DNA from: a virus | IMG/VR virus record: IMGVR_UViG_3300045988_086561 | Location: 1 to 36,598 of that record | Reading direction: 5' to 3' (one strand) | DNA length: 36,598 nt | Shown: in pieces, positions 1 through 36,598 of the stretch | Layout of the letters: each line of letters opens with the position of its first letter | Position numbering within the stretch: position 1 is the stretch's first letter | Translations under genes and position numbers: made by a program | Notes under the pieces: model-generated | What the model saw: the letters and a program-made list of their open reading frames with translations, nothing else | Databases searched by the model: none | Told to the model about the DNA's origin: nothing

Positions 1-77
1 AGAAGCAAACATTATTCTAGCCGACCAGCCGGAAGGGGCCAACGTGAACTGCCAGAACTGCAAAACGATAACCGAAG
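1..77. repeat. Terminal inverted repeat, left copy (exact reverse complement of 36522-36598)
   Basis: Hand alignment of the window start against the reverse complement of the window end: identical for 77 nt, first mismatch at nt 78 (g vs a). Diverged homology then continues inward to about nt 1470. Confidence 0.9.
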
Positions 78-820
78 GGGGATATTCACTGTGCGAGACG
101 TGCGAACTGCGTTTCGCCGGCACGCTCCTGCGACTGGCGCGCGACGTCACGCCGTTGCATGACTCGTTGGACGCGACCCTGCATCCGGGCGGGCATTCGC
201 CCACGCGAATCCAGACCGCCACTCCCCCGACTCCAATCAGGCTCGACGTGCTCGACCTGATCGACATGCTCGACGCCACGGCCCGTGAACTATGGCGTTG
301 CCTCGACGGCATCGACGCCTTGGACTGGCGCAAAGACAAACGCAACGAGGATCTGAAGGCCACGCTCATCGCATGCGCAGGCCACCCCAGGCTCGCCACG
401 TTCGCGGACGCGGGCTTCTACATGCACGTCGTTGACGGCATCGCACGCAAAGTCGATGCTGCGCTGGACCCGCCGGAGCAACGCCGCGAAATCGGCACCT
501 GCGAACTATGCGAGACCATGCTCACCGCTGGGGCAGCAGACCAGTGGGTGACATGCCCGGTCTGCGGGAGGGAACAGCGAGCGCAGACGGTTAAACTGCG
601 TAGGCTCAAGACGTTGTGTTGGGATGATTCCAGGCGCGGGTCTGCGGCTGAGATAGCCAAGGTGTTCACGGACGCGGGAATCACCGTCAAAAGGCATACG
701 CTCACCGTGTGGAAATCCCGAGGCAAGCTTGATGTCACGCCCCAAGGCATTTCATACAGCAGCGTCTACCGGCTCGTCATCAGTGGCGGACTTGACAAAG
801 AGCTAACTGTGACCGCATAA
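44..820 (+). CDS. Zn-ribbon protein with C-terminal HTH-like region (putative regulator at the early/late boundary)
   Basis: GTG start after ggaagggg. Two CxxC...CxxC pairs (CQNC..CETC; CELC..CPVC). C-terminal SAAEIAKVFTDAGITVKRHTL resembles an HTH. About 90% aa identity to the 35797-36555 product over the first ~210 aa. Confidence 0.75.
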   Translation: MNCQNCKTITEGGYSLCETCELRFAGTLLRLARDVTPLHDSLDATLHPGGHSPTRIQTATPPTPIRLDVLDLIDMLDATARELWRCLDGIDALDWRKDKRNEDLKATLIACAGHPRLATFADAGFYMHVVDGIARKVDAALDPPEQRREIGTCELCETMLTAGAADQWVTCPVCGREQRAQTVKLRRLKTLCWDDSRRGSAAEIAKVFTDAGITVKRHTLTVWKSRGKLDVTPQGISYSSVYRLVISGGLDKELTVTA

Positions 821-840
821 TGTCAGTGGATTAGTGTCGA

Positions 841-867
841 AAAACCCAGCTCATGTGGCTGGGTTTT
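841..867. terminator. Bidirectional intrinsic terminator hairpin between convergent genes
   Basis: aaaacccagc-tcatgtg-gctgggtttt: 10-bp stem with A-run and T-run on either side. Equivalent hairpin at 35731-35759. Confidence 0.7.
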
Positions 868-874
868 CGCGTAT

Positions 875-1078
875 CTATGCTTTGTTTTTGCGTGGCCTTC
901 CTCCGCCGACACCACGTCCCGGACGTTGAGCGTTCCATTCATCGATGGTCTCAGGCAACCAGCCCCGAGTGCGGCCTATGGTCGCGTCGGGTTCGGGGAG
1001 TTTGAGGTTGAGCAGGCCGCCGCTGGTGATGCCGAGGCGTTCGGCGACCTGTTTGACGCCGAGGTATTCAGTCGTCAT
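875..1078 (-). CDS. Excisionase/MerR-like small HTH DNA-binding protein (67 aa)
   Basis: MTTEYLGVKQVAERLGITSGGLLNL.. is a typical Xis-type HTH. The aa sequence is identical to 35520-35723 despite ~17 nucleotide differences, all synonymous. Start chosen by homology with the right-arm copy. Confidence 0.8.
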   Translation of the reverse strand: MTTEYLGVKQVAERLGITSGGLLNLKLPEPDATIGRTRGWLPETIDEWNAQRPGRGVGGGRPRKNKA

Positions 1079-1238
1079 TGTTGCCTTCCTTGCCGTTGAT
1101 GATTCCGGCCGCAAGGCCCATGATTCCGGCCGCGAGACCGAAGCCGCCAGATACTATCGGGCTGTCGGATAGCGCGCCGCCCAAGGCCATGGCTCCGAAC
1201 GTCAGGGCCACGATTCCGAAAATCAGTGATGTTCTCAT
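1068..1238 (-). CDS. 56-aa hydrophobic (two predicted TM) peptide with acidic C-terminus
   Basis: MRTSLIFGIVALTFGAMALGG...GLAAGIMGLAAGIINGKEGNNDD. Its end overlaps the HTH gene start (ATGACGACTGA). Conserved copy at 35360-35530. Confidence 0.6.
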   Translation of the reverse strand: MRTSLIFGIVALTFGAMALGGALSDSPIVSGGFGLAAGIMGLAAGIINGKEGNNDD

Positions 1239-1270
1239 GATGTGTTTCCGATGAGATAGGATTGGCGGGG

Positions 1271-1301
1271 AGGTTCCGGCTAGTAGGGTTAGCCGGAACC
1301 T
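1271..1301 (-). other. Intercistronic 12-bp stem-loop between the two peptide genes
   Basis: aggttccggcta-gtagggt-tagccggaacct. The same stem with a different loop occurs at 35297-35327 (stem conserved, loop free). No U-run follows. Confidence 0.5.
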
Positions 1302-1304
1302 GTT

Positions 1305-1412
1305 TTACTTCTTGTGCTTCGGTCTTCGTCTGATTGCGATGATTATGGCTATCGCGGCGAGGACGTTGGCGATGATGCCGTTGATGACATCGAACCAATC
1401 CTTTGGATTCAT
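1305..1412 (-). CDS. 35-aa single-TM peptide with basic C-terminus
   Basis: MNPKDWFDVINGIIANVLAAIAIIIAIRRRPKHKK. Strong RBS gaaaggagg upstream. Conserved copy at 35186-35293. Confidence 0.6.
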   Translation of the reverse strand: MNPKDWFDVINGIIANVLAAIAIIIAIRRRPKHKK

Positions 1413-1431
1413 CGGACCTCCTTTCTGCTGA

Positions 1432-1467
1432 CATATCTATAGTAACACAATAACTATAGATATGCAA
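1432..1467 (-). promoter_or_regulatory. Near-consensus promoter overlapped by a perfect 12-bp palindromic operator
   Basis: On the - strand: TTGCAT, 17 nt, TACTAT, followed by RBS and the 35-aa ORF. Perfect inverted repeat catatctatagt (1432-1443), 9-nt spacer, actatagatatg (1453-1464). AT-rich island in GC-rich DNA. Conserved at 35129-35164. Confidence 0.6.
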
Positions 1468-1516
1468 GCCGGGGACACCAAGACACGCCAACGGACACAA
1501 TGACTGCGAGGCATAC

Positions 1517-1915
1517 ATGAGCTGGCGAGTCTGCTCGACACCCGGATGCCCGAACCTCATCGAGACGCCGGCACGCAAATGCGACGCCTGCGCTCGGGCC
1601 CAGCGGGACCGCGCCCGTACCCGAGGCCATAACCCCTACGGCACCAAGGGGCACCAATCATTCCGCAGGCAAGTGCTCGCACGAGACCCATACTGCACAT
1701 GCCCCGGCGACTCCGGACGCGGAGGCTGCGGCAAACACCACGGACTCTGCGGCAATCCAAGCACAATCGCAGACCATTACCCATACGAAAGAACCGAACT
1801 CATCGACATGCGACTCAACCCCAACGACCCGAAGTTCGGACGAGGCCTATGCAAACAATGCCACGATGTAAAAACCGGCAAAACAAGACCAGCAGGCTTC
1901 AACACCAGACAATAA
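1517..1915 (+). CDS. HNH endonuclease
   Basis: Cys pairs plus ..IADHYPYERTELIDMRLNPNDP..LCKQCHDVKTGK (H-N-H / CxxCH signature). Sits immediately upstream of the terminase genes, as in HNH-dependent cos phages. Confidence 0.8.
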   Translation: MSWRVCSTPGCPNLIETPARKCDACARAQRDRARTRGHNPYGTKGHQSFRRQVLARDPYCTCPGDSGRGGCGKHHGLCGNPSTIADHYPYERTELIDMRLNPNDPKFGRGLCKQCHDVKTGKTRPAGFNTRQ

Positions 1916-1953
1916 ACAGGAACACTGTGCATCACGACAAAAACAGCCGGCAA

Positions 1954-1987
1954 CACCCCAGGGGGGGGGTGGGGTGACGACCACCCC
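1954..1987. repeat. G9 homopolymer flanked by inverted heptamers (candidate cos/packaging-region structure)
   Basis: CACCCCA (1954-1960), G9 (1961-1969), TGGGGTG (1970-1976), then acgac and CACCCC (1982-1987). The repeats allow alternative hairpins. Lies between the HNH and TerS genes. Confidence 0.45.
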
Positions 1988-2101
1988 GCTTGGACCGCCG
2001 GTGAGCTGTCTGTCGGGTGCGCAGGGTTCAAACATCGCTGGCGGGCCGCCGCGAGGGCGGTCTCGTCGATCTGTCGCTAGGGCGCAAGGCCATGACGAGA
2101 G

Positions 2102-2638
2102 GTGAACATCATGCCAAGTGGAGGCAAACGAGTACGCTCCGGGCCGGCCAAGGACCCGAACAGCGAGAAGAGCCGCAGACTTGGATACACATTGCAGAGC
2201 CTGCCGAACACCGAGTGCCGGATGAAGCCGCCGGAATGGCCCTTGGAGCCCGCCGATGACGAGCGCGTCCGCAAACTTGAGGCGGAGAAGTGGAAGTGGC
2301 TGTGGAAGCTGCCTCAGGCACGCGCCTGGCATCTGCCCCAGTTCAAGTGGATGATTCACGAACTGGCGTTGTACGCGCGGCTTTCCACCGCATGCGAGAT
2401 CGCGCCGGCACCCACGGCGTTGACCGTGCTGCTGCGCATCTCCGACCGCGTCGGCATGAGCGCCGCCGGATTGCAGGCATTAGGCTGGAAAATCGAAGCG
2501 GAGGCCGAGCGGAAGCCAGTCGATTCGGAGTTCACGCGCCGCAGGGCCAAGGAGCTGAACCAGGAATCAGCCGCCGAACGCTCTCCCATGGACGAGACGA
2601 AGCATGTGTACCAGCGTCGGATGAGCGGCAATGGCTGA
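2102..2638 (+). CDS. terS: Terminase small subunit (P27-like)
   Basis: Position between HNH and TerL. ..KPPEWPLEPADDE..KWKWLWKLPQARAW..ELALYARLS.. matches the P27-family pattern. The start could instead be the ATG at 2111. Confidence 0.65.
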   Translation: MNIMPSGGKRVRSGPAKDPNSEKSRRLGYTLQSLPNTECRMKPPEWPLEPADDERVRKLEAEKWKWLWKLPQARAWHLPQFKWMIHELALYARLSTACEIAPAPTALTVLLRISDRVGMSAAGLQALGWKIEAEAERKPVDSEFTRRRAKELNQESAAERSPMDETKHVYQRRMSGNG

Positions 2639-3755
2639 CGAGGATTCATGGCTCATCGACTTCCCCACGTTGGGGCATCTGGTGTGCGCGTGGATCGAAC
2701 GTCACTGCCGGCAGCCTGACGGCCCGTTGCGAGGCCGTCCGGTGGTGCTGTCCGACTGGCAGTACTGGCTGGCGGCGAACCGTTGGCGCATCCGCGAGGA
2801 CGCCCCATATGTGCCGCCCGAGGAAGTCACCGTCGACAATCCGATGGTGCTCAATCAGGCGTTCACCTATCGAATGACGTTGACCGTCGGACCGCAGAAA
2901 TGGGGCAAGGGGCCATGCACGGCGTTCTTCACCGCCGCCGAGGGCTGCGGGCCCACCATCTTCGATGGCTGGGCACAGGAAGGCGACGTGTACCGGTGCG
3001 CCGACAACGGCTGCCCGTGCGGCTGGGAGTGGCCGTACAATCCGGGCGAGCCGAAAGGCCGTCGGCATCCGTCGCCGCTCATCCAGCTGACCGCCAACTC
3101 CGAGGAACAGGTACGCAACATCTACCGTCCTCTCGTGGCGACGATCCTGCTGGGCCCGCTCAAGGAGCTCATGCGCGTGAGGGACACCTTCATCCGCATA
3201 TTGCAGCCGGGGCGCGAAGGCGAGGCCGACGCCTTGGACTTGGATCGCATCGACGTGGTCACCGCCTCGGCGAAATCCCGTCTGGGCAATCCGATCACGG
3301 ACGCCGAACAGGACGAGGCCGGCCTGTACACGAAATCGAACGGCATGATAGCGGTCGCCACCACGCAGCGCCGAGGAGCCGCCGGCATGGGCGGCCGCAC
3401 ACATGCGTGGACGAACGCATGGGATCCGGGCGAGGACAGTTACGCGCAGCAGGTGTTCGAGAACGCCGAGGACGACGTGTTCGTGTTCTACCGGAACCCC
3501 GATCTCGCGAAATCATTGCGTCACCGCGACGGCCGGCCGTTGGACTTCAATCTGAAATCCGAACGCTTGAAGATGCTCGAATACGTGTATCGCGGCTCCC
3601 CGTGGGTCGACCTGAACTCCATCGAATCGGAAGCCAAGGCGCTGATGAAGACCGACCCGACCCAGGCGGAACGGTTCTTCGGGAACCGTCTGGTGCAGGG
3701 CGGCGGCGCATGGCTCGAAGACGGACTGTGGGAGAGCTGCTATGCCGGCGCATGA
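2631..3755 (+). CDS. terL: Terminase large subunit, N-terminal ATPase part (split gene)
   Basis: LSDWQYWL motif and a deviant Walker A (GPQKWGKG), parallel to PWQKWL / ARQNGKT in the right-arm TerL. Ends at a TGA 14 nt after the start of the next ORF. Confidence 0.75.
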   Translation: MADEDSWLIDFPTLGHLVCAWIERHCRQPDGPLRGRPVVLSDWQYWLAANRWRIREDAPYVPPEEVTVDNPMVLNQAFTYRMTLTVGPQKWGKGPCTAFFTAAEGCGPTIFDGWAQEGDVYRCADNGCPCGWEWPYNPGEPKGRRHPSPLIQLTANSEEQVRNIYRPLVATILLGPLKELMRVRDTFIRILQPGREGEADALDLDRIDVVTASAKSRLGNPITDAEQDEAGLYTKSNGMIAVATTQRRGAAGMGGRTHAWTNAWDPGEDSYAQQVFENAEDDVFVFYRNPDLAKSLRHRDGRPLDFNLKSERLKMLEYVYRGSPWVDLNSIESEAKALMKTDPTQAERFFGNRLVQGGGAWLEDGLWESCYAGA

Positions 3756-4398
3756 ACTCTGGTTGCCGAACCCGCCAAAAGGCACGCGCGTATGCGCGGG
3801 CTTCGACGGTTCGGAGAACGACGACTGGACATGCATCAAGATGGAGACCCTCGACGGGCTGATATTCACTCCCCGATACGGGCCCGACCGGCGTGCGACC
3901 ATCTGGAACCCGAAGCAGTGGGGCGGGCGCATCCCCCGCGCCGAGGTATCCGCAGCATGGGCGGAACTCAACGACCGCTACAAAATCGAACGCGCCTACT
4001 GCGACCCCGGCTTCCGCGACGAACTGTCATGGGAATCGGAGATAGAGGCATGGGACAGGGCCTACGGGCCGAAGAAATTCCTACCGTGGAGCATGTCGGG
4101 CAGCTCCCGCATCGGAGCCGTCTACGAGGCATTGCGCCGATTCGAAGCCGACCTGACCACACATCGCATCACGCAGGACGGCTGCCCCATCACCCGCACC
4201 CACATGATGAACGCGCGAAAGGTCGCCAAGACCCTGGAACGCTACGGGCTGGCGAAACCCCAACAGAACAGGAAAATAGACGCCGCCGTGACCAGCGTGC
4301 TCGCCCACGAAGCCGCATGCGACGCACGGGCCGCCGGCTGGGGCGCTCGCAAACACAATTACATGCTTACCGGATCATCGACCAGAAGGAGGTACTGA
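3742..4398 (+). CDS. terL: Terminase large subunit, C-terminal RNaseH-like nuclease part (split gene)
   Basis: ..VCAGFDGSENDDWT.. and ..KIDAAVTSVLAHEA.. acidic-residue motifs of the terminase nuclease domain. Frame is offset from 2631-3755. Confidence 0.75.
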   Translation: MPAHELWLPNPPKGTRVCAGFDGSENDDWTCIKMETLDGLIFTPRYGPDRRATIWNPKQWGGRIPRAEVSAAWAELNDRYKIERAYCDPGFRDELSWESEIEAWDRAYGPKKFLPWSMSGSSRIGAVYEALRRFEADLTTHRITQDGCPITRTHMMNARKVAKTLERYGLAKPQQNRKIDAAVTSVLAHEAACDARAAGWGARKHNYMLTGSSTRRRY

Positions 4399-5891
4399 TG
4401 GACTACAGCCAGCAGGAACTGTCCTCATTGGCGAACCGACTGGCCGATAAGATCCAGTTCCGTCGACCCAGCATCGGCACCCACACCGATTACGTCTTGG
4501 GCAAACGCGGCAAGCTCAAGTTCGCGTCCAAGGAATTCAAGCGCTACATGAGCGACCGGTTCTCCGACTTCTCCGACAACTGGTGCCTCCCCGTGGCGCA
4601 GGCCCCAGTGGAACGCATCAAGTTCAAGGGCTTCGTCCCTTATGATGACGTGAAGCTCGGCACCGGCATCATGAAATGCCTCGACCGCAACGACTTCGAA
4701 CGCGGACTTCAGGAAGCCGCGCTGATGATGACCACCACGGGCCGCGCGTTCGCTTTGGTCACGCAGGTCGACGGCAGGGCCCGCATCACGTTCGAGCACC
4801 CGGACAGCGCCGCAGTCATCTACGATGCGCGCACCGGCCAGCCGTCAGCCGGGTTCCTCATCCAGCAGGGCGACGACAAGGAGTACGGCACCCTCATGCT
4901 GCCCGGCTGGACGGTCAGCATGGAACGCAAGAAGATGCTCGATCTGACCGACCAGCGCGTGCCGCCCGACGTGTACGGCTGGAAGATGAATGACCCTCAG
5001 CCCACCGGTCTGGACACGATCCCCCTGCGCGAGTTCCGCAACCAGATGCTATTGGACAATGCGCCGATCAGCGACATCGCGCACGTCGAATCGATGCAGG
5101 ACACGGTCAACGTCGTATGGGCATACCTGCTCAACGCTCTCGATTATGCGTCGCTGCCCGCTCGTGTGATCCTCGGCGGAGACCCGCTCGTCGAGCCCGT
5201 CTACAACGAGGAGGGACAGCAGGTCGGCGAGAAGCCCATCGAACTCGACAAGCAGGTGCTGGAGCGCATCTACCAGTTCACCGGCGACAACGTGAACCTG
5301 GGCGAATGGTCAAGCTCGAACCTGAACGTGTTCATCCCGGTCATCGAAAAAGCGGTGGAGCATATCGCCGCCGAAACACGCACCCCCGGCCATTACCTGC
5401 TGACGAACGCGGAGGTTCCGGCCACCGGCTACGAGGTCGCCGAAGCCGGCCTCGTATCCAAGACCATCGAACGCATCAGCTTCCTGAAATCCCCCATCCG
5501 CGACATCTGCAGCATCGCCATGCGCTACGAGAACGACGTGGCCGAGGCGGACATCATCGCCGACTCCAAGGTGCAGTTCGCGACCCCGCAGTATCGCAGC
5601 GAAACCCTGATGGCGGACGCGATGCTCAAATACAAGCAGCTCGGCTTCCCGATCCAATGGGTCGCGGAGCAGATGGGCCAAAGCTCGGACGAGGTGCAGC
5701 GCATCATGCGCATGCGCGCCGACGAGATGGCCGACCCCGAACTCGAATCGTTGAACCGTGCCCTGCAGATCGGAGGCGCTGATGGCGGTCGAATCTCAGG
5801 TGCTGGCCTACAGTCAGAAACGGCTGGCGACCTTGGAGCTGACGGCGGACAGGGCCGCTCGCAGAACATGGAACAGGGTCGACGCCAATAA
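4398..5891 (+). CDS. Portal protein (SPP1 gp6-like)
   Basis: ATG overlaps the TerL-C stop (TGATG) and follows ggagg. Size (497 aa) and position fit a portal. The N-terminal 202 codons of the 699-aa track ORF are an out-of-frame run through TerL-C. Confidence 0.8.
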   Translation: MDYSQQELSSLANRLADKIQFRRPSIGTHTDYVLGKRGKLKFASKEFKRYMSDRFSDFSDNWCLPVAQAPVERIKFKGFVPYDDVKLGTGIMKCLDRNDFERGLQEAALMMTTTGRAFALVTQVDGRARITFEHPDSAAVIYDARTGQPSAGFLIQQGDDKEYGTLMLPGWTVSMERKKMLDLTDQRVPPDVYGWKMNDPQPTGLDTIPLREFRNQMLLDNAPISDIAHVESMQDTVNVVWAYLLNALDYASLPARVILGGDPLVEPVYNEEGQQVGEKPIELDKQVLERIYQFTGDNVNLGEWSSSNLNVFIPVIEKAVEHIAAETRTPGHYLLTNAEVPATGYEVAEAGLVSKTIERISFLKSPIRDICSIAMRYENDVAEADIIADSKVQFATPQYRSETLMADAMLKYKQLGFPIQWVAEQMGQSSDEVQRIMRMRADEMADPELESLNRALQIGGADGGRISGAGLQSETAGDLGADGGQGRSQNMEQGRRQ

Positions 5892-6993
5892 CATCCAGGC
5901 GTCGTGGAAGTCGATAAGCCGCGACTTCCTCACCCTGTTCTCCACGATCCAAACCAAGTCCGCCGAAACGGCCATCGACGCGAGCGGCATGATGCTCGCC
6001 GAACAGGGCGTCTACATCACGCCACACGCCTTGGCCAACCCGAACGCATTCGCCGGTTGGGCTCCGTCCGGCCTCGACATCGCCTCCTACTTCCAATCCC
6101 CCGTGTTCGCCGCCCTGCACGCGATACGCACCGGCAGCTCCCCGTTGGAGGCGTTGGAATACGGACGCAACCTGCTGGTAATGCTCACCTCTCTGGCCGT
6201 CATGGACACCGCCCGCCAGGCGGAGTCACTGGACATCACCAGCCGTCCCAAGGTCGGCTACATCCGCGTCGAATCCGCCACCTGCTGCGACAGGTGCATG
6301 ATATTGGCCGGCAAGTGGTTCCGATTCAACGAGGGGTTCCTGCGCCACCCGCACTGCCACGGCCGCCACGTGCCCTGCAGCCAGGGCATGGCCAAACAGC
6401 AGGGATGGATCAGCGACCCTATGGAGGGTTTCAAAAGTCTCTCCCGTGAGGAGCAGGACAAGCGCTTCGGCGCGAATTACGCGCAGGCCATCCGCGACGG
6501 GGCCGACATCTACCAGGTCGTCAACTCGAAACGCGGCATGCAAAGGGTGGGCAAAGGCTATACGGCGTTGACCACCAGCGAGGGCACCACACGATACGGG
6601 TGGGCCAGCATGCAATACGCGCAACAGTCCGGACGGAGGATGAAACGCCGCCTGTCCATCGACGGCATCTACTCGCTGACCGGAGGCGACCGGGAGAAGA
6701 CCATAGCCGCGTTGAAGGCCAACGGATATTTCGTGGACAACGACTGGCGCGGCAAGGTGCCCGAGATCCGCAAAAGCATGTGGCTGCACGACAACATGTA
6801 CCGGCAGGGGCGCGTCGAACTGTTGACCGCCGCCGAGAAGCGCGTTCAGACCGCGAAGCTCCGCTACGAGGCCGTATTGGAGGGACGCAACCCCAACGAT
6901 GGCCGCATGCCCCTCACCCCCGAAATCGCGGCCCAGTGCGAACGCGAATACCGCCGATGGGTCACCTCCGGCGGCCAGATTTTCCAGCAATGA
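5782..6993 (+). CDS. MuF / SPP1 gp7-like head morphogenesis (minor capsid) protein
   Basis: ..TCCDRCMILAGKWF..FLRHPHCHGRHVPC.. is characteristic of the Mu F family. Follows the portal. ATG at 5782 is preceded by ggagg (the alternative is GTG at 5758). Confidence 0.75.
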   Translation: MAVESQVLAYSQKRLATLELTADRAARRTWNRVDANNIQASWKSISRDFLTLFSTIQTKSAETAIDASGMMLAEQGVYITPHALANPNAFAGWAPSGLDIASYFQSPVFAALHAIRTGSSPLEALEYGRNLLVMLTSLAVMDTARQAESLDITSRPKVGYIRVESATCCDRCMILAGKWFRFNEGFLRHPHCHGRHVPCSQGMAKQQGWISDPMEGFKSLSREEQDKRFGANYAQAIRDGADIYQVVNSKRGMQRVGKGYTALTTSEGTTRYGWASMQYAQQSGRRMKRRLSIDGIYSLTGGDREKTIAALKANGYFVDNDWRGKVPEIRKSMWLHDNMYRQGRVELLTAAEKRVQTAKLRYEAVLEGRNPNDGRMPLTPEIAAQCEREYRRWVTSGGQIFQQ

Positions 6994-7016
6994 TCCAGCG
7001 AATCGAAAGGAAGAAC

Positions 7017-7631
7017 ATGGATCCCGCAAACCAGAACCAGAATTCGGACGACAACGAGGCCAAGAAGCCGGAGAACACCGGCGGCGAGGATTGGCAGTCG
7101 AAGTTCGAGGGCCAGCGGAAAGTCAACCGCGACCTCGAAAAGAAACTGAACGAAGCCTACGCCAAGGCCGACAAGGTAGACGAACTCGAAAAACAGATCG
7201 CCGCCCTGCAGGGCAAGGAGGCCGAATACGAGGCCGCCCGGAAGGAGCAGGCCGTCAAGGACGAGGCCCTTGCCGCCGCCAACCAGCGCATCCTCAAGGC
7301 CGAAGTCCGCGCCGCAGCCAGCGGCAAGCTCACCGACCCGGCCGACGCCCTGCGCTACCTCGACCTGTCCAAATTCACCGTCACGGCTGACGGCGGCGTG
7401 GACACGCAGGCCATCGCCGACTCCATCGGCGAACTGCTGGAACAGAAACCTTATCTCGGGAAAGCCGAGCAAGCACCCTCGGGTGCGAACATCACGCCGC
7501 CCAGCGGAACACGGGACGGCGACCGCCATCAGGGTCAGCTCACCCGAGACGACCTGAAAACCATGAGCCCCGCAGAAATCGTCAAAGCCCAACAGGACGG
7601 ACGACTGAAGGACCTGCTCGGAGCCAACTAA
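7017..7631 (+). CDS. Scaffolding protein
   Basis: Charged coiled-coil-like sequence (KKLNEAYAKADKVDELEKQIAALQGKEAEYEAARKEQ..) directly upstream of the capsid gene. RBS gaaaggaag. Confidence 0.75.
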   Translation: MDPANQNQNSDDNEAKKPENTGGEDWQSKFEGQRKVNRDLEKKLNEAYAKADKVDELEKQIAALQGKEAEYEAARKEQAVKDEALAAANQRILKAEVRAAASGKLTDPADALRYLDLSKFTVTADGGVDTQAIADSIGELLEQKPYLGKAEQAPSGANITPPSGTRDGDRHQGQLTRDDLKTMSPAEIVKAQQDGRLKDLLGAN

Positions 7632-7648
7632 ACGGAAGGAGGCCTTAA

Positions 7649-8506
7649 ATGGCCATCACCAATTTCATCCCCGAACTGTGGAGCGCCAACATCCTGCTGG
7701 AACTCCAGAAGAACCTCGTCTACGGTTCCGTCGTGAACCGCGACTACGAGGGCGACATCGCCAACTACGGCGACACCGTGCACATCACCGGCATCGCGCA
7801 CATCACCGTCGGCGACTACACGGCCCACACCGACATCACCATCGAACCGGCCACAGACAAGGACGCCGGCGAACTCGTCATCAACCAGAGCAAGTACTTC
7901 GCGTTCGAAATCGACGACGTGGATAAGCGCCAGGCCATGAACAACCTGACCGCCGCATACTCCCAGGACGCCGCCTACAAGCTGCGCGACCTGACCGACC
8001 AGTACCTGGCCGGCCTGATGGCAGCAGGCGCGAAGAGCAAGCTCGACCCGATTTCCGGCGCCACCGCCACCAAGGCGTACGACACCATCGTGGATCTGGC
8101 CACCGCATTGGATAAGCAGAACGTGCCAGACGCGGGCCGTTGGGTCATCGTCAACCCGGACTTCTACGGTCTGCTGCGCAAGGACAGCCGTTTCGTCGCT
8201 GGCGCCGAGTCCGCTCATTCCACGCTGCTCAACGGCGTGGTCGGTGAGGCCGCGGGCATGACCATCCTCAAGTCCAACAACGCTCCCGCAGCCAAGGGCG
8301 GCTCTGCCTCGGCTCAGACCGATGAGGGCAACGTCATCATCGCCGGCACCAACGCGGCCACCACGTTCGCGGAGCAGATCGCCAAGGTCGAGGCCACCCG
8401 CAAGGAGAAGGGCTTCGACGACATCGTCAAGGGCCTGCACCTGTACGGCGCGAAGGTCGTGCGCCCCGAAGCGCTGGCCACCGTACACTTCAAGGTGGGC
8501 AAGTGA
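7649..8506 (+). CDS. Major capsid protein
   Basis: Strong RBS ggaaggagg. N-terminus ITNFIPELWSANILLELQKNLVYGSVVNRDYEG is typical of this actinophage capsid family. Follows the scaffold. Confidence 0.8.
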   Translation: MAITNFIPELWSANILLELQKNLVYGSVVNRDYEGDIANYGDTVHITGIAHITVGDYTAHTDITIEPATDKDAGELVINQSKYFAFEIDDVDKRQAMNNLTAAYSQDAAYKLRDLTDQYLAGLMAAGAKSKLDPISGATATKAYDTIVDLATALDKQNVPDAGRWVIVNPDFYGLLRKDSRFVAGAESAHSTLLNGVVGEAAGMTILKSNNAPAAKGGSASAQTDEGNVIIAGTNAATTFAEQIAKVEATRKEKGFDDIVKGLHLYGAKVVRPEALATVHFKVGK

Positions 8507-8571
8507 TGGCCGGCAGCTATGAGGCCATGCCCTACTTGGGCGAAGCCGAATAACCGCATAGGGGGTGACTC

Positions 8572-9156
8572 ATGGACACGCTGGCAACGATCAAGGACCT
8601 TGATTCATACGGCATCGAATACGCGGACGAAAAGCTCGCGGGCAAGCTGCTCGAATCGGTTTCCGCAGCGGTGCGCGACGCCGCAGGGTGCCCCATCACA
8701 CGCGGCGAATACACGGTGACCATCCCCGGCGAAACCTCACGCAGGCTCGACCTGCCCATGCGCCCCGTGATTTCCGTGAGCCGCGTGCTCATGGACGGCG
8801 AGGAGACCGGGGATTGGAAGCTGCTCGGCAACGCGCTGTACAGGGAAAGCCTGTGGAGCCTGCCGAACATGGTCCCCTGTTCCGTCACCGTCACCATGCT
8901 CGCCGGCTATGACCCGGTTCCCCCGGACATCGTGCGCCTCGTGTGCAGCATGGTCGCAGCCGGACTCGTCCAGCAGTCGAACGGCGGCCCCGGCGCTCAC
9001 CGCGACGAATCATACGCACGAATCGACGACGTGCAGATCGGCTACCGTCAGGGAGACTCCGAGATCATCGACGCACTCGAACTGCCCGAGGGCACGAAAC
9101 GAGCCCTCCGCAACAGGTTCGGCATGCGAGGCATCGCCATAGGGGTGTTCCGATGA
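8572..9156 (+). CDS. Head-tail connector (gp6-like)
   Basis: Position after the capsid gene. N-terminus ..ATIKDLDSYGIEYADEKLAGKLLESVSAAVRDAAG is typical of head-tail connector proteins. Confidence 0.6.
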   Translation: MDTLATIKDLDSYGIEYADEKLAGKLLESVSAAVRDAAGCPITRGEYTVTIPGETSRRLDLPMRPVISVSRVLMDGEETGDWKLLGNALYRESLWSLPNMVPCSVTVTMLAGYDPVPPDIVRLVCSMVAAGLVQQSNGGPGAHRDESYARIDDVQIGYRQGDSEIIDALELPEGTKRALRNRFGMRGIAIGVFR

Positions 9157-9575
9157 ACGTGCAGCACATCCTCAACCGAGGCCGACAGCTCGCCGAATCA
9201 TTGATGACCGACCAATGCCGCGTCACCCATATGGGCAAACCGGTCACCGACCCCGAAACGGGACTGGTGGAACCGGCCGCGAACACCGTGTATGAGGGCA
9301 AGTGCAAGGTGCAGACCTCGGGCGGTCTGGCCGCCGAGAACACGGAGGGCGGCATCGTCGAAGCGTTGGGTGCCGTCACCCCCGTGTGGAGCATGTACGT
9401 GCATTTCCCCTACGGCACCACGGGTTTATTGCCGGGCGACGTGTGCGAGATAACCGAAGCCGCCGACCCGAATCTCAAGGGCAGGAAACTCCGGTTGTTG
9501 AACATGCAGTCCGAGAAGACACACTCCACCGCATGCCGGTGGAACGTGAAGGAGGTGGGCAACAGCAATGAGTGA
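9153..9575 (+). CDS. Head-closure / head-tail adaptor protein
   Basis: ATGA overlap with the upstream gene. Size and synteny match 27582-27965 in the other arm. Confidence 0.55.
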   Translation: MNVQHILNRGRQLAESLMTDQCRVTHMGKPVTDPETGLVEPAANTVYEGKCKVQTSGGLAAENTEGGIVEALGAVTPVWSMYVHFPYGTTGLLPGDVCEITEAADPNLKGRKLRLLNMQSEKTHSTACRWNVKEVGNSNE

Positions 9576-9966
9576 CATCACCATAGACGCTTCGGAGCTG
9601 ACCGCGTTCGGCCGCAGGGTCGCCTCCGCGCACGCCATGGCTTCGGTCAAGGTCGCGCAGGCGGTGAAGAAGGGCGCGCAAAACGTCAAGGAAGGCGTCA
9701 TCTCCGACCTGCAGACATCATCGAACTACGCGATCAGCCGTATCGGCATCGGCTACGAAATGGGCAGCACCGGCACCACCATTTATGCGGATGTGAGCCC
9801 CCGCGACGGCGGAGCTTCCGACTTGGCCAACATCGCGTTCTTCGGCACCGCGAAAGGCGGCGGAACCCACTGGTTTTACCAGTTCGCCGAACAGGAATTG
9901 CCCACGCTCGACGAATACGTGGGAGACGCGGCCGACGACATGCTGATAGGAGCCATCGGATTATGA
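9568..9966 (+). CDS. HK97 gp10-like tail-component protein
   Basis: N-terminal ..IDASELTAFGRRVASAHAMASVKVAQAVKKGAQNVKEGV.. pattern plus synteny. Translationally coupled to its neighbours. Confidence 0.55.
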   Translation: MSDITIDASELTAFGRRVASAHAMASVKVAQAVKKGAQNVKEGVISDLQTSSNYAISRIGIGYEMGSTGTTIYADVSPRDGGASDLANIAFFGTAKGGGTHWFYQFAEQELPTLDEYVGDAADDMLIGAIGL

Positions 9967-10379
9967 GCGTCATGGACTTGACCAATGCGGTTCTCGGTCT
10001 GCTGCCCTCCATGCCGTCCGGCGTGAAGGTGTACAGGCAGGAGGAGCCGTTGGAGTCGGAGATGCCGCCGTGGATCATCGCGCGCGTCTCCACCGACCGT
10101 CATGTGGCGGCGGAGACGATGCGGTTCACCGCCCACTCCGCCCTGCTGGAGGTTCGCGCCGTCAGCACCACCGCCGACAGCGTGAACATCTGGTGTGACG
10201 ACATGCTGATTCCCGCGTTGGCGAACCGCTCCCCCACCCGGCCGCCGGGCTACACGGTCGGCCAGCTCACCCTGTGCGAGGATTCCGGCGCGTACGCGGC
10301 CGGTCTGACCGCCGACGACACCGCGCGCCGCTACCAGGTGCGCGTCCTGAGGTTCCGCTTCACGTGGAGCCGACCATAG
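9963..10379 (+). CDS. Tail terminator-like protein (position-based)
   Basis: Last small gene before the major tail gene. ATGA-type overlap with the upstream gene. Confidence 0.5.
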   Translation: MSVMDLTNAVLGLLPSMPSGVKVYRQEEPLESEMPPWIIARVSTDRHVAAETMRFTAHSALLEVRAVSTTADSVNIWCDDMLIPALANRSPTRPPGYTVGQLTLCEDSGAYAAGLTADDTARRYQVRVLRFRFTWSRP

Positions 10380-10418
10380 TCAACCAATCATTTACCAAAA
10401 GTCTTCAAGGAGCACATT

Positions 10419-10946
10419 ATGACCCTGAAACTGGGTACAGAGATTCCCGGCACCAGTGCCGAGGGCAACATCACCACCATCTGGGTGCCGGCGATCAAGA
10501 ACATCAAGGCCCCGACCATCATCGAGCTCGAGGCCGGCACCGACATCTCGAACTACGTCATGCTTGGCGGCTGGAGCTTCGACCCGTCGCAGGACACCGT
10601 GTCCGACCAGCGCGAGAACACCGTGCAGGACTTCGGGGCCCCCGGCCGCAAGAGCGCCGGCGACATCAGCATCGAGGTCATCGACAACACGAACACGGAG
10701 CACAAGGAACAGAACGAGGCCGTCACCCTCATGCACGAGGGCGCGTCCGGCTATATCGTGCGTCGCCGCGGCATGGCCACCGACGCGCCATTGGCCTCCG
10801 GCCAGAAGCTCACCGTCGTGAGCGTGAAGTGCGGCGAAAAGAAGGTCATCAACCCGGATGCGAACACCATGATCCGCAGTCAGATCCCGCTGTTCGCTCA
10901 GGCTCCCGGCTGGGAGTCCGAGACCGCCGTGCTGACCGCAGCCTGA
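10419..10946 (+). CDS. Major tail protein
   Basis: RBS aaggag. 175 aa. Lies directly upstream of the chaperone pair and tape measure, and is followed by a hairpin. Confidence 0.7.
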   Translation: MTLKLGTEIPGTSAEGNITTIWVPAIKNIKAPTIIELEAGTDISNYVMLGGWSFDPSQDTVSDQRENTVQDFGAPGRKSAGDISIEVIDNTNTEHKEQNEAVTLMHEGASGYIVRRRGMATDAPLASGQKLTVVSVKCGEKKVINPDANTMIRSQIPLFAQAPGWESETAVLTAA

Positions 10947-10955
10947 CAAGTTCTT

Positions 10956-10992
10956 CCGTGCGGGGATTCTAAGCCTTTCTGGCCCCGCACAG
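10956..10992 (+). terminator. Hairpin after the major tail gene (possible attenuator)
   Basis: ccgtgcgggg, 17-nt loop, ccccgcacag. Followed by a CT-rich tract and no clear U-run. An analogous hairpin follows the right-arm major tail gene. Confidence 0.35.
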
Positions 10993-11047
10993 GCATTCTC
11001 TCTTCTCTCTCTCAGAAAGGTTTTCAGACTTTCAGAAAGGGATAATC

Positions 11048-11542
11048 ATGGCTTTGGAAGTGAAGCGCAAGCGCGTGGACGTCGACCTCATATTGGATCA
11101 GGAGAAGGCCGAACAGGTCGCCGCATTGGGAGCCGACCTGGAACGCGCCATGGCGCAGCATGTGACCGAGGGCGGCAACGCCGCCGCCAAACGCATCGCC
11201 GAACAAATCGACAGGCTGCGCGACGAGGTGAAGGACGACACCGTCCGCATCACCCTGGAGGCGCTGCCGCTCTCCCAGTGGCGTCAGGTACTCGAGGCGA
11301 ACACCGTCACCGAGAACGGCGTACCGAAACAACACATCGAGGACATCTGCGCCGACGCCGTCAGACTCATGGTCAGGAAGACCGTGCCGGAAACCCCCGT
11401 GGAAGAGCTGGCCAACGTCATGACCGAACTGTCCGACGGCCAGATCAGCCCCATCTGGTACGCGATCCGTGACCTGAATGCGAAGCTCATCGACCCAAAA
11501 GACGCACTCGAATCAGCCTCGCGGATAATCCGCAGACGGTAA
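11048..11542 (+). CDS. Tail assembly chaperone (gpG analogue)
   Basis: Position between the major tail and tape measure genes. Contains an in-phase slippery heptamer near its 3' end. Confidence 0.75.
   Translation: MALEVKRKRVDVDLILDQEKAEQVAALGADLERAMAQHVTEGGNAAAKRIAEQIDRLRDEVKDDTVRITLEALPLSQWRQVLEANTVTENGVPKQHIEDICADAVRLMVRKTVPETPVEELANVMTELSDGQISPIWYAIRDLNAKLIDPKDALESASRIIRRR
11494..11500 (+). promoter_or_regulatory. -1 programmed frameshift slippery heptamer C_CCA_AAA
   Basis: Zero-frame reading is gaC CCA AAA gac. The -1 frame is open from 11473 through 11910. Confidence 0.65.
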
Positions 11543-11910
11543 GGGAACTGCGAATCTGCCAGAAGCTCGGCATCAGCTACAAAAGGTGGCTTGGCTGGGA
11601 ACCGTCGTATCGGGTGGAAAGGGACGGGCATAGGCGCATCACCGGCTACACGCCGGAAACCGAATGGGATGAGACCGAACGCGAATGGATGCTCGCACTC
11701 GACGAATACGAGCGCACGCTGTGTCCGCGCTGCGGTATGCCCGTCAGCATATGCCACGACGAGCTGGCCCCCACCAAATACGCGAGCGAGGTCGGCGTCT
11801 GTCAGATCGACCTGATGCGCCGCATCGGGCTCGAAGAATACCGCAAGGACCATTCCGCGGAATCCGCCACGAAACTTGACTCACTGACCGTGGGCATCAA
11901 CCCACGATGA
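11500..11910 (+). CDS. gpT-like extension of the tail assembly chaperone (G-T fusion via -1 frameshift)
   Basis: The frame is open upstream of the listed ATG (11614) back to 11473 and has no RBS of its own. Ends 19 nt before the tape measure start. Confidence 0.65.
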   Translation, partial: RRTRISLADNPQTVRELRICQKLGISYKRWLGWEPSYRVERDGHRRITGYTPETEWDETEREWMLALDEYERTLCPRCGMPVSICHDELAPTKYASEVGVCQIDLMRRIGLEEYRKDHSAESATKLDSLTVGINPR

Positions 11911-11929
11911 TCCGACAGGAGGATATGCC

Positions 11930-14900
11930 ATGGCCGGTGGCCTGAACCGCAACATCACTGTCCGCCTGCTCGCGGACACCAGCAATTTCACCGCCGGCAT
12001 GGCCAAGGTGTCCGGCGAAAGCCAGAAGACCGCGACCACCATGGAAGCCGCCGGAGGCAAATCGAAGCTCATCACCACCGGCATCGCGGCGGCCGGCGTC
12101 GCCGCCACCGCGCTGGGCGTGGCCGCTGTCAGGATGGCGGCGGACTTCGACGCCAGCATGTCGACGGTGCAGGCCAACACCGGAGCCAGCGCAGATGAGA
12201 TGAATCAGCTCCGTCAGGCCGCCATCGATGCCGGCGCCGACACCATATACTCGGCCACCGAATCCGCCGACGCCATCAACGAACTCGGCAAAGCCGGCCT
12301 ATCGACCTCGGATATTCTCTCCGGCGGTTTGAGCGGCGCATTGAACCTCGCAGCGTCCGACGGCATGGCCGTAGGCGACGCCGCCGAACTCATGGCCACC
12401 ACCCTCAAACAGTTCAACCTGACGGGCGCCGAATCCACTCAGGTGGCCGACGCGCTGGCGGCCGGCGCAGGCAAGGCCGTCGGTTCCGCCCATGACCTCG
12501 GCCTCGCATTGAATCAGGCGGGTCTGGTGGCCAACAGCATGGGCGTCAGCATGCAGGAGACCACCGGCACGCTCGCCGCGTTCGCCAACGCCGGCATGAT
12601 AGGCAGTGACGCGGGCACCAGCCTCAAGACCATGCTCCAACGACTGGCCAGCCCCACCGACAAGGCGCAGACCCTCATGGACGAGCTCGGCATCAACGTG
12701 TACGACGCCAATGGCAAGTTCATCGGCCTTGCCGGTGCCGCAGGCCAATTGCAGAACGGTTTGAGCGGCCTGAGTCAACAGGAACGCAATGCCGCGCTCA
12801 ACACCATCTTCGGAGCCGACGCGGTGCGAGCCGCGAACGTGCTCTACGAGCAGGGCGCGGAAGGCATCGACGACTGGACGAAAGCCGTCAGCCAATCCGG
12901 CTACGCCGCGGACCTCGCCGCCAAGAAGAACGACAACCTGAAAGGCGATCTGGAGAATCTGAGCGGCTCTTTCGAATCCCTCATGATCTCTTTGGGCGAG
13001 GGAGGTCAGGGACCATTGCGCTCCCTCGTGCAGACACTCGACACCCTTGTTGACGGTTTCGCGTCATTGCCTGCGCCCGTACAGCAGTCCATAGTGCTGA
13101 TGGCGGCTCTGGTTGGAGGCAGTGTCGCAGTCCACAAAGCGATGGGGCCGCTGAACTCTAGCAGCAGCCAGCTTGCGCAAACCCTCGGATTGATTGCCGA
13201 CCCAGGGCAAAGGCTCATAGGCCTCGGCTCCGGAATCGCGTCAGCGTTCCAGACATGGGGCGCAACTTTCGGCAGTGCAGAATCTCAGATAAACACGTTT
13301 GGCACCACTATCAGTCGTTCCCAAGGCATTATGGCCGGTTTCAAAAACCTGGGAAGCGGCATAGTATCGTTGCTGGGCGGACCATGGGGCATGGCCATCA
13401 CCGCCGCAGGACTCGCGTTGTTCGCTTTCGCGCAGGATCAGCAGGCCGCCACGCAACGAGTGGACGAACTCACCCAGGCGTTGCAGAGCGGACAAAGCGC
13501 CGCCGAATACTTCAACAAGGCGCTCTCCGAAAGCGATTCGTCACGCTACACGGCCGACATATTCAGCCGTTGGACCTCCGGCTACGACAATGTGCGAGAA
13601 GCACTCGACAAGATCGGCATCGCCCACAGCACCTACATCAAGGCCATACAAGGCGAGCCCGAAGCGATTCTGCGAGTCCGCGAACAGGCCGACAGCTACC
13701 GTGACTCGCTCGGCGGCATCAACCAGATGTGGGACCGCACCTCCAACGTTGCCTACGGCGTACTGAGCGAACAGCAGGAGATCTTCGAGAAATCAGCCGC
13801 AGCGGCCAAGGAGGACGCGGCCAACTCGAAGGCCGCCGCACAGGAGAAACTGGCGCAGACGCTGGCCACGTCCGGATTGGTCGACGCGCAGTCGGCGAAC
13901 GCGGACGCCACGCAGGAATCAGCTGACGCCCAATCTATCCTTCAGGATGGTTTGGGAGCGACCACCGACGGCATCAACGAGCAGGCCACCGCCTTGGGCG
14001 AGGTCATTGACGCGCTCGGAACCTACTACGGTTTCGCGCTCTCCAGCTCCAACGCGCTCATCTCCATGCATGACTCGTTCGACAAGGCGACCGAAAGCGT
14101 GCAGAAGAACGGGCAGACGCTCGACCTGAACACCGAACAGGGACGAGCCAACCAGAGCGCGTTGAACGATCTCGCCGAATCCGCGTTGAAGGCGGCGGAA
14201 GCCCAGTCACGCAACGGCGAAGGACTCGAAGCGGTCAACGGCACCCTTGACCTGGCACGCGAGAAATACATCGCAGCTGCACATGCGATGGGCATGACCC
14301 CGGAAGCCGCAGAAGCCGCAGCCAACGCCGCCGGCCTGACCAAGGACAAGTTCGACCAGCTCGCCACCAGCGTCAACAGCATCCCCGGATCCAAAGCCAT
14401 CGACGTGAACGCCCACACCGAACCGGCCAAGAACAGCCTGACCGACCTCGGCATGACGGTGGCGAAACTTCCTAACGGCGAAATCAAAATCGACGGCGAC
14501 AACACACAGGCACTCGCCGCCATCGAGGCGGTCAACGGCGTCGAAGTGGATCCGCACACCGGTGTCATCACCATGGACAAAAGCCAGTACGACACCGCCC
14601 TCGCATTGGCGAACGGAGCGACGATCGATCCGAAGACCGGTCATCTGATGGGTGACAACAGCGACTATTGGAAGAAGATAGCCGAAGCGAACGGCTGGAC
14701 CATCGACCCGCATACCGGCATGATCTACGCGGATGACGGTCAGGCCATGAGCGTCATCACCAATCTGAACAACACGCAGATCGCGGACAAGTACTTCACC
14801 ATCCATGGCAGCTACGTCGATGATTCAGGCGGCACGTATTCGTCCAGTGGTTATCGTCCGGCCGGTGCGATGGGCAATATCCCCACCGGTAAGACCGGCG

Positions 14901-15271
14901 GCCTGTTCACCGGTTATGGGGTTTCGATGCGCGGCTACGCCACTGGCGGCAGTGTCATCGAGGGCCTCCTGCCAGGCAAGGCGAGCATCACGGGCGGCGA
15001 CAACATCACGTTGGCGAACGCGCGAGTCAAGAGCGGCGAATTCGTGTCCAATGTGAAATCCGTCGCATATTATGGCGCCGACACATACGCGGCCATGAAC
15101 CGCCGGCAGATACCCAAGGAATCGTTCTCCGGCCGGGATATCGACGTGAGCGGCGTCATCGAGGAGATACGTTCCTTCCGCGAGCAGATCGGCCCAATCA
15201 TCAGCGCGTATGCCCCGCAACTCGGCAAACGCGACTTACAGCGGCTCACCAAGGAGGTTTTGCGCACATGA
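11930..15271 (+). CDS. Tape measure protein
   Basis: 1113 aa and Ala/Gly-rich. ..AGADTIYSATESADAINELGKAGLSTSDILSGGLSGALNLAA.. is a core TMP motif. Position also fits. Confidence 0.9.
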   Translation: MAGGLNRNITVRLLADTSNFTAGMAKVSGESQKTATTMEAAGGKSKLITTGIAAAGVAATALGVAAVRMAADFDASMSTVQANTGASADEMNQLRQAAIDAGADTIYSATESADAINELGKAGLSTSDILSGGLSGALNLAASDGMAVGDAAELMATTLKQFNLTGAESTQVADALAAGAGKAVGSAHDLGLALNQAGLVANSMGVSMQETTGTLAAFANAGMIGSDAGTSLKTMLQRLASPTDKAQTLMDELGINVYDANGKFIGLAGAAGQLQNGLSGLSQQERNAALNTIFGADAVRAANVLYEQGAEGIDDWTKAVSQSGYAADLAAKKNDNLKGDLENLSGSFESLMISLGEGGQGPLRSLVQTLDTLVDGFASLPAPVQQSIVLMAALVGGSVAVHKAMGPLNSSSSQLAQTLGLIADPGQRLIGLGSGIASAFQTWGATFGSAESQINTFGTTISRSQGIMAGFKNLGSGIVSLLGGPWGMAITAAGLALFAFAQDQQAATQRVDELTQALQSGQSAAEYFNKALSESDSSRYTADIFSRWTSGYDNVREALDKIGIAHSTYIKAIQGEPEAILRVREQADSYRDSLGGINQMWDRTSNVAYGVLSEQQEIFEKSAAAAKEDAANSKAAAQEKLAQTLATSGLVDAQSANADATQESADAQSILQDGLGATTDGINEQATALGEVIDALGTYYGFALSSSNALISMHDSFDKATESVQKNGQTLDLNTEQGRANQSALNDLAESALKAAEAQSRNGEGLEAVNGTLDLAREKYIAAAHAMGMTPEAAEAAANAAGLTKDKFDQLATSVNSIPGSKAIDVNAHTEPAKNSLTDLGMTVAKLPNGEIKIDGDNTQALAAIEAVNGVEVDPHTGVITMDKSQYDTALALANGATIDPKTGHLMGDNSDYWKKIAEANGWTIDPHTGMIYADDGQAMSVITNLNNTQIADKYFTIHGSYVDDSGGTYSSSGYRPAGAMGNIPTGKTGGLFTGYGVSMRGYATGGSVIEGLLPGKASITGGDNITLANARVKSGEFVSNVKSVAYYGADTYAAMNRRQIPKESFSGRDIDVSGVIEEIRSFREQIGPIISAYAPQLGKRDLQRLTKEVLRT

Positions 15272-16104
15272 TGCACACGCTCACCTACACGTCAAACCGC
15301 GCCGGAACCGTGATTGATCTCGCCGACCCGGAGGGAATCATGTGCGGACAGATCCTGGAGCTACGCACCCGCACGTGGGAGTTCGAGCTCGGCTACCGGT
15401 CATTGCAGGCCACGCGGCCCGCGAAGACCGTCAAGGTCACCGGGCTCGTCTACGGTATCCCGGCGCTCGAAAAGGCCGAGGAACTGTTCGACGCGGACAT
15501 GTACGCCTACCTCAACGATGCCGCGAAACCCGGCGTCATCACGGTGGACGGATGGTCACAGACCTGCCTCGTGGTCGGCCACGAACCTGACTACACGTCA
15601 CCCCTGCTCGTGCGCGGCGATTTCACGGTCGCCTTGCTTGACGGGGTGTGGCACAAACCGGTCAGGCAGAGCTTCAGCCGGTCGACGGCCCGCTACAACA
15701 GAGGCAAGGACTATCCCTACGACTATCGCTACGATTACGCGCCGACCCGCAACGTCAGCAGCATCGACAACCAATCCGCCCTGCCCTCGCGGATGAGGCT
15801 CACCATTTACGGGCCGGTCTCTACGCCGAGCATCATCATCGGCGGCAACAAGGTGATAGCCGACGTGAGCGTCCCATCCGGCGGCTACCTCATCATCGAC
15901 GGCACCGGCTCACCACGCACGGCCGTGATGGTCGCCGCCAACGGCGACATCACCAACGTGTTCGACAAAACGCATCGCGACCAGGCCTCCAACGAATACG
16001 CGTTCGCCACCCTCCCGCCGGGACTGCAGCAGGTCTCATGGGATGAATCGTTCGGCTTCGACGTGGAGTACTGGTTGGAGCAGACGGGACTGCCATGGAC
16101 CTGA
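15268..16104 (+). CDS. Distal tail protein (Dit-like)
   Basis: ATGA overlap with the TMP gene. Homologous to 20899-21768 (shared TVDGWSQT..TVALLDG.WHK). Confidence 0.7.
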   Translation: MMHTLTYTSNRAGTVIDLADPEGIMCGQILELRTRTWEFELGYRSLQATRPAKTVKVTGLVYGIPALEKAEELFDADMYAYLNDAAKPGVITVDGWSQTCLVVGHEPDYTSPLLVRGDFTVALLDGVWHKPVRQSFSRSTARYNRGKDYPYDYRYDYAPTRNVSSIDNQSALPSRMRLTIYGPVSTPSIIIGGNKVIADVSVPSGGYLIIDGTGSPRTAVMVAANGDITNVFDKTHRDQASNEYAFATLPPGLQQVSWDESFGFDVEYWLEQTGLPWT

Positions 16105-17078
16105 TCTGGACCAATACCGCTCACGTGCCGCAGGGCGAACTCGTCTCCCCCGCACTCGACCTGCAGTACGGCGACGAGCAGAATGATTTCGAACTCACTC
16201 ACTCCACCCCCGGACTGCTGCTCTCCGACGGCTGCTACATCGGGGCGGAAGGCACCGAGTTCGGAGGCCGCGTCGACGCGGTGCGTATCACTGTGGATGA
16301 CGGGCATGCCCTGTATACGCTCACCGGCCGCACATGGCACGGTTTGCTTGCGGGCAAGATCCTCCAACCCGACTCCGGCGCCGACCGGCTCACGGTCTCC
16401 GGCGACGCCAACAGCATCATCCGTACGGTAATCAGCCGGATCGGACTGTCCACGGTGTTCGACGTGCCATCGGAAGCGAGCGGCATCAACATCAGCAACT
16501 ATTCGTTCCGCCGGTACATTACCGCGTGGGACGGGTTGCGCATGATGCTCACCGCGCAGGGAGCCAGACTCGACCTGACCTACACCGCTGGACGCTGCCG
16601 GATTCGCGCGGTCGCCGCCGACACGTACGGCGACGCGGACAGCGACCAGCGCATCAGTTTCGAGGCGCAACGCATCTGGACCCAAGTCAACCACCTCACG
16701 GGCCTGGGCAAAGGCCAGCTGCGCAACAGGGCGCGCAGCGACTGGTATGCGGATGCGTCCGGCAACATCTCCCAGACCCAGACTCTGACCGGCGACCGTG
16801 AGATAGCTCAGATCTACGAGCTCACATCCTCCGAAGGCGCCGAATTGTCCGACCAGACCAGGGACAAGCTCAAGGACATGTGGAAACAGGGCACCGTCGA
16901 TTTGACGATCCCCGAGAACCTTGGCCTGCATATCGACGACCATGTGCGCGCCTACGATGCGCTGACCGGCGTCAGCGTGGACAGCCCCATCGTGCGCATC
17001 ACCGTCAAACTCGCCAACGGCACACCAACCATCCGATACGAAGCCGGCCAATACAGTTGGCCCGATGAACAAGACTAA
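16095..17078 (+). CDS. Baseplate / tail-tip protein (minor tail protein)
   Basis: Follows Dit. Clear homology to 19940-20911 (GRTWHG.LA.KIL.PD..LTVSG, HL.GLGKG.L, WYADA.GN.SQTQ.L.G). Confidence 0.65.
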   Translation: MDLIWTNTAHVPQGELVSPALDLQYGDEQNDFELTHSTPGLLLSDGCYIGAEGTEFGGRVDAVRITVDDGHALYTLTGRTWHGLLAGKILQPDSGADRLTVSGDANSIIRTVISRIGLSTVFDVPSEASGINISNYSFRRYITAWDGLRMMLTAQGARLDLTYTAGRCRIRAVAADTYGDADSDQRISFEAQRIWTQVNHLTGLGKGQLRNRARSDWYADASGNISQTQTLTGDREIAQIYELTSSEGAELSDQTRDKLKDMWKQGTVDLTIPENLGLHIDDHVRAYDALTGVSVDSPIVRITVKLANGTPTIRYEAGQYSWPDEQD

Positions 17079-17087
17079 AGGAGCATC

Positions 17088-17336
17088 ATGCCGAAACAGC
17101 CCAACATCACCCTCTACTCCTGTGATCGGCCTTCGTGCGTCAACAAGGAATACGTGTTGCCCAACGCGACGGCCAGCCCCAACTGGCACGAGGTCACGCG
17201 CGTCGACCGCAACGGCAACCAGAGGAAAATCCTTTTTTGCGAATCCGACTACCAGCAGTACCTACAGTTGGCCGAAAATCAGGACAAGGATTATGACCTC
17301 TGGCTCAACAAGTCCCTCAACGCGGAAGGTAAGTGA
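17088..17336 (+). CDS. Small Cys-containing protein of the tail-tip module
   Basis: 82 aa. Shares CDR..C...W..V.R.D..G....LFCE.D...Y with 19680-19922. Lies directly upstream of the fibre gene in both arms. Confidence 0.55.
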   Translation: MPKQPNITLYSCDRPSCVNKEYVLPNATASPNWHEVTRVDRNGNQRKILFCESDYQQYLQLAENQDKDYDLWLNKSLNAEGK

Positions 17337-17338
17337 TC

Positions 17339-18172
17339 ATGGCAACAAATCTGCTTGTAACCGGCTCGCACGGCGGCGACGACCCGCACGTGGAATCGAA
17401 GCATGACGCGCTCATGCACGCCGCCATGCTCGGTCGAGGCGGATACATTTTGAAAACCCGGAATTGGACGATGAAACCGACGGCGAAGGATGCGAACAAC
17501 ATCACCATCCCAGCATGGGACCTCGTGGTCGAGGGCCGGCAGATCTACATCGCCGCACCGACCGACGTGAACATCCAATCCGGCTCGCAAGGGCAAAAAC
17601 GACGCGATCTCATCGTGGCCCGGTACGCGTTGAACTCAGGCACCGGCGTGGAGACGGTCACCCTCGAAGCCATCAAGGGCAAGCCCAGCGCGGCCACGCC
17701 CGCGGATCCAGGCATCGAGACCGGCAGCATCATCGGCGGGGCCATCGTCTCCGCCCTGCCACTCTGCCGCGTCAACCTCGACGGCATCACCATCACATCG
17801 ATTGACACGCTGGTCAATGTTATGCAGCCCTTGGAGGATGTGTGGGATTCCCTAACCCCTGTCACAGGCCAAGTCAAGATGCCGTACTCCGACAGGTATA
17901 TCACTCTGGTTCGCGTCGGCCGCATCGTCACCGCCTACGCGTATATCACGCTGACAAGCAATTTCACTCAGGTCAGCAACACATCCGTCAACGAGACAAT
18001 CCCGGAGGGTTTCAGACCGTCCGGCGATTCCCGCGCGGTCATGCGCGGCACCGACAACGGCGGCGCGACCAGTTTCTACCTTTACGGCATGCCGGAGGGG
18101 AAAATGGTGTTGAACGGCACCGGATATGCCGGCCGATTCGTCGGTATATCCGGCTGTTGGATTACCGCGTAG
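17339..18172 (+). CDS. Tail fibre / receptor-binding protein A (constant N-part plus alpha tip cassette)
   Basis: Last structural gene of the left arm. The N-part is homologous to fibre B (GSQGQKR.DLIV.RYA, LDGITI). From DVWDSLT onward it is ~97% nt identical to fibre B. ATG 17339 chosen by alignment (MATNLLVTG vs MVELVTG). Confidence 0.75.
   Translation: MATNLLVTGSHGGDDPHVESKHDALMHAAMLGRGGYILKTRNWTMKPTAKDANNITIPAWDLVVEGRQIYIAAPTDVNIQSGSQGQKRRDLIVARYALNSGTGVETVTLEAIKGKPSAATPADPGIETGSIIGGAIVSALPLCRVNLDGITITSIDTLVNVMQPLEDVWDSLTPVTGQVKMPYSDRYITLVRVGRIVTAYAYITLTSNFTQVSNTSVNETIPEGFRPSGDSRAVMRGTDNGGATSFYLYGMPEGKMVLNGTGYAGRFVGISGCWITA
17848..17858 (+). repeat. Core S1: TTCCCTAACCC inside fibre A (codons Ser-Leu-Thr)
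   Basis: Read directly. TCC starts at 17849, in the fibre A frame. Confidence 0.9.
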
Positions 18173-18174
18173 CT

Positions 18175-18185
18175 TTCCCTAACCC
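18175..18185 (+). repeat. Core S2: TTCCCTAACCC, 3 nt after the fibre A stop codon
   Basis: Read directly. Same codon phase as S1 with respect to the beta cassette downstream. Confidence 0.9.
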
Positions 18186-18490
18186 AGACCGGAGTGCTGA
18201 CGCTGATTAACTCCACTTACGGTACCGTCAAAGGCTACCGTCGCGGCTCGCTCGTCACGTTGCGCATCGACTGGAAGTCGTCGGCGTCCGGCGCGTGGAA
18301 CACCGGCAATTTCGGAACCCTGCCTGAAAGTTGGCGTCCTCCAATGGACTTGAACTTCTCCTACGGCGGACGCGACGGGGCCAACCAGAAGACCATCAAC
18401 GTAAACGCGAACGGAACCATGACCTACGCCAATCAGGGCGGCACGCAGGGCACGAACGCGTTCGGCATGACCGTCTCATACGCGCTATGA
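18176..18490 (+). other. Beta cassette: start-less alternative fibre-tip coding segment
   Basis: Open from core S2 (SLTQTGVLTLINSTYGTVKGYRRGSLVTLRIDW...TLPESWRP...). No convincing RBS or ATG. Domain pattern parallels the alpha tip (..ITLVRVGRIV...TIPEGFRP...). Confidence 0.7.
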
Positions 18491-18541
18491 CCCGTGGGGT
18501 CACTGCAAGACAGTGCAACCGCCTGAGCCAGTGTCCCGAAG

Positions 18542-18868
18542 CTATGCGGCGGGCATCGGGTCGGCGGTCCTCCATACGCCGGTGCATCCCGCGTACGCGC
18601 TGTTCGGATTGCCAAGCATCGTGACGGTGCCATTGGCCTCGCCGTAACAGATGAATGTCGTTTCACCACCGAAAACGGCCACGGGCGTATTGGCGGTGAC
18701 GGGTCGATACCCTTCGGGGAGCTTCTCCTGAGCCTTCGTGTAATTGTTCTGCCCGCTACTGTTGAATTTCACGTTGCCGCCCGCGAAGCAGATATCACCG
18801 ATGCGCGTAAGCAAAATGCTGTCGCTGCTGTAAGGTACTCGCCACGTCGTAGAACGCTGGGTTAGGGA
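18542..18868 (-). other. Gamma cassette: start-less alternative fibre-tip coding segment
   Basis: On the - strand, open from core S3 (SLTQRSTTWRVPYSSDSILLTRIGDICF...KLPEGYRP...). No RBS or ATG. VPYSSDSILLTRIGDI parallels MPYSDRYITLVRVGRI of alpha. Confidence 0.7.
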
Positions 18869-18869
18869 A
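18859..18869 (-). repeat. Core S3: TTCCCTAACCC (- strand), 3 nt after the fibre B stop codon
   Basis: The plus strand reads gggttagggaa. In phase with the gamma cassette. Confidence 0.9.
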
Positions 18870-18871
18870 AG

Positions 18872-19687
18872 CTACGCGGTAATCCAACAGCCGGATATAC
18901 CGACGAATCGGCCGGTATATCCGGTGCCGTTCAACACCATTTTCCCCTCCGGCGTGCCGTAAAGGTAGAAACTGATCGCGCCGCCGTTGTCGGTGCCGCG
19001 CATGACCGCGCGGGAATCGCCGGACGGTCTGAAACCCTTCGGGATTGTCTCGTTGACGGATGTGTTGCTGACCTGAGTGAAATTGCTTGTCAGCGTGATA
19101 TACGCGCAGGCGGTGACAATACGGCCGACACGAACCAGAGTGATATACCTGTCGGAATACGGCATCCTGACTTGGCCCGTGACAGGGGTTAGGGAATCCC
19201 ACACGTCGCTCATCGGTTTCAACACGTTAAACAAGGGGACCGGTGTGCCGATGGTGATGCCGTCCAGCGGGATGCGGTACAAGGGCATGTCGTAGGTGGT
19301 GCCCCCGTCCAACGGGCTGGTGGTGTTCACGGCGGGGTCGGTGGGCGTGCCCGTGGTGGGCGTGCCCCTGACCACGACCAGTTTCGCGCTCTCGATGTTC
19401 TGCGAGCCCTTCGCATAGCGGCATACGATGAGGTCGTTGCGTTTCTGCCCCTGCGAACCGTTGGTGACGATCAGGCCCTCGGGCGTGCCTTGGCTGACGT
19501 GACGGCCCTGCATGACCAGCTCGCCCGTACCGATGGTCACCTTGTTCGCCGAAACGACCGTGATCTTGAGCTTGTCATGCACGTTGAGCACATAATCATC
19601 CAAGCCGAGAATGCCGGCGTTCAAACCAGCGGCCTGTTCCGCCGTGGCGTGAGCCTTGTTCGCGTGTCCGGTGACGAGTTCAACCAT
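18872..19687 (-). CDS. Tail fibre / receptor-binding protein B (constant N-part plus alpha' tip cassette)
   Basis: Mirror counterpart of fibre A. ATG at 19687 is preceded by ggaggcaagcaga and overlaps the upstream gene stop (ATGGTTGA). Confidence 0.75.
   Translation of the reverse strand: MVELVTGHANKAHATAEQAAGLNAGILGLDDYVLNVHDKLKITVVSANKVTIGTGELVMQGRHVSQGTPEGLIVTNGSQGQKRNDLIVCRYAKGSQNIESAKLVVVRGTPTTGTPTDPAVNTTSPLDGGTTYDMPLYRIPLDGITIGTPVPLFNVLKPMSDVWDSLTPVTGQVRMPYSDRYITLVRVGRIVTACAYITLTSNFTQVSNTSVNETIPKGFRPSGDSRAVMRGTDNGGAISFYLYGTPEGKMVLNGTGYTGRFVGISGCWITA
19186..19196 (-). repeat. Core S4: TTCCCTAACCC (- strand) inside fibre B
   Basis: The plus strand reads gggttagggaa. Encodes Ser-Leu-Thr of DVWDSLT in fibre B. 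Confidence 0.9.
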
Positions 19688-19922
19688 TCTGCTTGCCTCC
19701 GTTCTGCATCCAACTGTCGAAGCTGTTATCAAAGTCCTTGAGCTTGTTCACATAATCCGCGTGATCCTGCTCGCAGAACAGGTAGTCGTGGCCCGTGCCG
19801 GTGGAGTCCAGCCGGTTGACGTTGTACCACGTCTTGATATCCGGGTCGTCCAAGTCCTTGTACCATTTGTGTTTCCCGCACCGGTCGCATTGCATGACCG
19901 TCGCATTGTCGATACGCGCCAT
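19680..19922 (-). CDS. Small Cys-containing protein of the tail-tip module
   Basis: 80 aa, homologous to 17088-17336. Confidence 0.55.
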   Translation of the reverse strand: MARIDNATVMQCDRCGKHKWYKDLDDPDIKTWYNVNRLDSTGTGHDYLFCEQDHADYVNKLKDFDNSFDSWMQNGGKQNG

Positions 19923-19939
19923 AATCGGCTCCTTACTGT

Positions 19940-20911
19940 TTATTCGGCCCCGTAATCGACGCTTAGGACGCCGTCGGAGACCTTGACGATTTTCTTGCTG
20001 ATAGTCGCGTTGACGGTGATGCCGGTGAGATTATCCCTTGCGGTCACGGTGTCGCCAACGTCGAACACGATGCCCGAATCCTCATGCACGGTGACCTTCA
20101 CCTCACCCTCGGACTGCAGATCCTGTAGTTTCTCACAGGTCTTCTGGTTCAGTTCGGCGGTTTCGGCGTTGCTGTAGTCGTAGACCTGCGTTATCTCGTC
20201 CACGCCCCTGAGCGACTGGGTCTGGCTGACGTTGCCTTTCGCGTCCGCATACCAGTGGACGACCACGCGGGCCGCCAAATCGCCCTTGCCCAGGCCGATG
20301 AGATGGTTCGGTTTGCGCCACGTGCTGGTCGCGTCGAAATCGATAAGGTCGCTGTCAATCGAGTCGCCGTAATGCGCGACCGGTTCGGCCCAGATGTTGA
20401 CCTGGCCGGACGTATAGGCGAGCCTGAGTTTCAGTCCGTTGGCCGCGCACATCCTCCGCAAACCCGTATAGCAGTCCGTGTACCGGTCGAACTGGTATTG
20501 TTTGATGGTTGGGTCGTCACTGCCGTCAGGCGGTACAACCGCGTCGAACACCGAATCCAACCCGACACGGCTGATGAGCGAGCCGATGACCGTGCTGGCC
20601 GTGCCGCTCACGGTGAGATAATCCTTGCCCCTATCCGGTTCAAGGATTTTGTTCGCGAGCACGCCGTGCCATGTGCGCCCCGAGTAGGTGAGGGTGCTGA
20701 CGCCGGCAGTGAGCTGGTCTTCCATCGCATCGACCACGCCACCGCATTCGCTGCCGTCGACGTAGATATAGGCACCCGCGTCGATGGTGGACGCGCCGCT
20801 CACGACAAGTTCGAAATCGTTTTCCTCCTTGCCCCACGCGCAATCCAGAGTGAAGTCGGCGGCGGAACGGACATCGACGTGATTGGAGTCGGTGATAATC
20901 AGGTCCACCAT
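19940..20911 (-). CDS. Baseplate / tail-tip protein (minor tail protein)
   Basis: Homologous to 16095-17078. Follows Dit. Confidence 0.65.
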   Translation of the reverse strand: MVDLIITDSNHVDVRSAADFTLDCAWGKEENDFELVVSGASTIDAGAYIYVDGSECGGVVDAMEDQLTAGVSTLTYSGRTWHGVLANKILEPDRGKDYLTVSGTASTVIGSLISRVGLDSVFDAVVPPDGSDDPTIKQYQFDRYTDCYTGLRRMCAANGLKLRLAYTSGQVNIWAEPVAHYGDSIDSDLIDFDATSTWRKPNHLIGLGKGDLAARVVVHWYADAKGNVSQTQSLRGVDEITQVYDYSNAETAELNQKTCEKLQDLQSEGEVKVTVHEDSGIVFDVGDTVTARDNLTGITVNATISKKIVKVSDGVLSVDYGAE

Positions 20912-21768
20912 GACGGCGTGCTCCTCTCCTGGATCACGGTCAGGTCAAAGCCGAAGCCGTTCCACTGCACCTGGTGTTCTCCGGCCGGCAACGGCTGGAA
21001 GATATAACTGCCGCCGTTGATGCCGCTGCCTCGTTCGCCCTTGTCGAACACGTTCGTGGTGTCGCCGTTTTCTGCGGTCATGACGATGCTTCGTTGTCCC
21101 TCCACGCTGTTGACGGTCACATACGAGCCCGAGGGGATGTCCATATGCAATTCATACCGGTTGACGCCGATGATGATGGCCGGCTGTGAGACCGGCCCGT
21201 AGACCACCAGTTCGAACGGCATCGGCGAGACGGCATCGTTAGCGACCGTCGCGTTTCGTGTCGTCGGCAGGTAGTCGTGAGGGTAATCGTGCGGGTAATC
21301 AAGGTCGAGGCCCGGTTGCAGGGCATCCGACCAGAAATGCTGCACGTCGTCGCGCTTGTGCCACAGGCCGTCAAGCAATGCGACCGTGAGCGCGTACTTC
21401 GCGGGACCGGGCGGATCATAGGATGGTTCGATGCCGGTGATGAGCGCGGTCTGCGACCAGCCGTCCACGGTGAGCAGTCCGGCGTCGTCCTTGCTGCGGG
21501 ATGACGCCACGGCCTTTACGTCCGCGTCGAACAGTTCGCTCGCCACGTCCAGCACGTTGAGGTCGGCGCACGTGGCCTCCAATTGGACGCTTGACGCGTT
21601 GAGGGAGGCGGAGTCAATGCCGTGCGCGGCCAACTCCACCTCCCATGCGTGCGTGCGCAGGCTCTCGATGCGTTTGACCATGAGACCGGCCGGGTCGATG
21701 AGATCAACGGCCCCAGCCGAAACGGCGCGGCTTGATCCTCCGCCTCGCCGGTAGGTCATCGACTGCAT
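20899..21768 (-). CDS. Distal tail protein (Dit-like)
   Basis: Follows the TMP gene. Homologous to 15268-16104. Confidence 0.7.
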   Translation of the reverse strand: MQSMTYRRGGGSSRAVSAGAVDLIDPAGLMVKRIESLRTHAWEVELAAHGIDSASLNASSVQLEATCADLNVLDVASELFDADVKAVASSRSKDDAGLLTVDGWSQTALITGIEPSYDPPGPAKYALTVALLDGLWHKRDDVQHFWSDALQPGLDLDYPHDYPHDYLPTTRNATVANDAVSPMPFELVVYGPVSQPAIIIGVNRYELHMDIPSGSYVTVNSVEGQRSIVMTAENGDTTNVFDKGERGSGINGGSYIFQPLPAGEHQVQWNGFGFDLTVIQERSTPSWWT

Positions 21769-21783
21769 GACTGTCCTCCTGTT

Positions 21784-24700
21784 TTAGACGAGACCAAGCC
21801 TGCGCTTCTCTTCGCGGATGGTCATGGATGGCGTGTACTTAGCGATGGTCGGCCCCAAATCACCGTGCAATGCCTGCAGGTCGGAGCGCAGGCCGCGAAG
21901 CTCCACAAGCATCGACGCGAGGTCTGCGAGCCCATTCCCGGTTTCAGGCAATGGGGTGGAGCCCTCCACACCAATGGCGGAGCGCAACGTCATCGGCTGG
22001 AATGCCGACTGTGCGGCGGCCGTGACACCCTGCATCCGCTTCGCGATGTCACGCTGCAATGCGGGGGTGGCCTTGTCAATGCCCTCGCTGATGCCGGGCG
22101 GGATGTAGCGGCCGACTTCGTCGCGGAACACGCGGGACGGCGAATGGATGCCGAGCGCTTCCTTCGCCTTATCGACCAGTCCGGAAAGCGCGCCCTTGAT
22201 CTTGTCGTACAATCCGCCGATGGCACCGCTGATGCCGTTCCACAGACCACTGATGAGCTGCGAGCCGGCGTTTTTGAGCAGCGAGCCAGCTCCGGCGAAC
22301 ACGCCCTTGATGGCGCTCACGATGCCCGACACCAAGCCGCCGACCGCTCCGGCCGCGTTGGAAAGAATCGATTTGAAACTGTTCCAAGCTCCCGACCAGT
22401 TGCCGTTGATGAGGTTGGTGACCATGCTGATGACACCGGAAATAACGCCGACCACGCCCTGGATTACGCCTTGTATGCCGTCGATGACACCCGACACATA
22501 TGGGAGCATCGCCTGCACCGCAGGCAACAACGTACCGGTGATGAATCCGATGATTGCGCTCACTACCGAGCCGACCACGCTGATGATGCTCTGGATGACC
22601 GGCATCAGCTGTTGGATGATGCCTGTGATGCCCGAGACCGCATCGGTTATGACTGGCACGAGCTGTTGGATGAGCGGCGTGATGGCGGTGACCAGCTGGC
22701 TAACGAAATCCATGACCTGCTGGATTACCGGGACGAGCGCGGAGGCGAGCTGGCTGATGACTTGGCCTATCATCGACACGATCTGCGAGGCGACCGGCAG
22801 CAGCGCGGCGATGATGTCCGCCAACGGTGGCAGCAGGCTGGACACGAGCTGGCCGATGAGCGGCATGAGCGAGCTGAGCGCGTTCATGAGCGGTTCGATG
22901 ATCGTCGGGATGAGCGGTGCCAGCGACTGGAGTATGTCGCCGAACACTGGGATGAGCTCCGCGACAGAAGCGGTGATCACCGGCATGACCTGTTTGAACA
23001 TGTCCTGCAGGCTTTTGCCGAACGCATCGAACGTCGGCTTCATTCCCGCGATCGTGTTCTTGAACAGGTTGAACGCGCCGGTGACCTGCGTGCCGAAGGC
23101 GTTGCGCAGTTCCGGCACCGTGGCGATGAGCGTGCCCAACGCTGCGACGACGATGCCGATGGGTCCGCCCAACGCGCTCAACGGGCCGGACAATCCGCCG
23201 AGCACCCCGCCGAGCAACGGAATCTTGGACAGCAATGGTGCGATGCCGCCTGCTCCGAGGGCCATGAATGCAGCTATCAGAGGGGCGATGGCGCTCTGCA
23301 CGGGTTTGAATATCTCGCCGAGCCCGTTGAATACGCTGCCGATGGCGTTGATCGCGTTCTGGAACGGTTCAGGCAGGAGCGTCACCAGATCCGAGAACAG
23401 GCTCGGGATGGCTTTGACGACGCTCTGGGCGATGACCTTCACGCGGGGCAGGATGTTCTTCAACGCAGTGCCGATGGAGTCGGCGAGCTGCTGGCTGAGA
23501 GCGCCCATGTCGGCGTTCTCGTTGCCCAGTCCGGCGAGCCAGTTCTGCCATGCGGCCTTCATCGAGTTCACGGACCCCTCGATGGTGGTCGCCGCCTCCT
23601 TGGCGGTCGTGCCGCTGATGCCGAGGCTCTTCTGCACTCGGCTGATGGCCTCGGTCACGTCGGCGAACGAATCGATGGAAAGGTCGTTGCCTTCCTTCAT
23701 CACGCCCGGCAGCTTGTTCGCGTCGGCGATGAGCCGCTGCATTTCCGTCTTGGTGCCGCCGTAGCCGAGCTTGAGGTTGTCCAGCATCGCGTAATTGCCG
23801 CGAGCAAGCGACTGATACGTCTGTTGGATGGTCTGGATGTCGGTGCCCATCTTGTTGGCGTTGTCCGACATGTCGATGATGGCCTGATTGCCCATCTCTG
23901 CGGCCTTGGCGGTGTCCCCGCCAAGCGAACTGACCAACGAGGCCGCGAAGCTCGTGACCTGGTTCATATAGTCGTTCGCGCCGACGCCGGCCGTCTTGTA
24001 CGCTTCGGCCGCGTACTTCTGCACAGTGCCGGAAGCGCCCTTGAACAGGGTGTCGACGCCGCCGACCGCCTGCTCCCACGTGGCATACGCGCCCAACGCC
24101 TGCTTGCCGGTGGCCACCAGCGTGCCGCCGATGGCTGCCACACCTGCTCCGATGGCGGCGACCGCTCCCGTGGCGAGGCCCTTGATATGGGCGACCGCGT
24201 TTTGGGCGAGGTTTTTGAACGAGTTGCCTGCGCTGGAGGCGAGGTTGCCGAGCGTGCTGCCGATTGCCCCGGCGGCGGTCTGTGCTCCGGCTGGGAGTTT
24301 GGACCATACGGCTCCGGCGGCGGTGGCGATGTTGCCGAAGTAGTTCTTGGCTACGTTGGCTACCGGTGCGAGTTTCTGCCCTACTTTTCCTGCGGCATCT
24401 CCGATGGCGGAGCCGATTTTGCCGCCGAATGAGCGGATGGGTGCGGTCCAAGTAGCGACTGCCGTTCTGATGGTGTTGCCGGTTCTGCTTCCCCAGTCGC
24501 GAATCGGTTGCGTCCATGCGGTGATTGCCGCGCCGATTGGTTTGGCGATGCCTGACACGGTGGCTGCGATGCTGCCGCCCCAGCCTTTGAGGGTTTGCTG
24601 GGCGGCGCTGATGGCTCCCTTGAGTCCGGTTTGGATTTTCGCGCCGACCTGCACGGCGAAACCGCTCAATGAGGATACGGCCTTGTTCGCGAATCCGGCT

Positions 24701-25374
24701 ATCTTGGAGCCGAGCGGTTTCCAAATGGCGTCTACGCCGAGCAGGCTACGCACGAGGCTGCCGAGCGCTCCAGAGAGTCCGGTGAAGGTGGATTGGCCCC
24801 GGCTGATGCTCGAGAATCCAGCCGAGAACGAGCTTGCCATCGTCTTCATGGAACCGGATACGGTGTTGGTGCCCTTGGCGAGTTCGTCCTCGGCGGCCTT
24901 GAGCGCCTTCTTCGCGTCCGCGAGCCGTTCGGCGGCGTCGTTGGAATTGTCGAGAGCGGTGGCCTGACGCAACTGGGCTTTTTCGAGATTGATGGAGGCG
25001 GTCTGCGCCTGAGTCGAATCCGACCCGTATCTGGCGATGGCCGAGTTGAGCCTCTCCTGCGCCTGCTGCACGTTGACCGTGGCCTGACGGTAGTTCAGGA
25101 GCGCGGCGCTGGCCTTGGAGGACGCCTGCGCCGCGTCACGCTTCAACGGTTTCAGCACATCGTCGGCGACGCCCCGGGCACTCGAACCGAATGCCTTTTT
25201 GAAGCTGCCGCCGAACGATTTGCCGATTTTCGAACCGTTGCCGAACGCCTGGGAGAAACGGTTGGAACCGGACTTGCCGGCCCCCCGCATCTCCTTGTCG
25301 ACCGCGCTGCGGAAGCCCTTCATCGAGGGGAATATCGACACGTGGCCGGTTCCCACTTCCGATCCGAAAGCCAT
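21784..25374 (-). CDS. Tape measure protein
   Basis: 1196 aa with long Gly/Ala/Ser/Ile-rich repetitive helices (..LIPVFGDILQSLAPLIPTIIEPLMNALSSLMPLIGQLV..). Position fits. No evident similarity to the left-arm TMP. Confidence 0.9.
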   Translation of the reverse strand: MAFGSEVGTGHVSIFPSMKGFRSAVDKEMRGAGKSGSNRFSQAFGNGSKIGKSFGGSFKKAFGSSARGVADDVLKPLKRDAAQASSKASAALLNYRQATVNVQQAQERLNSAIARYGSDSTQAQTASINLEKAQLRQATALDNSNDAAERLADAKKALKAAEDELAKGTNTVSGSMKTMASSFSAGFSSISRGQSTFTGLSGALGSLVRSLLGVDAIWKPLGSKIAGFANKAVSSLSGFAVQVGAKIQTGLKGAISAAQQTLKGWGGSIAATVSGIAKPIGAAITAWTQPIRDWGSRTGNTIRTAVATWTAPIRSFGGKIGSAIGDAAGKVGQKLAPVANVAKNYFGNIATAAGAVWSKLPAGAQTAAGAIGSTLGNLASSAGNSFKNLAQNAVAHIKGLATGAVAAIGAGVAAIGGTLVATGKQALGAYATWEQAVGGVDTLFKGASGTVQKYAAEAYKTAGVGANDYMNQVTSFAASLVSSLGGDTAKAAEMGNQAIIDMSDNANKMGTDIQTIQQTYQSLARGNYAMLDNLKLGYGGTKTEMQRLIADANKLPGVMKEGNDLSIDSFADVTEAISRVQKSLGISGTTAKEAATTIEGSVNSMKAAWQNWLAGLGNENADMGALSQQLADSIGTALKNILPRVKVIAQSVVKAIPSLFSDLVTLLPEPFQNAINAIGSVFNGLGEIFKPVQSAIAPLIAAFMALGAGGIAPLLSKIPLLGGVLGGLSGPLSALGGPIGIVVAALGTLIATVPELRNAFGTQVTGAFNLFKNTIAGMKPTFDAFGKSLQDMFKQVMPVITASVAELIPVFGDILQSLAPLIPTIIEPLMNALSSLMPLIGQLVSSLLPPLADIIAALLPVASQIVSMIGQVISQLASALVPVIQQVMDFVSQLVTAITPLIQQLVPVITDAVSGITGIIQQLMPVIQSIISVVGSVVSAIIGFITGTLLPAVQAMLPYVSGVIDGIQGVIQGVVGVISGVISMVTNLINGNWSGAWNSFKSILSNAAGAVGGLVSGIVSAIKGVFAGAGSLLKNAGSQLISGLWNGISGAIGGLYDKIKGALSGLVDKAKEALGIHSPSRVFRDEVGRYIPPGISEGIDKATPALQRDIAKRMQGVTAAAQSAFQPMTLRSAIGVEGSTPLPETGNGLADLASMLVELRGLRSDLQALHGDLGPTIAKYTPSMTIREEKRRLGLV

Positions 25375-25404
25375 AAGGCGACTCCCCTCTTAGTTGATGG
25401 TTGT

Positions 25405-25743
25405 TTATCCGAAGAGCTTGCTCATATGCGTTTCGGCCTCGTGGATCTCCTCGGCGGTGGGCTCGTCCGTTTCGGGTTCGCCGTCCACGTCGCCGAGCAG
25501 CGTGGAAGCGCCGAGGAACTGCAATACGGTGATGTCGGTGGCGCTCATGGGGAACATGAGGCCGATGAGCGAGGCTCCCGTGTAGGAGGACGGGTCGCCG
25601 CACAGCGCCGTGTACAGGTCGATGGCGTCACGGTAGGGGAGACGCCGGCCGAGATCGTGTTCGATGCTCCACCCGAATCGGGCGAAGTCCGCTCGGACCT
25701 TTACTCCGTCATCGGAGTTGAGGATTCGGCAGAAGTCGGCGAT
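25405..25743 (-). CDS. gpT-like extension of the tail assembly chaperone (G-T fusion via -1 frameshift)
   Basis: The -1 frame relative to 25701-26120 continues ..ELGK|IADFCRILNSDDGVKVRADF.. and ends 30 nt before the TMP start. Confidence 0.65.
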   Translation of the reverse strand: MADFCRILNSDDGVKVRADFARFGWSIEHDLGRRLPYRDAIDLYTALCGDPSSYTGASLIGLMFPMSATDITVLQFLGASTLLGDVDGEPETDEPTAEEIHEAETHMSKLFG

Positions 25744-26120
25744 TTTCCCAGTTCGACGCCCTGTGATTTGGCGAGCGTCTCCCCGTAGTCCTGGATGAGG
25801 TTGAACGCGACCTGCATGGGTTCGTGTTCGAGTCGTTCGGCCTGCTCGTCGCCGGCGAAAACGGTGAGGATGCGTTTGACCTGTTCGAGGCTTTCCGTGT
25901 CGGTCTGTGTGTTCGACAGGGCCTCGAAGTCGGCGATGGAAAGATAGAGGGGCAGTTTGTAGACGGTGCCGCCGGGTGTCAGTGCCCAGTATTCGTTGTT
26001 CTTGATGATGTGTCGCACCTTGACCTGGTTGGCGACCTCGGCGAGGGCCTCGGCCTCCCTGGTCTCGTCCCAATCCTCGAATTCAGCGATCGAGGGTGCC
26101 GTGTTCTGCTGCTTTGCCAT
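25701..26120 (-). CDS. Tail assembly chaperone (gpG analogue)
   Basis: Start MAKQQNT preceded by caggag. Lies between the major tail and TMP genes. Confidence 0.7.
   Translation of the reverse strand: MAKQQNTAPSIAEFEDWDETREAEALAEVANQVKVRHIIKNNEYWALTPGGTVYKLPLYLSIADFEALSNTQTDTESLEQVKRILTVFAGDEQAERLEHEPMQVAFNLIQDYGETLAKSQGVELGKSPTSAESSTPMTE
25743..25749 (-). promoter_or_regulatory. -1 programmed frameshift slippery heptamer G_GGA_AAA
   Basis: The - strand reads ctG GGA AAA tcg in the chaperone zero frame (plus strand: ttttccc). Confidence 0.65.
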
Positions 26121-26169
26121 GATGGTTTCTCCTGTCATACGTGTTTCTCCCGTCGTTGGTGTTGGGGCT

Positions 26170-26203
26170 CCCCGCATGCCGACAGGAGAGAGGTCATGCG
26201 GGG
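26170..26203 (-). terminator. Hairpin after the major tail gene (possible attenuator)
   Basis: ccccgcatg, 16-nt loop, catgcgggg (9-bp stem) just downstream of the 26217 stop. Confidence 0.4.
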
Positions 26204-26216
26204 AAGAGTGCTGATG

Positions 26217-26804
26217 TCAGACCGCCGCGTAGGACTGCAGGTAGCGGCTGTTGCCGCCGTCTACGGCGGGATCGAGCTGCCATGTGGCGGTCAGCGAGAG
26301 GCCGGACACCTCGCCGCGCGTATCCTGCGCCGGCTCGTTGCCGGTGATCTGGATGACGCCGAGACGACGGCGTTTGCGGCCGGACTTGTAGATGGTCTCC
26401 TGATAGGCGAACCATTTGGTGTCCTGGATGATGTCCTTGACGTGGTAGACGCCGGTTTCATCGGGCTTTCCGATGGTCATGAGGCGGGTGAGGTCGTTGT
26501 CCTCGGCGGCGGTGAACGCGAGCGTCAGCGTCGGGTCGGCGTTGAGCGTGTAGCCCGGCTGGTGGAATTCGGTGGCGTCGTCGCCGTCGCGGGAGTCCTG
26601 CGGTGCTCCGTCGCTGGTGATGAGGCCAACTGTGGCGGAGGAGGAGCCGAACACGTCGCCGAGTTCGGTGATCGGGTCCGCCACGCTGGGCGCGATCTGC
26701 GAGGCGGTCAGCGTCTTGCCTGCCACATAGGGGGCGACGATGATCTTCGACGTGAGTACGTTCTTGACGGCATTAAGGTCGTTGCCCTGGTTGTCTGCTG
26801 TCAT
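26217..26804 (-). CDS. Major tail protein
   Basis: 195 aa, upstream of the chaperone pair. Synteny fits. Confidence 0.7.
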   Translation of the reverse strand: MTADNQGNDLNAVKNVLTSKIIVAPYVAGKTLTASQIAPSVADPITELGDVFGSSSATVGLITSDGAPQDSRDGDDATEFHQPGYTLNADPTLTLAFTAAEDNDLTRLMTIGKPDETGVYHVKDIIQDTKWFAYQETIYKSGRKRRRLGVIQITGNEPAQDTRGEVSGLSLTATWQLDPAVDGGNSRYLQSYAAV

Positions 26805-26874
26805 TCCATTGTCCTTTCAAAATGAAAAGACCCCGCAACGCATGCAGGGTCTAGGAAAACGGTTAAGGGATTGG

Positions 26875-27291
26875 TTAGTGTTCGCCGACCGTCGAATATT
26901 CGACGATCAGGTAGTAGTGCGCGGTGTCGGAATCGTCGGACACCGGGTATGGGCCGTTGCACGAGGAATCATCCACGGAAACGATTGGCGAGCCCTTGGC
27001 GAGGGCGATGGCCGGATGTTCGGTGAGCGTCGCGTAGACGCGACGGGCGAGAGTCTTGCACGGCTTCTCGTCCTGACGGCTCCATCCGTACACGTTCACG
27101 CCAATCGAACGGTCGAAATGGCCGAGCCCGTCCGCGTTGCCGCCATCGTCCCGGACGGTGACGAGCGGATACGCGCCCTGATAGTCGGGAGGCTTCTTGC
27201 TGCCCACCTGCAAACCATCCACATCGGTGATATGAGTGCGCAGGTAATCACAGAGGAAAGCCTCCATGTCGGGAGGCAGTATCAATGTCAT
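26875..27291 (-). CDS. Tail terminator-like protein (position-based)
   Basis: 138 aa, the last small gene before the major tail gene. Confidence 0.5.
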   Translation of the reverse strand: MTLILPPDMEAFLCDYLRTHITDVDGLQVGSKKPPDYQGAYPLVTVRDDGGNADGLGHFDRSIGVNVYGWSRQDEKPCKTLARRVYATLTEHPAIALAKGSPIVSVDDSSCNGPYPVSDDSDTAHYYLIVEYSTVGEH

Positions 27292-27578
27292 AGCTTCACC
27301 GCCTTCAACGCCTTGCGAAGATTGCCGGTCTTGGATTCGACCAGCATGGTCTTCGGATCATGGCCGACCACCATGAAGGTGGTGCGGTGCGCGCGTTGGA
27401 CGGCCTCGACCTGCAGGCCGTCGCGGTAGGCTCCCGTATCCACTGGCGCGTTGGCCTTGGCCACTCCGAGCGCCTTCTCGGCGGCTCCACGGGTCAGGGC
27501 CCTGACGCCGGCCGAGTTGAGGATCTGGTCGAAAAACGCGTCGTTGAACTTGATGCTGGTCTGTCCGCTTCCGGCCAT
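27288..27578 (-). CDS. HK97 gp10-like tail-component protein
   Basis: ..GAAEKALGVAKANAPVDTGAYRDGLQVE.. is a typical gp10-family motif. Confidence 0.6.
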   Translation of the reverse strand: MAGSGQTSIKFNDAFFDQILNSAGVRALTRGAAEKALGVAKANAPVDTGAYRDGLQVEAVQRAHRTTFMVVGHDPKTMLVESKTGNLRKALKAVKL

Positions 27579-27581
27579 CGG

Positions 27582-27965
27582 CTACCCCTTCCACTCGGTG
27601 AGCTGGACTTCCAATGTGGGCTGCCAGCCGGTAAAGGCGTTGGCATCGCGGCTGGGGAAGCCGCTGACCTCCCACATGCGGCCATCGGCCGGTTCGGGTC
27701 GGATACAGTCACCAAGCCGGATGTCCGCGTTCGGGTCGGCCACGGTGAGCACCGCAGTCGACGTGGTCTGCACGTCCAAAACGTCGGGCGTGCGAGTCGA
27801 ACTGCTCGAAGCCAAAGCTCCTCGCACTTCCAATTCGACGGGTTTCGTCCAGTCCTCGGTGGTCTGCGCGGGATTGTACGGGTCGGCTTTACGTGAGGCG
27901 CGCAGCCGCACGAACCGTGTGGCCGCAGGCAGGCCGGAGGCGTTGATGTCATCGATGATGCTCAC
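27582..27965 (-). CDS. Head-closure / head-tail adaptor protein
   Basis: Size and synteny. Confidence 0.5.
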   Translation of the reverse strand: MSIIDDINASGLPAATRFVRLRASRKADPYNPAQTTEDWTKPVELEVRGALASSSSTRTPDVLDVQTTSTAVLTVADPNADIRLGDCIRPEPADGRMWEVSGFPSRDANAFTGWQPTLEVQLTEWKG

Positions 27966-28477
27966 GGCAGCGCTCCTAGCTTGTACCGGTCGAGTTTCGC
28001 CAGCTCGTCGGCCATCAACGACACGTTGTAGGTGACGCTGCTGCCGTTGACCGACTGGGATTGGATGACGCCGGCGGAGGCCATGCTCGCACGCTTCGCG
28101 GCGTTGATGAGCACGCCCATCACGTCCGGCACCTCATCCGGCGTATAGCCGGCGTGGATGCGGTAGCGTATCGCGGCGACGCCGGCCGGGAATGCGCCGG
28201 TGGTGCATTCTACCAAACCCGTGGTGGGGTCGTAGGCGTAGTGCAGCCGGTTGCCGGCGCTGTCGGTCAGCTCGTCGACGGAGGTGACATGGCGTGCGGG
28301 GAGACGAATCACCTTGCCTCCCCGCGAATTGGCTACGCCCGACAGTTCGATGTTCGGCGTGATATGCCAGCCGCACGTGCGGCGGATGGCCGCCTGCGCC
28401 GCCTTCAGCCAGAACTCGCCGTCAGCGTCGAAGCCTGACGGGTCGGTGATGATGTCGGGAATGGTTTCATCGGCCAT
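27962..28477 (-). CDS. Head-tail connector (gp6-like)
   Basis: Size and synteny. First gene of the connector block. Confidence 0.55.
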   Translation of the reverse strand: MADETIPDIITDPSGFDADGEFWLKAAQAAIRRTCGWHITPNIELSGVANSRGGKVIRLPARHVTSVDELTDSAGNRLHYAYDPTTGLVECTTGAFPAGVAAIRYRIHAGYTPDEVPDVMGVLINAAKRASMASAGVIQSQSVNGSSVTYNVSLMADELAKLDRYKLGALP

Positions 28478-28500
28478 CGTTCGCCTCCAGTCGATTCACG

Positions 28501-28890
28501 TTAGGCCACGGTGAAGGCGTGCGACTTGTCGTCGGTGCCGACCCAAGTGCCGCCGGTGATGGCACTGTCGGAGTTCTTGGTCAGGGAAATCGACTTCACG
28601 CCCACGCCGGCGGCACCGGGAGCACCATTCTTGCCGGCTGGCCCCGGATCGCCATTGCCGCCTTTCGCGCCGGCCGGAATGCCAAGCGTGAGCACGCCAT
28701 CCGCGAGCGTCGCGGTGGGAGCCGCGCCGGCGGCGAGGGCCACGGCCGTCACCGAGGTGATGGCCGCACCGTTCGCCTTGGTCAGGTCGATGGGATTGCC
28801 GGCGGCGTCGACCACGACCACCGGCTGCGGATACGTGCTGCCATCACCGGTATCGACCCCGGTCTGCAGCACCTTGGTTGCGTCACTCAT
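28501..28890 (-). CDS. Small head-associated protein with a collagen-like Gly-X-Y stretch (decoration or head-fibre candidate)
   Basis: GAKGGNGDPGPAGKNGAPGAAG run. Lies between the capsid and connector genes. Confidence 0.55.
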   Translation of the reverse strand: MSDATKVLQTGVDTGDGSTYPQPVVVVDAAGNPIDLTKANGAAITSVTAVALAAGAAPTATLADGVLTLGIPAGAKGGNGDPGPAGKNGAPGAAGVGVKSISLTKNSDSAITGGTWVGTDDKSHAFTVA

Positions 28891-28901
28891 CGGCGGTCAC
28901 C

Positions 28902-30110
28902 TCACTTGGCCTTCTTGCCGAGGGCGACGGACACGAACGCCTTCGGGTACTTGACCTGCAGGCCGAGGCGTTCGCGCACGCGGAACGTGATGAGATCGTT
29001 CGTGAAATCATCGGAATGCGAGTTGGTGGACTCGGCGCGCAGACCGCCCTTACGGATGACCGCGCCGCCGAGCTTAAACGCGCCGACCAGAGCGGTGCCC
29101 TGGGCGATGGCCTCGGTGACCACGGTCTTGAGGCCCCACAGCGGCGGATCCTGCATGATGGTGCCGTTGCCGTACTGGCCGTTGAAGTAGCCGCCGCCGT
29201 AGTACTGGCCGTTCGCGTCCTTGGAGAGGCGAATGGCCTCGTAGTCGGCGGGGTTGATGACCAGCGCGTCCGCTCGGAAACCGGTGGCCAGCGCGATCTT
29301 GGTGCGGGCCTTGAAGATGCGGTCCGGGTCGGAGTCGGTGTCCTGCACCATCTTCTGGATGTCGCGGGAGAGCAGACCCTTGATGTTCGCATCGGAGCCG
29401 TTGCCGGACAGCAGCTGGGTCTCTTCCAGCAGCTGCAGGTTGTAGCGGGCGTGGTTGTTGATTTCGGAGACGATGTAGGAGAGGTCTTCGGCCATGTTGT
29501 CGGTGACCTTCCACCAGGCGGCGACCTCCTTGAGGCTGTCGGACTCCCAGCGGGGGGCCGGCAGATGGGTCTGCGGCTTGGCACCGCCCTCGCCCACGGT
29601 TCCAGCGCCGCCCTCGAGCGCGCCATAGACGGGGTATTCCACGGTGTTGGCGTTGCCGCTCAGGGTGACGGAGCCGAACAGGTCGGCGACCACGAGCGGA
29701 CGCTCGTAAGGCCACACGCCGTTCATGTCAATCTGGGTGACGACCGGCTGGTATCCGGTGCCAGCCGTGCCGGTGCCCGCCACGTGCATGTCGGTCGCGG
29801 CCTTGAACTCGCTGGAAGCGAACGGGTGCGCCTTGGTGCCGATGACGGTCATGCCGGCCTTCTTCAGCTCCTGCGCGTACAAGTCGCCCAGCGTCTTGGC
29901 GGCGGGAGCCGTCTTGGCCTCGGGCTTCACATCGTCCACGTTCAGGTCGTTCACGCCCTTGAACAGGTCGACGCGCTCCTGAAGACGCTTGGCCTCCTCG
30001 AAGCGGTTCTTCAGTTCGGTCGCCTCATCATCGGTGAGGTTCTCCATGCCCTTGTCGTACAGGGCCTTGACCGCCTTCTTCTCGGCGGCCAGCTTCTCCA
30101 TGTAACCCAT
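28902..30110 (-). CDS. Major capsid protein, HK97 family
   Basis: 402 aa. N-terminal coiled delta-like region (MEKLAAEKKAVKALYDKGMENLTDDEATELKNRFEEAKRLQERV). Follows a prohead protease, with no separate scaffold gene. Confidence 0.85.
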   Translation of the reverse strand: MGYMEKLAAEKKAVKALYDKGMENLTDDEATELKNRFEEAKRLQERVDLFKGVNDLNVDDVKPEAKTAPAAKTLGDLYAQELKKAGMTVIGTKAHPFASSEFKAATDMHVAGTGTAGTGYQPVVTQIDMNGVWPYERPLVVADLFGSVTLSGNANTVEYPVYGALEGGAGTVGEGGAKPQTHLPAPRWESDSLKEVAAWWKVTDNMAEDLSYIVSEINNHARYNLQLLEETQLLSGNGSDANIKGLLSRDIQKMVQDTDSDPDRIFKARTKIALATGFRADALVINPADYEAIRLSKDANGQYYGGGYFNGQYGNGTIMQDPPLWGLKTVVTEAIAQGTALVGAFKLGGAVIRKGGLRAESTNSHSDDFTNDLITFRVRERLGLQVKYPKAFVSVALGKKAK

Positions 30111-30122
30111 GGATCATCCTTT

Positions 30123-30881
30123 CTATTGGTTGTTTGCCAGCGAGAGGAAGTCGCTGATTTCCTTGGCCCACTGCGGGTCAAAACTCTTTTTCGCCTTGCC
30201 GTCGTCCGGCTCGGGCTTGTCCGAATCGTCCGGCGTATCGTCGTCCGGCTCGTCATCGGGTTTGGAATCGTCCGGCTCGTCGTCGGGGGTTTCGGTGATG
30301 GAATCAAGCAGTTCGCCCAATGCCTCGTAGGCCGTGCGAATCTTGTCCTCGTTCGCCTTGCTTATGGCCCGGCCGGCCTTGACCTCGAGCACCTCGGCCC
30401 CCTGATTGGCGGCGACCTGCACGAGACTGATCTCAAATAGTTTGAGCTGGCGAATCTCCCGGTAGCCGTCCCAAGGGCTCTTCGCCTCCTCGCTTTCGAC
30501 CCACGCGGTCTTCTCGGCGATGAAACCGATGCTCATCTGGTGGATGAGGCCACGCTTGAGCAGGTCGTAGGCTCGCTTGCCCTCCGCGATGTCGGTGTCG
30601 AGCTTCGCGGTGATGAGCAGGCCATGCTCGTCCTCCACGGCGCTCAACGTCTCCCCGATCACATCGTTCGGAGAGCCGTCCTTGTGCTGCCAGTGAATCG
30701 GAATGCCCGCGCCGCCCGCCTTGAAGTCAGCGGATAAGGTCTGCTCGAAGGCACCCTTGACGATCACATCGTCGTACAGGTCTTTCTCCCACGTGCTCGC
30801 GTAGCCGGAGAACACTCCTCCGCCGCTGTTGTCGGTGGCCTTGAGCTCCTTGAGCTCGTAGCCGAGATAATCAAGACTCAT
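30123..30881 (-). CDS. Prohead protease, HK97 family, with acidic repeat tail
   Basis: ..IPIHWQHKDG.. and ..QMSIGFIAEK.. (His/Ser context typical of this family). Lies between the portal and capsid genes. Confidence 0.8.
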   Translation of the reverse strand: MSLDYLGYELKELKATDNSGGGVFSGYASTWEKDLYDDVIVKGAFEQTLSADFKAGGAGIPIHWQHKDGSPNDVIGETLSAVEDEHGLLITAKLDTDIAEGKRAYDLLKRGLIHQMSIGFIAEKTAWVESEEAKSPWDGYREIRQLKLFEISLVQVAANQGAEVLEVKAGRAISKANEDKIRTAYEALGELLDSITETPDDEPDDSKPDDEPDDDTPDDSDKPEPDDGKAKKSFDPQWAKEISDFLSLANNQ

Positions 30882-32271
30882 CTGAGGTTTCTCCCTTCGT
30901 CATCGAGTCCCATGACGCGCGGAAACCGGCGTCATACGTGTAGAGGCGTTTGAATTCGGCGAGCATCTGCTTGCCGTTCGGACTCGCGCCCTGCTGCGCG
31001 TTCTGCGTCTGTCCGCCGTCCTGCGGGCTGGGCTGACCGCCCTCGCTCACGTTGAGCGGGGTTATCAACTGGTCGCCGCCCGGCAGTTTCGGCCGGTCGA
31101 GCAGTTCGCGCGCCTCGTCGGTGGTCATGAACGGACGGCCGGTGGCGGTGGAGAGCGCCTGATACTGGGTCTCCATCGTGCCGCGCAGCTTCGCGTCCAA
31201 ATTCGCCTTGATGTAGCAGTCCGGTTCGCCCACCGCCTCGGGCAGCGTGAGGTTCAACGCCTCCTCGAACGCCACCAGATACGGCAGCAATTCCACGTTC
31301 CACAGCTTTTCCTTGTATGCGGCGATGTTGCTGTTGGTGCCGGTGCGGAAGCCGATGTTTTCTGGGCTGATTTGGAATGCGAGGCACACCTGTTCGTTGA
31401 TTTTTTCGCGTGCCTCCAAGTCGGCCATGTCCACCGGTTTGAACAGGTTGTCGACGGTGCGGATCTCCATGCCGTCTTTGAATACCGGCCATGTGCCGGC
31501 CATGCCGCCGCCTGCAACGTAGTTGCGCAGGCCTTGGGTGAAATCGTCGTAGTCGGCCTGTGACTCCCAGGGCATTTCCTTGGGCCGGTACACGTAGGCG
31601 GGTATCTGGTAGCCGTTTTCGGCTATCGATTTGCGGTATTTCGCCATCACCCTTGCCTCCGCGAGCAAGGGGCGCAGCACGTCGGTGATCGGGTCGCCGA
31701 GGTTCAGGCCGTCGATGTAGCCGATGTCGAGCACGATTCGCGGATCCGGCAGCCGATAGGTGCCGCCCTTGTTCTCGGCGACGCTGCTGATGGTCACACC
31801 TGTCAGCTCGCCGAAACCGTTCGCCGTGAGACTGTATCCGTCCGGGGGGATGCGGCGCAGCGTATTCCCGTCACCCGCACGATTGCTGCCGAGCGTGCAC
31901 AACCACCTGTCCTCGAGCAGCATGTCACGGATGAGAGTCGCGTAAAACCTATAGCGGCTCATGCCCGGCAAATCGCTCGGATGGCGGATGAGCTTGGCCA
32001 GTGCGCCGTCGCGCACCTCTTCCGCGTCGCCGTCCGCGTTCTTCCGATACACCTTGAGCGGCAGGGAGGCGAGTTGGCGGCTGATGAAGTCCACGACAAC
32101 GCGGACCGCGTATTCGCGACAGTACATGCCGTTCGCATAGCCGGCGAATTCGGCGTCGGTGGGCCAGCTGATGGCCTCGGGCATCGAATCCATGATGGTC
32201 GGTGTCTCCGGTTCAGCGTTCTTCATCGCCAGCACGGCCGGGCCGTGCAGCAGATTGTTCAGAAATCCCAT
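30871..32271 (-). CDS. Portal protein, HK97 family
   Basis: 466 aa, between the TerL and protease genes. Confidence 0.85.
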   Translation of the reverse strand: MGFLNNLLHGPAVLAMKNAEPETPTIMDSMPEAISWPTDAEFAGYANGMYCREYAVRVVVDFISRQLASLPLKVYRKNADGDAEEVRDGALAKLIRHPSDLPGMSRYRFYATLIRDMLLEDRWLCTLGSNRAGDGNTLRRIPPDGYSLTANGFGELTGVTISSVAENKGGTYRLPDPRIVLDIGYIDGLNLGDPITDVLRPLLAEARVMAKYRKSIAENGYQIPAYVYRPKEMPWESQADYDDFTQGLRNYVAGGGMAGTWPVFKDGMEIRTVDNLFKPVDMADLEAREKINEQVCLAFQISPENIGFRTGTNSNIAAYKEKLWNVELLPYLVAFEEALNLTLPEAVGEPDCYIKANLDAKLRGTMETQYQALSTATGRPFMTTDEARELLDRPKLPGGDQLITPLNVSEGGQPSPQDGGQTQNAQQGASPNGKQMLAEFKRLYTYDAGFRASWDSMTKGETSDES

Positions 32272-32293
32272 CCACGGCTCCTTCGGAAGATGG

Positions 32294-33886
32294 CTAGAAT
32301 GTGACTCGCACGTTGTGCGAGGGCTCGTATTTCGGTTTCTCTGGCTCGCCGCTCATCGTCTCGAGCGCGTACAAGGCCTGACTTTCGGCGATGAGGCCGG
32401 AAATGTGCATCGCGCTCTGGTTCCGGTCCCACACCTCGACCTCACCCAATCGGCGGGTCACGGCGACGTTCACCTGTTGTTCGATGGCCGGCTGGGGGAG
32501 GTGCCGGAGCTTGTTTTCCTTCACCCGGTCGCGGAAACGGCCGGTCGCGGCTCCCAAGCGGAAGCCCTCGATGAGGTGCACCGTCCAACCGGCCTCCGCG
32601 AGCGGATCCGCGAAGTCCACCGCCGGGCAGCCCTTGGACTGCACGGCGATTTCATGGATGTTCGGCCATGCCTCGCGAAGCAGCTTCAAGTACTTCGGCA
32701 CCCAGAGCATGCCGTCACGGCGCACGATCAGTTCGACGTGCGGCAGGCCATCCTCGCGGTAGCCTGCGGCGGCGATATACGTGGTCTCTCTATCGGCGGA
32801 AGTATCCACGGAAAGCACCACGCGCCCGTCATCGGGGATACAGGACTTCGGGTCGATGCCGCGCTTCCACAGCTTCGGATTGATGTACGGCGTGATGTCC
32901 GCCGTCACCCACTGGCACAAGACCTCGGTGCGATACGCGGCCTCGGTCATGCCGTTGATGTCAGCCGAGATGCTACGAAAAGTCATCGGCCCATAACCCA
33001 TGGAGGGGTTCGCCTGACGGATACCGTCAAGGTCATCCAGCTCGCATTTATCCGGAGCCGACCACTCGAAATACCCATAGGATGGGTCGTGCTCCTCGGC
33101 CCATTCGTCCGGCGACTGCTTGCCGGTTTCAACCGAAGCGTTCCACGAATCCGCCAGGGCGCGTCCCTCGTCGACGACTCGGCGCAGCACGACGCTGCGA
33201 TAGTCGCCCGCGTTCGAGATACCCCACAACTGACTGGACCAGATGGCCTTCGTGGTCTGACTGACCGCATTCCAGCCATCGTCGGTGTGCTGCTCTCGCA
33301 ACTCGTCGAACACGACGCGGCTGGCGCTCTTGGAACGGATGTTCTTGTCGGCTCGCACGATGTACTGCGCCTTGTTCCGGCAGATGATCGCTTCCTCGCC
33401 ATGCGAATTGTTGACGCGCTGCACACGTTTTTGCAAAACCGGAACCGCAAGAGCGGCCTCGCCCTCGGAAGCCGGATTCGGATTACACCAGTTCAATACG
33501 GCCTGATATGGGGCGCGCGCGTTATCCAACGTCTGCGCGGCACCGACCACGAGAAACTTCCACGCCGGCGACAACTCCGGGTGGCGAGCGGAGTCGACGA
33601 ACAGCCACCACGCGCACAGTACGCTCATGAGCGTGGTCTTGCCGTTCTGGCGCGCGACCTCGGTGACAACTCGGCGGAACCGGTAGGAGCCGTCCGGCAG
33701 AAGCTCAAGCCCGTGGATCAGCAGCCATTTCTGCCACGGGAAAAGATGCACGTGGAGAAACTTTTCGGCGAACTCGATGACCGCGTAGCCGTTTGATGTT
33801 TCCGGCGTCAGTTCGCGCAGCGGGGGAGTGAATATGCGTGGCGTGGTGATGCCGTGGGCATCGTCGTTGATTTCGCCGATGCCCAT
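32294..33886 (-). CDS. terL: Terminase large subunit (intact)
   Basis: FPWQKWL, Walker A ARQNGKTT, and nuclease motif VVLSVDTSADRETT. Confidence 0.9.
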   Translation of the reverse strand: MGIGEINDDAHGITTPRIFTPPLRELTPETSNGYAVIEFAEKFLHVHLFPWQKWLLIHGLELLPDGSYRFRRVVTEVARQNGKTTLMSVLCAWWLFVDSARHPELSPAWKFLVVGAAQTLDNARAPYQAVLNWCNPNPASEGEAALAVPVLQKRVQRVNNSHGEEAIICRNKAQYIVRADKNIRSKSASRVVFDELREQHTDDGWNAVSQTTKAIWSSQLWGISNAGDYRSVVLRRVVDEGRALADSWNASVETGKQSPDEWAEEHDPSYGYFEWSAPDKCELDDLDGIRQANPSMGYGPMTFRSISADINGMTEAAYRTEVLCQWVTADITPYINPKLWKRGIDPKSCIPDDGRVVLSVDTSADRETTYIAAAGYREDGLPHVELIVRRDGMLWVPKYLKLLREAWPNIHEIAVQSKGCPAVDFADPLAEAGWTVHLIEGFRLGAATGRFRDRVKENKLRHLPQPAIEQQVNVAVTRRLGEVEVWDRNQSAMHISGLIAESQALYALETMSGEPEKPKYEPSHNVRVTF

Positions 33887-33894
33887 GACGCCTC

Positions 33895-34263
33895 CTAGCT
33901 GATTTTCGCCAGATACTCCTCAAGCTCATCCGCCACCGGAGTCGCCTCGGGCTTGGCGGCCTTGCCCCTCGCCGGTTTCGCCGGCTTCTCCTCCTCGGGA
34001 ACCAGTCCGAGAGCCGCGCAATATTTCAGGAACGTCGGCAGCGAGGTATTGTCGTTCTGCGGCACAGCCGGACGGGTACCCTTTCCCTTCGCTTCGGCGT
34101 CCGATATGGCCTGTTCCGCCAATTCGTCCCAATGGTCGATTTTCCATGCAAGGGCCCGGGCGGCGGCGACCGTGGCTGCGTCCTTCGCGCGCAGATGCTT
34201 GGCGTTGCGCAGCGAACGCTCCAATGCGTCGGCCACCGTTTCCTGCGGAAACTGTTTCGGCAT
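33895..34263 (-). CDS. terS: Terminase small subunit (position-based)
   Basis: ATG at 34263 follows gaaggagg. Directly upstream of TerL. C-terminal Lys/Pro/Ala-rich tail. Confidence 0.55.
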   Translation of the reverse strand: MPKQFPQETVADALERSLRNAKHLRAKDAATVAAARALAWKIDHWDELAEQAISDAEAKGKGTRPAVPQNDNTSLPTFLKYCAALGLVPEEEKPAKPARGKAAKPEATPVADELEEYLAKIS

Positions 34264-34387
34264 GGAACCTCCTTCGCGCGCGACCCCGGCCGAATATCGA
34301 ATATTTTTCGGAGGGAGAGGAAGAGCGGCCATGCGGGTAGTGTCCCGGTGGCGGCCGGTTTTGGGATTTTACCGCCCCTCCCGGTGG

Positions 34388-34645
34388 TCAGGCTTTGATG
34401 GCGTTGGTGAATGCGTTGATTCCTGCGGTGAGGATTCGTGTGAAGCCCACGCTATCAACTTTCGGCATTATCGTGCCGTTGTTGTTGACGACTTCAACTG
34501 TGATTGGTAGGTCTGCGTCGACGCTGGCGAGGTCATAGCTTACGTTGTCCGCGCTGAGGCTGGCGCTGATGTGGAGTGTGATGGTGCCGGTTGCTTCGCG
34601 CAGTGTTTGCCCGCATGCGGTCTTGACCGGTTCGTCGATGTCCAT
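34388..34645 (-). CDS. Hypothetical protein (85 aa)
   Basis: ATG preceded by aggagc. Only the last 85 codons of the 248-aa track ORF look coding. No counterpart in the left arm. Confidence 0.45.
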   Translation of the reverse strand: MDIDEPVKTACGQTLREATGTITLHISASLSADNVSYDLASVDADLPITVEVVNNNGTIMPKVDSVGFTRILTAGINAFTNAIKA

Positions 34646-34658
34646 GATTGTGTTGCTC

Positions 34659-34994
34659 CTATGCTGTTTTAATCCATTGTCTGCTGAGTGTGCCGATTGG
34701 TGTGGCTGGGTCTTTGTTGCCGCGCAGGTTGTTGCATTGTGTGTGTGATGGGCGGAAGCCTGCGGGGTCGTGTTGCAGGTCTGGTCGTTTGGTGACGGGA
34801 TAGAAGTGGTCGAGGTTGAAGCTGTCGTCTGTGGTGTTCTGTGGTGCGTCGTAGTCGATGGGCATTCCGCAGAGCCAGCATGGACGGTGTTCGCTCTTGC
34901 ATTCGAGGAAGAATTTCTTGCGGTCTTTTTCGAATTGGCGTCCGCCTTTGCGGACTTGGCGGCTGTAGCTGACCATGATGCCGTCACCCCGCAA
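34659..34994 (-). CDS. HNH endonuclease
   Basis: ..CWLCGMPID...NLDHFYPV...HTQCNNLRGNK (CxxC / DH / N / CN signature). The start may be ATG 34976 rather than TTG 34994. Different HNH lineage from 1517-1915. Confidence 0.75.
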   Translation of the reverse strand: MRGDGIMVSYSRQVRKGGRQFEKDRKKFFLECKSEHRPCWLCGMPIDYDAPQNTTDDSFNLDHFYPVTKRPDLQHDPAGFRPSHTQCNNLRGNKDPATPIGTLSRQWIKTA

Positions 34995-35011
34995 TCATTG
35001 GAGAATAGGTG

Positions 35012-35085
35012 TCCCTCGCCTCGGATTCGAACCGAGACTGTATCGGACTTGAATCGGATGCCTCTGCTGGTTGGGCTAGCGAGGG
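35012..35085 (-). tRNA. tRNA-like element (possible pseudo-tRNA or atypical tRNA)
   Basis: On the - strand: perfect 7-bp acceptor stem CCCTCGC/GCGAGGG and a canonical T arm CTCGG-TTCGAAT-CCGAG, 74 nt in total. I could not fold a 5-bp anticodon stem (TCCGA-TTCAAGT-CCGAT) and the D stem is only ~3 bp. Confidence 0.35.
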
Positions 35086-35128
35086 GTTGAAATATCAGGA
35101 GTTTTCGGCGTGTTTTGTTGTGCTCTCC

Positions 35129-35164
35129 TTGCATATCTATAGTAGTTGTGTTACTGTAGATATA
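35129..35164 (+). promoter_or_regulatory. Promoter plus palindromic operator (right-arm copy)
   Basis: TTGCAT, 17 nt, TACTGT, then RBS and the 35-aa ORF. Inverted repeat catatctatagt / actgtagatata, degraded by two mismatches relative to the perfect left copy. Confidence 0.55.
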
Positions 35165-35185
35165 TCAGCAGAAAGGAGGTATCCG

Positions 35186-35293
35186 ATGAGCCCAAAGGAT
35201 TGGTTCGATGTCATCAACGGCATCATCGCCAACGTCATCGCCGCAGCCGCGCTAGCCATCGCAGTCAAGCGAAGACCGAAGCACAAGAAGTAA
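35186..35293 (+). CDS. 35-aa single-TM peptide with basic C-terminus
   Basis: MSPKDWFDVINGIIANVIAAAALAIAVKRRPKHKK. RBS gaaaggagg. Confidence 0.6.
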   Translation: MSPKDWFDVINGIIANVIAAAALAIAVKRRPKHKK

Positions 35294-35296
35294 AAA

Positions 35297-35327
35297 AGGT
35301 TCCGGCTAGACCTATTAGCCGGAACCT
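35297..35327 (+). other. Intercistronic 12-bp stem-loop (right-arm copy)
   Basis: aggttccggcta-gacctat-tagccggaacct. Confidence 0.5.
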
Positions 35328-35359
35328 CCCGCCAATCCTATCCCATCGGAGAACGCATC

Positions 35360-35530
35360 ATGAGAACATCACTGATCTTCGGAATCGTCGCCGTGGTATT
35401 CGGTGCCGTGGCCTTGGTCGGCGCACTGTCCAGCAGCCCGATAGTATCGGGCGGCTTCGGTCTCGCGGCCGGAATCATGGGTCTCGCGGCCGGAATCATC
35501 AACGGCAAGGACGGCGACAATGACGACTGA
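35360..35530 (+). CDS. 56-aa hydrophobic peptide with acidic C-terminus
   Basis: MRTSLIFGIVAVVFGAVALVGAL...GLAAGIMGLAAGIINGKDGDNDD. Overlaps the HTH gene start. Confidence 0.6.
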   Translation: MRTSLIFGIVAVVFGAVALVGALSSSPIVSGGFGLAAGIMGLAAGIINGKDGDNDD

Positions 35531-35723
35531 ATATCTCGGCGTCAAACAGGTCGCAGAACGCCTTGGCATCACCAGTGGCGGCTTGCTCAACCTCAAGCTC
35601 CCTGAGCCCGACGCCACGATAGGGCGCACGCGCGGCTGGTTGCCTGAGACCATCGATGAATGGAACGCTCAACGTCCGGGACGTGGTGTCGGAGGGGGGA
35701 GACCACGCAAAAACAAAGCATAG
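35520..35723 (+). CDS. Excisionase/MerR-like small HTH DNA-binding protein (67 aa)
   Basis: Identical aa sequence to the 875-1078 product. Confidence 0.8.
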   Translation: MTTEYLGVKQVAERLGITSGGLLNLKLPEPDATIGRTRGWLPETIDEWNAQRPGRGVGGGRPRKNKA

Positions 35724-35730
35724 ATACGCG

Positions 35731-35759
35731 AAAAACCCAGCCACATGAGCTGGGTTTTT
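35731..35759. terminator. Bidirectional intrinsic terminator hairpin
   Basis: aaaaacccagc-cacatga-gctgggttttt, between convergent genes. Confidence 0.7.
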
Positions 35760-35796
35760 CGACACTTCTGCCACTGCAATTGTGTGTGACAAACAA

Positions 35797-36555
35797 TCAT
35801 TTGTCAAGCTGGCCGGCGATGACCTGCCGATACACATCACTGTAGGGGATCCCCTGCGGGGTGCGTGAGACTTGGCCTCGCTCCACCCACTTGCGTACCC
35901 GCGACGCCTTGAGGGTTATTCCGGCGTCGGTGAATGCCTTGGCGATGTCCGCCGCAGACCCGCGCCTGGAATCATCCCAACACAACGTCTTGAGCCTACG
36001 CAGTTTGACGGTCTGCGCTCGCTGCTCGCGACCACACAACGGGCATATCACCCACTGGTCGTTTTGGCCAGCGGTGAGCATCGTATTGCACAACTCGCAG
36101 GTACCTATCTCGCGGCGTTGCTCCGGCGGGTCCAGCGCAGTATCAACCTTGCGGGCGATGTCGTTGATGATGTGCATGTAGAAGCCGGCATCCGCGAACG
36201 TGGCAAGGCGTGCATGACCGGCGCATGCGATGAGCGTGGCCGTCAAGTCCTCGTTGCGTCTGTCTTTGCGCCAGTCGAGTGCGTCGATGCCGTCGAGGCA
36301 GCGCCATAGTTCGCGGGCCGTCGCGTCGAGCATGTCAATCAGGTCGAGCACGTCCAAGCGTATCGGCGTCGGGGGAGTGGCCGTCTGGATGCGCACGGGC
36401 GAATGCCCTCCCGGATGCAATGTCGCGTCGAGGCTGTCATGCAATGGCGTGACATCACGCGCCAAGCGCAGGAGCGTGCCGGCGAAACGCAGTTCGCACG
36501 TCTCGCACACTGAATACCCCTCTTCGGTTATCGTTTTGCAGTTCTGGCAGTTCAC
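35797..36555 (-). CDS. Zn-ribbon protein with C-terminal HTH-like region (right-arm copy)
   Basis: 252 aa with GTG start. About 90% identical to the 44-820 product until ~aa 213, then divergent. Confidence 0.75.
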   Translation of the reverse strand: MNCQNCKTITEEGYSVCETCELRFAGTLLRLARDVTPLHDSLDATLHPGGHSPVRIQTATPPTPIRLDVLDLIDMLDATARELWRCLDGIDALDWRKDRRNEDLTATLIACAGHARLATFADAGFYMHIINDIARKVDTALDPPEQRREIGTCELCNTMLTAGQNDQWVICPLCGREQRAQTVKLRRLKTLCWDDSRRGSAADIAKAFTDAGITLKASRVRKWVERGQVSRTPQGIPYSDVYRQVIAGQLDK

Positions 36556-36598
36556 GTTGGCCCCTTCCGGCTGGTCGGCTAGAATAATGTTTGCTTCT
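36522..36598. repeat. Terminal inverted repeat, right copy
   Basis: Exact reverse complement of nt 1-77. Confidence 0.9.

What the first reader, a model, noticed from the sequence alone, without database searches (positions are those of the whole stretch)
1..36598. Two complete but different virion modules face each other, and the window has no lysis, integration, replication or recombinase gene
Seen: both arms run regulator, HNH, TerS, TerL, portal, head, connectors, tail, TMP, Dit, baseplate, fibre, and they end head-on at the cassette array. Each arm stops exactly where a holin/endolysin cassette and attachment site would normally follow the fibre gene. I recognised no integrase, invertase, lysin or replication gene on either strand.

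Inference, with three possible explanations:
(a) Two convergently integrated prophages were fused by a deletion between same-orientation cores, one in each shufflon. This would remove both lysis modules and the recombinase(s) and lock the array.
(b) A genuine large imperfect palindrome forms part of a bigger element.
(c) Two related phages were joined chimerically at their inverted cassettes during assembly.

In case (a) the structure would be a fossil that records inter-prophage site-specific recombination.
Basis: inference. Interest (0 to 1): 0.7.

Follow-up and report, generated by a model that had tools for sequence, protein, structure and literature searches.

The report
Assembly chimera of two Bifidobacterium prophages
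The two phage particle-gene sets that face each other are most likely two ordinary, related Bifidobacterium prophages that an assembler joined back to back through their shared invertible tail-fibre switch, so this is not a new genetic structure.

Summary
Two complete, non-homologous virion modules converge on a cassette array, and the window has no lysis, integrase, invertase or replication gene.

The array is the published Rin shufflon of dnaJ2-integrated bifidoprophages, with four exact rix cores (TTCCCTAACCC). In 18 of 20 long contigs and genomes, either virion type runs fibre, cassettes, rin, lysin, holin, dnaJ. Both types sit at the same site in the same orientation and share early and late modules.

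The window holds only the parts that differ between the two phages, plus one invertible two-cassette unit (S2).
- Its first 77 nt are the exact reverse complement of its last 77 nt.
- That is the only 77-mer found on both strands, so the window is a simple path from one k=77 de Bruijn vertex back to its own reverse complement.
- The array carries cassette type v4 twice, which none of 63 complete natural arrays does. It therefore looks like two arrays overlapped at S2.
- 63 of 110 IMG/VR contigs break at this shufflon.
- Head-on joins occur only in short-read metagenome contigs, with varying partners, and always across S2.

Verdict: a chimeric (hairpin) assembly, about 85% likely. A real Rin-mediated inter-phage join is not excluded (about 7%). 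Without reads the call rests on inference.

The parts
1..77 (.). Terminal 77-mer. It is the exact reverse complement of 36522-36598, with a mismatch at position 78. It is the shared k=77 graph vertex at which both arms end.
   Evidence: it is the only 77-mer in the window whose reverse complement also occurs; no 78-mer does.
44..820 (+). Zn-ribbon protein of unknown function (type-A allele).
   Evidence: phrog_8013, E=8e-80; no Pfam hit; 87% identical to the inverted copy at 35797-36555.
833..1500 (.). Conserved block shared by both arms (inverted copy at about 35107-35766). It contains a terminator-like hairpin (833-867, 100% identical), small minus-strand ORFs, and palindromes at 1271-1301 and 1433-1463. 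It is probably the cos/packaging region.
   Evidence: [quoted passage not shown] The cos assignment here is inference.
1517..1915 (+). HNH endonuclease, arm A
   Evidence: phrog_144, E=1.7e-9
2102..2638 (+). Small terminase by position, arm A
   Evidence: phrog_226 (named 'minor tail protein' in the library). The TerS assignment is by position only.
2631..4398 (+). Large terminase of arm A, encoded as two overlapping ORFs (2631-3755 and 3742-4398)
   Evidence: phrog_19179, E=2e-195, and phrog_21277, E=1e-114; the same 374+218 aa split occurs in all A-type loci.
4401..8506 (+). Head genes of arm A: portal (4401-5891), MuF-like head protein (5758-6993), scaffold (7029-7631), major capsid (7649-8506)
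8572..11910 (+). Arm A connectors, major tail protein (10419-10946) and two chaperone-position ORFs
11930..17078 (+). Arm A tape measure (11930-15271), Dit (15268-16104) and Gp37-like minor tail protein (16095-17078)
   Evidence: the exact 327-aa protein is indexed in 2887 blocks of the public collection.
17339..17858 (+). Rc-A: the constant N-terminal part of the receptor-binding (fibre) gene. It ends at rix 1.
   Evidence: collinear at 99-100% identity with A-type prophages up to 17858.
17848..17858 (+). rix 1 (TTCCCTAACCC)
   Evidence: core sequence as published in PMC6109161
17848..18172 (+). Rv cassette type v4 (c1), fused in frame to Rc-A
18175..18185 (+). rix 2
18175..18869 (.). S2: an invertible two-cassette unit made of v2 (18175-18490, +) and v1 (18542-18869, -) placed tail to tail. 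This is the probable crossing point of the chimeric path.
   Evidence: found 21 times as v1>v2< and 24 times as v2>v1< in natural arrays; found in both orientations in near-identical B phages (L021 versus L154).
18859..18869 (-). rix 3
18872..19196 (-). Second v4 cassette (c1'), fused to Rc-B. It is 94% identical to c1, and the longest shared exact run is 67 nt.
   Evidence: 100% identical to L021.
19186..19196 (-). rix 4
19186..19687 (-). Rc-B: the constant N-terminal part of the fibre gene of arm B
   Evidence: 41% aa identity to Rc-A; 100% nt identity to L021 and L154.
19940..25374 (-). Arm B Gp37-like protein (19940-20911), Dit (20899-21768) and tape measure (21784-25374)
25405..28890 (-). 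Arm B tail chaperones, major tail protein (26217-26804), terminator/neck/closure/adaptor proteins (26875-28477), and a 129-aa ORF
28902..33886 (-). Arm B HK97-type capsid (28902-30110), S78 protease (30123-30881), portal (30871-32271) and TerL (32294-33886)
33895..34976 (-). Arm B TerS (33895-34332), an 85-aa ORF, and HNH endonuclease (34662-34976)
   Evidence: PF23931; phrog_338, E=1.6e-27..
35797..36555 (-). Zn-ribbon protein of unknown function (type-B allele)
   Evidence: phrog_8013, E=2e-78
36522..36598 (.). Terminal 77-mer, the reverse complement of 1-77

Best explanation
The window is most likely a whole contig from a short-read de Bruijn assembly whose final k was 77. It links two different but related dnaJ2-integrating Bifidobacterium prophages, called A and B here, that were both present in the sample.

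Real A and B genomes have this layout: shared early/replication module, then virion module A or B, then Rc fibre gene, then Rin shufflon cassettes, then rin, then shared late genes, lysin, holin and attachment at dnaJ2.

In the assembly graph the shared early and late modules collapse into common edges. The two virion modules stay as separate arms. The invertible 695-nt unit S2, present in both phages and in either orientation, joins the end of fibre A to the reverse complement of the end of fibre B.

The contig is this walk: shared vertex, arm A, Rc-A, v4, S2, reverse-complemented v4', reverse-complemented Rc-B, reverse-complemented arm B, and finally the reverse complement of the same shared vertex.

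This accounts for what is missing. The lysis, rin, integrase and replication genes are absent because they lie on the collapsed shared edges, not because they were deleted.

What is shown: the anatomy, the k=77 signature, the natural contexts of both arms, and the fragility of this locus in assemblies. What is inferred: that no physical molecule has this junction.
For: (1) Contig-end signature. Positions 1-77 are the exact reverse complement of 36522-36598, with a mismatch at 78. At k=77 this is the only k-mer occurring on both strands. At k=55 there are 114 such k-mers.

(2) The centre is the published Rin shufflon, with rix cores at 17848(+), 18175(+), 18859(-) and 19186(-).

(3) In 18 of 20 long contigs and genomes, both virion types are followed by cassettes, rin(-), lysin and holin. 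17 of those 18 reach dnaJ(-) within the fetched locus (in L006 the gene table shows it at the locus end, below the layout filter). All are in one orientation. These include a complete genome (CP071684.1) and contigs of 1-2 Mb.

(4) A and B share the early module (about 91% identity over 8.6 kb, with RusA and Prim-Pol) and the regulator/cos block.

(5) No cassette type is duplicated in any of 63 complete arrays, yet the window has v4 twice. The window reads as Rc-A|v4> v2> v1< overlapped with the reverse complement of Rc-B|v4> v1> v2<. Both cassette orders occur naturally: L015 and L090 for the first, L064 and L114 for the second, and L021 as far as that contig runs.

(6) c1 and c1' share no 77-mer (longest exact run 67 nt), so at k=77 they are distinct edges joined only through S2.

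(7) S2 flips in the B lineage itself. L021 reads Rc-B|v4>v1> and L154 reads Rc-B|v4>v2>, and both have 100% identical Rc-B.

(8) 63 of 110 IMG/VR contigs end at or inside the array. Head-on joins are seen only in metagenome contigs: L003 (MEGAHIT) and the two IMG/VR contigs L038 and L130. Their partners vary (A-C, A-D, C-D) and all cross at S2.

(9) SPAdes and MEGAHIT are documented to emit misassembled unitigs and contigs at imperfect coverage (PMC9528984). Sister contigs of this phage have 3-9x coverage, judging from the contig names.
Against: - No reads, coverage or assembly graph are available, so the absence of a physical A-B junction is not shown.
- Every local adjacency in the centre is one that real arrays show. 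A genuine Rin-mediated join between two co-resident phages would therefore look identical at the sequence level, and it would also make the assembler stop at the shared early region.
- The source contig was not found in IMG/VR, in the GTDB representative genomes or in the metagenome scan. The assembler and its k value are therefore inferred from the sequence alone.
Confidence: 0.85

Rival explanations
1. The junction is real and was made by Rin acting between two phage genomes in one cell. The two genomes could be a tandem double lysogen at dnaJ2, or a prophage plus a superinfecting or induced relative. Recombination between a rix(+) of phage A and an inverted rix(-) in the array of phage B would invert or co-integrate the DNA. 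That would leave virion module A facing virion module B.
For: - The join is bounded by rix cores, and each adjacency is a legitimate Rin product.
- The similarity between A and B switches from 41% aa identity to about 94% nt identity within 8 nt of the rix core. rix therefore marks a mosaic boundary between phage types.
- Head-on contigs recur in four independent assemblies.
Against: - No fetched long contig or genome carries two such prophages or a head-on pair (18 of 20 long loci have the normal layout).
- Partners differ from case to case.
- All cases come from short-read metagenome assemblies, at a locus where 57% of contigs break.
- A rare recombinant would not dominate an assembly.
- The terminal k-mer signature is what a graph walk predicts.
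Confidence: 0.07
2. The chimera exists as DNA in the library but not in cells. An inverted chimeric molecule could have been made by template switching at the inverted v4/rix repeats during whole-genome amplification or library PCR, and then assembled faithfully.
For: - Inverted (palindromic) chimeras are a known product of multiple displacement amplification (abstract of PMC13265396, listed).
- The junction is flanked by a 59-nt exact inverted repeat (18129-18187 versus 18857-18915).
Against: - Nothing indicates that the sample was amplified.
- Amplification chimeras are heterogeneous and seldom assemble into one 36-kb contig.
- This does not explain why both arms end at one shared 77-mer.
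Confidence: 0.04
3. Two convergently integrated prophages were fused by a site-specific deletion between same-orientation rix cores. The deletion removed both lysis modules and both rin genes and locked the array.
For: - The window lacks rin and lysis genes.
- Arrays without rin do exist in nature (L011, L144).
Against: - In every fetched locus that reaches the right-hand junction, both types integrate at dnaJ2 in the same orientation. A convergent neighbouring pair is therefore not expected, and none was seen.
- All but two of the 63 complete arrays keep a '>' run followed by a '<' run. This indicates that Rin inverts and rarely deletes (the same point is discussed in PMC6109161).
- Such a deletion would also remove the chromosome between the two prophages.
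Confidence: 0.02
4. The window is a genuine large imperfect palindrome that forms part of a bigger element, such as a linear replicon with long inverted arms.
For: The outer 1.5 kb and the v4 cassettes are inverted repeats.
Against: - The 16-kb arms are not homologous to each other.
- Each arm occurs alone as a standard prophage in hundreds to thousands of public assemblies.
Confidence: 0.01

Closest known systems
Rin shufflon of dnaJ2-integrated bifidoprophages (Bb423phi1, Bl157phi1, Bl30698phi1; Mavrich et al. 2018, PMC6109161)
   Same: - Identical 11-bp rix core (TTCCCTAACCC) upstream of each Rv cassette.
- Rc constant region of about 170 aa fused to cassettes of about 95-108 aa.
- Cassettes arranged convergently.
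- Relatives integrate at dnaJ2 and carry GH25 lysin and a Dp1 holin.
   Different: The window has no rin gene and has an Rc gene at both ends of the array. It also has one cassette type twice. None of 63 complete natural arrays shows either feature.
Hairpin or chimeric contigs produced by de Bruijn graph assemblers at inverted or invertible repeats (general class; misassembled unitigs, Rahman and Medvedev 2022, PMC9528984)
   Same: - The contig starts and ends on the same k-mer in opposite strands.
- It crosses a repeat that occurs in both orientations.
- Both halves exist separately in normal contexts.
   Different: A classic hairpin contig is a perfect palindrome of one genome. Here the two arms come from two different phages that share flanks, so the palindrome is imperfect and looks biological.
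Multiple-inversion systems: Min of p15B, Gin/Cin of Mu/P1, and the Rci shufflon of R64
   Same: Site-specific inversion swaps the C-terminal segments of a tail-fibre or pilus-tip gene. Promoterless cassettes sit in both orientations.
   Different: Min, Gin and Cin use serine invertases. Rin, like Rci, belongs to the tyrosine-recombinase family (PMC6109161 for Rin; Rci from my own knowledge). None of these systems is known to join two virion modules.

Membership tests
Rin shufflon (PMC6109161) | 11-bp rix core TTCCCTAACCC at the 5' end of each Rv cassette | tested here: met
   four exact cores, none with one mismatch, none elsewhere in the window; each core opens a cassette reading frame (SLT...).
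Rin shufflon (PMC6109161) | One constant Rc gene at one end of the array | tested here: not met
   The window has two different Rc genes, one at each end (17339-17858 + and 19186-19687 -).
Rin shufflon (PMC6109161) | rin tyrosine invertase gene at the other end of the array | tested here: not met
   no tblastn hit to Rin in the window. Rin is present in 63 related arrays.
Rin shufflon (PMC6109161) | Cassettes form a '>' run followed by a '<' run, and each cassette type occurs once | tested here: inconclusive
   The orientation pattern '>><<' is met. Uniqueness is not met, because v4 occurs twice.
dnaJ2-integrated bifidoprophage | Integrated at the 3' end of dnaJ2, with integrase, replication and lysis modules | tested here: not met
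   None of these is in the window. Both arms have them in related loci. Each arm is therefore a fragment of such a prophage.
De Bruijn graph hairpin/chimeric contig | The two contig ends are the same k-mer on opposite strands, and no other k-mer is shared between strands | tested here: met
   (k=77)
De Bruijn graph hairpin/chimeric contig | The junction lies in sequence shared by both parents and present in both orientations | tested here: met
   S2 occurs in both orientations across arrays (21 versus 24) and within the B lineage (L021 versus L154).
De Bruijn graph hairpin/chimeric contig | Each half occurs separately in a normal context, and the joined form is absent from closed genomes | tested here: met
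   This is limited to the loci fetched.
De Bruijn graph hairpin/chimeric contig | No read or read pair supports the long-range link | not testable with these tools
   No reads, coverage or assembly graph were available, and the source contig was not located.
   every fetched A-type or B-type locus that reaches the right-hand junction has the same orientation relative to dnaJ/hrcA.

The most novel reading that the evidence does not exclude
The head-on junction is a physical product of the Rin tyrosine invertase acting between rix sites of two different phage genomes in one cell. That could be inter-prophage inversion in a tandem dnaJ2 double lysogen, or a cointegrate with a superinfecting phage. 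In that case a shufflon recombinase would also serve as a site-specific engine for swapping whole virion modules between temperate phages. The sharp mosaic boundary at rix would be its footprint.
Probability: 0.07. Interest if true: 0.7.

Novelty: not a real feature. Interest (0 to 1): 0.1.

Why it matters
As a biological finding it matters little. The elements involved, dnaJ2 bifidoprophages and the Rin shufflon, are already described, and the striking architecture is best explained as an assembly path.

It matters as a caution. Phase-variable shufflons shared by co-occurring phages are a systematic hazard for short-read assemblers.
- 57% of IMG/VR contigs that carry this fibre gene break there.
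- At least three public contigs appear to be the same kind of back-to-back chimera: ena:ERZ27281585:k141_12363, IMGVR_UViG_3300029605_000016 and IMGVR_UViG_3300045988_059310.
- Such contigs would inflate apparent viral novelty, and gene-content checks would score them as 'complete'. That last point is my inference.

Two cheap screens for this artefact class follow from the analysis. One is a test for an inverted match of length k between the two contig ends. The other is a check for duplicated cassette types within an array.

By-products of this work are a catalogue of 21 Rv cassette types and the recognition of S2 (v1/v2) as a conserved unit that inverts as a block.

Tried and rejected
- Rfam gathering scan of the window: no hits.
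- ARAGORN reported one 'tRNA-???' with a 4-nt anticodon at 35011-35085(-). There is no Rfam support, so I treat it as spurious.
- Megablast against GenBank phages found only fragments: Bbif-1 at 76% over 0.6 kb, and an unannotated 4.9-kb faecal phage contig at 95.6%.
- Attempts to find the source contig all failed:
  - Exact look-up of fibre A: not on record.
  - Fibre B: found only on an 18-kb SPAdes contig from another sample.
  - IMG/VR scans with Rc-A and Rc-B: no 36,598-nt contig.
  - GTDB representative genomes: best match 93%.
  - A 44-nt junction pattern: 0 hits in IMG/VR and one unrelated low-coverage contig among the metagenomes.
- I tried to place the A-to-B switch point with lineage markers.
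  - L021 is 100% identical to the window from 29687 down to 18789 and again over 18566-18758. Six SNPs cluster in 18759-18788.
  - L154 shows a similar 11-SNP patch inside v2.
  - Neither patch allele occurs in any other held locus. The switch point therefore cannot be assigned more precisely than 17848-19196, with S2 the most likely place.
- Pfam gave nothing for the 'regulator', either HNH, or the fibres.
- I considered a linear replicon with inverted arms and rejected it, because each arm is a standard chromosomal prophage elsewhere.
- I did not run structure prediction or the large protein searches. The question was one of architecture, not protein function.

Full report
WHAT IS IN THE WINDOW

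The window is 36,598 nt with about 62% G+C. It has two gene arms that converge near 18.5 kb.

PHROG and Pfam scans confirm that each arm is a complete siphovirus-type virion module.
- Arm A is on the + strand. It runs HNH, TerS-position gene, TerL (split into two overlapping ORFs), portal, MuF-like protein, scaffold, capsid, connectors, tube, chaperones, TMP, Dit, Gp37-like protein and fibre.
- Arm B is on the - strand. It runs HNH, TerS (PF23931), TerL, portal, S78 protease, HK97-type capsid, connectors, tube, chaperones, TMP, Dit, Gp37-like protein and fibre.

The two arms are not homologous at the nucleotide level, with two exceptions. The outer 1.5 kb is 87-90% identical in inverted orientation. 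A 340-377-nt stretch at the 3' end of the two fibre genes is 94% identical.

tblastn with Rin, GH25 lysin, Dp1 holin, a phage integrase, Prim-Pol and RusA taken from related loci finds nothing in the window.

THE CENTRE IS THE PUBLISHED RIN SHUFFLON

The 11-bp sequence TTCCCTAACCC occurs exactly four times: 17848(+), 18175(+), 18859(-) and 19186(-). It occurs nowhere else, even allowing one mismatch. About 0.02 occurrences are expected by chance.

This is the rix crossover core that Mavrich et al. 2018 described for the Rin shufflon of dnaJ2-integrated Bifidobacterium breve and longum prophages. In that system a tyrosine invertase (rin) swaps C-terminal cassettes (Rv) onto a constant N-terminal fibre gene (Rc) (PMC6109161).

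Each core in the window opens a cassette reading frame that starts SLT.... The array reads:

Rc-A | v4> v2> v1< v4< | Rc-B(-)

The cassette types v1 to v21 come from clustering 254 cassettes taken from 130 related loci.

WHAT THE SAME PHAGES LOOK LIKE ELSEWHERE

Exact-protein look-ups show that the Gp37-like proteins of arm A and arm B are indexed in 2887 and 608 blocks of the public collection.

In 18 of the 20 longest places, the fibre is followed by Rv cassettes, then rin on the minus strand, a 101-aa gene, often 288-aa and Big_2 proteins, GH25 lysin and Dp1 holin, and then dnaJ and hrcA on the minus strand. These places include the complete genome CP071684.1 and contigs of 1-2 Mb.

Both virion types therefore occupy the same attachment site (dnaJ2) in the same orientation.

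Upstream, both types carry the same early module: RusA, Prim-Pol/AAA helicase, small ORFs, a 250-258-aa Zn-ribbon protein and a conserved block that probably contains cos. This module is about 91% identical over 8.6 kb between unrelated A and B representatives.

A and B are thus mosaic relatives. They have the same early genes, the same shufflon, rin and lysis genes, and the same att site. Only the virion modules are alternatives.

THE WINDOW CONTAINS EXACTLY WHAT DIFFERS AND NOTHING THAT IS SHARED

The window starts and ends at the same homologous point. Its first 77 nt are the exact reverse complement of its last 77 nt, and the match breaks at position 78.

Across the whole window, this terminal 77-mer is the only 77-mer whose reverse complement also occurs. 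No 78-mer has that property. At k=55 there are 114 such k-mers.

So the window is a simple path in a k=77 doubled de Bruijn graph that leaves one vertex and returns to that vertex's reverse complement. A k of 77 is the largest default k of SPAdes for 150-nt reads (my own knowledge). Sister contigs of the same B phage in other samples are SPAdes NODE contigs.

The window is therefore a whole contig. Its boundaries were set by the assembly graph, not by biology.

THE ARRAY LOOKS LIKE TWO ARRAYS OVERLAPPED

Among 63 complete natural arrays (Rc through rin):
- No cassette type occurs twice.
- All but two consist of a run of '>' cassettes followed by a run of '<' cassettes (five have no exact rix core).
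- Where exact rix cores are present (58 arrays), 57 end with a '<' cassette next to rin.

The window has v4 twice. The copies c1 and c1' are 94% identical, and their longest shared exact run is 67 nt. At k=77 they are therefore separate edges.

Read from the left, the window is Rc-A|v4> v2> v1<. Read from the right, it is Rc-B|v4> v1> v2<. Both cassette orders exist in nature and are followed by v3< and rin. L015 and L090 show the first order. L064 and L114 show the second, and L021 shows it as far as that contig runs.

The two readings overlap on S2 (18175-18869). S2 is the v2/v1 tail-to-tail unit bounded by inverted rix cores. It occurs 21 times in one orientation and 24 times in the other.

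S2 also flips within the B lineage itself. L021 has 0 mismatches to the window over 18789-29687 and reads Rc-B|v4>v1>. L154 has 100% identical Rc-B and reads Rc-B|v4>v2>.

MECHANISM OF THE ARTEFACT (INFERENCE)

Assume two such phages in one sample. The graph then has:
- a collapsed early edge;
- two arms, A and B;
- edges c1 (A) and c1' (B);
- a shared S2 edge whose two ends each connect to c1, c1' and the collapsed v3/rin edge D.

The true paths are c1, S2, D and c1', reverse-complemented S2, D. But D and its reverse complement are one repeat edge. The only unique edges on either side of S2 are c1 and the reverse complement of c1'.

Pairing unique edges across the 695-nt repeat yields exactly the window. 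So does losing the S2-D junction k-mers at low coverage. Rahman and Medvedev describe that second route as an 'unsafe unitig', and they found misassembled unitigs in SPAdes and MEGAHIT output (PMC9528984).

THIS LOCUS IS A KNOWN TROUBLE SPOT IN PRACTICE

Of 110 IMG/VR contigs that carry Rc:
- 37 end within 150 nt of the first rix.
- 26 more end inside the array.
- 45 continue into rin.
- 2 continue into an inverted Rc and a second virion module (L038, L130).

One MEGAHIT contig (L003) does the same.

The partners differ in each case: A with C, A with D, C with D, and here A with B. All four cases cross at S2. No long locus from a named genome assembly shows the arrangement.

In the GTDB representative genomes, several contigs also stop exactly at the end of Rc. 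One is from an isolate, Bifidobacterium primatium TRE 1.

A deletion between two convergently integrated prophages needs a convergent pair. Both types use one att site in one orientation in every fetched locus that reaches it.

The conserved '>..><..<' architecture indicates that Rin inverts rather than deletes. Mavrich et al. also raise this point.

A genuine palindromic element is excluded because each arm is a standard prophage elsewhere.

WHAT REMAINS OPEN

Every local adjacency in the window is natural. A physical Rin-mediated join between two co-resident phages would therefore be indistinguishable at the sequence level, and it would also stop the assembler at the shared early region. Such phages could be a tandem double lysogen or a superinfecting phage.

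The similarity between A and B jumps from 41% aa identity to about 94% nt identity within 8 nt of the rix core. This would fit either Rin-mediated exchange or ordinary recombination in shared cassettes. I give the physical-junction reading about 7%.

Reads, coverage or long reads would settle the question. None were available, and the source contig could not be located.

VERDICT

The architecture is best explained as a chimeric hairpin path of a k=77 assembly across the invertible S2 unit of the Rin shufflon. It links two co-occurring dnaJ2 bifidoprophages.

It is not a real feature of a genome (confidence about 0.85). Its interest is low, except as a caution for viral contig catalogues.

Noticed in passing
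window 2631-3755 and 3742-4398 (+): The large terminase of arm A is encoded as two ORFs that overlap by 14 nt (ATG at 3742, TGA at 3753-3755; the second ORF is in the +1 frame). The same 374+218 aa split is called in all six A-type loci fetched, and each half has its own PHROG family. It is either a conserved split TerL or a programmed frameshift.
   Followed up: partly
window 18120-18153 and 18891-18924: A 34-nt near-perfect palindrome lies inside the coding 3' end of both v4 cassettes. It has a 12-bp stem and a 10-nt loop, and it sits about 20 nt before the stop codon and about 25 nt before the next rix core. Its role is unknown; it could be an accessory site or an attenuator.
   Followed up: no
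window 18759-18788 (cassette v1) and about 18290-18345 (cassette v2): Against near-identical B-lineage contigs from other samples, all differences fall in tight patches. L021 has 6 SNPs within 30 nt and 0 in the other 11,092 nt (Fisher p=4e-10). L154 has 11 SNPs within about 55 nt of v2. This looks like gene-conversion-like patchwork inside Rv cassettes, or collapsed assembly bubbles.
   Followed up: partly
L003 (ena:ERZ27281585:k141_12363), L038 (IMGVR_UViG_3300029605_000016), L130 (IMGVR_UViG_3300045988_059310): Three public metagenome contigs show the same back-to-back arrangement of two different virion modules across the S2 unit. They are probably chimeric database entries. In L130 the partner fibre (Rc-D) is 99% identical to one on a contig binned as a Bifidobacterium angulatum MAG (L150).
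   Followed up: partly
L030-L143 (IMG/VR loci): 63 of 110 contigs that carry the Rc fibre gene end at the first rix core or inside the Rin array. Many end within 1-3 nt of the end of Rc.
   Followed up: yes
L011 12056-12368; L144 10519-11138; L001 12455-13325: Some natural arrays have lost or broken rin. L011 (B type) reads Rc|v4> v3> and then runs straight into the 288-aa late gene. L144 has no rix core and no rin. In L001 rin is split into 205-aa and 92-aa ORFs. These are candidates for naturally locked shufflons.
   Followed up: no
window 1246-1500 and 35107-35350: This is a conserved block just upstream of both structural modules. It has a hairpin palindrome (1271-1301, AGGTTCCGGCTAG...CTAGCCGGAACCT type) and a 31-nt palindrome (1433-1463, ATATCTATAGT...ACTATAGATAT). 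It is a likely cos or packaging/late-control region, given the coverage break reported in PMC6109161.
   Followed up: no
window 35011-35085 (-): ARAGORN calls a 'tRNA-???' with a four-base anticodon (tcaa) upstream of the arm-B HNH gene. There is no Rfam match, so it is probably a false positive.
   Followed up: partly
window 17840-17858 and 19186-19204: The similarity between the two fibre genes switches from 41% aa identity (Rc) to about 94% nt identity within 8 nt upstream of the rix core (GTGTGGGA+TTCCCTAACCC). The rix core therefore marks a sharp mosaic boundary between phage types.
   Followed up: partly
L005 15385-16656; L006 16121-17392: An IS element (a 423-aa rve/HTH_38 transposase) is inserted in the late region of two A-type prophages on long contigs.
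   Followed up: no

Follow-up and report, generated by a model that had tools for sequence, protein, structure and literature searches.

The Rin shufflon is carried by the Bifidobacterium prophages Bb423phi1, Bl157phi1 and Bl30698phi1, which are integrated at dnaJ2, and it consists of a constant N-terminus of the receptor-binding protein (RBP), about 168 aa long and termed Rc, and of dissimilar, start-less cassettes of about 95-100 aa, termed Rv (Mavrich et al. 2018, PMC6109161). Inversion variants of the shufflon are published in the same paper, which also provides the structural similarity of the fibre to lactococcal RBPs. For the fibres described here that likeness rests on the paper, because a PDB sequence search with fibre A gave no significant match.

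The locus lies in a stretch of 36,598 nt of viral DNA, hereafter the window, and is best identified, by comparison of sequences, as the Rin shufflon rather than as a new system. The two have the same rix core, an Rc part followed by Rv cassettes of about 100 aa, a direct pair of rix sites for each expressed gene with inverted rix downstream, and a position after the tape measure (TMP), Dit and minor tail genes. The cassettes are common to dozens of rin-bearing loci, and the arms are identical to those of prophages that end at dnaJ. The window differs in that it is without rin and carries instead an inverted second Rc gene and the left arm of another phage type.

Other systems are more distant. 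The R64/IncI shufflon (Rci, sfx, pilV tips) also has multiple invertible segments, one of them with two convergent cassettes, switches the C-terminal tip of an adhesin, and uses an asymmetric site whose conservation is confined to one side; like Rin, its enzyme is described in the literature as a tyrosine recombinase without an arm-binding domain. It differs in site sequence, recombinase clade and host (Actinobacteria for the locus described here), and its cargo is a pilin with one expression site, whereas the cargo in the window is a phage receptor-binding protein. The Gin, Cin and Min systems of Mu, P1 and p15B likewise switch host range by inversion of the fibre C-terminus, and Min is a multi-segment shufflon, but these are serine invertases that work with an enhancer and Fis, whereas the relatives of the window carry a tyrosine recombinase (Pfam Phage_integrase).

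Crossover sites and exchangeable fibre tips

The core TTCCCTAACCC occurs exactly four times in the 36.6-kb window and nowhere else in it by exact scan (Table 1). The preliminary description had placed these copies, and all are recovered exactly, in position and strand, with spacings of 327 nt for both S1-S2 and S3-S4 and with a shared codon phase. Allowing one mismatch, for which the chance expectation is 0.26, adds no copy in the window. Each fibre gene has a direct pair of sites (S1 and S2 for A, S4 and S3 for B), and the other pair is inverted relative to it. The same description cited Rin only as background; compared directly, the 11-mer is letter for letter the rix site as printed by Mavrich et al. 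2018 (PMC6109161).

Table 1. Features of the window, with positions counted from its first letter
Feature	Position	Strand	Remarks
Left (packaging-to-tail) arm of prophage type P1	1..17338	+	family scans; proteins identical to those of dnaJ2 prophages
Terminal 77-nt stretch	1..77		exact reverse complement of 36522..36598
P1 TMP	11930-15271	+	family scan
P1 Dit	15268-16104	+	family scan
P1 minor tail protein	16095-17078	+	family scan
P1 82-aa gene	17088-17336	+	last in the gene order of the P1 arm
Receptor-binding (fibre) gene A	17339..18172	+	277 aa; Rc1 fused at S1 to alpha
Constant part Rc1	17339-17847	+	170 aa up to core
Cassette alpha	17848-18172	+	108 aa, expressed part of gene A
rix site S1	17848-17858	+	Rc-proximal type; left flank GTGTGGGA
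705-bp overlap (S2, beta, spacer, gamma, S3)	18170..18874		common to both parental phage types, in opposite orientation
rix site S2	18175-18185	+	internal type; left flank GCGTAGCT, the alpha 3' end
Silent cassette beta (Rv)	18176..18490	+	105 aa; core-phased; without own start codon
Spacer between convergent cassettes beta and gamma	18491..18541		within near-invariant stretch of about 190 nt
Silent cassette gamma (Rv)	18542..18868	-	109 aa; core-phased; without own start; mosaic
rix site S3	18859-18869	-	internal type
Receptor-binding (fibre) gene B	18872..19687	-	271 aa; Rc2 fused at S4 to alpha'
Cassette alpha'	19196-18872	-	expressed part of gene B
rix site S4	19186-19196	-	Rc-proximal type; left flank GTGTGGGA
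Constant part Rc2	19687-19197	-	164 aa up to core
P2 80-aa gene	19922-19680	-	family scan
P2 minor tail protein	20911-19940	-	family scan
P2 Dit	21768-20899	-	family scan
P2 TMP	25374-21784	-	family scan
Left arm of prophage type P2	19688..36598	-	family scans; proteins identical to those of dnaJ2 prophages
Partner of terminal 77-nt inverted repeat	36522..36598		identity 77/77

That a multi-inversion switch for fibre tips crosses over at these cores, as had been proposed, is borne out by the rix identity and by comparison with other loci. BLAST matches to 20 related loci break at the four cores (17858, 18175/18185, 18859/18869 and 19186/19196), and alpha and the beta/gamma segment are permuted or inverted across these loci. 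Elsewhere, alpha, beta and gamma each exist fused to Rc1 and also to Rc2 in full-length genes, which makes six fusions in all. The alternative, that four 11-mers were kept by chance or by a Ser-Leu-Thr coding constraint and have no role in recombination, can draw on the codon phase shared by 4/4 copies, but it is refuted by the shuffled sequences (0/100 reach at least four copies), by the coincidence of between-genome breakpoints with the core and by the invariance of the core across 369 distinct contexts with unrelated right flanks. The position of S2 and S3 outside the expressed genes and the inversion variants in print (Mavrich 2018) also stand against this reading, which is extremely improbable. 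The site is asymmetric: conservation extends beyond the core on the left (R at -4, an invariant G at -3, W at -1), and the right flank is free.

In translation, both fibres read ..DVWD-SLT-PVTGQ.. over S1 and S4 and both genes finish in ..GCWITA, with the stop codon two bases short of S2 and S3; beta and gamma run on in frame from the core as SLTQ... The PHROG matches of fibre A divide at residue ~175, that is, at the core. An inverted repeat of 377 nt, 94% complementary, is made up of cassettes alpha and alpha', which differ at 11/338 positions and have a longest exact run of 67 nt. The identical 98-aa ORF product of beta is found in 121 index blocks, always within standard Rc..rin shufflons. 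A stretch of ~190 nt, about 18430-18620, is nearly invariant among all aligned alleles, and the allele families of gamma part at 18621; gamma itself carries a 30-nt patch of family 2 (18759-18788) in a family-1 background. Promoter and terminator scans and folding of the beta/gamma spacer gave nothing above background, with no terminator or unusual fold. More widely, cassettes are common to several tail-module types and att sites, and relatives of the Rc domain extend to Coriobacteriia.

The standard layout, seen in 86 loci, has Rc, the cassettes and a rix site 6-10 nt past the stop codon of rin, which lies on the strand opposite to Rc and encodes a recombinase of the Pfam Phage_integrase family. 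In many contigs, isolate genomes included, the first rix site is the contig end. From the literature and the comparison of loci, the switch would work as follows. The Rc gene would end in ..DVWD at rix and be followed by one expressed Rv cassette, with further start-less cassettes downstream, each preceded by an in-frame rix, and the phage-encoded tyrosine recombinase Rin would invert between opposed rix sites and thereby swap the expressed tip.

Two prophage arms and the segment they share

The mirror symmetry noted in the preliminary description is present and spans the whole window: the cassettes are the meeting point of two packaging-to-tail modules, which differ from each other. The P1 arm carries a phrog_8013 gene, HNH, packaging genes, an SPP1-type portal, capsid and tail genes, TMP, Dit, the minor tail gene and the 82-aa gene. 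The P2 arm carries a phrog_8013 gene, small terminase, portal, protease, an HK97-type capsid, tail genes, TMP, Dit, the minor tail gene and the 80-aa gene. Both are very common prophage types, and each arm recurs in dnaJ2 prophages with identical proteins in the same order; one 327-aa protein of the P1 arm is found in 2887 index blocks. Phages with identical arm proteins end in holin-dnaJ-hrcA. A blastn search with window 17000-20000 gave no match in a phage GenBank collection.

Pfam and PHROGs family scans found no genes for recombinase, lysis, integration or replication in the window, and no serine recombinase (resolvase or invertase); tblastn found no rin or int homologue, and the window has neither an att site nor an integrase. 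Near-identical P1 and P2 phages elsewhere have their own cassettes and their own rin, followed by lysis genes and dnaJ. The window does not appear to be one self-contained element; it is made of the left arms of two different ordinary prophages, joined. Positions 1-18874 are colinear with a normal type-1 phage and 18170-36598 with a normal type-2 phage; 16001-18874 aligns in one piece with normal P1 (98.5% for L485, 97.9% for L089) and 18170-21000 with normal P2 (L487, 99.2%). The join can lie only in the 705-bp overlap of these alignments. Since the segment has the orientation beta><gamma in P1 and gamma><beta in P2, it is an inverted repeat common to both.

Normally, in P1 as in P2, Rc is followed by alpha and a [beta><gamma] segment, and beyond these come a further cassette, the phage's own rin, lysis genes and attR at dnaJ2; the contig would enter along P1 and leave backwards along P2 via the one 705-bp segment. 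The mirror-image layout with two fibres would thus be that of a contig in which a shared invertible segment links two prophage front halves, and the second fibre gene would look like a second expression site because the contig runs in along P1 and out along reversed P2. The earlier proposal of two expression sites served by one cassette pool is not borne out, given that the window has no recombinase, that each module normally has its own cassettes and rin, that the window equals two normal phages merged at an overlap, and that both contig ends fall on one k=77 graph vertex.

An evolved double-ended shufflon, in which one element with two tail modules and two fibre genes draws on one pool and the recombinase is encoded elsewhere, is largely refuted and very improbable. 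In its favour, the two fibre genes are intact, every cassette is in frame with them, and two converging Rc genes are found in five contigs. However, the window holds two complete, non-homologous packaging-head-tail sets with none of the genes needed for replication, lysis, integration or recombination, each arm is 97-100% identical to an ordinary single prophage with its own rin, and the contig ends are a graph vertex. The partner phage also varies among the five contigs (types P2, P3 and P4), and there is therefore no conserved architecture.

Assembly graph or inversion as the source of the join

The terminal 77-nt repeat, which has its first mismatch at position 78, lies where mosaic modules meet and is a vertex of the assembly graph (k=77), not a biological terminus. 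In 55 IMG/VR contigs this sequence is found as a single, internal copy, and on its upstream side phages of types 1 and 2 agree completely over up to 619-690 nt. Compared piecewise, the outermost 1.5 kb at either end of the window show 86-100% complementarity, the two long arms having 87% and 90%. In de Bruijn fold-back misjoins, an inverted repeat longer than the insert size likewise joins two sequences head to head, and a k-length inverted repeat bounds the contig. Both features of a fold-back chimera are present here, the same k-mer inverted at both ends and a join within a shared inverted repeat. They are necessary and not sufficient, because a physical inversion yields the same graph. The case also differs from known misjoins and prophage inversions in that the repeat is a site-specific invertible segment, such that a programmed recombinase could make the join too.

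There is about an even chance that the join was made by the assembler, and a k=77 graph path that leaves and re-enters the same vertex is slightly more likely than an event in the cell. An independent assembly with an identical P2 arm and an identical fibre B protein (L021) agrees with the window at every position over 10.9 kb (18789-29687), through S3 to the gamma patch, and has 6 mismatches in the remaining 223 nt (18566-18788). L021 was the only contig reached by exact look-ups of the products of fibre A (from either of two starts), fibre B and the gamma ORF, and by scans of IMG/VR and the metagenome collection for a 36-mer specific to the window. It ends at 18566, inside the invariant middle of the segment and at a distance of exactly 55 nt from 18621, and a k=55 graph with a second Rin phage would act in this way. 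Hairpin ends from a single phage, with Rc, the segment and an identical inverted Rc end of at most k nt, occur in L198, L268, L084/L237 and L378; therefore, the graph edge from segment to Rc is routinely followed by assemblers, and the graph offers a path that needs no physical inversion. The k=77 signature alone is no proof of an artefact, because the de Bruijn graph is the same with or without inversion. Also against an artefact, SPAdes usually halts at unresolved repeats and does not guess.

The competing account, that the join is physical, is tentative and falls a little below an even chance. It would require two co-resident Rin-shufflon prophages that point the same way, such as a tandem pair at dnaJ2, and one inversion between them, in which the minus-strand site of P1 (S3) recombines with the plus-strand site of P2 after alpha' and the ~40 kb in between are flipped; either Rin would catalyse this, or RecA would do so inside the 705-bp inverted segment. 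Both fibre genes would remain intact and converge on shared cassettes, and a reciprocal junction, with cassettes between two converging rin genes, would lie elsewhere; Rin from that junction could keep shuffling, both fibres would effectively share one pool, and the prophages would be locked in place. It is well known from other bacteria that the chromosome can invert between co-resident prophages.

Several observations are consistent with a physical join. A single event between standard P1 (L089/L485) and P2 (L487/L482) gives the topology of the window base for base, with the frames kept, and the break between L021 and the window falls within 81 nt of the S3 core. Contigs with converging Rc genes of two phages (n=5: the window, L003, L032, L278 and L384) and reciprocal contigs with converging rin genes of different alleles (n=3: L060, L137 and L129+L190) stem from different assemblers. 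One of the former, a raw MEGAHIT unitig (L003, 243 kb), passes without interruption through an analogous junction of two phages, which an assembler would hardly achieve if it faced competing edges of similar depth. A 345-kb scaffold with a TMP identical to that of the window's P1 (L089) has an integrase in place of dnaJ after the holin, and tandem prophages at dnaJ2 thus exist for the window's own P1 lineage and offer a substrate for real inversion, but the second prophage of this tandem lacks the P2 protein of the window. The family-2 patch in gamma, at 30 nt too short for a k=77 artefact, points to real cassette exchange between co-resident phages; its six SNPs were considered as an assembly mosaic and rejected as such, since the patch matches a natural allele family and has only 41 nt of shared flank, less than k=77 needs.

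Against a physical join, no J and J' pair has been seen from one sample, and the isolate, long-read-style and species-representative contigs seen all have the standard layout, with no converging Rc pair found in the species-representative genomes. Only ~23 of these contigs are informative, and at a rate of ~1-2% fewer than one instance is expected, such that the missing arrangement was rejected as evidence.

Implications for phages of gut bifidobacteria

As it stands, the finding cleanly recovers from raw sequence a phase-variation system that was already published, and it adds the sharing of cassettes over tail-module types and att sites, the asymmetric rix with its invariant G at -3 and the relatives of Rc in Coriobacteriia. 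Shufflon segments common to co-occurring phages lead to head-to-head contigs with k-length inverted termini, which completeness tools could take for complete genomes with inverted terminal repeats.

It is conceivable, if somewhat less probable than its negation, that Rin or RecA recombines the shufflons of co-resident prophages, inverts ~40 kb and makes a physical double-ended shufflon. The literature searched holds no report of inversion between prophages by Rin, and to our knowledge none has been reported for Rci. If the join is physical, a recombinase for phage host range would be able to rearrange the host chromosome between prophages and disable them. One cassette pool would then serve two different tail modules, both rin genes would lie together at the reciprocal junction, and the prophages would be split and locked. 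The host-range switch would in that event double as a driver of prophage-to-prophage inversion and of prophage grounding in gut bifidobacteria.

Cassette architecture and core sites

In Bifidobacterium prophages integrated at dnaJ2, the Rin shufflon (Mavrich et al. 2018, PMC6109161) consists of a 168-aa N-terminal receptor-binding part that stays constant (Rc), several dissimilar, variable C-terminal cassettes of 95-100 aa (Rv) and, flanking these, the tyrosine recombinase gene rin. Its full-length gene has one internal rix site and one directly after the stop codon, Rin is an invertase whose inversions switch the expressed tip, and inversion variants were found in reads from prophage and virion (PMC6109161). 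All of these features but the recombinase are present in the window. The preliminary description read the 11-bp core, TTCCCTAACCC, as the crossover site of a multi-inversion system, and this reading is right: the 11-mer has already been published as the rix of the Rin shufflon, and homology blocks of relatives end at the cores. The system is already known, down to its 11-mer; the shufflon itself is ordinary, and what is unusual is its context in the window.

An exact scan and translation bear out the four core positions and their common codon phase. No further copies were found in the window when one mismatch was allowed, where 0.26 copies are expected and none of 100 shuffles reached four. 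The reading across S1 (gene A) and S4 (gene B) is ..DVWD/SLT/PVTGQ.. in both genes, and both C-termini read ..GCWITA, with the stop codon two bases ahead of S2 and S3, respectively. Cassettes alpha and alpha' are 94% complementary to each other, as an inverted repeat of 377 nt. As in the published system (PMC6109161), Rin would invert between rix sites such that a different tip is expressed. Because cassettes beta and gamma have no start codon of their own, they would be silent; a simple scan detected no promoter.

Features of the cassette region and its two flanking arms
Feature	Position	Strand	Remarks
S1	17848	+	rix core
S2	18175	+	rix core
S3	18859	-	rix core
S4	19186	-	rix core
Fibre gene A	17339-18172	+	from translation; converges with gene B
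Fibre gene B	19687-18872	-	from translation; converges with gene A
Cassette beta	18176-18490	+	in frame from core as SLTQ..; no start codon of its own
Cassette gamma	18868-18542	-	in frame from core as SLTQ..; no start codon of its own
P1 arm		+	SPP1-type portal, 1113-aa TMP
P2 arm		-	HK97-type capsid, 1196-aa TMP

A logo of 369 distinct rix contexts has an invariant G at -3, R at -4, T at -5 (75%) and W at -1, with no conservation right of the core, indicating that the site is asymmetric, as is R64 sfx. Rc-adjacent sites carry GTGTGGGA on the left and rin-adjacent sites CTGA(A/G)(C)GGGA; GGGA directly left of the core is common to both. Within gamma, six clustered transitions at 18759-18788 separate the window from L021, an otherwise identical twin contig. 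This patch corresponds to the other ('family-2') gamma allele family, changes ICFMGG to ICFAGG, and resembles the outcome of a short gene conversion event between alleles of the cassette.

Shuffling and standard layout among relatives

Relatives were compared in a set of 487 loci, drawn from exact-protein look-ups and scans. A standard order was found in 86 of these: TMP, Dit, minor tail protein, an 80-aa gene, Rc::Rv, one to four further cassettes, rix and rin. The last rix lies 6-10 nt beyond the stop codon of an opposite-strand, 289-aa Phage_integrase-family gene, followed by a GH25 lysin, a holin and, where visible, dnaJ-hrcA. In these 86 loci the recombinase gene adjoins the cassettes; in the window, scans found neither rin nor any gene for an integrase, a serine invertase, lysis or replication.

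When window 17000-20000 was aligned by BLAST with 20 standard-layout loci, homology blocks terminated exactly on the four cores, and alpha and the beta/gamma segment were differently placed and oriented. Among related loci, fusions to alpha, beta or gamma are found for the constant part of gene A (Rc1) as for that of gene B (Rc2). Judged from these alignments, there is real shuffling among relatives; the identity of the site, the build of the cassettes, their permutation from genome to genome and the standard rin linkage are all shown. Many contigs, including those of isolate genomes of other Bifidobacterium species, end at the first rix, as expected of a heterogeneous, inverting locus in short-read assembly.

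Several loci look like decayed or fixed shufflons: L011 and L092 have no rin, and L007, L024 and L035 have rin with no exact core detected. Some of the five retain a fibre gene but have lost the cassettes and rin, and others keep rin with the exact rix core undetected. IS elements with an rve-family transposase lie between rin and cassettes (L481, 8399-9712) or in the lysis-proximal module (L005, 15385-16656; L006, 16121-17392). The cassettes and rin recur in phages integrated beside a different host gene, ppx-gppA (L478, L480), and in phages with a different tail module and lysis cassette, amidase plus r1t-type holin (L479), so the shufflon moves as a module among phage backbones. In species-representative genomes (L098-L118), relatives of the constant domain, 29-70% identical, are present in many Bifidobacterium species as well as in Alloscardovia, Olsenella, Collinsella, Slackia and others, and several isolate contigs terminate exactly where this domain ends. 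The exact Bifidobacterium core is missing from most, so other sites are presumably used. In contig L178, a type-2 constant gene (3942-4739) lies in the 'wrong' orientation directly after a minus-oriented rix. Its own core is lost, with DVWD giving way to unrelated sequence, and the gene continues into a structural-gene fragment in reverse orientation; L178 may represent a further type of misjoin, or else a prophage in decay.

Two prophage arms and the contig ends

Two differing packaging-head-tail arms converge on the cassettes. P1 and P2 are both phage types found very frequently as ordinary single prophages, with minor tail proteins in 2887 and 608 index blocks, respectively. Window 16001-18874 aligns in a single piece with normal P1 phages (L485, 98.5%; L089, 97.9%), which continue with S3, another cassette and rin. 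Window 18170-21000 likewise matches a normal P2 representative, L487, without interruption (99.2%); L487 continues with S2, another cassette and rin. Therefore, the window is a normal P1 joined to a reversed normal P2. Their sole overlap is the 705-bp S2-beta-spacer-gamma-S3 segment, oppositely oriented in the two types. An evolved, self-contained two-ended element is very improbable, given that the arms are ordinary phages, that the partner phage differs from contig to contig, and that the unit contains nothing beyond structural genes.

Window 1-77 is the exact reverse complement of 36522-36598, with the first mismatch at position 78. This is the pattern of two edges leaving one k=77 de Bruijn vertex, such that the window is a whole contig that begins and ends at one and the same vertex. 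In 55 IMG/VR contigs, the sequence of this vertex occurs once and internally. In the stretch upstream, phages of the P1 and P2 types from unrelated samples agree in every base for up to 619-690 nt (loci L304-L358), which makes the vertex an unresolvable shared node in any sample with both phages, and position 78 a sharp mosaic module boundary common to many phages. Homology extends over window 1-1489 and 35107-36598, where complementarity of the repeat arms is 86-100% (87% and 90% in the two long arms); each end encodes a phrog_8013 protein, and the left arm's HNH gene (1517-1915) lies just past the repeat. Given the exact terminal inverted repeat, a completeness tool that accepts such repeats could miscall the contig as a complete genome.

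Origin of the converging join

The preliminary description took the window to have two expression sites sharing one cassette pool. This is unproven, and an assembly origin of the join is no less likely; we give it an even chance. The assembly graph is identical for a join made in silico or in vivo, so that the evidence on either side is indirect. The P2 arm was also assembled independently as L021, which matches window 18789-29687 with 0 mismatches and ends at window 18566. Measured from 18621, the point of divergence between the two gamma allele families, this end lies exactly 55 nt inside the ~190-nt invariant middle of the segment; this would fit a k=55 graph with a second Rin phage, and was counted for an assembly join. 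So were same-phage hairpin ends in at least four other contigs (L198, L268, L084/L237, L378), in which an Rc end and the segment are followed by the identical Rc end inverted for up to k nt, and the standard layout of every isolate, long-read-style and species-representative contig seen.

A physical join, made in vivo by inversion, is a serious possibility at somewhat below even chance. A single inversion between the S3 of P1 and a plus-oriented site after the alpha' of P2 gives the window exactly. Four further two-phage contigs have converging Rc ends (L003, L032, L278, L384), and three reciprocal contigs have converging rin genes of two different alleles (L060, L137, L129+L190); these contigs were made by different assemblers. 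L003, a raw MEGAHIT unitig, lies within a 243-kb contig and should have been interrupted had edges of similar depth competed with it. In a 345-kb scaffold with the P1 lineage of the window (identical TMP), an integrase takes the place of dnaJ after the holin, an arrangement of tandem prophages, the substrate that a physical inversion requires. Both L089 22988-23342, within this scaffold, and L031 17800-19059 show an att-like break after the holin and then, in place of dnaJ, a ~400-aa integrase encoded on the opposite strand; with six similar places besides, tandem prophages at dnaJ2 seem not rare.

If the junction is physical, two shufflons have been fused, and the window would reveal a new behavior of a known system: inversion between prophages, driven by a shufflon recombinase or its invertible segment.

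Follow-up and report, generated by a model that had tools for sequence, protein, structure and literature searches.

Introduction

The shufflon of R64/IncI plasmids combines a tyrosine recombinase, Rci, with sfx sites and the C-terminal segments of PilV. Inversion systems that act on tail fibres include Min (p15B), Gin (Mu) and Cin (P1), all of them cited in the description of the system that most closely resembles the locus analyzed here, the Rin shufflon (PMC6109161). This shufflon was reported from prophages of Bifidobacterium longum and B. breve, namely Bb423phi1, Bl157phi1 and Bl30698phi1 (Mavrich et al. 2018, Sci Rep 8:12772; PMC6109161). In the published layout, one copy of the crossover site rix, the 11-mer TTCCCTAACCC, lies inside the receptor-binding protein (RBP) gene and a second right after its stop codon, and a tyrosine invertase gene, rin, flanks the locus; the constant N-part of the RBP measures ~168 aa, and the promoterless Rv cassettes 95-100 aa (PMC6109161). 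Catalysis of the inversion by Rin, together with a change of host range driven by the exchanged tips, was put forward in that report as a prediction (PMC6109161).

Here we describe a 36,598-nt stretch of viral DNA (IMG/VR record IMGVR_UViG_3300045988_086561, positions 1 to 36,598; hereafter, the window), in which a sequence-only reading had picked out two silent cassettes, beta and gamma, lying tail-to-tail between two fibre genes. Our analysis indicates that the segment from 18176 to 18868 is very probably the invertible block of a Rin shufflon, with beta on the plus strand and gamma on the minus strand across a 51-nt spacer, and thereby part of the RBP phase variation known from B. longum and B. 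breve prophages. The Rin shufflon is already published, and the novelty of the identification is low.

Results

Two convergent late-gene arms, each with its own receptor-binding protein gene

The window consists of two complete, different phage late-gene arms that converge upon one another, arm A on the plus strand and arm B on the minus strand (Table 1). Both RBP genes have a Shine-Dalgarno sequence that can be read directly, GGAAGG ~10 nt 5' of the ATG at 17339 for gene A and GGAGG before the ATG at 19687 for gene B. The constant N-parts of the two proteins, RcA and RcB, share 40% identity, and the tips alpha and alpha', which make up the last 104 aa of either protein, share 94%. RcA is conserved at 98-100% identity in dozens of type-A prophage loci, and the exact RBP B protein, contiguous with gamma, is also present in an independent assembly (L011).

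Named database relatives of the window proteins come from Bifidobacterium longum. A megablast search of positions 16000-21000 against GenBank phage records returned no match, and the region therefore has no annotated reference. RBP A (277 aa) likewise had no exact match on record; other proteins of arm A prove widespread when looked up in the same way (630 and 2887 blocks). Each RBP gene is preceded and overlapped by a gene for a Cys-rich protein of just 80-82 aa (17088-17336 on the plus strand, 19680-19922 on the minus strand), whose motifs, ..CDRPSC..FCESDY.. and ..CDRCGK..FCEQDH.., are kept in both phage types; this protein may be a zinc-ribbon assembly factor.

Table 1. Coordinates and contents of the features of the window
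Feature	Position	Strand	Content
Window ends	1-77 / 36522-36598		Exact reverse complements over exactly 77 nt, then divergence
Arm A, up to tape measure		+	SPP1-type portal, scaffold, capsid_4-type capsid, tape measure protein (11930-15271)
Arm A, after tape measure		+	278-aa, 327-aa and 82-aa proteins, then RBP gene A
RBP gene A	17339-18172	+	Expressed; RcA, tip alpha, stop TAG
RcA, constant N-part	17339-17857	+	173 aa, ends ..LEDVWDSLT
Inverted repeat	17811-18187 / 18857-19233		377 nt (alpha tip and rix), 94% complementary
rix 1	17848-17858	+	Inside gene A at the Rc/alpha boundary; in-frame (D)SLT(P)
Tip alpha	17858-18169	+	104 aa, fused to RcA
rix 2	18175-18185	+	Heads beta; begins 3 nt after the TAG of gene A
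Beta	18176-18490	+	Silent, start-less cassette; 101-aa receptor-binding head domain (predicted) after SLT
Spacer	18491-18541		51 nt between the two stop codons; conserved, moves with the block
Gamma	18542-18868	-	Silent, start-less cassette; 105-aa head domain (predicted) homologous to alpha
rix 3	18859-18869	-	Heads gamma; orientation opposite to that of rix 1 and rix 2
RBP gene B	18872-19687	-	Second RBP gene, from a different late-gene arm; RcB and alpha'
rix 4	19186-19196	-	Inside gene B at the Rc/alpha' boundary
RcB, constant N-part	19687-19187	-	167 aa, ends ..KPMSDVWDSLT
Arm B, after tape measure		-	289-aa, 323-aa and 80-aa proteins, then RBP gene B
Arm B, up to tape measure		-	Small terminase, 530-aa protein, HK97-type portal, S78 protease, capsid, tape measure protein (25374-21784)

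Every tip of the window is opened by an exact rix core

Inspection of the region between and within the two RBP genes revealed four exact copies of the core TTCCCTAACCC, two on each strand, against an expectation of 0.26 for the window, and none of 100 shuffled sequences reached this number. The core is translated as Ser-Leu-Thr, and a directly oriented copy follows the stop of an RBP gene that is itself divided into a constant N-part and a tip, as the Rin shufflon predicts. A long inverted repeat, made up of the alpha tips and their rix sites, encloses the 669-nt block of beta, spacer and gamma. When the surroundings of rix are compared across 208 distinct contexts, conservation is confined to the 11-bp core plus a single G at position -3, which indicates that exchange is directed by the site itself rather than by longer stretches of homology. 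Among 540 sites of related loci, the core is exact in 486 and carries one mismatch in 54 (for example TTCCCTACCCC, n=14).

Beta and gamma are open reading frames that lack starts of their own

Both cassettes are stop-free from their rix core to their stop codon, as the sequence-only reading had proposed: beta reads LSLTQTGVL...VSYAL over 18173-18490 (plus strand), and gamma reads LSLTQRSTTW...PMPAA over 18871-18542 (minus strand). Its second proposal, that neither has a plausible ribosome-binding site or ATG, is borne out as well, in that the called frames start at GTG 18194 and TTG 18814, which are the sole start codons in frame, with no suitably spaced GGAGG-like motif in the 20 nt upstream (..cccagaccgga directly before the GTG of beta, ccttacagcagcgacagcatt directly before the TTG of gamma). 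A search for promoter-like or terminator-like sites within or adjoining the cassettes found none. The start-less cassettes include one in forward (beta) and one in inverted (gamma) orientation.

The spacer has the 51 nt that had been given for it, but the weak hairpin that it was said to contain does not hold up: its folding is no better than that of shuffled sequence (z = +0.40; equalled or surpassed by 129 of 200 shuffles). We accordingly rejected both a hairpin and a terminator reading of the spacer. Two further details distinguish the block of the window from the more than 60 other copies that could be aligned across it. A G at 18192, which gives QTG in place of QTE in beta, occurs in none of them, and a cluster of substitutions at 18779-18788, which gives FAGG in place of FMGG in gamma, differs from most of them. 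The independent phage B assembly L011, which covers the latter stretch at 99.95% identity, almost certainly shares the FAGG cluster.

All three tips occur both fused and silent in related loci

We collected 188 related loci from ENA, NCBI, Logan, JGI and IMG/VR, classified every frame following a rix core into tip families, and de-duplicated the counts of fused and silent copies; a scan of species-representative genomes had yielded only two loci. In both phage types the canonical gene order is tape measure, Dit-like protein, tail protein, small protein, RBP, two to five cassettes, and rin. The last of these encodes a 289-aa protein (PF00589) on the opposite strand and is followed by a 101-aa protein, a GH25 lysin, a holin and often dnaJ. 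In nearly all related loci that reach that far, rin stands at the far end of the cassettes. Within the window, by contrast with this order, neither tblastn with the Rin protein of L019 nor a look for PF00589 among the large open reading frames found a rin gene, and so no armless tyrosine recombinase gene adjoins the cassettes here.

Every tip of the window is found elsewhere in both the expressed and the silent state. Across the 188 loci, alpha is fused in frame behind Rc 34 times and silent 42 times, beta 29 and 51 times, and gamma 31 and 64 times; the fusions are seen on both types of constant part, RcA (..LEDVWD followed by SLT) and RcB (..MSDVWD followed by SLT), and silent copies of all three tips lie on either strand in related genomes. 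Relatives thus display the reordering of cassettes and their fusion to Rc that a Rin shufflon entails. The junctions that had been predicted for expressed beta and gamma, WDSLTQTGVL.. and WDSLTQRSTTW..., are carried by natural full-length proteins: the junction of N-part and gamma, DVWDSLTQRSTTW, is present on both Rc types (P0003, RcA, 278 aa; P0016, RcB, 272 aa), as is that of N-part and beta, DVWDSLTQTEVL (L031, RcA-beta, 274 aa; L127, RcB-beta, 268 aa). Natural fusions together with silent copies elsewhere support the proposal that beta and gamma are stored alternative host-recognition domains expressed only through fusion to Rc. A protein search by word index had returned beta almost exclusively as stand-alone frames and suggested that it is never fused; classification at the DNA level overturned this suggestion.

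More than 60 loci contain the beta-spacer-gamma block, which behaves as a unit and is seen in either orientation. The tips that follow rix sites fall into at least 20 families, of which four are common: gamma, a 97-aa family unrelated to it, beta and alpha. Related loci also contain further Rc junction types (..KSGVWV, ..KGALWD and ..MSQLWD). In some contigs (proteins P0001 and P0002), the TAG stop of alpha is replaced by CAG, and the frame reads through rix (AQLSLTQ) into gamma, giving a two-tip open reading frame of 206-207 aa as called.

Beta is predicted to fold like the receptor-binding heads of lactococcal phages

The sequence-only reading had assigned one tip architecture to alpha, beta and gamma alike. 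For gamma this is solid, with 32% identity to alpha over 98 aa and an hhalign probability of 98% (E 4e-14). For beta the relationship to alpha and gamma is weak when narrow profiles are compared (probability 40%), but a broader, beta-like profile raises it to 93.9% (E 1.6e-7, 99 aligned columns), a result that supports beta as a remote member of the alpha/gamma domain family once minor beta-like families join the profile. Searches of PDB by sequence profile gave nothing significant, the best match of beta being a 'receptor-binding protein' chain at E 0.12, and those with alpha and gamma returned chance matches only.

The AlphaFold model of beta (pLDDT 77, pTM 0.70) has eight strands, and its top 25 PDB matches in Foldseek, among them 2f0c, 4ios, 3ejc, 2bse and 2bsd, are all RBP head domains of the phages TP901-1, p2 and bIL170, with TM scores of 0.66-0.71. 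The model therefore supports a tip fold of the lactococcal-phage RBP head type. A model of full-length RBP A was too poor for use (pLDDT 43), and the folds of alpha and gamma consequently rest on their homology to beta. The concern that the cassettes might prove unrelated to alpha in fold is not borne out, given a beta model that is an RBP head and a beta profile homologous to those of alpha and gamma.

These data bear directly on two other accounts of the cassettes. Were beta and gamma small proteins translated independently from GTG 18194 and TTG 18814, for instance as fibre chaperones or assembly factors, one could understand why public gene callers routinely call frames of 98 or 79 aa for beta and of 90 aa for gamma. 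Such frames have neither a Shine-Dalgarno motif nor a promoter, however, and they stay open back to rix across a stretch that is conserved as protein. That stretch includes residues P12, Y13 and S14 of the tip, which are conserved between alpha and gamma and lie upstream of TTG 18814, the only possible start that gamma has of its own, so that translation of gamma must enter from upstream. Each of these sequences moreover recurs in about 30 loci as the C-terminal end of a full-length RBP, and the predicted fold of beta is a receptor-binding head and not a chaperone; we regard independent translation as extremely unlikely. The cassettes might instead be fibre 3' ends that arose by duplication, have lost their function and are now decaying, as their lack of expression in this arrangement and the missing recombinase of the window would allow. 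This too is very unlikely: the frames are intact and of constant length (104, 107 and 108 codons) despite 64-67 distinct sequence variants per family, every family is found in the expressed position, and the great majority of rix sites are exact. Fusion-dependent storage of alternative tips remains the account that we carry forward.

The two-fibre arrangement is probably an assembly chimera

Where the canonical order places rin beyond the cassettes, the window places a second RBP gene. In alignments to related phages, similarity to a normal type-A phage extends as far as 18874 and similarity to normal type-B phages sets in at 18170, the two matches overlapping exactly in the block. The normal state of A is RcA-alpha, beta(+), gamma(-), Rv, rin (L019, L017, L180), and that of B is RcB-alpha', gamma(+), beta(-), Rv, rin (L016, L021). 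The patterns of single-nucleotide differences bound the crossover between A and B to 18186-18566. The rix contexts on its two sides are ordinary, a picture equally compatible with Rin-mediated recombination, homologous recombination and an origin in assembly. In normal B phages the early genes lie upstream of the point at which the window ends. A and B share an early arm as well as the arm with rin and the lysis genes, and they are therefore mosaics in which these two arms are common and the late arm alone differs.

We consider the convergent arrangement to be probably an assembly chimera, produced when a contig of a de Bruijn graph turned round in the invertible beta/gamma block. The assembler would have run along the late arm of phage A, crossed beta and the spacer, and returned along the late arm of phage B. 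The beta and spacer sequence is common to A and B in opposite orientations, and the invertible block, present in opposite states in the two phages, offers just such a turn-around path. A contig that starts and ends on one vertex of a k = 77 de Bruijn graph has an inverted end identity of 77 nt, and coverage-guided extension favours the joining of two single-copy arms. The exact 77-nt inverted ends of the window suggest that it is a contig of this kind. Beyond the exact repeat, homology between the ends runs on at ~90% over ~1.5 kb, to ~1490 on one side and ~35107 on the other. In IMG/VR, contigs end at the shufflon in dozens of cases, and L011, an independent assembly of a phage B with 99.95% identity, reads RcB-alpha'-gamma and ends at 18566, inside the block.

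The end homology also contains a stretch of 35 nt that is perfectly common to both ends (833-867 and 35732-35766) and consists of a GC-rich stem with flanking runs of A and T (AAAAACCCAGC...GCTGGGTTTTT). By its sequence, it looks like a bidirectional terminator after the gene for a 250-aa Cys-rich protein.

A true rearrangement would yield the identical sequence, and it is possible, though in our estimate less likely than not, that two co-resident prophages A and B recombined through their shufflons to leave two Rc genes around one cassette block with no rin between them. Rin might have acted at inverted rix sites of the two elements or have deleted the DNA between directly oriented rix sites of tail-to-tail prophages, or a homologous inversion might have occurred in the beta/gamma block of tandem prophages; both elements have recognition sites for a tyrosine recombinase, and both rix contexts next to the junction are intact. 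The convergent layout with two Rc genes recurs in L034 (IMGVR_UViG_3300029605_000016), L150 (IMGVR_UViG_3300045988_059310) and L171 (ENA ERZ27281585 k141_12363, 243 kb). In these three loci, a block with gamma forward and beta reversed lies between two Rc genes without rin, and the second Rc has beta as its direct fusion partner. The reciprocal product that such a recombination predicts, rin(+)-alpha-beta-gamma(-)-rin(-) without Rc, is found in L062 at 1-2434 (IMGVR_UViG_3300029408_000160), and L180 (ENA ERZ28632074 scaffold_3, 23298-23342) has an integrase gene right after the holin of phage A in the usual place of dnaJ, which suggests tandem prophages at dnaJ2. All of these examples are nevertheless short-read graph assemblies, in which the same topology invites the same mis-join, and a single 77-mer closes the window at both ends in opposite orientations. 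The near-identical phage B of L011 breaks in the block instead of joining across it, the contigs of long-read size that we inspected (0.4-2.3 Mb: L015, L173, L174, L181 and L182) all show the normal order of Rc, cassettes and rin, and the joint product would have neither lysis genes nor rin on either side. A turn of the assembler in the block thus remains our preferred explanation of the layout.

Discussion

Each cassette can be pictured as promoterless, start-less code for a head of ~100 aa of the lactococcal-phage RBP type, opened by a rix core, with the in-gene rix marking the boundary between the constant Rc and the tip in current use. Rin would synapse the in-gene rix with a rix of opposite orientation and invert the interval, thereby setting another cassette in frame behind Rc; inversion between the rix after the stop and an inverted rix would reshuffle the silent cassettes. 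Applied to the window, an inversion that joins the sites at 17848(+) and 18859(-) would give RcA gamma as its tip, and one more inversion would then put beta in frame; inversion between 18175(+) and 18859(-) would do no more than flip the silent block. This scheme builds on the sites and frames, on the fusions and permutations that occur naturally in other genomes, and on the receptor-binding fold modelled for beta. From the earlier proposal (Mavrich 2018) and the general behaviour of tyrosine recombinases, we infer that Rin would be the enzyme, that strands would be exchanged within the core, and that the tips would set host range. The window itself lacks rin, and its cassettes would thus be switchable only with Rin supplied in trans.

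The observation, made from raw sequence alone, rediscovers a published, little-studied host-range switch of gut Bifidobacterium phages, and what it contributes is confirmation and numbers: hundreds of such loci are present in public metagenomes, with a wide range of tips and several constant parts. All permutations of alpha, beta and gamma are observed, which gives broader support for active shuffling than did the three prophages of the original report. The shufflon is also a hotspot of contig breaks and probably of turn-around chimeras, contigs that are plausible in length and may be taken for complete 'viral genomes'. Were the two-fibre locus real, the phage invertase could rearrange two prophages relative to each other, and the host-range switch would also drive inversion or deletion between prophages, and hence of the chromosome, yielding hybrid or dead-end prophages; in the present case, two late-gene arms would have been fused head-on around one cassette block, their cassettes stranded without a recombinase. 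This possible recombination between prophages, together with a cassette repertoire in public data that is much larger than described, is where the residual interest of the locus lies.

Comparison with known systems

The R64 shufflon resembles the present locus in that multiple inversions at short asymmetric sites swap the receptor-recognising C-terminus of a protein whose N-terminal part is constant and in that its silent segments lack starts of their own. It differs in serving a conjugative pilus adhesin on a plasmid and not a phage tail, and in both the sequence of its sites and its protein families. Min, Gin and Cin likewise swap the C-termini of tail fibres by site-specific inversion and hold tail-to-tail 3' segments in an invertible block, but they are serine invertases that work with an enhancer and Fis, belong to Gram-negative myoviruses, and act on unrelated fibre folds and crossover sites. 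A switch of this serine type does not fit our data, given that the window contains no recombinase gene and that the enzyme of its relatives is of the PF00589 tyrosine type. The RBP heads of TP901-1 (ORF49) and p2 (ORF18) match the predicted fold of beta (Foldseek probability 1.00 at the TM scores given above), yet sequence identity is just 17-19%, and the lactococcal genes are fixed and not shuffled.

Agreement is closest with the Rin shufflon. The locus has the identical 11-bp rix core, with one copy in the RBP gene and one directly past its stop; its constant parts of 167 and 173 aa compare with the ~168 aa published, and its tips measure 95-105 aa; promoterless cassettes lie on both strands; the tips resemble the RBP head of TP901-1, here by the model for beta and by profile homology for alpha and gamma; and the host is B. 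longum, with relatives integrated at dnaJ2. The window departs from the published layout in lacking rin, in place of which its far flank carries the second Rc gene of a different late-gene arm. The system as surveyed here is also considerably larger: it comprises several Rc types and at least 20 families of tips, where the original description has a single Rc and five Rv cassettes.
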